This document shows, one piece after another, positions 1 through 43,639 of a stretch of 43,639 nucleotides of DNA. Made by a program: the position numbers and the translations under genes. Source of the DNA: a plasmid; the sequence record CP102852.1, one strand, 5' to 3'. The notes under the pieces are model-generated. The model saw only the letters and a program-made list of their open reading frames with translations, had not been told where the DNA came from and ran no database searches. Each line of letters opens with the position of its first letter. Positions within the stretch are counted from its first letter, which is position 1.

Positions 1-18578: not shown

Positions 18579-18704
18579 AGTACGCCTCCTTATTTACAAT
18601 CCAAGCATATCATAGCATGGTGTGATATGCAATGCTTGTTTTTTGTTGTTTTGACATCGTTTGTATGTTATAATGGCGCTAAATAAAGAAAGGCGGGGAT
18701 AAAC

Positions 18705-18992
18705 ATGGCAACGAGTGCAACAACTATTCGTCTTGATAATGAGCTTAAAGAAAAATTGACAAAAGAATTAAGTGTTACCGGTTTAAGTATTAATGCTTAC
18801 TTTAACATGGCGGCAAGACAGTTAATACTCCAAAAGAAGATTCCGTTTGAAGTTCTGACTGAAACAGACGAACCGACAGAGGAAACTAGACGTGCCTTAG
18901 TGGCGGCAGAGGCTAAAGAGTTGGGGATTATTCCAGATGATGTCCCAGAATTTGATAATACACAAGATCTAAAGGATTTTTTGGATAACTAA
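18705..18992 (+). CDS. dinJ: RelB/DinJ-family antitoxin
   Basis: TIRLDNELKEKLTKELSVTGLSINAYFNMAARQLILQKKIPFEV is a DinJ-like RHH. The gene is followed 1 nt later by a yafQ-like gene. A promoter TTGTTT-17-TATAAT lies at 18641-18675. Confidence 0.8.
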   Translation: MATSATTIRLDNELKEKLTKELSVTGLSINAYFNMAARQLILQKKIPFEVLTETDEPTEETRRALVAAEAKELGIIPDDVPEFDNTQDLKDFLDN

Positions 18993-18993
18993 T

Positions 18994-19302
18994 ATGTATA
19001 AACTTAAACCTGAGCCACAATTCAAAAAAGATTATCGCCAACTTAAACGGGTACACCCTGAGCTAATCAATGATTTAATGCAAGCCTTAGAACAGCTTCA
19101 AATAAATGGTATCGTTAATCAGGAATATCAACCACATGTGCTAAAAAATCGGGGCGGTAATTATAATGGACACTATGAGTTTCATTTATTAGACGGGAAA
19201 GTGGATATTCTGGTCATTTATATGCCCCATAAGACTAATCCAGTGATCCGTTTAGTTCGAATCGGTGGGCACGATGAATTGTTTCATGGTAGTTTAAATT
19301 GA
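18994..19302 (+). CDS. yafQ: YafQ/RelE-family mRNA interferase toxin
   Basis: 102 aa. The motifs FKKDYRQLKR...YQPHVLKNRGGNYNGHYEFHL..G..DILVIY.......VIRLVRIGGHDELF match the YafQ pattern (KKD.K...KR, Y.DH.L.G.W.G.RE.HI, LLIY, L.RTGSHS.LF). Confidence 0.8.
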   Translation: MYKLKPEPQFKKDYRQLKRVHPELINDLMQALEQLQINGIVNQEYQPHVLKNRGGNYNGHYEFHLLDGKVDILVIYMPHKTNPVIRLVRIGGHDELFHGSLN

Positions 19303-19504
19303 ATATCAAAAAAACTAGCAAATCTCCCAGGTTCAGGGATTATCTTGCTAGTTTCTATCGCTTCTTGTGATAATGACCATGGAATAATTTCTTATGAGAA
19401 CCAATATTAGCAGCAACGAGTACTAAATCTTGATTGCTAACTTTATAATGCTGCTTTATAAGTTGGAGTTGGGACCAAGGTCGATAAAATTTTGAAAACT
19501 AATA

Positions 19505-20437
19505 GTGAAGATAAGGGTTATGACGCAGCCGGTAAAATGGTCCAAAATACCTTTGGAAAGCGAGCGGGTGCATGATATGTTTAAACTTACGTATGACCAA
19601 GTAAGACAATTTATAAAAAAATCGGTACTATATGATATGCGATCATATGTTGAATCTGGGCTAGGAGCAAGGATTATCAGCCTATTAGTAGCCACTTTCT
19701 TCATGATCCCTTTAGTTATGATAGTTGGAATTGGTACTACTATATCATTGAATAATTTATTTGGGATTAACATTCCGTTATTATCAAAGATTTTTGTACC
19801 TATATTTATTATTATAGGGTCTTTATCAGAATTAGGTTTTCTAATATCCGTGTTTATTCCAAGAAAGAATATTGCTGAATTTGGTCTTAGAAGTGATATC
19901 ATCTGGTCTCCGCTTATATTTGGAATGATATTTCTTGTTGTACCATTAGGTGTTGGTTCATTGATATATAGTTGTGGTTATACTGTGTTTTTGATACAAA
20001 CAATCGTAATATTGCTATATTTAGTTTTTAAGATTAGTACGTTAGGAAATAAGCGTGAAACCAAAAAAACGGCTTATAGAAGGTTTATAAGCTGGTTTAA
20101 CCTAGGTCATACAATGATTATCTTAATAGCCATGGATGCTGCACTTATCATAATTAATCTATTTACAAATAAGGTACCACTTGGATTATCTTTAATCAGT
20201 ATGATCTATAGTATCTTTATGCCTTTTATGATTTTATTCAATTTTTATATGTTTGGTAAGATTTATAAGGAAATTTACGTAGTTAAGTATGCTCGTCAAT
20301 TTCAATATGATTGGAAAATTCCCGATAAAGAATGGTGGTTTACGGCCAAAAGGGCAGCGAAACATCCACGGGTTTACCCGCCAGTAGAGGAGGAAACAAA
20401 GGAACCGACACCAAAAGAGGAAAATAAGCATGGATGA
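19505..20437 (+). CDS. hypothetical integral membrane protein (about 6 TM)
   Basis: 310 aa with six hydrophobic segments. There is no RBS before either the GTG at 19505 or the ATG at 19520. The paralog at 41077-41913 differs by an in-frame TAA. Confidence 0.55.
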   Translation: MKIRVMTQPVKWSKIPLESERVHDMFKLTYDQVRQFIKKSVLYDMRSYVESGLGARIISLLVATFFMIPLVMIVGIGTTISLNNLFGINIPLLSKIFVPIFIIIGSLSELGFLISVFIPRKNIAEFGLRSDIIWSPLIFGMIFLVVPLGVGSLIYSCGYTVFLIQTIVILLYLVFKISTLGNKRETKKTAYRRFISWFNLGHTMIILIAMDAALIIINLFTNKVPLGLSLISMIYSIFMPFMILFNFYMFGKIYKEIYVVKYARQFQYDWKIPDKEWWFTAKRAAKHPRVYPPVEEETKEPTPKEENKHG

Positions 20438-20672
20438 TAACGGATCTAATTTTTCGTATAAAACCTATTTATGGGGAATTATCGGATGTATAATCTTTGC
20501 TTTGATTTACACACCACTAGTTTGGCTACCAACCATAAGAGTTCGGTCCCAAACTGGTGAAGGACTTAATAGCACTGGCTTTTGGATCATTAATTGTATT
20601 GGTGTCGCGCCCTTTATTGCCATTTACGGGCTCATAAAAGTAGTAATTAAGAAATGGTATAAAGAGAAATGA
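20430..20672 (+). CDS. hypothetical small two-TM membrane protein
   Basis: 80 aa. Its start overlaps the stop of the upstream gene (ATGGATGA). The paralog at 40731-40979 is only about 70% identical at the protein level. Confidence 0.5.
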   Translation: MDDNGSNFSYKTYLWGIIGCIIFALIYTPLVWLPTIRVRSQTGEGLNSTGFWIINCIGVAPFIAIYGLIKVVIKKWYKEK

Positions 20673-21016
20673 GGTAAGTATATGGATTCAAAAACACAAA
20701 TCATTGAACAATACTAGAAGGCTCTTTACAAAGTTCTACTTTTCGACTTTCGATTAACTTACACAAATCGTCTTCCAATAAATAATTTAGAAGATCATTT
20801 CCTATTCTTTCTCCAAAGTGGAAATTTCGCTCCGAGAAATCTAAGCAACAGGGTACAGTGGTTTGATTTACTTTACAAAACTTGCTGAATATATTTTTCC
20901 CTTTTTCAGCAAAGGAATAGTTAACTTTATCAGAAGTGAGGATTAGATATTTAGCCTAGTTAAATATGGTTGAATCTGTACGCCAGATAACGTACGATAT
21001 TACTGAGGTGATGAGA

Positions 21017-21301
21017 ATGGCAAGAATTGAAGCTCGAATTGACGGAACTATTAAAAGTAAAGCCAAAGACGTATTAGCTAACCATGGTCTAACAATTTCT
21101 GATTTTATGCGCATGACATTAACAACAGTTGCTCATGATGGTTTACCTAAATATTATTCAATCCCTAATCGGCAGTTAAAAAATTCGATTCAAGAAGTTA
21201 TTGATGATCTATCTGGAAAAGAAAAGCTACCCGGAGCCCGTAACCTTAAAGAATTAGATCAATTGCTTAGCTCCGATGACGCATTGGAGTCTTCAAAATA
21301 A
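21017..21301 (+). CDS. dinJ: RelB/DinJ-family antitoxin (second copy)
   Basis: MARIEARIDGTIKSKAKDVLANHGLTISDFMRMTLTTVAHDGLP. GAGGTG lies 6 nt upstream of the ATG at 21017. Confidence 0.7.
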   Translation: MARIEARIDGTIKSKAKDVLANHGLTISDFMRMTLTTVAHDGLPKYYSIPNRQLKNSIQEVIDDLSGKEKLPGARNLKELDQLLSSDDALESSK

Positions 21302-21512
21302 ATGGCGAGAGTAATTAAATATACCAAAGCTTTTAAAAAAACAGTTTAAAAAGCGGCGCCAAGACCCCAAGTGGCGTTCAATATTTAAAAGTTCACTACC
21401 TCAAGAGCTTGATGATCAAAAGCGGAGTCCTTGGAAATATATTATTCAGTGCTTAATTGAAGATAAAACCATTCCAGATTATTTTTATCCGCATACTTTA
21501 GAAGGTGTTACA
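21302..21512 (+). pseudogene. yafQ: yafQ-like toxin gene, frameshifted and disrupted by insertion
   Basis: The gene starts MARVIKYTKAFKKTV*. An A7 run here (A6 in copy B) introduces a stop. Homology to YafQ continues to ...DYFYPHALEG and then breaks at the junction with the GC-rich cassette. Confidence 0.6.
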
Positions 21513-22139
21513 ATGGAAAAGCAAGAAACGACAAGAAAGAAAAAAAGGTTTGATATGAAAAGGTCTTTCAGGCGGATTTCCGCTGTCATAGCAACGATGG
21601 CTTTCACGACAGGTCTGGCCGCCTGCGGTTCCTCCCAGTCGACTGCCCCATCGGCGAACAAAGCCACTTCCTCCGTCACTGCCCCCCAGGGCTGGAAGAA
21701 GTTCACGTCCAAGGATCTGGGCTATTCCGTCTATTTCCCGGGCGTTCCGGAGAAGGACACCTATAAGGATCCCACCGGCGCTTATGCCCGCTATTCGACG
21801 GTCAATGACAAGGATCACATCAACTACGCTGTGTCCGTCACCAAATTCACTCGGAAGCAAGTCGAGGACTCCAAGGGGTTCAATGACGCGCAGAAACGTA
21901 AGGTCTTGACCAATGTCGCTCGTCTTCTGCAGATTGACAAGTATTCCTTCACCACCGTGGACGGGCATATGGCCATTTCCTACACCGGTCACGATAGCGA
22001 GGACCCCTCGGTGATCATGCGTCGAGAGGTCGTTTACTCGTCCGCTGGCATCTATGGCCTCGAATCCTTTGGAACTTCCAGCTCGGAATACAAGCAGTTC
22101 GTCGATACCTTCCGGCTTTCCGAAGATACGCAAGAATGA
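21513..22139 (+). CDS. lipoprotein of unknown function on a GC-rich foreign cassette
   Basis: The likely start is the ATG at 21555 (MKRSFRRISAVIATMAFTTGLAAC), preceded by AAAGG. It has a signal peptide with an L-A-A-C lipobox. The base composition is markedly GC-rich compared with the flanks. Copy B is near-identical. Confidence 0.6.
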   Translation: MEKQETTRKKKRFDMKRSFRRISAVIATMAFTTGLAACGSSQSTAPSANKATSSVTAPQGWKKFTSKDLGYSVYFPGVPEKDTYKDPTGAYARYSTVNDKDHINYAVSVTKFTRKQVEDSKGFNDAQKRKVLTNVARLLQIDKYSFTTVDGHMAISYTGHDSEDPSVIMRREVVYSSAGIYGLESFGTSSSEYKQFVDTFRLSEDTQE

Positions 22140-22152
22140 AAGGAGGGCTTCC

Positions 22153-22235
22153 ATGATTTGCCACTGGCTCTACCTACTCCCAGGGGACGCCCACCCCGGA
22201 TTGGATGGCTCCCGTCATGGGAGTCGTGATCGGTC
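22153..22235 (+). pseudogene. small membrane protein gene of the GC-rich cassette, frameshifted and truncated in copy A
   Basis: AAGGAGGG lies before the ATG. Copy A reads ATGATTTGCC against ATGATTTTCGCC in copy B. Homology to copy B ends at 22235. Confidence 0.4.
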
Positions 22236-22407
22236 GGGAGATCAATTAATTTAAAGTATGTTGTTACTAGGGGTTGCCAAAAATCTGTGGTTGGGTTGAA
22301 TCCGTCATAATCAATGATAATTTTGGTGAATTCAATTACATCTGTCAGGTTATGTTTCATTAAATCAAAATCACTTGTCCTATCCATATCGCCAGAGTTT
22401 ACAGTTA

Positions 22408-23118
22408 TATTGTGTACTACGGTTATAGTATGGTCAAGTTTACTACTGGCGATATGACTAGTCTTGGTATTATAAGGTTAGTTATGTTCAGTAATGATTA
22501 TCAAAAGAAGGAGATGATTTCTTATGATTGAGAAAGAAAAAGTTTTAAGCGATGCACCAAAGGTTCTAAATTCTGATAACAATCCTTGGGAAGTTGCTGT
22601 TGAAGGAGATTCGATTATTGGTACATGGAAATGGATGGATGCCCGGTTTTTCACTGAGGGTGGAATCTCCGATGAGGACAAAGATTTTACTTTTACAGTC
22701 ACTTTGAAAGATAACGGGAAATGGAAGGAAATTGATAGCACTTCTAGTAAGACATCAAGTATTAGGATGCATAACGGTAAACTATCTTTCAGTAAAGACA
22801 TCTCCTTTTCTAAGGGAAAGACTTATCAGAAAAGTATTTCTTTTGGTATTGGACAGGACAAGAAGAGCGGTAAAGTTGGAATTGTTGAATCTAAGTTAGA
22901 TACTTCAATCATTAAAAAGTCGATTCGAGATTATTTGAAACAATGTGGCTGGAAGAAAGCTGGACTATTTGGATAGGAAATTATATGGTTCACGTGATGT
23001 AATACTGTTAGCAACAGGACTAAAGTTACTATTGCATAATATCAAAAGGCCCGTTACCTCGTGGGGAAGGTAGCGGGCTTTTTGAGAACAGGCAAAAGAA
23101 AAGCCATGCTAATCAATA
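22408..23118. repeat. 710-bp direct repeat, copy 2
   Basis: See the entry for 9690-10402. The 19-bp inverted repeat present in copy 1 is degenerate here. Confidence 0.85.
22524..22976 (+). CDS. hypothetical 150-aa protein (paralog of 9807-10259)
   Basis: Near-identical ORF with the same RBS. Confidence 0.6.
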   Translation: MIEKEKVLSDAPKVLNSDNNPWEVAVEGDSIIGTWKWMDARFFTEGGISDEDKDFTFTVTLKDNGKWKEIDSTSSKTSSIRMHNGKLSFSKDISFSKGKTYQKSISFGIGQDKKSGKVGIVESKLDTSIIKKSIRDYLKQCGWKKAGLFG

Positions 23119-23119
23119 C

Positions 23120-23183
23120 GTACAATACCCCTTAGGGTTGACACTTTAAATAATAAAAGTGTGAATCCTAAGGGGTATTGTAC
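23120..23183. repeat. 64-bp near-perfect palindrome (28-bp arms, 8-nt loop)
   Basis: GTACAATACCCCTTAGGGTTGACACTTT aaataata AAAGTGTGAATCCTAAGGGGTATTGTAC, with 26 of 28 arm positions complementary. It abuts the end of repeat copy 2. Confidence 0.7.
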
Positions 23184-23503
23184 GACGATAATCATTCTAG
23201 AATTACATTTTGATGGTCATAATGGCGATCATTTATTGGTTTTAATATCGAACTTTTATCATTAAATTTATAGTGTATGTGGAAAACAAGTGTGTGCTAA
23301 AATTAAACCTAATTATAAAAAATATAGTCCCCTTCAAATTTTATTTGAAAATATTAATGGGAGCTAAAACTGACCCACAATCTGGTTAATATGGTGGTCG
23401 GTAAAAAAGTTAAGTTAGTTTAACTAGAAAGTTAATAGGTGCATGATATGTTTATTTTGCTGCTCATAAAAAAACGGTTTTTAATTTACCTGACATATAA
23501 GTC

Positions 23504-23712
23504 TCATCTTTTTATATTAAGCTTTTTGCGATATCTGATAAAGGTCGTCCGCTTAATCCCGGTATTACGAGCCACATCTACATCACTCATGCCCGCCTGA
23601 TAAAGTTTAAAAGCATGTTGCAACCGGGGATCATCTTTGGCATATTGAGGCTTCCGACCATGATATTTGCCTTGTTGTTTAGCCAGGGCAGTTATTATTC
23701 GTGCGTTTGGGT
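23504..23712 (-). pseudogene. C-terminal (HTH-domain) fragment of a serine recombinase
   Basis: ...ALAKQQGKYHGRKPQYAKDDPRLQHAFKLYQAGMSDVDVARNTGIKRTTFIRYRKKLNIKR matches residues 135-196 or so of the intact resolvase at 30094-30684. It includes the same roughly 100-bp 3' flank. Confidence 0.7.
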
Positions 23713-24279
23713 AATTTCCTTGTAGCGGTAACAAGAAATTTCGTGATCGTTGACCAGCCCAGCAGCTTGCATAAAAGAATATACAACGACCGGACCCGTA
23801 AACTTAAAACCATCTGACTTCATTTGATTACTAATTTGCCTAGCAGTTTGATCGGTCCTGGGTAGATCTTTATGTGATTGATAATGATGTTGAATTGGTG
23901 TCCACTTGATGAAGTCCCAGAGGTACTGATTGAATGATTTATTTTGAGTTTCGAGTGAATCAATAATCCTTGCATTAGAAATAATTGCTAAGATTTTCCG
24001 TCGGTTTCGAATAATTTTGTCATTAGTCAACAATTGGGGGAGTTGGGAGTCTAGCATTTGAACTGTTCGATAATCAAAATTTTCAAATGCAGCCTTCAAA
24101 GCCTGCCGCTTATTGAGCACCGTCTGCCAACTTAATCCGGCTTGCATAATTTCTAAAGACAAGAGTTCGAATAGCATTCGGTTATTATGGCAGGGCCGAC
24201 CCCACTCATGATCGTGATAGTCTCTTAGAAGAGCATTATCCGTATTAGCCCATGAACATCTGGTTAGATTTGTCTTCAA
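23695..24279 (-). CDS. tag: DNA-3-methyladenine glycosylase I
   Basis: RCSWANTDNALLRDYHDHEWGRP...LSLEIMQAGLSWQTVLNKR...FTGPVVVYSFMQAAGLVNDH closely parallels E. coli Tag (RCGWVSQDPLYIAYHDNEWG...QQAGLSW...YSFMQACGLVNDH). Confidence 0.85.
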   Translation of the reverse strand: MKTNLTRCSWANTDNALLRDYHDHEWGRPCHNNRMLFELLSLEIMQAGLSWQTVLNKRQALKAAFENFDYRTVQMLDSQLPQLLTNDKIIRNRRKILAIISNARIIDSLETQNKSFNQYLWDFIKWTPIQHHYQSHKDLPRTDQTARQISNQMKSDGFKFTGPVVVYSFMQAAGLVNDHEISCYRYKEITQTHE

Positions 24280-24871
24280 GAAAATCCTCCTTAAACCAAC
24301 GTGCCAAAGGAATATTAATTCTTATCTGACGCTTACTAGTTAATGCAACCACATCGTTTTTAACCAATTGCGATAGTAGTCTGGTTCCCAACGCTCCCGA
24401 TAAGTGGGGTAGGCGTTCCGAAAAATCAATACACGTCTGCAAACGCGTTTGCTGGACTGATTCCACTAGAAAATGGCTAAATTGACGTTTCCCTTGAGCA
24501 GTTAAAACATAGTTATCCAAAGATAGTCTCTCAACTAAGTGGTTTTGGTTTAACCATTGGAATAGTTGCACCCCCGCCTGTCCAGCTAAATGATGATAAC
24601 AAGTTCTGGCCTGACCAATTTGAATAGCTAATTTCCGCTGAGACAGCTTATCCCACGTTTTTTTTCCCAGATCAGATGTCGATTTGGTTACGTCAGTTAA
24701 TTTGAAGTAACTTCTGCCGGCGAAGAAACGTCGCTCTATTAATCGGTCCTTCTCTAATTTTTTAAGCTGTTGTTGGCCAATCAGATGGTCAATATTAGTC
24801 GCTTTGCAAATCTCATTGAGAGTCAAAAACCTCTGGCAACTCAATGTTGATAGTATTTTTTCAGTTAACAT
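24245..24871 (-). CDS. putative winged-helix transcriptional regulator (family uncertain)
   Basis: 208 aa. The N-terminal LTLNEICKATNIDHLIGQQQLKKLEKDRLIERR looks like a wHTH. The 3' end overlaps the tag start by 35 nt. Confidence 0.45.
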   Translation of the reverse strand: MLTEKILSTLSCQRFLTLNEICKATNIDHLIGQQQLKKLEKDRLIERRFFAGRSYFKLTDVTKSTSDLGKKTWDKLSQRKLAIQIGQARTCYHHLAGQAGVQLFQWLNQNHLVERLSLDNYVLTAQGKRQFSHFLVESVQQTRLQTCIDFSERLPHLSGALGTRLLSQLVKNDVVALTSKRQIRINIPLARWFKEDFLEDKSNQMFMG

Positions 24872-24891
24872 GTTTAAAATCCTCCTTTAAA

Positions 24892-25992
24892 TTAATTTTC
24901 TTGATTTAAATATGAATAGAACCCGGGAATGAGATCGGCAATTAAGCTGGTCGGGGAGTACAATACAAATTTACGGTCCTTTTGAGTTTTGACTAACCTA
25001 GCTTGTTTTAGAAGCTTTAAATGATGGGACACTGTGGATGCACTCATGGTCATAATCTGACCTAATGATTGAGTTGTTAGGGGTTCATCAGCTAAATACT
25101 TCAGCATTCGCAATCGAACCGGATCACTTAAAGCCTTAAATACACTGACTAACTCATCTGTATTCACCTTAGTTTTTATTTTATTAAGAGAATCATAGGT
25201 AATGGTTACTCCGCCGGCAAAACGATCAACAAAAAGATGCGGCCAAACAAAATAACTTGGTACCAATAAAATGACATCGTGGTTTCCTAAATCAATTTGC
25301 TGGTCAAATGGTTTAGTGACGATTAGCTGATCTTGTTGCCAATGCAATCGATCAACCTCCAGATGATTAACAAGCTTGACAAAGCCATTATCTCGTAAAT
25401 ATTTTGACTGATCTTTAATTTCATTAACCAGAAATTGGCTAAGAGAACGATCTACCCAAGTTTGATCAAAAACTCGGTTTCGATAATCTGCAATAAATGC
25501 AAATAGCTGCTCATAAACCTTGGCAGGATTAACGCGCAAGTCTTTTAAGAGTTGGTGTGGATTAGTTGGTTGATAATCTCGCCACTCCAAGCTTTTAGCC
25601 ATTTTAGGAATAAATTGATTTTCGCGCTGCTGAGCAACTTGTACCAAGCTTTTGACGACAACTTGTGGATCCTCGTGAGATAAAAATTGTTTTAAATTGT
25701 CGATTTCATCATCTAAGTTCGCGGTTAGCTGTTCAAAGTTATTAAAAAATATTGGCGGCGTTCCTAATTCATAAATTAATTCAAAATAGTGGAGTTGATT
25801 AAAAAAATCGTCGGTTAAGGATCGTTGTGCTTCCAGTGTCCAATCGATGTTCATACCATGGTGGCGGGGGTTCAATAGCACATGTAGGCTTCTAAACAAT
25901 TCATTTAGCGGAGAATATACAAACTGAATTCGTTGAGTAAGGGTTTCATTGGTTTGACAGGCATAGTTGCCGAACTTAATTTTAATAGTCAT
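24892..25992 (-). CDS. ArsR-family transcriptional regulator with a large N-terminal domain
   Basis: The C-terminal FKALSDPVRLRMLKYLADEPLTTQSLGQIMTMSASTVSHHLKLLKQARLV is an ArsR HTH. It is divergent from the MFS transporter gene. Confidence 0.7.
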   Translation of the reverse strand: MTIKIKFGNYACQTNETLTQRIQFVYSPLNELFRSLHVLLNPRHHGMNIDWTLEAQRSLTDDFFNQLHYFELIYELGTPPIFFNNFEQLTANLDDEIDNLKQFLSHEDPQVVVKSLVQVAQQRENQFIPKMAKSLEWRDYQPTNPHQLLKDLRVNPAKVYEQLFAFIADYRNRVFDQTWVDRSLSQFLVNEIKDQSKYLRDNGFVKLVNHLEVDRLHWQQDQLIVTKPFDQQIDLGNHDVILLVPSYFVWPHLFVDRFAGGVTITYDSLNKIKTKVNTDELVSVFKALSDPVRLRMLKYLADEPLTTQSLGQIMTMSASTVSHHLKLLKQARLVKTQKDRKFVLYSPTSLIADLIPGFYSYLNQEN

Positions 25993-26096
25993 AAATGTTG
26001 CCTTTCGATTTCAAAATTTTAGAATCGTTTGATTGTACTTAAAAACAATTCTATCATGAAATTACGGTAATTCAAGGGAGGTCCTTTTTATGATTA

Positions 26097-27482
26097 ATGA
26101 TAGTAGGTGTGTGTATAATGACTAAGCGAACTAAGAATCACTTAATCATTCTTATTGCTGGCATGGGAATGTTACTTTCGACATTAGATACTGGAATTAT
26201 TAATGTTGCGTTACCTTTTTTGCAGCATCAGTTTCACTCGACTACCAGTATTGCTGCTCTAAGTGTAGTTGGCTATACAACTAGCTTAGCAGTGTTGATT
26301 TTGCCCTTCGGTTATCTAAGCGATCAAATTGGTAAGCTCAAAGTTTCTTTGACCGGATTAATAATATTTGGCTTCGGATCGATTTTATGTGGGTTAGCGA
26401 CTAATATTTCGGGTCTGATTATCTTTCGGATTATTCAAGGGATTGGCGCAGCTGCTTTACAAGCAACATCAGCTGCTCTAATCACCACGCTTATGGATCA
26501 CGACCGTGTCTCCAAGGCTCTGGGGATACTAGGAATCATGATTGGCTTGGGTCCTATTCTAGGACCATCAATTGGCGGTTTCTTTTTAGCTTTAAATGTA
26601 TGGCGATTAATTTTCTGGATCAATGTGCCTTTCGCAATATTAGGATTGATTTGTAATTACTTATTGATTCACCAAATTCATGAAAATACTGCGAAGCAAA
26701 GATTTGATTTATCGGGTAGCATTATTAATGCCACAATGATTATTTGTTTATTGGCTGGTTTTTCGCTTCTCAGTAAGGCAACTAGTTTCAAGCTGGCTGT
26801 TCCACTAATTATTTGCGGATTAGTTTTAGGGGTATGCTTCTATACATTTGAATTTAGACTAAATGAGCCTCTAGTAGACTTCCGAACTCTTTCTAAAGCC
26901 CCCAAGATCTGGCTATATCTGCTACAAACCGCAGTCTTTGGATTTGCATCGGCAATTGTCTTTTTAATTCCGCCCTTTCTTTTCGAAAAGGTTATGCATA
27001 TTGACGTTGGAGTAACGGGACTATTAGTCCTAGGTGCACCGGTTGGATTAGTCATTTTCTCACGGGTTTCTGGTAGTCAAAATGACGGTTCCAAAAATCA
27101 GAAGTTTAGCCGTTGGGGTCTCGTGGTTATTGCACTAGCCTTTGCTGGTTTGCTTTTAGTTGGTGTTCAATGGCCGCCAATTGTTGTAACTAGTTGCCTG
27201 TTCCTATTTGGTGTCGGTGGAGGTTATTTTCAGCCAGCTAATATTGGCAATATCATGCAATCAGGTTCCGCTAACAGCCAAGGTACAATCGGTTCACTAC
27301 AACGAATGGTGCAAAACATCGCCATTGCAAGTGGTACAGCTATAGGATCAACCTTGATTAATTTAACCTCCCCTAATCTCTTCCTCGGGATTCAAGTAAA
27401 TTGGTATTTGGCTTTATTCGTAGTAGTCATCATTATCATTGCTGACATTTTAATAAATTTTTTATATTCCAAAAACATTTAA
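26097..27482 (+). CDS. MFS transporter, 14-TM drug:H+ antiporter (DHA2-like)
   Basis: 461 aa. Alternative start at 26118, MTKRTK. It has the MFS signature LSDQIGKLK and a hydrophobic profile consistent with an EmrB/QacA-type pump. Confidence 0.8.
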   Translation: MIVGVCIMTKRTKNHLIILIAGMGMLLSTLDTGIINVALPFLQHQFHSTTSIAALSVVGYTTSLAVLILPFGYLSDQIGKLKVSLTGLIIFGFGSILCGLATNISGLIIFRIIQGIGAAALQATSAALITTLMDHDRVSKALGILGIMIGLGPILGPSIGGFFLALNVWRLIFWINVPFAILGLICNYLLIHQIHENTAKQRFDLSGSIINATMIICLLAGFSLLSKATSFKLAVPLIICGLVLGVCFYTFEFRLNEPLVDFRTLSKAPKIWLYLLQTAVFGFASAIVFLIPPFLFEKVMHIDVGVTGLLVLGAPVGLVIFSRVSGSQNDGSKNQKFSRWGLVVIALAFAGLLLVGVQWPPIVVTSCLFLFGVGGGYFQPANIGNIMQSGSANSQGTIGSLQRMVQNIAIASGTAIGSTLINLTSPNLFLGIQVNWYLALFVVVIIIIADILINFLYSKNI

Positions 27483-27551
27483 ATGGATTTACTAATCTAG
27501 TTAAGATTATTGAGTAGACAAACAGGGAACGCCTTTGTTAGTTAGCACTGC

Positions 27552-27700
27552 CTAACTGAAAGGGCGTTCCCTGTTTCCCCTGATCCCGTATTTTTTACGA
27601 TATCGAATAAAAGTTGTTCGCTTAATCCCGGTATTACGGGCCACATCTACATCACTCATACCACCTTGATAGAGCTTAAAAGCATGTTGCAAGCGGGGGT
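27552..27700 (-). pseudogene. second serine-recombinase C-terminal fragment
   Basis: RLQHAFKLYQGGMSDVDVARNTGIKRTTFIRYRKK, followed by a divergent tail. Confidence 0.65.
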
Positions 27701-28091
27701 ACTGTACCCTGTCAAGTTGACACATTAAATAGTAAAGACTAGTTGGTGGCACCTACATCTCTTTAAATACTAAAAACCTTTATTTCCGCACTTTTGTCAC
27801 TATGTACTTTTCACTTTATGTTATATAATTTCATTTAAATAGGGTAAATTTCTCAACACTTCAAAAAAATAGAATACTGAGCTAGAGGTTATCTTATTGT
27901 GGAGGATGACTTTTTATTTTCCTCGTTGTTTTTAAAGATATTTCTCTATATTTGAATTCATATTTTCTCTATGAATATCAGCTGCCGCAGAGAGCGGGAG
28001 CAGTATAGTTGTTATCTTTGAAGAATAAGCGTATAGTTAAGGAAATAATTGAGCACTCACTCAATACGTGAGGAGCAAAGGAGTTCATAAA

Positions 28092-29096
28092 ATGGTTGTT
28101 CAAGCAATACAATATAGTCGTTTCGGTAATGAAGGAGTGTTAGATTTAGTGAATATTAAATCTGATTCTTTAAAAGTGAATCAAGTCAGGGTAGAAGTTC
28201 ATGCCGTTGGTTTAAATCCTATTGATTACAAGACTTTTGAGAGTGCAAAACCACTTAGATTTCTATCTTTTATGGCGAAACTAAGGAATCCCAGTCGTTG
28301 GTTTGAGTCGAAATCATCTCTTTTTCCAAGAGGTGTTGGTAGGGATTTTGCTGGAGTTATCACAGAAATTGGTGAAGGAGTAAATACCTTTGCAGTAGGG
28401 GGCAAGGTTTTTGGATCAATAATCAGTGACCCTGGATTGGGGACCAAGAGGGGAGCTTTGGCAACAGAAATTTGTGTCAATGAATCGGAAATTGTATTGA
28501 AACCAAAGATGATTGATATGAACCACGCAGCTACTATGGGTGTAGCCTCTTTAGCTGTGGGTGGCGCTTTTAGAAAAATAGAGTTAAATTCTAAAGATGT
28601 TGTAGTTATTTCAGCAGCAACAGGTGGTATTGGAAGTATTGCAGTACAGTATGCAGTTGCTAAGGGTGCAACGGTTATCGGAATTGCAAGTAAGAAGAAT
28701 TCAGAATATCTCAAGTCCTTAGGTGCCATACCAGTAGCTTACGAAGAGAACATTCAAAATGCTCTTCTATCAGCAACTCCAAAACCGATTACAAAATTCT
28801 TGGATTGCTATGGAAGTGATTACGTTAAGTTAGCTTTTAGTCTAGGTTTGAAGGGGAGTGAGATTGGAACTCTAGTACCCTCTCCATATGTTATGATAAG
28901 AGGAGTTCAGTTCACGGGTCCGAGACATTCTACATATGATGACTTTAAAACTTTAGCGGAGATGGTCTCAGATGGAAAGGTTCAGCTAAATATTGATCAA
29001 GTGTATGACTTTTCTCTAAAGTCAGTTAGAGAAGCATATCGTAGTCTGAAATTGGGACACACTCGAGGTAAGAAAGTCGTAAAAGTAAGAGAGTAG
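28092..29096 (+). CDS. quinone oxidoreductase / zinc-binding dehydrogenase family (MDR) protein
   Basis: ATG after AAAGGAG. GroES-like N-terminus. The nucleotide-binding motif AATGGIGSIAVQYAVAKGATVIGIAS is present. Confidence 0.8.
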   Translation: MVVQAIQYSRFGNEGVLDLVNIKSDSLKVNQVRVEVHAVGLNPIDYKTFESAKPLRFLSFMAKLRNPSRWFESKSSLFPRGVGRDFAGVITEIGEGVNTFAVGGKVFGSIISDPGLGTKRGALATEICVNESEIVLKPKMIDMNHAATMGVASLAVGGAFRKIELNSKDVVVISAATGGIGSIAVQYAVAKGATVIGIASKKNSEYLKSLGAIPVAYEENIQNALLSATPKPITKFLDCYGSDYVKLAFSLGLKGSEIGTLVPSPYVMIRGVQFTGPRHSTYDDFKTLAEMVSDGKVQLNIDQVYDFSLKSVREAYRSLKLGHTRGKKVVKVRE

Positions 29097-29105
29097 CAGG
29101 GACTA

Positions 29106-29753
29106 GTGATGGAAAGTTTAGAACAAAAGTATGCTCAGACATTAGAAAATAGCAATTTGAGTTTAAAACAACGTCAAGTACTGTTATCAAGTCTAAAGTT
29201 ATTTGCAGAAATTGGTTTTGAAAACACAACAGCCAGTCTTATCGCCAAGGAAGCTGGAGTCTCAGAAGGGACGGTTTTTAGTTACTTTAAGACCAAGGAA
29301 GGTATCTTAGAAGCAATTTTATCGACTTTTCTTGAGCAAGTTATTCCAGATGTGATTGCTGATTTTTCTAAGAAGAAATTTACAGCAAACCAAGAGACTT
29401 TTTCAGTGTTTTTGAGAAGTATTGTTCGGGATAGACTAGTTTTTATTCAGGAGAATCAAATGCAAGTTAAAATTCTCTTGAGTCGTTCTTTTATCGATAA
29501 TGCTATTTCTAACCAGTTAGGAAATGTTATTGTTCACTCTATTATTAGTCCAATTAGTCCAATTCTGAATCAGTTTAAAGAAAAGGGCCTCATCAGAAAT
29601 TGGACAAACGAAAGAATCGTTCGCTACATTTTAGCCTTGAGTCTTTCTTATGTTCTTCCAATGATGTTGAATGATAATGAGGAACTAGATATAGATGAGG
29701 CAGTAAATGAAATAGTTGAATGTCTGTCTTTTGCTTTAGTAGAAGTAGAATAA
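29106..29753 (+). CDS. TetR/AcrR-family transcriptional regulator
   Basis: LSLKQRQVLLSSLKLFAEIGFENTTASLIAKEAGVSEGTVFSYFKTKEGIL is a TetR N-terminal HTH. The gene is followed by a terminator. Confidence 0.85.
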   Translation: MMESLEQKYAQTLENSNLSLKQRQVLLSSLKLFAEIGFENTTASLIAKEAGVSEGTVFSYFKTKEGILEAILSTFLEQVIPDVIADFSKKKFTANQETFSVFLRSIVRDRLVFIQENQMQVKILLSRSFIDNAISNQLGNVIVHSIISPISPILNQFKEKGLIRNWTNERIVRYILALSLSYVLPMMLNDNEELDIDEAVNEIVECLSFALVEVE

Positions 29754-29764
29754 ATCTTGATTGT

Positions 29765-29797
29765 AAGCTTACTATTTTAAGTAGTGAGCTTTTTTTA
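29765..29797 (+). terminator. rho-independent terminator
   Basis: AAGCTTACTA tttta AGTAGTGAGCTT followed by TTTTTTT. Confidence 0.5.
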
Positions 29798-30093
29798 AAC
29801 TAACATAAAAATCCCCAATCATAATGATTGAGGATTGAGCAAATGAATCTTGGCTCTATAATTTCTGTAGTGGGTAACTGGGCCTAGAATAAAAAGTGTA
29901 CAAGTTAAATAGAGACTCTGGAAACTCATTCAACAGGGTACAGTAAAAGCTATGGTAAGAAGCACAGTTGTTTGCATTCCGATTAATAAATGATACCACT
30001 CTAACATGATTCCCATCATTTTCTCAAAATAGTTTTGCTGCTTATAAAAAACAGTTTTTAATTTTGGGGGTACACGTCACTGACATATAAGTC

Positions 30094-30684
30094 TCATCTT
30101 TTTATATTAAACTTTTTGCGATATCTGATAAAGGTCGTCCGTTTAATTCCGGTATTACGAGCCACATCTACATCACTCATGCCCGCCTGATAAAGTTTAA
30201 AAGCATGTTGCAACCGGGGATCATCTTGGGCATATTGAGGTTTGCGTCCATGATATTTACCCTGCTGCTTAGCTAAGGCAATCCCTTGCTGCTGACGCTC
30301 AATGATTCGCTTACGTTCACTTTCGGCCTGATACTTATAGAGTTCAATAATCAAGTTGGTCATTAGTTGACGTAAATTGGGGTCAGCAATCCCTGTCATG
30401 GACGGTAAATTTAACACATCTAAGGTGGCGCTTTTATTTTGAATGGTGTTCATGATCTTAGTTAAATCCTGGTTGTTTCTGCCTAAGCGATCTAATTCAG
30501 TGACCAGGACAATATCACCCTCACGAATATAGGCCAGCATTTTTTGCAGTTCTGGCCGATTAGTGTTAGCCCCACTTAATTTATCCGTAAATAATTTATC
30601 AACGTCTTTTAAAGCCGCTAACTGTCGATCTAAATGTTGCTCCTTGGAACTCACACGCGCATAACCGATTTTAGCCATTTTCAA
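30094..30684 (-). CDS. serine recombinase (resolvase/invertase family), full length
   Basis: 196 aa. YARVSSKEQHLDRQ contains the catalytic Ser region; the C-terminal HTH follows. RBS AAAGGAGAA. Confidence 0.9.
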   Translation of the reverse strand: MKMAKIGYARVSSKEQHLDRQLAALKDVDKLFTDKLSGANTNRPELQKMLAYIREGDIVLVTELDRLGRNNQDLTKIMNTIQNKSATLDVLNLPSMTGIADPNLRQLMTNLIIELYKYQAESERKRIIERQQQGIALAKQQGKYHGRKPQYAQDDPRLQHAFKLYQAGMSDVDVARNTGIKRTTFIRYRKKFNIKR

Positions 30685-30746
30685 TTCTCCTTTTGGACAG
30701 TTCTAATGAACACTTGCAATTCCTAGTATAGCACAGAAATAAAAAA

Positions 30747-30772
30747 GACCATTAGGGTATACCCTATTGGCC
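30747..30772. promoter_or_regulatory. candidate resolvase crossover/operator palindrome (res site I-like)
   Basis: GACCATTAGGGTATACCCTATTGGCC is an imperfect 26-bp palindrome centred on TATA. It lies about 75 bp upstream of the recombinase start. Confidence 0.3.
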
Positions 30773-30994
30773 TTACTTATAAGAGAATTGCTATACAAAT
30801 TTGTTCAATTTTCTTTCATGAAAAATTAGTAAAAATATACTCCAAGAGCTTATATATCTCCCAATCTTAAATTATTAATATCTTGAGATTTGTGTACTTT
30901 AACAGTCATGAATAGGGATAAACAGTTCATTTGTATCCATAGGATCATCTAAAGTCAATCCCATTCCTGTTTTTGGAATATTAGATTGAAAGGC

Positions 30995-31213
30995 TTATAT
31001 GGCCGGGACCAGCTTCTCTTTGCACTGTTTGTACTTCTCCTGAGCCTTCGAAGGTGAATAGGATTTACCAGTAGAATTACGGCTTAATTCTCGAGAAATG
31101 GTTGAGTAACTTTTCTTGATATGGCTGGCAATCTCAAGAAGTGAGTTTCCATGATTCCTCATTAAAAAGATAGTTTCCCGTTCATCTATGGTAATATGCT
31201 TGTAGTGGTCCAT
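30995..31213 (-). mobile_element. IS30-family transposase, N-terminal 72-codon fragment only
   Basis: YKHITIDERETIFLMRNHGNSLLEIASHIKKSYSTISRELSRN matches the IS30 N-terminal HTH (HLT..ER..I....G.S...IA..L.RS.STISRELKRN). The ORF stops where the 150-bp inverted-repeat element begins. Confidence 0.7.
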
Positions 31214-31341
31214 GGCTGAATTCCTTTCATGATTGTTTTCGCAAACATCATTTTACAGAAATTTAGCCATGGGCCATTCTTTATTTAATTAGTGTTGCAC
31301 TTAAAGTGTAAATTCAAGGTTAATATTTTCATTATATGCAA

Positions 31342-31373
31342 AAGGATTGGTCACCACAATGACCAATCCTTAA
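31342..31373 (-). terminator. rho-independent terminator of the ECF operon
   Basis: AAGGATTGGTCA ccacaa TGACCAATCCTT is a 12-bp perfect stem followed by a T-rich tract on the minus strand. Confidence 0.55.
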
Positions 31374-31414
31374 TGTTTATTACTTTTAATTAGATGTTGC
31401 TATTATCATCTTTA

Positions 31415-32230
31415 TCAATTTAAATTGTTGGCAACTTGTTTATGCTTCCTGCAGTAATCCTCTGGGGTTAAATAAACCGAGTGATCACCTAATGCACTCG
31501 TTATCGTCATAATTCTTGGTGGCAGCAATCCCACCCGCTTAACCAGTCCTGAATTACCAAATAAGGCTGAAGGTGTCCCGGAAAAGGCAATCTGACCATG
31601 CGCCATCACGTGAACTGTCGAAAATTCAGCCGCTACCCAATCCATATCATGAGTAATCGTGATCACCTGATGACCACTTTTTACAAGTTGATGAAAAATG
31701 TTAGTCATTCGCTTTCGACTGGGCCAGTCTAACGACATCATCGGCTCGTCAAACAAATAAATTGCAGGATTAATGGCCAAAACCGTTGCAAACGTTAATA
31801 ACTTTCGTTCAGATAACGAAAGGTCATATGGATTTTCGGCTGCTTTATCAGCTAATCCAACCGCAACCAAAGCTTGATCAGCCGCTTTTTTAATCATCAA
31901 TTGATCCGATTCAATTTGAGAAAGCCCCCAAGCCACTTCTTTTTGAACCGTTGCGTTAAATAATTGATCATCTGGATCTTGAAATGTCACGCCAATTTGT
32001 TTCAACTTTGCCTGTGATTTCAACTCATCTATTGAAACGCCATTAATCATAATGGTCCCTTCTTGCGGTGTTATCAATCCGATCAGTAACTTTAACAAAG
32101 TTGATTTACCAGCGCCGTTCTGACCAACAATTGCGGTTAGTGGACTGTCAAAAGATTGCCGATCAATTTCCACCTGAAATGAGTGTTCTGGATAAGTGTA
32201 ACGCAACCCACTAATTTCAATTTGCGGCAT
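31415..32230 (-). CDS. ECF transporter ATPase (EcfA / CbiO family)
   Basis: Walker A GQNGAGKST. The signature LS..E and the Walker B LFDEP are present. Confidence 0.8.
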   Translation of the reverse strand: MPQIEISGLRYTYPEHSFQVEIDRQSFDSPLTAIVGQNGAGKSTLLKLLIGLITPQEGTIMINGVSIDELKSQAKLKQIGVTFQDPDDQLFNATVQKEVAWGLSQIESDQLMIKKAADQALVAVGLADKAAENPYDLSLSERKLLTFATVLAINPAIYLFDEPMMSLDWPSRKRMTNIFHQLVKSGHQVITITHDMDWVAAEFSTVHVMAHGQIAFSGTPSALFGNSGLVKRVGLLPPRIMTITSALGDHSVYLTPEDYCRKHKQVANNLN

Positions 32231-33068
32231 AATAAGCCTCCTCTAATTGTTGATTGGTAACCGGAAACTCGTCTGCTGCACCAGGGATTGACCACTTCAT
32301 TAATTTTGCCAATCGAAACACAGTCGGTTCATCAAGCTGCCAGTCCGGCTTCAGATGATTAAAAACAGTCAGCGGTTTTCCTGCCGCAACTAACTCGCCA
32401 GCTTTCAGAACCCAAATTTGGTCAGCAATTTCACAGAGATCGTCGACTTCATTTGACACAATGAAGATCGTCTTTTTTTCAACACTGACTAACCAACTGA
32501 AGAAATGCTGACGTCCAAGTGGATCCATTTCACTGGTGGGATCATCTAAAACCAAAATTGACGGATCAGTTACGATTGCTGTGGCAATTGCCAGCCGTTG
32601 TTTTTGTCCGCCAGACAGCGTTCCCGGTGATTGATTTAATTGGTCGCCTAACCCCAACTGATCGGCAACATTGAGGACTCGCCGTTTAATTTGATCAGCT
32701 GGAACTCCTTGATTAATAAGATCAAACGCAATTTCATCGGCAACCGTATCGGCAAGCCCACTCAATTGACCAGCCGGATTCTGCAGCACAACACCGGTTT
32801 GCTGATTATACTTCTGCCAATCCAAATTTGGCGATAATGATCCAACTTGAATGGTTCCCGTTACATCACCTGAAATAATTGTTGGTACAATTCCGGCTAA
32901 TACCCGACATAACGATGTTTTACCTGCATGATGATTACCAATGATGCCAATAACATGCCCAAATTCGGCGTCAACCGAAATATGTTTTAGCGCGGATGTT
33001 TCAATCCCTCGGTAACGTAGACTTAAATTTTCTAAATGAATTTGCTGCCGATTATCCATAATTTCCAC
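32217..33068 (-). CDS. ECF transporter ATPase, second subunit (EcfA')
   Basis: P-loop GIIGNHHAGKTS. The signature LSGGQKQR and the Walker B LVLDDPTSEMD are present. Confidence 0.8.
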   Translation of the reverse strand: MEIMDNRQQIHLENLSLRYRGIETSALKHISVDAEFGHVIGIIGNHHAGKTSLCRVLAGIVPTIISGDVTGTIQVGSLSPNLDWQKYNQQTGVVLQNPAGQLSGLADTVADEIAFDLINQGVPADQIKRRVLNVADQLGLGDQLNQSPGTLSGGQKQRLAIATAIVTDPSILVLDDPTSEMDPLGRQHFFSWLVSVEKKTIFIVSNEVDDLCEIADQIWVLKAGELVAAGKPLTVFNHLKPDWQLDEPTVFRLAKLMKWSIPGAADEFPVTNQQLEEAYYAAN

Positions 33069-33826
33069 TCAATCAATATAATTGCTAATAAACTCAAGCC
33101 ACGATGATTAACCATTTCGTGCCGATAAAGATTTGCCGATTTTAGTGCTACCCGATGGGGACTATTAAATCCACGTAATCGCAGGGCGATCGACCGTTCC
33201 ATTGATTGATCAAGCGTTTTGATCACTAATGGAACCAGCACTGGTAAAACTGATTTAATCTTTTCAAGAATGGTTTTCTGTTGATTAATGCCACGTGCCC
33301 GTTGCGCCATTTGAATTTTTTTCATGTTGGCCATCATTTCCGGTAAAATATAGCAAACCGACATCAATATATAGACCGCTTTATAGGAGAGACCGACCTG
33401 CTCCAAATATTTAGAATTTTCTGACACTGTAGTCGTTGTCATAAAAAAGCTGGTTGCTAAAATAATGACAAAAATTCGACACCCCATCGTTGCTGCATAT
33501 AACAGCCCTTCTTGATAGAATCGAATCCCGACCACTGAAACCAACAGAGTCTGATTGTGACTGTAAAAGAGGCCCTGAATAATCAGCATTGTAAAAATTA
33601 AGAATGAGCTGAATTCAATTGCGTGAACCGCCGACTTGCCGGCTTTCGAAATCAGTAGAATCACTAGCGCAACGAATACAAGCGCAATTTCAACTAACAA
33701 ATTGGTGAAACAAAAGCTTAGTAAGGCCAGATCAAGGGCCATCAATAATTTTGTTACCGGATCAACTACCGACGTCCAGCCACGGTGAGCTACCGAACCT
33801 TGTAAAATTGAATTTGGTTCATTCAT
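33032..33826 (-). CDS. ECF transporter transmembrane T component (EcfT / CbiQ family)
   Basis: 264 aa and multi-TM. It carries the conserved ARG motif region (AQRARGIN ... LRLRGF). Confidence 0.75.
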   Translation of the reverse strand: MNEPNSILQGSVAHRGWTSVVDPVTKLLMALDLALLSFCFTNLLVEIALVFVALVILLISKAGKSAVHAIEFSSFLIFTMLIIQGLFYSHNQTLLVSVVGIRFYQEGLLYAATMGCRIFVIILATSFFMTTTTVSENSKYLEQVGLSYKAVYILMSVCYILPEMMANMKKIQMAQRARGINQQKTILEKIKSVLPVLVPLVIKTLDQSMERSIALRLRGFNSPHRVALKSANLYRHEMVNHRGLSLLAIILIEWKLWIIGSKFI

Positions 33827-34437
33827 TATTTATCATCCCTGAAAAAGCGAATCATTCGCTGCGGCAGTTGCCGATAGATAAAGAATGCCAAGTAGGCAAC
33901 AACAACTTTATCCAAAATGTCCAAAATAAATTCATCAGTAAATGATGAAATCCAAACTGGAATGTGATTAGCGATCATCGCAGCGAAAATTGAATCACCC
34001 CAAGGAATCCCAGTTTGGCCACCCCAAAAAATGACATTAAGTGGTGTTGAAATGACAGCAGATACAATTGCAATAATAATAGCGGATACGAATACTTTCT
34101 TTGCGGATGAAAACCATCCCTTGGCGTGGAGGACCCCAACGGCAATCCCAATTCCAATACTAGTAATTGCGTAGACCGTTGAAACCGGTGATAGCGTCAA
34201 TCCATAAATGACGTTATTAATAAAGCCACTAATTGCACCAGCCACCGGGCCAGCTAACATACTTGCCAGAAAAGTTCCCAACGTTCCTAACCAAACCGGT
34301 AATTTTAATCCTTCGGCAAACGCCTTGGCAACATAGTTAATTCCGACTGCTGCAGGAATCAACGTCATCGTTGCTGTTGACAACCGAATCTTCCAGATAC
34401 TTGACCGCTTAATATTTTGGACTCTCAAAATCCGCAC
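33826..34437 (-). CDS. ECF transporter substrate-specific S component (substrate unknown)
   Basis: 203 aa, about 6 TM and small. It is the first gene of the S-T-A'-A operon. Confidence 0.6.
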   Translation of the reverse strand: MRILRVQNIKRSSIWKIRLSTATMTLIPAAVGINYVAKAFAEGLKLPVWLGTLGTFLASMLAGPVAGAISGFINNVIYGLTLSPVSTVYAITSIGIGIAVGVLHAKGWFSSAKKVFVSAIIIAIVSAVISTPLNVIFWGGQTGIPWGDSIFAAMIANHIPVWISSFTDEFILDILDKVVVAYLAFFIYRQLPQRMIRFFRDDK

Positions 34438-34461
34438 CTCATTTGCTTAATTATTTTAAAT

Positions 34462-34503
34462 AAAGGTATAAATTACTTTTAAATAAAAGTAATTTATACC
34501 TTT
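34462..34503. promoter_or_regulatory. perfect 19-bp inverted repeat (4-bp spacer) in the ECF operon promoter/leader
   Basis: AAAGGTATAAATTACTTTT aaat AAAAGTAATTTATACCTTT. It lies 25-65 nt upstream of the S-component start. Confidence 0.55.
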
Positions 34504-34853
34504 AATCTAATTAAAAACATTGTACGACTGTCTTGATAAAAGTCAAGTCGACTTTAATAGTTTTTGCGGTTGTGACTTGGTCTTTTTTATTCTTGAAGCT
34601 TATGTTTTGTTTAATACGGAATATTTTGGAGTAAGCTGGCTACCGAGTCTAAACGTGCAAAGAGAAGCGGGTCCCGGCCATATAAGCCTTTCAATCTAAT
34701 ATTCCAAAAACAGGAATGGGATTGACTTTAGATGATCCTATAGATGCAAATGAACTGTTTATCCTTATTCATGACTTAAGAAAGTATGTTAAAGTACACA
34801 AATCTCAAAGCGTTAATATTTACGTTCAAAAATGTTGTTATAGCAACATTTAG

Positions 34854-35389
34854 ATCGACAGTTAGCGGCTTTAAAAGACGTTGATAAATTATTTGCGGAT
34901 AAATTAAGCGGGGCCACCACGAATCGGCCAGAACTGCAAAAAATGCTGGCCTATATTCGTGAGGGTGATATTGTCATGGTCACTGAACTAGATCGTTTAG
35001 GCAGAAACAACCAGGATTTAACTCAGATTATGAACACCATTCAAAATAAAGGCGCCACCCTAGATGTGTTAAATTTGCCGTCCATGACAGGGATTGCTGA
35101 CCCAAATTTACGTCAACTGATGACTAACCTCATCATTGAACTGTATAAGTATCAGGCGGAAAGCGAACGTAAGCGGCTCATCGAACGTCAGCAACAAGGA
35201 ATCGCCCTAGCAAAACAGCAAGGTAAATATCACGGATGTAAACCCCAATACATCCAAGACGATCCCCGCTTGCAACATGCTTTTAAGCTTTACCAGGCAG
35301 GCATGAGTGACATTGATGTAGCTCGAAATACTGGGATTAAACGGACGACCTTTATCAGATATCGCAAAAAGTTTAATATAAAAAGATGA
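34854..35389 (+). pseudogene. serine recombinase lacking the promoter and first 16 or so codons (5'-truncated copy)
   Basis: It begins ...QHLDRQLAALKDVDKLF immediately after a TAG. It is otherwise about 95% identical to 30094-30684 and carries the same 3' flank. Confidence 0.7.
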
Positions 35390-35482
35390 GACTTATATGT
35401 CAGGTAAATTAAAAACGTTTTTTATGAGCAGCAAAACTATTTTGAGAAAATGATAGGAATCATGTTAGAGTGGTATCATTTA

Positions 35483-35722
35483 TTAATCGGAATGCAAACA
35501 ACTGTGCTCAACATAGTTCTGGAAGTGTTTGTTGTTCCATTCTTCGATTGCATGCTTAGTAGCTTTCGATTTATCGTACACGTTGAACTGCGTTTCATTA
35601 AACACAATATCTTGATTACTGTGATTAATCTTTTCATCATGTTCAACATGCTTCTGAATGCCGGAATATCCATTAGTATCTTTCGCTTGTAAGTCAGTTG
35701 TTACGGTACATTTTATTGCCAT
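35483..35722 (-). pseudogene. MobV-family (Mob_Pre, pMV158 MobM-like) relaxase, N-terminal 79-codon fragment
   Basis: MAIKCTVTTDLQAKDTNGYSGIQKHVEHDEKINHSNQDI parallels MobM M..VAR.QK.KAGNLGG..KHNER....HSNKDI. The ORF is truncated after 79 aa. Confidence 0.55.
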
Positions 35723-35805
35723 CTTTTATGCCTCCGTAAGTTATTATCTTACAAGTAATTATAACATGTTTGCAGTACAGCAAAGTGGATAAGATATCCA
35801 ATTTA

Positions 35806-35936
35806 CTAGCTCCCTAGTTAAAATGGAGTAACCCCATTTTGACTAGGGAGCTCTGCCGAGGGCATTAGGATGGCGGTTTTGCTCTTCTTCAAACGCATTT
35901 CATTTTGACTAGGGAGCTCTGCCGAGGGCATTAGGA
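35806..35936. other. oriT-like inverted repeat plus a 36-bp direct repeat upstream of the MobV fragment
   Basis: CTAGCTCCCTAGTTAAAATGG and CCATTTTGACTAGGGAGCTC form an inverted repeat around a 7-nt loop. CATTTTGACTAGGGAGCTCTGCCGAGGGCATTAGGA occurs twice, 66 bp apart (30-bp spacer). Confidence 0.45.
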
Positions 35937-36019
35937 ACACATTTCCTAATAACCATTAAATTTTATTTTCAAGATTGTATTTGAAAATAAAATGTTACCT
36001 TTTACCCTAGAAAGGTAAC

Positions 36020-36062
36020 ACCAAAAGAAAAATTCCCAATGCATTTAGCAAAGGGAATTTTT
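36020..36062. terminator. bidirectional terminator downstream of pncA
   Basis: GAAAAATTCCC ...15 nt... GGGAATTTTTTT. Confidence 0.5.
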
Positions 36063-36106
36063 TTGTAATTAATTCGTGGTTTTTTTGATAATCATTTGAA
36101 AGTGAA

Positions 36107-36655
36107 TTATCGAATTGTGGCCCCTAATACGTTTTTAAAATGATTCATCGCCCATTCAGCACCAGCTGGTGAGAACGTGGCCACGGCTGCTTGTGGAATC
36201 ACAATGTGGTAATCCAGGTTGTAGGCACTGATTGCGGTGTGGAGGACACAAATATCAGTGCAGACACCAGCAATCCAGACTTCATCAATCCGCCGTTCCC
36301 GCAGGTAGTTATCCAAATTGGTGTTTTGGAAGGAGGAGTAACGGTTCTTATTGAATTTGTAGACATGGGAATCGTCATGATGTTGATCAAACCAGCTGCC
36401 GACTTGGCCGTATAGTTTCTGACCGGTCGTCCCAATAATATTATGGGCCGGATATAGTTTGGTTTCTGGATTGAATGGGTCATTAAGCCGGTGACCATCA
36501 GTGGGAAAGATCACATAATCATGCTGGCTTAAGAATTGATCGGCTAACCGCATAATTTCTGGGGCCAACGTCTGCGCTGGCTTGCCAACCGTTAGTGATC
36601 CCTTATCAGCCACAAAGTCGTTTGTATAGTCAATAATTAAGAGCGCTTTAGCCAT
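36107..36655 (-). CDS. pncA: nicotinamidase / pyrazinamidase (isochorismatase family)
   Basis: ALLIIDYTNDF...IAGVCTDICVLHTAISAYNLDY, including the catalytic Cys region. It follows pncB by 1 nt. Confidence 0.8.
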   Translation of the reverse strand: MAKALLIIDYTNDFVADKGSLTVGKPAQTLAPEIMRLADQFLSQHDYVIFPTDGHRLNDPFNPETKLYPAHNIIGTTGQKLYGQVGSWFDQHHDDSHVYKFNKNRYSSFQNTNLDNYLRERRIDEVWIAGVCTDICVLHTAISAYNLDYHIVIPQAAVATFSPAGAEWAMNHFKNVLGATIR

Positions 36656-36656
36656 C

Positions 36657-38096
36657 TTAATGTTCCTCCATAAATTGAGCTTTAGTAATTAACTGTTCTT
36701 GCAATTCAGCCAATGTAGCTGTTAAGTAAACTGGGTACCGATCGGGGTTAACTAACCGTTTTGTGGCTTCTGGTAATTCTGCTACTTGATCCATTGAGAA
36801 TTGCTGAATCTTAAAGAGATCATTTTCGATTGGGGAAGCATTGGAACCCAGATATTCTTGCATCAATGGCTTAGCATTAAAGTTAGTCAGAACTTGGCTG
36901 ACGTGCGTGGCTGCCGAATTAGCATTAACCACTTTCAATGGAGCCGTGATGTGCTCATCAGCCAGGGCAATCACATCGGCGATCGCTTGATGAAGGTTAT
37001 CTTGCCGGTAAATCCGGTAAACTTGCTTATTACCAGGCAGGGTGATCTTTTCTCTGCTATCACTAACCTTAATTTTTGGGATCCATTGATCATTAATCTT
37101 TTCTTCGGCGAGCTTATAAACGCCACTTAATACCGGACTGGAGGAACTGGTAATTAAACGTTCCCCAATCCCAAAGTTATCAATTGGAGCTCCTTCATCC
37201 AACAACGACTTAACTACATGCGCATCAAGGGCATTTGAAGCTGTAATCTTTGCCTTGGGGAAGCCAGCATCATCGAGCATCTTCCGGGCTTTGATGGCTA
37301 ATTGCGAAATGTCACCGGAATCGATCCGGATCCCGACTGGTTGGTGCCCTTGAGCGCTAACTTGCTTGAAGACCCGAATCGCGTTCGGCACTCCTGACTT
37401 CAAGACATCATAAGTATCAACGAGCAAGGAAACTTTGTCAGGATAAACCTTGGCCCAAGCTTGAAAGGCACTTAATTCATCAGAGAAGCTTTCGACCCAG
37501 GCATGTGCCATTGTGCCGGCCGCGGGAATATTAAATTGACTGGCTGCTTGTAAGTTCGACGTGCTGGTACAACCGCCGATCACCGCGGCTCGCGCCCCAT
37601 ACGTGGCGGCATCAGGGCCTTGCGCCCGCCGCGCGCCAAATTCCATAATTGGTCGGCCTTGAGCGGCATGGTTGATTTGCCAAGACTTCGTCGCAATTAA
37701 TGATTGATGGTTAATGATGTTTAGAATAAAGGTTTCTAACAGCTGGGCTTCAATCAACGGTCCACTAATTGAAATAATTGGTTCCCGTGGGAAAACAGGG
37801 GTTCCTTCTGGTAAAGCTTTAATCGAGCAGTGATTTTTAATCTTGCTCAGGTAATCTAAAAACTCGGGAGTAAATTCATTCAGGGAGGTCAGGTATTCAA
37901 TATTCTCCTTAGTGAAATGCCAATTTTGAACTTGTTCTACCACTTGCTGGAGACCAGCGACAATGACAAAACTACCGTTGTCGGGAACCCGGCGGTAAAA
38001 GACGTCGAAGCGAGCTTGTCGATCATGGGGTAGGGTAGCGTAGTACCCATTGGCCATGGAAAATTCATATAAGTCGGTTAATAGTTGTAGATTCAT
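36657..38096 (-). CDS. pncB: nicotinate phosphoribosyltransferase
   Basis: 479 aa. The N-terminal LTDLYEFSMANGYY is the PncB hallmark. Confidence 0.85.
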   Translation of the reverse strand: MNLQLLTDLYEFSMANGYYATLPHDRQARFDVFYRRVPDNGSFVIVAGLQQVVEQVQNWHFTKENIEYLTSLNEFTPEFLDYLSKIKNHCSIKALPEGTPVFPREPIISISGPLIEAQLLETFILNIINHQSLIATKSWQINHAAQGRPIMEFGARRAQGPDAATYGARAAVIGGCTSTSNLQAASQFNIPAAGTMAHAWVESFSDELSAFQAWAKVYPDKVSLLVDTYDVLKSGVPNAIRVFKQVSAQGHQPVGIRIDSGDISQLAIKARKMLDDAGFPKAKITASNALDAHVVKSLLDEGAPIDNFGIGERLITSSSSPVLSGVYKLAEEKINDQWIPKIKVSDSREKITLPGNKQVYRIYRQDNLHQAIADVIALADEHITAPLKVVNANSAATHVSQVLTNFNAKPLMQEYLGSNASPIENDLFKIQQFSMDQVAELPEATKRLVNPDRYPVYLTATLAELQEQLITKAQFMEEH

Positions 38097-38145
38097 CTTA
38101 AATGCTTCCTTTTAAGTAAAAATTACTTTAATTTGGCTAAAAATA

Positions 38146-38183
38146 AAAGTATGGTTAACTTTTAAAAGTATGGTTAACTTTTA
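38146..38183. promoter_or_regulatory. two exactly tandem 19-bp repeats (each an AAAAGT-n7-ACTTTT palindrome) upstream of pncB
   Basis: AAAAGTATGGTTAACTTTT occurs twice in direct tandem. It lies between the nrtR stop and the pncB start. Confidence 0.5.
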
Positions 38184-38230
38184 TTTACGTCTAGTATAAA
38201 TATTTTGCAGCAAAATGCAAATGATGCCCT

Positions 38231-38935
38231 TTAGTTAAGTTGGTAGAGCTTTGGTGGCCGCCCAGAATGGTTCAAAGTGGCGGCCCCGACTTCTTTGAAG
38301 AGGTGGTTGTGAGTTCTCTTAAAGTTGGAATTATCAATCTTGTCAATTGTCGTACCTAAGAAAGCCGCAAAGACTTCGCGCGCTTGGCGCAGGGTAAAGG
38401 TATTACCTAAGATCCGAAGAATTTGGGGTTGATAGTCCAGCTTGTTTTTAATCCGATTAATGGCGGTGGTAATGATTTGAATATGATCAAAGACCAGGTG
38501 ACCGGCGGGACTTAGGATAATCTCCTGTTGGTCATGGGTGATCACATAGTTGCCCTGATCTTTATCAAGCACAAACCATTGGGCATCTGTGGCTCCATAC
38601 CCTGGATGCAATTTTGGGGTTGATGGTAAATAGGTCATATAGGCGAGTGCCAGTGCCCGAGTTCCCGTAACCCGCTTGGGATCTGTAAAGGTGGCCAGTT
38701 GTTCGGTTGAATTCATCGGAACTTGCAGGCCAATTTTATCGTCAATTAGACGAATACAGGCCGCGTCGGCACTCTCTTTACTCCGCAAGAGGGTTTCGGG
38801 GAGGGCCCAATGTCCCTTTAGAGGTTCATCTGCCCGCTTAATCAATAGTAATTGTGGTCGGTGTAATTCAGTATTAAAACTCCAAATAACGTTGGTGATG
38901 GTCACCAATGGCCGGGCAATAATTTCACTATCCAA
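38231..38935 (-). CDS. nrtR: Nudix-related transcriptional regulator of NAD metabolism (NrtR-like)
   Basis: 234 aa. The N-terminal Nudix-like fold has a degenerate Nudix box (GHWALPETLL...ESADAACIRLIDDKIG). The C-terminus looks like a winged HTH. TTG start 7 nt after GGGAGGAG. It is first in an operon with pncB and pncA. Confidence 0.6.
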   Translation of the reverse strand: MDSEIIARPLVTITNVIWSFNTELHRPQLLLIKRADEPLKGHWALPETLLRSKESADAACIRLIDDKIGLQVPMNSTEQLATFTDPKRVTGTRALALAYMTYLPSTPKLHPGYGATDAQWFVLDKDQGNYVITHDQQEIILSPAGHLVFDHIQIITTAINRIKNKLDYQPQILRILGNTFTLRQAREVFAAFLGTTIDKIDNSNFKRTHNHLFKEVGAATLNHSGRPPKLYQLN

Positions 38936-39062
38936 TTGACGCTCCTCCCTTCATAATTGTTAACTCAACTCTATTTTAGCATTTCTCGGCCACTAGTAAT
39001 TGCCCAGTTGCTTTAAATCATGTTAAGGTTAGTTGCTTTTTCAAGCGTTCATAGCGGTGTTC

Positions 39063-39314
39063 CTAATTGTAGGTGGTCTCGATCATTTCTAAAGGAGAGT
39101 GGCTTCGGTCACAGAATAAAATCCCAATGTGATTGAGAATGCAATATTCAATCACTCGCTCCGATAGATAACACTTTCTATTATCAAACACCAATGTACC
39201 AATATCATCAAAGGTCAGACATTTCTTTTCCTTTGTCTTGATATTTGAAAATTTTAGTCCTTCTTTAGTGACACCAACAAAACATTCATTCTCCACATAA
39301 ACTATATTCTTCAC
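39063..39314 (-). pseudogene. orphan Cas1-like N-terminal fragment (83 codons)
   Basis: The pattern VYVENECF...K..L.F.......K..LTFDDIGTLVFDNRK.YLSERVIEYCILNHIGILFCDRSHSP mirrors the N-terminal beta-sandwich of type II Cas1 (for example ...IPLSDISII......ITL..LSAL...NIALVVCDNEHLP). It is truncated and no array or other cas genes accompany it. Confidence 0.35.
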
Positions 39315-39547
39315 CCTTTACCCCTCCCGAAGTAAGGACCTGCCGATAAATCAACATCCTACTATTTCATTTGGTGTTAATTTCTTTCTCTCGAATATAA
39401 CCTATGCGTCAATTATAAAGTCTGGTCTACTGCAACGAGCTTTCTTGGCCCCTAAATCTAAAGAGAGCGTGTATTTAAATCCAAGGATTTCGATACACGC
39501 TCTCGCTTTTTACTACGTCTCCTTCTAACAGAGATTAGAAATAAAAA

Positions 39548-39590
39548 CAAAAATCCACCCGGCGCGACGAAGATGGCGGGTGGAAGGGGA
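39548..39590 (-). terminator. rho-independent terminator at the end of the GC-rich cassette (copy B)
   Basis: On the minus strand, CCACCCGCC ...loop... GCCGGGTGG followed by ATTTTTGTTTTTATTT. Confidence 0.45.
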
Positions 39591-39604
39591 AGGCCGGATT
39601 GGGC

Positions 39605-39879
39605 CTATCCCAGGGAAAGCAAGGCCTTGTAAAGGTCGTTGACCTTCGTGGGCATGTAGTCGTTCATCATCATGATTTGGTGGGAGTCCACGACTTCATC
39701 GGTGTACAGGCTTCGCAGGCCCACCATACCCTGGAGGGTGTTGGCCAGGATTTGATGCCGAAGATGGCGGCGACGATCCCGGCGATGATGGCCAGACCGA
39801 TCACGACCCCCATGACGGGAGCCATCCAATCCGGGGCGGGCGTCCCCTGGGAGTAGGTAGAGCCAGTGGCGAAAATCAT
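39605..39879 (-). pseudogene. small membrane protein gene of the GC-rich cassette, full length in copy B but with an internal frameshift
   Basis: AAGGAGGG precedes the ATG. MIFATGSTYSQGTPAPDWMAPVMGVVIGLAIIAGIVAAIFGIK then shifts frame to ...ILANTLQGMVGLRSLYTDEVVDSHQIMMMNDYMPTKVNDLYKALLSLG. The shift occurs at an AAA run (GGCATCAAATCC). Confidence 0.45.
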
Positions 39880-39892
39880 GGAGGCCCTCCTT

Positions 39893-40519
39893 TCATTCTT
39901 GCGTATCTTCGGAAAGCCGGAAGGTATCGACGAACTGCTTGTATTCCGAGCTGGAAGTTCCAAAGGATTCGAGGCCATAGAGGCCAGCGGACGAGTAAAC
40001 GACCTCTCGACGCATGATCACCGAGGAGTCCTCACTATCGCGACCGGTGTAGGAAATGGCCATATGCCCGTCCACGGTGGTGAAGGAATACTTGTCAATC
40101 TGCAGAAGACGAGCGACATTGGTCAAGACCTTACGTTTCTGCGCGTCATTGAACCCCTTGGAGTCCTCGACTTGCTTCCGAGTGAATTTGGTGACGGACA
40201 CAGCGTAGTTGATGTGATCCTTGTCATTGACCGTCGAATAGCGGGCATAAGCGCCGGTGGGATCCTTATAGGTGTCCTTCTCCGGAACGCCCGGGAAATA
40301 GACGGAATAGCCCAGATCCTTGGACGTGAACTTCTTCCAGCCCTGGGGGGCAGTGACGGAGGAAGTGGCTTTGTTCGCCGATGGGGCAGTCGACTGGGAG
40401 GAACCGCAGGCGGCCAGACCTGTCGTGAAAGCCATCGTTGCTATGACAGCGGAAATCCGCCTGAAAGACCTTTTCATATCAAACCTTTTTTTCTTTCTTG
40501 TCGTTTCTTGTTTTTCCAT
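39893..40519 (-). CDS. lipoprotein (copy B), in frame with the upstream yafQ fragment
   Basis: Same L-A-A-C lipobox protein as in copy A, with a few substitutions. GC-rich composition. Confidence 0.6.
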   Translation of the reverse strand: MEKQETTRKKKRFDMKRSFRRISAVIATMAFTTGLAACGSSQSTAPSANKATSSVTAPQGWKKFTSKDLGYSVYFPGVPEKDTYKDPTGAYARYSTVNDKDHINYAVSVTKFTRKQVEDSKGFNDAQKRKVLTNVARLLQIDKYSFTTVDGHMAISYTGRDSEDSSVIMRREVVYSSAGLYGLESFGTSSSEYKQFVDTFRLSEDTQE

Positions 40520-40729
40520 TGTAACACCTTCTAAAGCATGCGGATAAAAATAATCTGGAATGGTTTTATCTTCAATTAAACACTGAATAATATATTTCCA
40601 AGGACTCCGCTTTTGATCATCAAACTCTTGAGGTAGTGAACTTTTAAATATTGAACGCCACTTGGGGTCTTGGCGCCGCTTTTTGAACTGTTTTTTAAAA
40701 GTTTTGGTATATTTAATTACTTTTGCCAT
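40520..40729 (-). pseudogene. yafQ: yafQ-like toxin gene, N-terminal 70 codons, disrupted by the cassette (copy B, no frameshift)
   Basis: MAKVIKYTKTFKKQFKKRRQDPKW...DYFYPHALEGV is fused in frame to the lipoprotein ORF. It lacks the C-terminal catalytic half. Confidence 0.55.
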
Positions 40730-40730
40730 C

Positions 40731-40979
40731 TTACTTACTTCTTTTCTCTTTGCGCCATTTTTTAAACATTGCCTTAATTAATCCGTAAACTGCGATGAGA
40801 GGCATTACGCCAATACAATTGACAATCCAAAAGAGTGTGCTATTTCCAGCTCCCGTTTGTAGGCGGTTCTTGATAATTGGTAACCAAACAAGGGGTATAT
40901 AAATCAACTCGAAAACTATAAAGCCGACAATTCCCCATAAATAGGCTTTATACGAGAAATTAGATTCGTCATCATCCAT
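40731..40979 (-). CDS. hypothetical small two-TM membrane protein (diverged paralog)
   Basis: 82 aa. Its start overlaps the stop of the upstream gene. Confidence 0.5.
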   Translation of the reverse strand: MDDDESNFSYKAYLWGIVGFIVFELIYIPLVWLPIIKNRLQTGAGNSTLFWIVNCIGVMPLIAVYGLIKAMFKKWRKEKRSK

Positions 40980-41076
40980 GCTTATTTCCCTCCTTTGGCG
41001 TTGGTTCCTTTGTTCCTTCCTCTACTGGTGGGTAAACCCGCGGATGTTTCGCCGCTGTTTCAGCTGTAAACCACCA

Positions 41077-41913
41077 TTATTCGTCAGGAATTTTCCAATC
41101 ATATTGAAATTGACGAGCATACTTAACTACGTAAATTTCCTTATAAATCTTACCAAACATATAAAAATTGAATAAAATCATAAAAGGCATAAAGATACTA
41201 TAGATCATACTGATTAAAGATAATCCAAGTGGTACCTTATTTGTAAATAGATTAATTATGATCAGTGCAGCATCCATGGCTATTAAGATAATCATTGTAT
41301 GACCTAGGTTAAACCAGCTTATAAACCTTCTATAAGCCGTTTTTTTGGTTTCACGCTTATTTCCTAACGTACTAATCTTAAAAACTAAATATAGCAATAT
41401 TACGATTGTTTGTATCAAAAACACAGTATAACCATAACTATATATCAATGAACCAACACCTAATGGTACAACAAGAAATATCATTCCAAATATAAGCGGA
41501 GACCAGATGATATCACTTCTAAGACCAAATTCAGCAATATTCTTTCTTGGAATAAACACGGATATTAGAAAACCTAATTCTGATAAAGACCCTATAATAA
41601 TAAATATAGGTACAAAAATCTTTGATAATAACGGAATGTTAATCCCAAATAAATTATTCAATGATATAGTAGTACCAATTCCAACTATCATAACTAAAGG
41701 GATCATGAAGAAAGTGGCTACTAATAGGCTGATAATCCTTGCTCCTAGCCCAGATTCAACATATGATCGCATATCATATAGTACCGACTTTTTTATAAAT
41801 TGTCTTACTTGGTTATACGTAAGTTTAAACATATCATGCACCTGCCCACTTTCTAAATAATTCAAAGGTATTTTGGGCCATTTTACCGGCTGCGTCATAA
41901 CCCTTACCTTCAC
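41077..41913 (-). CDS. hypothetical 6-TM membrane protein (copy B, ends at an in-frame TAA relative to copy A)
   Basis: 278 aa. The C-terminal 32 codons found in copy A are still present in frame after the TAA. Confidence 0.5.
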   Translation of the reverse strand: MKVRVMTQPVKWPKIPLNYLESGQVHDMFKLTYNQVRQFIKKSVLYDMRSYVESGLGARIISLLVATFFMIPLVMIVGIGTTISLNNLFGINIPLLSKIFVPIFIIIGSLSELGFLISVFIPRKNIAEFGLRSDIIWSPLIFGMIFLVVPLGVGSLIYSYGYTVFLIQTIVILLYLVFKISTLGNKRETKKTAYRRFISWFNLGHTMIILIAMDAALIIINLFTNKVPLGLSLISMIYSIFMPFMILFNFYMFGKIYKEIYVVKYARQFQYDWKIPDE

Positions 41914-42327
41914 TATTAGTTTTCAAAATTTTATCGACCTTGGTCCCAACTCCAACTTAAAGCACCTACGAAAAATCCATTCCCTGTACCAGATATTACT
42001 TATATCCCAGAAAATACACTGCTAATTGAAGTACCATCTACCGTACCTTAAAGTGCCCGTCTGGTACTCTTGATAGCGTTAACACCAGTATAAACTACCA
42101 AATGGCCAAGATTCCTGCGTATTTCAGAATCACTCATTATCATCATTCGTTACTTCTAAGTTTTTCCTATCCTTAAATTCCAGTTTTATATGCCTTGTGG
42201 TAGTTACATATATTATTATATTAATGGCTAAAGTTAATATCATTAAGTTAAGAATTTATCAGTTGGTAAGTCATGATTAATTAATAATTTTCAAATTACA
42301 TAGTTATAAAAGAGTATGGTTTTATTT

Positions 42328-42807
42328 TTAACTATACCTTCTATGTATCTTGGTGAGACTATCAGTTCCTCCTAGATATGAGCTAAGTATGTCAATTGCT
42401 TGGTCTACTTCGTTGGTACTAGGAACCTTTTTCTCTATAATCCGGTTGAATTTAATATTGATACTATTAATTTTTGGTATCAATTTTTTACCTTGAGATG
42501 TTAAACAAATTAGACTCACTCTTTTATCTTCTTTATTAACTTTTCTTTCTAATAATCCTCTTTTTATTAGTGACTGAACTAATCGACTAGGTGATTTCTT
42601 CTCACATATTAACAAATTTCCCAAGTCTTTTACAGACATTGCGCCATAGGCGTTAAGGATCGTTAGTACTTCGACCTGATTGGGGGTTAGACCCAAATCT
42701 TTAAGTAAATCATTGAAGATATGCAAAAATTCGCGCTCACAGCTTTTAATTAAAAATCTCAAAATTTCAATTTTTTTATCCATTTTTATATCACTCCGCA
42801 ATAGCAA
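42328..42807 (-). CDS. MarR-family transcriptional regulator
   Basis: 159 aa. LTPNQVEVLTILNAYGAMSVKDLGNLLICEKKSPSRLVQSLIKRGLLER is a MarR wHTH. It is divergent from the ABC ATPase gene. Confidence 0.85.
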   Translation of the reverse strand: MLLRSDIKMDKKIEILRFLIKSCEREFLHIFNDLLKDLGLTPNQVEVLTILNAYGAMSVKDLGNLLICEKKSPSRLVQSLIKRGLLERKVNKEDKRVSLICLTSQGKKLIPKINSINIKFNRIIEKKVPSTNEVDQAIDILSSYLGGTDSLTKIHRRYS

Positions 42808-42879
42808 TTAGTAATATTAATTGGATTATATTATAAAGTTCTAATTAATACTAGAAAAAATGTGACATGTAGTCTATTA

Positions 42880-42911
42880 TAGTAAATACATGATATGTCA
42901 TGTATTTACTA
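42880..42911. promoter_or_regulatory. perfect 14-bp inverted repeat, candidate MarR operator
   Basis: TAGTAAATACATGA tatg TCATGTATTTACTA. It sits in the divergent promoter region between marR and the ABC genes. Confidence 0.5.
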
Positions 42912-42946
42912 TAACGTATAAAATTATTTGAGAGGATGTTAATTAG

Positions 42947-43636
42947 ATGATTGAATTTGAAAAAATTGATAAGGAATATCATGTTGGTGATCAAAGAGTT
43001 AAAGCTCTTCATAATGTAAGTTTCCATATTAAACCAGGTAATCTAACTATTATTTTAGGTCCCTCCGGTTCCGGGAAAAGTACTCTTTTGAACATTCTTG
43101 GTGGTATGGATCGGCCAACTCATGGCAAAGTTAGATTTGATAAAAGTTTAGTATCTGATCTAAATGATCACGAACTAACAAATTATCGTAGGGACAAAAT
43201 CGGATTTGTCTTTCAATTCTACAATTTAATTCCTAGTTTAACCGCTTTAGAAAATGTTGCCATTGCCGCCCAATTGAGTGGTAATGGGCAACATGCTAAA
43301 GAGTATTTACAACAGGTCGGCCTAACTAAGCGATTAAATAATTTTCCTAATCAAATGTCGGGTGGTGAAATGCAACGAGTTTCAATCGCACGAGCACTAT
43401 CTAAAAAGCCTAAATTACTTTTATGTGACGAGCCTACTGGTGCTTTAGATTCAAAGACAAGTATGAAAATTATGAAAATTCTCCAAGAGATCTCAAAGTC
43501 AACAGAAGCGGCTGTTGTAATGGTAACACATAATCCAAAATTTGAAGACTATGCTGACCGAGTTATCAGACTAAAAGATGGTCAGATTGAGGGAATTTAT
43601 GATAATCAAAATCCAGCGGTTGTAGAGGAGGATTAA
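42947..43636 (+). CDS. ABC transporter ATP-binding protein (MacB/FtsE-like)
   Basis: Walker [11 protein letters not shown]-loop, signature [15 protein letters not shown] and Walker [13 protein letters not shown]. The stop at 43634-43636 is followed, across the window boundary, by the TTG of the permease. Confidence 0.9.
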
Positions 43637-43639
43637 TCA

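Follow-up and report, generated by a model that had tools for sequence, protein, structure and literature searches.

Results

Two inverted copies of one module

The stretch of DNA analysed here (the window) is a complete, circular 43.6-kb plasmid of the Lactobacillus gasseri group (CP102852.1; 43,639 nucleotides; rep_cluster_707, with MOBQ relatives), and it carries, in inverted orientation, two allelic forms of a composite module, which were probably joined by plasmid recombination and through which the plasmid probably inverts by homologous recombination. Copy A (the alpha module; 19452-22240, plus strand) comprises a 6-TM gene, a 2-TM gene, a regulator-gene remnant, dinJ, a yafQ remnant, a lipoprotein gene and a truncated small-TM gene, and copy B (the beta module; 39790-41964, minus strand) comprises a 6-TM gene closed by a TAA, a 2-TM gene, a yafQ remnant, a lipoprotein gene and the start of an intact small-TM gene. 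When copy A was aligned with reverse-complemented copy B by blastn, 19452-20680 matched 41964-40732 at 91.7% over 1,239 columns and 21296-22235 matched 40736-39795 at 97.9% over 943 columns; a repeat search of the window returned colinear inverted pairs (I7, I1, I2 and I9). Colinearity over ~2.2 kb at 92-98% identity is far above chance, and the same gene set in opposite orientation, as proposed in an earlier sequence-only reading, is thus a true inverted repeat and not a similarity confined to short motifs. That reading's span of 19436-41990 was close, although homology starts at ~19452/19459 rather than at 19436 and ends at ~22240. The extra segment that it saw in copy A, with a Met-less frame and dinJ, is also present, but measures 615 bp (20681-21295, unique to copy A) rather than ~640 bp.

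Differences between the copies are clustered. Only 4 occur in the 736 bp at 19587-20322, against ~14% at 20323-20463 and ~30% at 20481-20680, and the boundaries of the divergent tract are sharp at 20323 and 20680. The same reading had called for per-gene identity and dN/dS; this comparison showed dS to be strongly uneven along consecutive parts of the repeat (6-TM body, 0.023; 6-TM tail, 0.96; 2-TM gene, 1.54; lipoprotein gene, 0.014), a ~40- to 110-fold contrast between adjoining parts, while omega values of 0.07-0.45 across the regions denote purifying selection throughout. The claim that the copies are not homogenised holds for their centre.

In copy A, the 6-TM gene (19505-20437, plus strand), of an uncharacterised family, is intact and encodes 310 aa from a GTG start; the conserved C-terminal tail of this family is WWFTAKRAAKHPRVYPP. 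The predicted in-frame stop in the gene of copy B (41077-41913, minus strand; 278 aa) was found at 41079-41077 (TAA, codon 276), directly preceding the conserved tail, and the old frame runs on to 40981. The alpha 2-TM gene (20430-20672, plus strand; 80 aa) starts in overlap with the 6-TM stop, and its product shares 72.2% amino-acid identity with that of the beta allele (40731-40979, minus strand; 82 aa), close to the ~70% first estimated. Within the spacer of copy A, the Met-less frame (20716-20960, minus strand) proved to be what is left of the C-terminal part of a gene for a transcriptional regulator, with a paralogue at 24245-24871 on the minus strand (BLASTP E = 4e-13). It is followed by a dinJ/relB antitoxin gene of 94 aa (21017-21301, plus strand; longer ORF from 20966), which matches Pfam RelB at E = 2e-10 (RelB/DinJ domain PF04221, 40.7 bits; cut-off 22.4); comparison of the copies found no dinJ in copy B. 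Its TAA stop (21299-21301) abuts the ATG of yafQ at 21302, placing antitoxin directly upstream of toxin. The yafQ remnant of copy A (21302-21510, plus strand) retains the first 69 of 125 codons and contains the A6 to A7 frameshift previously noted (A7 at 21335-21341), which leads to a stop at 21347-21349 after 15 codons, whereas the remnant of copy B (40523-40729, minus strand) has A6 and is open, in frame, into the lipoprotein ORF.

The lipoprotein genes (copy A, 21513-22139, plus strand; copy B, 39893-40519, minus strand) were rightly described as nearly identical: they differ at 5 of 624 nucleotides, and their products are 98.6% identical. Both products have a signal peptide ending in the lipobox Cys, MKRSFRRISAVIATMAFTTGLAAC, read by eye from the translations, with an LAAC lipobox, and both resemble PsbP-like proteins without reaching the cut-off of 27 for PF18933 (22.5 and 21.7 bits), a resemblance only; in copy A the gene is a foreign insert of 52-56% GC. 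Beyond it, copy A holds a truncated 5' remnant of a small-TM gene with a 2-bp deletion (22153-22240, plus strand), the end of which is the right boundary of the repeat. In copy B the boundary (~39790) falls within the intact gene for a 69-aa, single-TM protein (39670-39879, minus strand). As for the flanks, L2 (41965-42807, minus strand) consists of the native 6-TM upstream region and a MarR regulator gene (42328-42807), while L1 (18705-19447, plus strand) ends in the 3' remnant of a second, convergent toxin gene of the yafQ family that is cut by the left junction of copy A.

Origin of the two copies

The plasmid backbone is a hybrid. Positions 30128-43639 and 1-16996 are 99-99.9% identical to pHL70_1 and DS2831 p1, which carry beta only, and copy A lies in a 13.1-kb segment (16996-30128) that replaces 19.6 kb of their backbone, with boundaries upstream of repA and within a serine-recombinase gene. 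Plasmids typed as rep_cluster_707 by MOB-suite (pHL70_1, NZ_CP072658.1; DS2831 p1, NZ_CP146881.1; pEB01-2, NZ_CP008840.1; plca36, NC_011352.1) and CP161922.1 share with the window backbone genes (repA, parA, mobQ, zeta/RelB and DinJ-YafQ), cargo blocks (NAD salvage, an ECF transporter and Tag-DUF5937-MFS) and the module, at 96-99.9% identity. Unlike the window, pHL70_1, DS2831 p1 and pEB01-2 have a single module copy and plca36 has the lipoprotein part only; two inverted copies, as in the window, occur in CP161922.1 and several scaffolds. Comparison with related plasmids, which the sequence-only reading had asked for, thus did find single-copy relatives, and these carry either beta or parts of alpha.

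Beta is the sole module copy in >9 related plasmids or contigs, including the pHL70_1-like plasmids; the alpha 6-TM/2-TM unit stands alone in metagenome scaffolds L013/L017, and the alpha 2-TM-spacer-dinJ part is present in pEB01-2. Within the collection, 340 indexed blocks contain the exact alpha 2-TM protein and 332 the beta protein, in several contexts. In a five-way comparison, copy A was of the pHL70_1 type to ~20480 and thereafter matched the pEB01-2 allele, its core being 96-98% identical to pEB01-2 vs. 67-74% to copy B. Copy B is 100% identical to pHL70_1 outside 20323-20463 and represents the common beta haplotype. To judge from their sequences, the alpha and beta cores are old, pre-existing alleles and not products of post-duplication divergence.

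The sequence-only reading had instead envisaged one module duplicated in inverted orientation within this plasmid, with independent mutational divergence of the copies thereafter. Copy A is of pHL70/B type at its two ends (19459-20480 and 22146-22240), so at least the 5' part of its 6-TM gene could be a copy of the resident gene, and the L1-A junction is a unique scar found only in this two-copy lineage. Nevertheless, we regard duplication in place as very unlikely. Divergence of that kind is not supported, because the differences are clustered, both alleles occur elsewhere and copy A sits in a replaced segment: dS ranges from ~0.02 to 1.5 within one repeat with sharp boundaries, instead of being uniform along the unit, which largely refutes the reading; the copies are not each other's closest relatives; the alpha core is not confined to two-copy plasmids; and the right boundary at 22240 is an old junction, common to plasmids of several genera. 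Nor are the TAA and the A7 frameshift private decay, since both are polymorphisms that recur across samples.

Inversion isomers

The suggestion that the ~17-kb segment between the copies could be inverted by homologous recombination is supported by assemblies of both orientations. The window orientation (W) occurs in the complete plasmid CP161922.1 (L012 and L023) and in scaffolds L011, L014, L015, L040 and L016/L049, the last two labels denoting one scaffold. The inverted orientation (I) occurs in the 41.6-kb contig JARBWA010000013.1 (contig 13 of GCA_028882155.1), which was compared except for its last 8.6 kb and has both copies with swapped flanks; two pieces of it, L045 and L010, are identical across their 5,548-bp overlap and show the arrangements L1-beta-R2 and L2-alpha-R1. 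The near-identical stretches that would serve as substrates, with long runs of perfect identity, are the 5' part of the 6-TM gene (19459-20322, plus strand; perfect runs against copy B of 52, 352, 171 and 176 bp) and the yafQ remnant with the lipoprotein gene (21296-22240, plus strand; longest perfect run 469 bp). In contig 13 the crossover maps to 19458-19541, within the outermost 52-82 bp of homology in both copies, and a second crossover to form I, in L026, switches at 20330-20344. Exchange in the second substrate is seen as SNP tracts in L011, L016, L022 and L023 and as a crossover at ~21991 in L027.

At the level of assemblies, these data support the existence of both isomers; as to which orientation is ancestral, the argument is one of parsimony. 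Since perfect runs of 350-470 bp in inverted repeats are a classic cause of arbitrary path choice, and most of the supporting sequences are draft contigs or scaffolds from metagenomes, mis-joining of repeats might have produced the second copy or the other orientation, with a single arrangement in cells. The isomer of contig 13 in particular may reflect mis-phasing by the assembler, as perfect identity between its copies extends over runs of 352 and 323 bp, although markers flank each run, and SNP mosaics within the repeats of short-read metagenome assemblies could in part be consensus chimeras. As a general explanation, however, we find this improbable. The presence of two copies is not an artefact, because each has its own core, very different from the other, and all four flanks are unique; the window orientation recurs in the complete-level CP161922.1 and at least 6 independent scaffolds; the L1 flank of contig 13 meets b-type markers at 80-170 bp, within the range of a single read; markers interrupt the repeat every <=352 bp; and single-copy recombinants (pHL70_1, L027 and L013/L017) display allele exchange regardless of how repeats are phased.

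The inversion might instead be programmed, with a serine recombinase encoded between the copies flipping the segment, as in shufflons or invertons, to select the 2-TM allele and downstream genes placed behind a MarR-side promoter. The invertible segment does contain two genes for serine recombinases, one at 30094-30684 and a truncated one at 34943-35389, with weak similarity to Mpi-family invertases (E = 5.7e-14, far under the cut-off); a neighbouring 3.6-kb ECF cassette is found either way round, with a 122-nt inverted repeat at its junction; and the exchange in contig 13 falls in the outermost homology of both copies, an unlikely spot (~3-5% of the substrate) for random homologous exchange. 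Yet the crossovers lie at three different places in contig 13, L026 and L027 rather than at a short conserved site, the recombinase genes are also widespread in the backbones of single-copy relatives, and promoter scans remained at background level. When the contig 13 crossover interval was searched against the I5 repeat and the whole window, only chance 10-13-mers matched and no repeated recombinase site motif was found. We therefore consider a site-specific switch highly improbable.

Discussion

Inversion between two alleles brought together by recombination remains our preferred reading, and the plasmid is a case of real but ordinary mosaicism. Under this scheme, the module would have arisen by accretion of a MarR-associated 6-TM/2-TM gene pair, DinJ-YafQ remains and a GC-rich insert, which, carrying the lipoprotein and small-TM genes, would have cut yafQ after codon 69. 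The dinJ-bearing architecture of copy A (alpha) may be the older, as suggested by its conservation around a 28%-identical 6-TM homologue in L. salivarius plasmids, with a 615-bp deletion removing the regulator remnant and dinJ from copy B (beta). We infer that related plasmids recombined in the repA-proximal and resolvase regions that they have in common and so brought alpha and beta into one replicon. Thereafter, ~860 bp of the 6-TM gene and ~940 bp of the yafQ remnant and lipoprotein gene would serve as substrates for general homologous recombination, presumably of the RecA type; reciprocal crossovers would flip about half of the plasmid and so change whether the native MarR-side upstream region leads into the alpha or the beta core and the genes beyond it, while non-reciprocal events would transfer short SNP tracts between the copies. 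The centre would escape homogenisation because the core is very divergent and is adjoined by the 615-bp indel.

Flip-flop inversion by homologous recombination is known from the inverted repeats of plastid genomes and from bacterial replicons with IS or rRNA copies in opposite orientation. The window resembles these in its long inverted repeats of high identity, circular replicon, occurrence of both isomers, variable crossovers and lack of an evident dedicated site, but differs in that its repeats are unhomogenised, with 14-30% divergence across a ~360-bp core and an indel of 615 bp, and are different alleles from different plasmids, the isomers being known here from separate assemblies. In the R64 shufflon and the Hin, Gin and Mpi systems, inversion of segments is driven by invertases. 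Here, too, genes for serine recombinases lie close by, and inversion would leave the 5' part of a gene array in place while swapping the variable 3' part that follows it; in contrast to those systems, the window is without short conserved crossover sites, its crossovers vary and its repeats are kilobase-long coding sequence.

Uneven identity between the repeat copies thus denotes allele mixing and not unequal rates of decay, and a dN/dS comparison of the two copies would mislead anyone unaware of the mosaic. In this common plasmid family, short-read assemblies may give arbitrary orientations. A natural pair of isomers of a plasmid from lactobacilli associated with humans would also allow rates of inversion and gene conversion to be measured.

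The 6-TM/2-TM pair belongs to a small, unannotated family found only in Lactobacillaceae plasmids, and its C-terminal motif is strikingly conserved. One could speculate that the 6-TM tail and the 2-TM protein form an allele-specific pair, e.g., an immunity- or toxin-like membrane system, the cores of which are selected specificity variants, with inversion as a switch that decides which core, accompanied by dinJ or not, comes after the upstream region under MarR control. The most conserved motif of the family is disrupted by the TAA on beta, by an identical TAA on alpha in CP161922.1 and by a 1-bp deletion in four scaffolds; these three independent disruptions would then reflect selection for silencing one copy in two-copy plasmids. 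We give this idea very little credence, but the pair offers a modest starting point for functional study.

Finally, the dinJ/yafQ part of the module is a remnant and not a working toxin-antitoxin system. As in type II DinJ-YafQ systems, such as the intact 94-aa/125-aa pair of L. plantarum NZ_CP017960.1 (88% identity), copy A has a RelB/DinJ antitoxin gene and, directly after it, the first 55% of a gene for a toxin of the YafQ family. Unlike in those systems, the C-terminal 56 toxin residues are gone in both copies, which match only residues 1-69 of the 125-aa homologue (PF15738, 17.1 bits, below the cut-off of 30, over profile positions 3-56 of 88); moreover, the toxin of copy A is frameshifted and copy B is without antitoxin. 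A separate, intact pair, DinJ (18705-18992) and YafQ (18994-19302), lies just upstream of copy A in the L1 flank.

Anatomy of the inverted repeat

A repeat search of the window resolved four colinear inverted pairs (I7, I1, I2, and I9). When copy A (19452-22240, plus strand) was compared by blastn with reverse-complemented copy B (39790-41964, minus strand), two blocks were obtained, 19452-20680 vs. 41964-40732 (91.7% over 1,239 columns) and 21296-22235 vs. 40736-39795 (97.9% over 943 columns), separated by 615 bp (20681-21295) exclusive to copy A. The inverted repeat of one gene set described in the sequence-only reading is therefore real and has the gene content it listed; its outer coordinates were a few bases generous at the ends, and the extra segment of copy A is present at 615 bp rather than 640 bp, but its remaining details were borne out. 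The 6-TM ORF encodes 310 aa in copy A and 278 aa in copy B, where it is terminated by the TAA noted earlier (41079-41077), and its stop is overlapped by the 2-TM ORF (80 aa in A, 82 aa in B). These are followed by dinJ (copy A only; assigned by Pfam RelB), a short yafQ remnant in both copies, a lipoprotein gene with a LAAC lipobox, and a small single-TM gene. The run of seven adenines in the yafQ remnant of copy A, vs. six in copy B, was also seen as described, with a stop 15 codons into A's remnant. The small gene is intact after copy B (39879-39670; 69 aa, one TM helix), while its copy-A counterpart stops short at 22240 and has a 2-bp deletion; this truncation is the right boundary of the repeat.

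Mosaic divergence and probable allelic origin of the two copies

To compare the copies, divergence was scored in 100-bp windows. Only 4 of 736 positions differed over 19587-20322, while divergence reached ~14% at 20323-20463, ~30% at 20481-20680, and ~2% past the indel. By the Nei-Gojobori method, dS was 0.023 in the 6-TM body (omega 0.41), 0.96 in the 6-TM tail (omega 0.07), 1.54 in the 2-TM gene (omega 0.12), and 0.014 in the lipoprotein gene (omega 0.45). Since dS differs 40- to 110-fold between neighbouring segments, these values cannot stem from one duplication date. The strong purifying selection indicates that the two cores, each a 6-TM tail plus 2-TM gene (alpha in copy A, beta in copy B), are, or recently were, functional alleles.

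Typing of 20 loci at every site discriminating A from B gave two deep haplotypes, alpha and beta. The beta haplotype is a single copy in at least nine related plasmids or contigs, and the alpha 6TM-2TM unit is a single copy beside MarR in two loci (L013 and L017). Exact-protein look-ups placed the 2-TM protein in several contexts, with 340 indexed blocks of the collection for the alpha form and 332 for the beta form, a spread that supports alpha and beta as separate functional alleles. The TAA, a single G-to-T substitution in the beta haplotype, is carried by 5 of the 11 beta copies typed, and the A7 frameshift occurs in all alpha copies of the window's lineage but not in the related plasmid pEB01-2; both are shared polymorphisms. 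The earlier reading had the copies diverging after duplication. In-place duplication followed by drift is contradicted both by the dS pattern, spanning 0.014-1.54 within the repeat, and by the distribution of the alleles, which occur in other plasmids.

In a five-way alignment, copy A was identical to pHL70_1 up to ~20480, followed the pEB01-2 allele from there (96-98%) across the 2-TM gene, spacer, and dinJ, and was again of the B/pHL70 type at 22146-22240. Plasmid pHL70_1 is itself recombinant, being alpha-like over 20323-20463. The cluster of differences at 20323-20463 was also considered as a conversion patch in copy B from a third allele; this was rejected, as the 20-locus typing identified it as normal beta haplotype, with pHL70_1 the recombinant.

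The window's two ends adjoin each other in L. gasseri DS2831 p1, and the window is therefore a complete circular plasmid. Positions 30128-43639 plus 1-16996 are 99-99.9% identical to pHL70_1 and DS2831 p1, both of which have a single copy-B-type module in the same MarR/ABC-transporter and NAD-salvage context. The remaining segment, 16996-30128, contains copy A and stands in place of 19.6 kb of those plasmids, with one boundary in the repA-proximal region and the other inside a serine-recombinase gene. It matches in parts pEB01-2, which has a single module of copy-A architecture. At its left junction, copy A truncates a second, convergent yafQ-family gene at the 3' end; this gene is intact in pEB01-2. 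The right flank of copy A (20950-22500) is matched without interruption, at 98%, by a plasmid of L. plantarum, with similar matches in other genera. These results are best read as two alleles of one composite cargo module having been united by inter-plasmid recombination.

On its left, the replaced 13-kb segment is bounded at 16996, ~360 bp past the start of repA. Three 54-nt direct repeats (16006-16179) in the 5' part of the minus-strand repA ORF (15491-16639) look iteron-like, as in a replication origin.

Probable inversion isomers and exchange between copies

We defined four flanks of the copies: L1 (ParA-DinJ-YafQ), R1 (hyp150-Tag...TetR-resolvase), R2 (small TM-cas1 fragment-NUDIX...), and L2 (MarR-ABC). 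The window arrangement, L1-alpha-R1 ... R2-beta-L2 (form W), is shared by CP161922.1, a complete plasmid (L012 + L023), and by independent scaffolds from metagenomes. Among the latter, L016/L049 extends without a break from L1 across all of the intervening segment and up to where copy B starts. An alternative arrangement, form I, was found in contig JARBWA010000013.1 of GCA_028882155.1 (contig 13; 41,569 bp), represented by two loci with an identical 5,548-bp overlap. One end of this contig reads L1-6TM-2TM-beta-yafQ remnant/lipoprotein-small TM-R2 and, further on, it reads L2-6TM-2TM-alpha-dinJ...R1, with 99.2-99.8% identity to the window across both module regions. It starts at window-equivalent 39314 and, judging from its length, is expected to end near 39227, its last 8.6 kb lying outside the retrieved sequence; with that end, it would be an essentially closed circle in the flipped configuration. 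Since assemblies of both forms exist, the proposal that the segment between the copies can invert holds, with the evidence for isomers and exchange being at the assembly level throughout.

The points of exchange bear on how inversion might occur. In contig 13, both copies change from flank type to module type within 19458-19541 (at marker 19511 the two do not differ in type), and nothing similar to this interval was found elsewhere in the window. The sibling assembly GCA_028882125.1 (L026) has L1 and an a-type 6TM 5' part, followed by beta, with the switch at 20330-20344. In segment 2 of the repeat, beta SNP tracts occur on alpha copies (L011, 21408-21521; L016, 21408-22050), alpha SNPs on the beta copy of L022, and L027 passes from beta to the R1 flank at ~21991. 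A recombinase-driven inversion switch is not supported, as the crossover points vary and share no common site. It retains a small probability from the odd position of the contig-13 crossover at the edge of homology and from a neighbouring ECF cassette that is really inverted in another contig at a 122-nt inverted repeat beside recombinase genes. A pure assembly artefact is excluded as regards the presence of two copies and unlikely as regards the isomer; in contig 13, the perfect runs common to the copies (352 and 323 bp) are interrupted by markers, and mis-phasing of this contig is possible but not favoured. Under the preferred reading of two united alleles, the alpha and beta copies would now undergo homologous flip-flop inversion and gene conversion, with the divergent core and the indel presumably blocking full homogenisation. 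Thus, the original observation is confirmed and its interpretation partly right: inverted repeat and inversion potential hold, but divergence after duplication does not. The phenomenon is of a well-known kind, and this is a new instance in a plasmid family common in human-associated lactobacilli; our literature search turned up no account of the module, nor any of inversion among plasmids of this family.

The ECF-transporter cassette (30904-34776) lies between 122-nt inverted repeat arms (30904-31025 and 34655-34776; 97%) and is flanked by two inverted serine-recombinase genes, one full length (30094-30684) and one truncated (34943-35389). In contig ERZ1742273 NODE_238 (L025) it is turned around, and the junction falls precisely on the 122-nt repeat; the cassette is thus a second, smaller invertible segment.

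The hyp150 gene region forms a direct repeat (96%; 9685-10402 and 22402-23118), 12.7 kb apart. The metagenome 'Circular_plasmid_228' (31,123 bp; L053), in which LysM-hyp150 directly precedes Tag, looks like the window minus these 12.7 kb, with repA and mobQ gone, so that it is either the product of a deletion or a collapse in assembly. Window 9184-10800 is absent from contig 13 (L045).

Remnant genes within the module

The yafQ fragment is a dead toxin gene. An intact YafQ homologue in L. plantarum (NZ_CP017960.1; 125 aa, 88% identity) lies behind a 94-aa DinJ and passes the Pfam YafQ cut-off, whereas the remnants in the window hold residues 1-69 only and, at 17 bits, fall short of the cut-off of 30. 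GC content climbs from ~34% to 52-56% over the lipoprotein gene and the adjoining small gene. The yafQ truncation point coincides with this jump, so the toxin gene was cut by a GC-rich insert. The Met-less protein-like frame pointed out earlier in copy A exists (minus strand, ~20716-20960). It is what is left of the C-terminal part of a regulator gene, matching the window's own regulator at 24245-24871 (BLASTP, E = 4e-13) and annotated regulators of other plasmids (tblastn).

Plasmids from six or more Lactobacillaceae genera carry the lipoprotein and small-TM genes (21500-22250 and 39790-40520; 52-56% GC inside a 28-40% GC plasmid) with 97-98% identity, a distribution suggestive of recent and broad horizontal transfer of this insert. 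In many plasmids, such as plca36 (L009; 2684-2800), the DinJ-YafQ 3' flank is joined straight to the lipoprotein gene, 18 bp upstream of the ORF, and two ~2 Mb records (CP141798.1 and JBKTDA010000001.1) have the same layout; further loci examined for this joint were L030, L032, and L034. The direct joint is one more recombinant arrangement of these building blocks.

The 6-TM and 2-TM proteins

Neither the 6-TM nor the 2-TM protein had a match in Pfam, NCBIfam, or PADLOC. Only 38 clusters of 6-TM homologues were found, none with a Pfam domain, and members with a visible source come from Lactobacillaceae plasmids. A few clusters bear the automatic label "beta-carotene 15,15'-monooxygenase", which none of the family searches backed. 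AlphaFold, run on a 27-sequence alignment, returned a low-confidence helical bundle (pLDDT 58, pTM 0.45). In L. salivarius plasmids, a 28% identical 6-TM homologue and a small gene are followed by dinJ, a yafQ remnant, and the lipoprotein gene. The pairing of 6-TM and small gene thus appears old and, since the layout recurs around so distant a homologue, the copy-A architecture would be the older and the absence of dinJ from copy B a deletion. Around either copy, scans for promoters and terminators did not rise above shuffle background.

The most conserved part of the 6-TM family is the C-terminal tail WWFTAKRAAKHPRVYPP, and the copy B TAA at codon 276 cuts off exactly this tail. An exact-protein look-up of the truncated protein gave no match, probably because gene callers chose another start. 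Besides the TAA on the beta allele (41077-41079), CP161922.1 has the same G-to-T change on its alpha allele, where the alpha markers on either side are kept, and four scaffolds have a 1-bp deletion; gene calling splits the L040 gene into two ORFs. Across these loci (L012, L011, L014-L016, and L040), the tail has been lost repeatedly and independently in this plasmid lineage, which may reflect relaxed constraint or selection in two-copy plasmids.

Other features of the plasmid

An 83-aa ORF (39063-39314, minus strand) matches Cas1 in both PADLOC (Cas1_IIIa, E = 2.8e-26) and NCBIfam (type II Cas1, E = 1.3e-11) and represents the N-terminal quarter of such a protein. Among the neighbouring proteins that were searched, none gave a further match to a Cas family. 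The fragment is conserved in pHL70_1-like plasmids, where it is annotated 'hypothetical protein'. Finally, 270-bp tandem repeats lie in a Cna_B/LPXTG surface-protein gene (3166-5103), and their copy number varies among otherwise 99.9%-identical relatives.

Follow-up and report, generated by a model that had tools for sequence, protein, structure and literature searches.

We consider it quite likely that the two broken yafQ toxin genes on this Lactobacillus gasseri plasmid (~38% GC) are a recombination scar and not a mobile cassette, in which codon 68 of yafQ, in a Lactobacillaceae dinJ-yafQ stability module, has become fused to no less than 2.2 kb of the chromosome of the oral bifidobacterium Parascardovia denticolens. 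The window, that is the whole stretch of 43,639 nt analysed here, holds two inverted copies of this junction, copy A on the + strand and copy B on the - strand. The cross-phylum transfer is real and recent, and mechanistically it is an ordinary recombination scar; the result reveals neither a new mechanism nor a new kind of genetic element.

Remnants of the dinJ-yafQ module

Blastn of an intact dinJ-yafQ pair ends at 21505 in copy A and at 40527 in copy B, and because both ends of homology correspond to yafQ nt 203 (codon 68), the gene is broken at the same codon in both copies, as the first-pass annotation had proposed. That annotation placed the break at about codon 69 of roughly 95 codons; the position holds (codon 68, after ...DYFYPHALEG), but the intact protein has 125 aa.

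21017-21301, + strand: dinJ antitoxin gene, intact, 94 aa, copy A only (Pfam RelB, E 2e-10; NCBIfam RelB_DinJ)
21302-21505, + strand: yafQ 5' fragment of copy A, nt 1-203 of the 378-nt gene, codons 1-68 (blastn)
40527-40729, - strand: yafQ 5' fragment of copy B, codons 1-68 (ORF list, blastn)
23181-23242, + strand: yafQ 3' remnant, copy A only, 62 bp, nt 252-313, codons 84-105 (95% identity to pCV38 yafQ)

Copy A retains the order of DinJ-YafQ pairs (PF15738 and PF04221): dinJ precedes yafQ, and 1 nt separates the stop of the one from the start of the other. Its dinJ shares 91% DNA identity with that of pCV38. In copy B dinJ is missing and an 82-aa membrane-protein gene abuts the yafQ fragment. 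Close intact homologues lie on L. plantarum plasmids, where they are annotated as YafQ family toxins; members of this subfamily are 125 aa long and contain an insert not found in E. coli YafQ (92 aa). The 68-69-aa fragment matches only positions 3-50 of the 88 in the Pfam YafQ_toxin profile (E 4e-5, 24.2 bits against a cut-off of 30), while the intact homologue of pCV38 (125 aa, 89.7% identical over the fragment) covers 4-88 of 88 with 36 bits against the same cut-off of 30. Being below the cut-off and confined to positions 3-50, the fragment is a truncated member of the family, i.e. a pseudogene. The predicted loss of the C-terminal half of the toxin is borne out, with profile positions 51-88 missing and the C-terminal region (LHFDGH...GTHSELFG in the intact homologue) absent after codon 68. 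The catalytic His/Asp/His residues of the C-terminus, whose roles we take from E. coli YafQ, appear to be lacking, and the equivalents of E. coli His63, Asp67, His87 and Phe91 would presumably fall in the missing positions. Copy A also has an extra A in an A7 run (21335-21341), a +1 frameshift that leads to a stop at codon 16. YafQ is, to judge from its sequence, dead in both copies, because the C-terminal part of its domain is gone, and the dinJ of copy A would be an orphan antitoxin because its toxin partner is dead. A PDB sequence search with the intact homologue gave no match.

Of the lost yafQ codons, 21 survive as the detached 3' remnant of copy A, 1.68 kb downstream and behind plasmid-type DNA; this remnant is absent from the compared cassette loci of plasmids plca36, pLU4 and pMWLp-12A. 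The earlier description of yafQ as split therefore holds as regards the truncation, whereas its two-halves part is weakly shown, since the 3' remnant occurs in copy A only.

The reading that nothing was inserted, with a YafQ subfamily that naturally ends here or is fused to the lipoprotein downstream and a GC content that is a local feature, draws on copy B, where the yafQ fragment and the lipoprotein ORF share one 278-aa frame that gene callers predict. This ORF is a fusion artefact. Because of its frameshift, copy A does not share the fusion frame, and the signal peptide of the lipoprotein would be internal in such a protein. Intact homologues (88-90% identity) do not end at the break; they run on for 57 codons to 125 aa and complete the Pfam profile, and the GC-rich DNA matches the chromosome of another species at 98.6-99% identity. 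We regard the reading as already refuted on these comparisons and give it practically no probability.

Source of the GC-rich DNA

The first-pass annotation had noted a strikingly higher GC content after yafQ than in the plasmid background, and the profile that it named as a check is not flat (55-57% against 38%). Windows of 600 bp reach 0.54-0.57 GC in the two blocks (background mean 0.375, sd 0.041), and these hold all 12 of the richest windows in the entire 43,639 nt. The lipoprotein gene has a GC of 0.545 and a GC3 of 0.69, compared with a GC3 of 0.27-0.49 in the flanking dinJ, yafQ fragment and 150-aa ORF. A scan of the whole window against Rfam gave no match in the yafQ and cassette region.

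21535-22235, + strand: P. denticolens-derived DNA, copy A (blastn to the DSM 10105 locus L021, mosaic analysis, alignment)
39539-40497, - strand: P. denticolens-derived GC-rich DNA, copy B (collinear with contig L019 216-1628 and L021 9981-11393)

The GC-rich DNA is indeed foreign, as suspected, and the guess of an actinobacterial or other high-GC donor was correct: it matches the type VII secretion (T7SS) locus of P. denticolens, a member of the Bifidobacteriaceae, at 98.6-99% identity. Exact-sequence look-ups identified the genes flanking the match on contig L019 as those of P. denticolens proteins. On the DSM 10105 chromosome (L021) the order is esxA, essC, a yukD-like gene, a YwqH-like gene, a WXG100 gene, a 458-aa ORF, a 155-aa ORF, two lipoprotein paralogues, a 234-aa membrane protein, cas1 and cas2. 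The foreign segment matches this locus piece by piece and is collinear with L021 9981-12207 except for two deletions. As in T7SSb-like loci, the donor has an EssC-type FtsK/SpoIIIE ATPase, WXG100, YukD-like and YwqH-like helpers and an FHA protein, and its lipoprotein pair and membrane protein sit in the variable downstream part; the window differs in that it has no secretion machinery at all and carries two accessory genes, one of them broken. The donor's 155-aa protein, 458-aa protein and membrane protein matched no Pfam or NCBIfam family.

The T7SS locus of Scardovia wiggsiae has the same set of two lipoproteins and a membrane protein at 51% identity, without the island described below, and this synteny suggests that the genes have been vertically inherited within the Bifidobacteriaceae. 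S. wiggsiae itself was dropped as a candidate donor, as 51% identity marks a relative only. Near-identity, collinearity, atypical GC3 and synteny in S. wiggsiae all agree with an origin in P. denticolens.

Directly beside the donor genes lies a 7.6-kb low-GC island (L021 11677-19309; 30-44% GC, flanks 50-65%), to which cas1 and another 5.5 kb belong; its part 13808-19309 is 96.6% identical to the L. gasseri plasmid pEB01-2, at a place beside that plasmid's own dinJ, yafQ fragment and lipoprotein gene. A Lactobacillus-plasmid-like island next to the donor genes indicates that the two replicons recombined at this locus. The genome announcement of P. denticolens mentions only a different CRISPR locus, and our literature search found no paper on this Parascardovia-Lactobacillaceae exchange.

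The captured genes

21555-22139, + strand: chimeric lipoprotein gene, copy A, preceded by a ribosome-binding region
40477-39893, - strand: chimeric lipoprotein gene, copy B
22153-22235, + strand: start of the membrane-protein gene, copy A, first 27 codons with a 2-bp deletion (ATGATTT--GCC)
39879-39605, - strand: membrane-protein remnant, copy B, with a 416-bp deletion joined at CATCAA (39757-39752)

The lipobox lipoprotein reported after yafQ is present with its signal peptide MKRSFRRISAVIATMAFTTGLAAC, as is the ribosome-binding site AAGGAGGG before the second ORF. Read from the sequence, the signal peptide consists of the n-region MKRSFRR, ISAVIATMAFTTG and L-A-A-C24, which fits the lipobox pattern [LVI][ASTVI][GAS]C, and cysteine and lipobox are invariant in an alignment with the P. 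denticolens and Scardovia homologues. By mosaic analysis the gene is an in-frame chimera of the two paralogues that stand in tandem in P. denticolens: in the tract for the mature domain only 5-7 of 504 nt deviate from paralogue 1, paralogue 2 is matched by the signal peptide and the final 7 codons, and the crossovers fall within sequence common to both. At least one further exchange with paralogue 1 would be needed to account for this. The gene has an undamaged reading frame and a start of its own, and it may be expressed.

The predicted structure of the lipoprotein resembles the PsbP/Mog1 fold of extracytoplasmic proteins such as cyanobacterial and plant PsbP, an antiparallel sheet flanked by helices (AlphaFold model, pLDDT 73, pTM 0.76). 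The top Foldseek matches are PsbP proteins (E 2.8e-5 to 1e-4, target-normalised TM-score 0.53-0.57), followed by Apa of M. tuberculosis and by the T6SS immunity protein Tsi3, which is likewise a lipoprotein; no solved structure is more than 9-18% identical to it in sequence, and neither a photosystem nor a T6SS context is found here. The profile PF18933 (PsbP_2) aligns end to end (5-176 of 184) with 23.1 bits against a gathering cut-off of 27, and P. denticolens paralogue 1 scores 26.3 against the same cut-off. One allele has been named 'PsbP-related protein' by NCBI. The family is very small: a search of 1.84 billion proteins yields 51 representative clusters at E<=1e-3. A PDB search with the lipoprotein profile gave nothing useful.

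The second gene is what is left of a gene for a 231-aa membrane protein (listed with 234 aa in DSM 10105), a gene that is intact in P. denticolens, near-full on the L. plantarum plasmid L013 and broken in every plasmid examined. The small single-TM protein previously described after the lipoprotein is a remnant of this 231-aa protein. The claim that it is frameshifted differently in each copy proved accurate, by the 2-bp deletion plus truncation in A and by the 416-bp internal deletion in B, which lies between CATCAA repeats and shifts the frame. The truncation of copy A at 22235 is exact: the plasmid reads ...GATCGGTC followed by GGGAG, and the donor ...GATCGGTC followed by TGGCC.

A conceivable reason for the capture is that the lipoprotein has been kept as a useful orphan surface immunity factor against a T7SS toxin from P. 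denticolens or from bacteria related to it; lactobacilli of mouth and gut would then have taken the gene from the attacker's own locus and would express it from a promoter-like motif at the junction. The donor lipoprotein gene lies three genes downstream of the 458-aa ORF, which follows the YwqH-like and WXG100 genes, and the T7SS loci of both P. denticolens and S. wiggsiae have two tandem diverged paralogues just downstream of YwqH-like, WXG100-like and 453-458-aa genes. The predicted fold has matches that include Tsi3 and the chaperone EagT6. Both copies and the large majority of cluster members have an undamaged lipoprotein ORF next to a gene that is broken in every case, and the ORF has its own AAAGG ribosome-binding site and an upstream TGTTACAAT motif. 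However, the TM-scores of the fold matches are only 0.35-0.57, and the 458-aa neighbour has no toxin domain recognised in Pfam, NCBIfam or a PDB sequence search. Non-synonymous changes are as frequent as synonymous ones among plasmid copies (pN/pS from ~0.3 to >1 with 1-7 changes in each pair), several alleles with frameshifts or deletions are in circulation, an ORF is expected to stay intact by chance when divergence is ~1%, and adjacency to the site of island integration explains the capture without selection. Purifying selection on the lipoprotein was not detected, a result with low test power given few changes and near-neutral ratios; passenger status rests on few substitutions, so this test has little power. 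We therefore find immunity an unlikely explanation, and the lipoprotein is best treated as a passenger.

The left joint

21497-21505, + strand: TTTAGAAGG, last 9 nt of yafQ homology and candidate microhomology at an illegitimate joint
21506-21534, + strand: low-GC filler of 29 nt, containing TGTTACAAT, an extended -10-like motif

The uninterrupted yafQ allele of pEB01-1 reads GCTTTAGAAGGCCTAAAGG and continues as ...TTTAGAAGGCCTAAAGG. In plca36 the cassette side follows a different, intact yafQ, as GTGAT joined to TTTAGAAGGTGTTACAATGG. The sequence shared with plca36 is headed by the same TTTAGAAGG, which makes this 9-mer a candidate microhomology; because it stands there after another yafQ, it could be either native to the cassette or a leftover of yafQ. 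Compared with the upstream region of P. denticolens, the 29-38 nt at the joint align no better than shuffles (4.0 against a mean of 3.8). The TGTTACAAT motif (21506-21514) was read from the sequence, and a consensus promoter scan did not report it.

The right-hand sides

22236-23180, + strand: plasmid-type low-GC DNA, copy A, replacing the rest of the foreign segment
22524-22976, + strand: 150-aa ORF in the right flank of copy A
23119-23184, + strand: hairpin in the right flank of copy A (dG -46, z -11)
~39584-39539, - strand: the donor's own terminator, copy B, 8-bp GC stem and T-run (dG -13.7)
39022-39538, - strand: low-GC continuation of copy B, 98.3% identical to P. denticolens L019 1920-2436 without gaps
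39314-39063, - strand: ORF of a cas1 5' fragment, copy B, 83 aa, with a stop where intact Cas1 has Gln84

The right junction of copy A also occurs in plca36 and pMWLp-12A, while pLU4, which like plca36 is a rep_cluster_707/MOBQ plasmid, instead loses donor DNA from 22146; a further copy of the right-flank module lies at 9685-10402. In copy B the cassette had been said to end in its own terminator. The terminator is present, with a fold no better than shuffles (z -0.8) and a loop of more than 8 nt that made the consensus scan miss it, but the foreign DNA continues beyond it to 39022. The hairpin with a 12-bp stem, also reported for copy B, is real (12+5 bp, 39504-39463, dG -28, z -4.7).

Homology to cas1, identified from the names of Cas1 clusters, likewise runs on to 39022. 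At 15 cas1 sites P. denticolens differs from L. fermentum (one strain), and the plasmid agrees with P. denticolens at 12 of them. The fragment appears to be one that P. denticolens received from the Lactobacillaceae and that was then returned on a plasmid.

Is the segment a mobile element?

The segment had been viewed as a discrete cassette with ends of its own, and a search for insertion-sequence ends and target duplications had been proposed. A comparison at all four candidate boundaries gave nothing beyond short matches of chance level, and there is no transposase, terminal inverted repeat or true target-site duplication. That the segment could still be an insertion sequence, a transposon or an integron-type cassette that targets yafQ is suggested by a left junction that is identical in many plasmids, by plca36, which carries the cassette in a second left context, and by an 8-mer, TTAGAAGG, which stands at the left joint and again in copy B, 10 nt into the low-GC DNA on the right of the GC-rich block (39528-39521). 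The 8-mer, however, is native to yafQ on one side and to the region upstream of cas1 in L. fermentum and P. denticolens on the other; each copy belongs to its own flank, so no duplication was made by insertion, and a chance match has a likelihood of ~5-10%. Neither the ORFs nor Pfam revealed a transposase or integrase in the segment, its ends have no long inverted or direct terminal repeats (best terminal inverted match 7-9 nt), and the foreign DNA ends on the right at different points in different plasmids. The donor genes, moreover, are ordinary members of a conserved T7SS locus. The features that define insertion sequences, transposons or integron cassettes are thus lacking, and the mobile-element reading, which we hold to be very improbable, is largely refuted.

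Proposed history of the junction

The preferred reading, a recombination scar, would involve an illegitimate and probably homology-anchored recombination. First, Lactobacillaceae DNA would have integrated into the P. denticolens chromosome. A related plasmid would then have recombined with that chromosome, with one crossover anchored in the shared low-GC DNA and the other an illegitimate joint in yafQ at the TTTAGAAGG match, with 29 nt of filler. The stretch taken up would come from the edge of the T7SS locus and comprise a ribosome-binding region, the PsbP-like lipoprotein gene, the 231-aa gene with its terminator and the cas1 fragment. Comparison shows that, later, a 291-bp YwqH-like fragment (YwqH') was lost, the mature domain of the lipoprotein took on the sequence of the adjacent paralogue by conversion, two independent lesions put an end to the membrane-protein gene, and the junction reached plasmids of five genera. 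Two plasmid lineages bearing different variants would then have fused, giving the two inverted copies.

The plasmid joint, CATTT followed by CTAATCTC, lacks both the YwqH' fragment and 8 nt, GATATGAA, that are common to P. denticolens and L. fermentum, so that it represents the chromosomal arrangement with a nested deletion. Together with a membrane-protein gene that is complete in P. denticolens and broken in the plasmids examined, this speaks for transfer from the chromosome to the plasmids. No plasmid intermediate that retains the YwqH' fragment was found in PLSDB, blastn included. A Campbell-type event, in which a plasmid already carrying the cassette integrated into P. denticolens, was also considered and rejected, because it predicts YwqH' beyond a second copy of the cassette, a position at which it was not seen.

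Homology-facilitated illegitimate recombination, as in the F-prime-like pick-up of genes beside integrated plasmid DNA, offers an analogue of the process. Here, too, one side of the block was already shared by donor chromosome and plasmid (cas1 and the island), the joint on the other side is non-homologous, with a possible microhomology of 9 bp, and the captured genes directly adjoin integrated foreign DNA. The present case differs in the 29 nt of filler at the joint and in that no intermediate was found.

Regarding the two copies, the earlier proposal that the insertion predates a duplication holds in part. The junction is older than this plasmid: a 101-nt sequence that spans it is complete in 25 PLSDB plasmids from five Lactobacillaceae genera. 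A local duplication is not supported, since the copies are different structural variants, each of which occurs in other plasmids, a pattern that suggests that two plasmid lineages have fused.

Consequences for the plasmids and their annotation

For the gene called 'hypothetical' or 'PsbP-related' on dozens of plasmids of Lactobacillaceae, the exact source can now be named as P. denticolens, and the plasmid gene differs by ~1% from the DSM 10105 chromosome. At this one locus the exchange between Bifidobacteriaceae and Lactobacillaceae ran both ways, cas1 going in and then coming back with Parascardovia genes. Should the plasmids of oral and gut lactobacilli carry the captured T7SS lipoprotein as an orphan toxin shield, which we think improbable, this would amount to an inter-phylum theft of an attacker's antidote, by way of a two-way DNA shuttle in caries biofilms. 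As regards annotation, the predicted 'proteins' of 261-322 aa at these loci are fusions or read-throughs of dead yafQ, the lipoprotein ORF and downstream DNA.

Two interrupted copies of yafQ

The interrupted yafQ gene is carried twice by this L. gasseri plasmid:

Copy A, 21302-22235, + strand: region of the finding
Copy B, about 40729-39540, - strand: inverted counterpart of copy A

A repeat finder placed inverted arms at 21332-22159 and 39873-40700 (99% identity), with more arms upstream (96%), and the cassettes, the foreign GC-rich segments that follow the yafQ fragment (yafQ'), are 99% identical between copies, against 96% for their flanks. The window has a mean GC of 38% (0.375, sd 0.041, in 600-bp windows outside both cassettes), and cassette windows reach 0.54-0.57, with 12 of the 12 GC-richest windows falling in the two cassettes. 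GC3 is 0.69 for the lipoprotein gene of the cassette and 0.27-0.49 for dinJ, yafQ' and a 150-aa ORF.

The first 68-69 codons of yafQ' match positions 3-50 of the 88 in Pfam YafQ_toxin, and intact relatives are encoded on L. plantarum plasmids (88-90% identity, tblastn). YafQ of pCV38, an L. plantarum plasmid with intact dinJ-yafQ, reads ...DYFYPHALEG LKDLKKQIKRQLNDANMTIIILELHFDGHNGDRLLVYVPTGKTVFLAGIGTHSELFG and covers the entire profile (36 bits, cut-off 30); its 125 aa replace the roughly 95 codons proposed in the first-pass annotation. Homology to intact dinJ-yafQ in blastn stops at 21505 in copy A and 40527 in copy B, both yafQ nt 203 (codon 68), which bears out the earlier proposal that the toxin was cut at the identical codon in both copies; profile positions 51-88 are missing. 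In copy A, where dinJ is intact, yafQ' carries an extra A (21335-21341) and hence stops at codon 16; dinJ is missing from copy B, in which an 82-aa membrane-protein gene adjoins yafQ' instead. YafQ is predicted to be dead. Two membrane-protein genes precede yafQ' in both copies, within the 96% arms, and a P. denticolens island described below has their 3' part as its right end:

40979-40731 and 20430-20672: 80-82-aa two-helix membrane-protein genes
41913-41077: 278-aa polytopic membrane-protein gene

A 3' piece of yafQ was found in copy A (23181-23242, 62 bp, nt 252-313, 95% identity), 1,675 bp from the 5' fragment. Only the first ~730 bp of this distance are filler and P. denticolens DNA, the remainder being plasmid-type DNA with the 150-aa ORF. 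The remnant is absent from copy B and from the cassette-bearing plasmids plca36, pLU4 and pMWLp-12A, which otherwise share the copy A arrangement. It is compatible with an insertion plus a deletion and may equally be explained by later shuffling among the several yafQ alleles of these plasmids. Directly 5' of it is a near-perfect hairpin of 21+7 bp (23119-23184, dG -46 kcal/mol, z -11), a ~65-nt element also present on L. parabuchneri, L. reuteri, L. plantarum and L. pentosus plasmids. The 150-aa ORF, with its upstream region and terminator, forms a module found in direct orientation at 9685-10402 and 22402-23118 (96%), one of the two being unconnected to a cassette; the 150-aa protein had no family match.

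Source of the cassette

Protein searches with the lipoprotein returned almost exclusively near-identical plasmid copies, plus two proteins, P0011 (68%) and P0017 (51%). The family is rare, since a profile search of 1.84 billion representatives gave only 51 clusters at E<=1e-3. P0017, like its genomic match, belongs to Scardovia wiggsiae (Bifidobacteriaceae), whose type VII secretion (T7SS) locus holds a tandem pair of lipoprotein paralogues and a membrane protein of 229 aa, along with an EssC-like ATPase and YukD-like, YwqH-like, WXG100 and FHA proteins. P0011 is encoded on a 935-bp contig with GC-rich DNA 5' of the gene; an exact 30-mer from this upstream DNA matched two long metagenome contigs, and the proteins of one of these correspond to Parascardovia denticolens entries in NCBI. 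The chromosomal T7SS locus of P. denticolens DSM 10105 (L021, CM001148.1) reads esxA, essC, yukD-like, YwqH-like, WXG100, 458 aa, 155 aa, lipoprotein paralogue 1, paralogue 2, 234-aa membrane protein, truncated YwqH-like ORF (YwqH'), cas1, cas2 and, further on, the FHA protein.

Table. Segments of the window matching L021 (window; L021; content)
21567-22117 and 40465-39915; 9273-9823; paralogue 1
40497-39752; 9981-10738; paralogue-2 frame and start of membrane-protein gene
39757-39539; 11154-11393; end of membrane-protein gene and its terminator
39538-39022; 11685-12207; hairpin and 5' part of cas1 (97%; 98.3% to a second strain)

Described from sequence alone and confirmed here were the signal peptide with its lipobox, the AAGGAGGG site before a second ORF and the truncation at 22235, along with the strong hairpin of copy B (39504-39463, -28 kcal/mol, z -4.7). 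The terminator is also present (about 39584-39539), with a fold energy of -13.7 kcal/mol that shuffled sequences match. It was said to end the cassette; past it, copy B stays collinear with P. denticolens as far as 39022, a stretch that takes in the hairpin and 98 codons of cas1. As a whole, the earlier observation stood and its interpretation largely did; what had to be corrected was how large YafQ is, what the second gene encodes, and what the cassette is and how far it extends.

Direction of transfer and the joints

The right-hand joint reads ...terminator-CATTT / GAGATAAAATG...(YwqH')...CAGATATGAA / CTAATCTCC... in P. denticolens, ...GATATGAACTAATTTCC... at the corresponding place in L. 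fermentum and ...CATTT / CTAATCTC... in the plasmids. The plasmid joint lacks both the 283-bp YwqH' piece of P. denticolens and 8 nt common to P. denticolens and L. fermentum, and is therefore a nested deletion of the chromosomal arrangement; no plasmid in PLSDB retains YwqH'. Together with the intact genes of the chromosome, the synteny with Scardovia and the atypical composition of the segment in the plasmids, this shows that the P. denticolens chromosome was the source of the plasmid segment rather than its recipient.

On the left side, the last yafQ-homologous bases of the joint are TTTAGAAGG (21497-21505), where the uninterrupted allele of pEB01-1 reads GCTTTAGAAGGCCTAAAGG, and P. denticolens homology starts at 21535, 20 nt 5' of the ATG. 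The 29-nt filler between them, TGTTACAATGGAAAAGCAAGAAACGACAA, holds an extended -10-like TGTTACAAT and gave no match to a source. Plasmids of the plca36 type have the cassette behind another dinJ-yafQ pair, an intact one with its terminator, and the shared sequence begins at the same 9-mer; cassette-free relatives have unrelated DNA after that terminator. The 9-mer either remains from yafQ or served as microhomology in forming the joint.

No terminal inverted repeats were found at the cassette boundaries and no transposase or integrase is present in the GC-rich segment. One 8-mer, TTAGAAGG, is found both at the yafQ joint (21498-21505 / 40534-40527) and at 39528-39521, 10 nt into the low-GC DNA right of the copy B GC-rich block, each native to its own flank (chance roughly 0.05-0.1). 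A short match, GGTGTCG, also lies just beyond the break at the right-hand boundary of the island in P. denticolens, and the metagenome contig L017 has yet another joint, GGAAAT(T)ATAT. Rearrangement at short homologies is evidently common in these plasmids.

Lactobacillaceae DNA in P. denticolens

The cas1 continuation holds an 83-aa ORF (39314-39063, - strand), with a stop in place of Gln84 of intact Cas1. It is an orphan N-terminal fragment whose 83-aa sequence is on 995 contigs, widespread in Lactobacillaceae; neither cas2 nor a CRISPR array was seen beside it in the window. In P. denticolens, cas1-cas2 have 37-44% GC inside a locus of 50-65%, Cas1 falls in one cluster (90% or more) with that of Limosilactobacillus fermentum, and L. 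fermentum DR9 has csm genes followed by the same hairpin-cas1 stretch; this DNA thus reached P. denticolens from Lactobacillaceae. DR9 and P. denticolens differ at 15 sites, at 12 of which the window follows P. denticolens.

This cas1 DNA belongs to a 7.6-kb island of 30-44% GC within the T7SS locus (L021 ~11677-19309), bounded by the truncated YwqH-like gene and a 387-aa gene and made up of L. fermentum-type cas1-cas2 and 5.5 kb of plasmid-like DNA. The latter (L021 13808-19309) is 96.6% identical to L. gasseri pEB01-2 13967-20343 and encodes ArsR/DUF5937, MFS, Tag, 282-aa and 80-aa products (ThiF is annotated in a related L. gastricus plasmid); in pEB01-2 the stretch runs directly into dinJ, yafQ' and the lipoprotein gene. 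Pieces of the island also match the window just 5' of copy A (19443-19584, 20293-20607, 20731-20953). S. wiggsiae lacks the island, its FHA gene directly following the membrane-protein gene. The island is evidence of transfer from Lactobacillaceae to Bifidobacteriaceae.

State of the captured genes

Column-by-column comparison gave three tracts in the lipoprotein gene: the upstream ribosome-binding region and first ~55 nt (signal peptide) from paralogue 2; the mature domain from paralogue 1 (5-7 of 504 nt differing, vs roughly one in three from paralogue 2); and the last 7 codons (LSEDTQE) from paralogue 2. Both switch points lie inside sequence shared by the paralogues (GGCCGCCTGCGGTTCCTCCCA, GGAATACAAGCAGTTCGTCGATACCTTCC), and the gene is a chimera of the two. 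L017 has plasmid-type junctions and a pure paralogue-2 allele, with a chimeric-allele cassette a few hundred bases 3', so P. denticolens sequence must have taken part in exchange at least twice. Its tandem cassettes (ERZ27319300 k141_220643, 1-1888) comprise the pure paralogue-2 allele, frameshifted, then the 150-aa gene, a partial yafQ' joined at the GGAAAT(T)ATAT site and the chimeric allele.

The lipoprotein ORF is intact in both copies, with a lipobox and an AAAGG site 7 nt 5' of the ATG. Its model (pLDDT 73, pTM 0.76) has a PsbP/Mog1-like fold, closest to PsbP, M. tuberculosis Apa and the T6SS immunity lipoprotein Tsi3 (target-normalised TM-scores about 0.4-0.57); Pfam PsbP_2 aligns end to end, scoring below cut-off. 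Protection against T7SS toxins by this lipoprotein is possible but unsupported. Plasmid copies differ at 1-7 positions per pair, non-synonymous changes being as frequent as synonymous ones, and several broken alleles exist; the gene is therefore treated as a recent passenger.

The second gene, taken at first for a small single-TM gene, is a damaged form of one whose intact P. denticolens product has 231-234 aa and a single N-terminal membrane helix. Among the cluster members read, P. denticolens entries mostly have 231-234 aa and all Lactobacillaceae entries are truncated (143 or 176 aa). The gene is near full length and frameshifted in the L. plantarum plasmid SRCM101518 unnamed3. Copy B lost 416 bp between two CATCAA hexamers, with a change of frame because these sit in different codon phases, and copy A keeps 27 codons with a 2-bp deletion.

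Distribution among plasmids

Window 39300-41000 matches two L. gasseri plasmids at 99.6% identity, one of them pHL70_1 (NZ_CP072658.1), and related stretches are on 42 PLSDB plasmids from six Lactobacillaceae genera, many of them of human oral, gut or vaginal origin. The yafQ-cassette junction is present in 25 plasmids, so the insertion long predates the window plasmid. The right junction of copy A (cut at 22235, then the 150-aa ORF) is common to plca36 and pMWLp-12A, donor DNA ending slightly earlier in pLU4 and pEB01-2; the copy B form (416-bp deletion, truncated cas1) is also in L. gasseri, L. plantarum, L. salivarius, L. fermentum and L. paracasei plasmids, in which cas1' ends progressively shorter. 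Most likely, two plasmid lineages fused and so united the two copies.

A decayed type II toxin, an orphan antitoxin, mosaic lactobacillal plasmids and gene capture through illegitimate or homology-anchored recombination are familiar ingredients. Specific to this case are a nameable donor, a recent (about 1% divergence), cross-phylum transfer and reciprocal footprints in both partners at one locus, a cas1 fragment having gone out and back. Our literature search found no paper describing this exchange.

Elsewhere in the window, Rfam matches coincide with a 60-nt repeat family and are probably type I toxin-antitoxin loci:

8853-8942, 9058-9150 and 10885-10975, - strand: RatA (type I antitoxin RNA), three matches (85, 50.5 and 52 bits)
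8601-8787, + strand: rli28, one match

A 270-nt tandem repeat at 3166-5103 (4.3 good copies, 94%, plus degenerate ones; 44-47% GC) is probably a gene for a repeat-domain surface protein.
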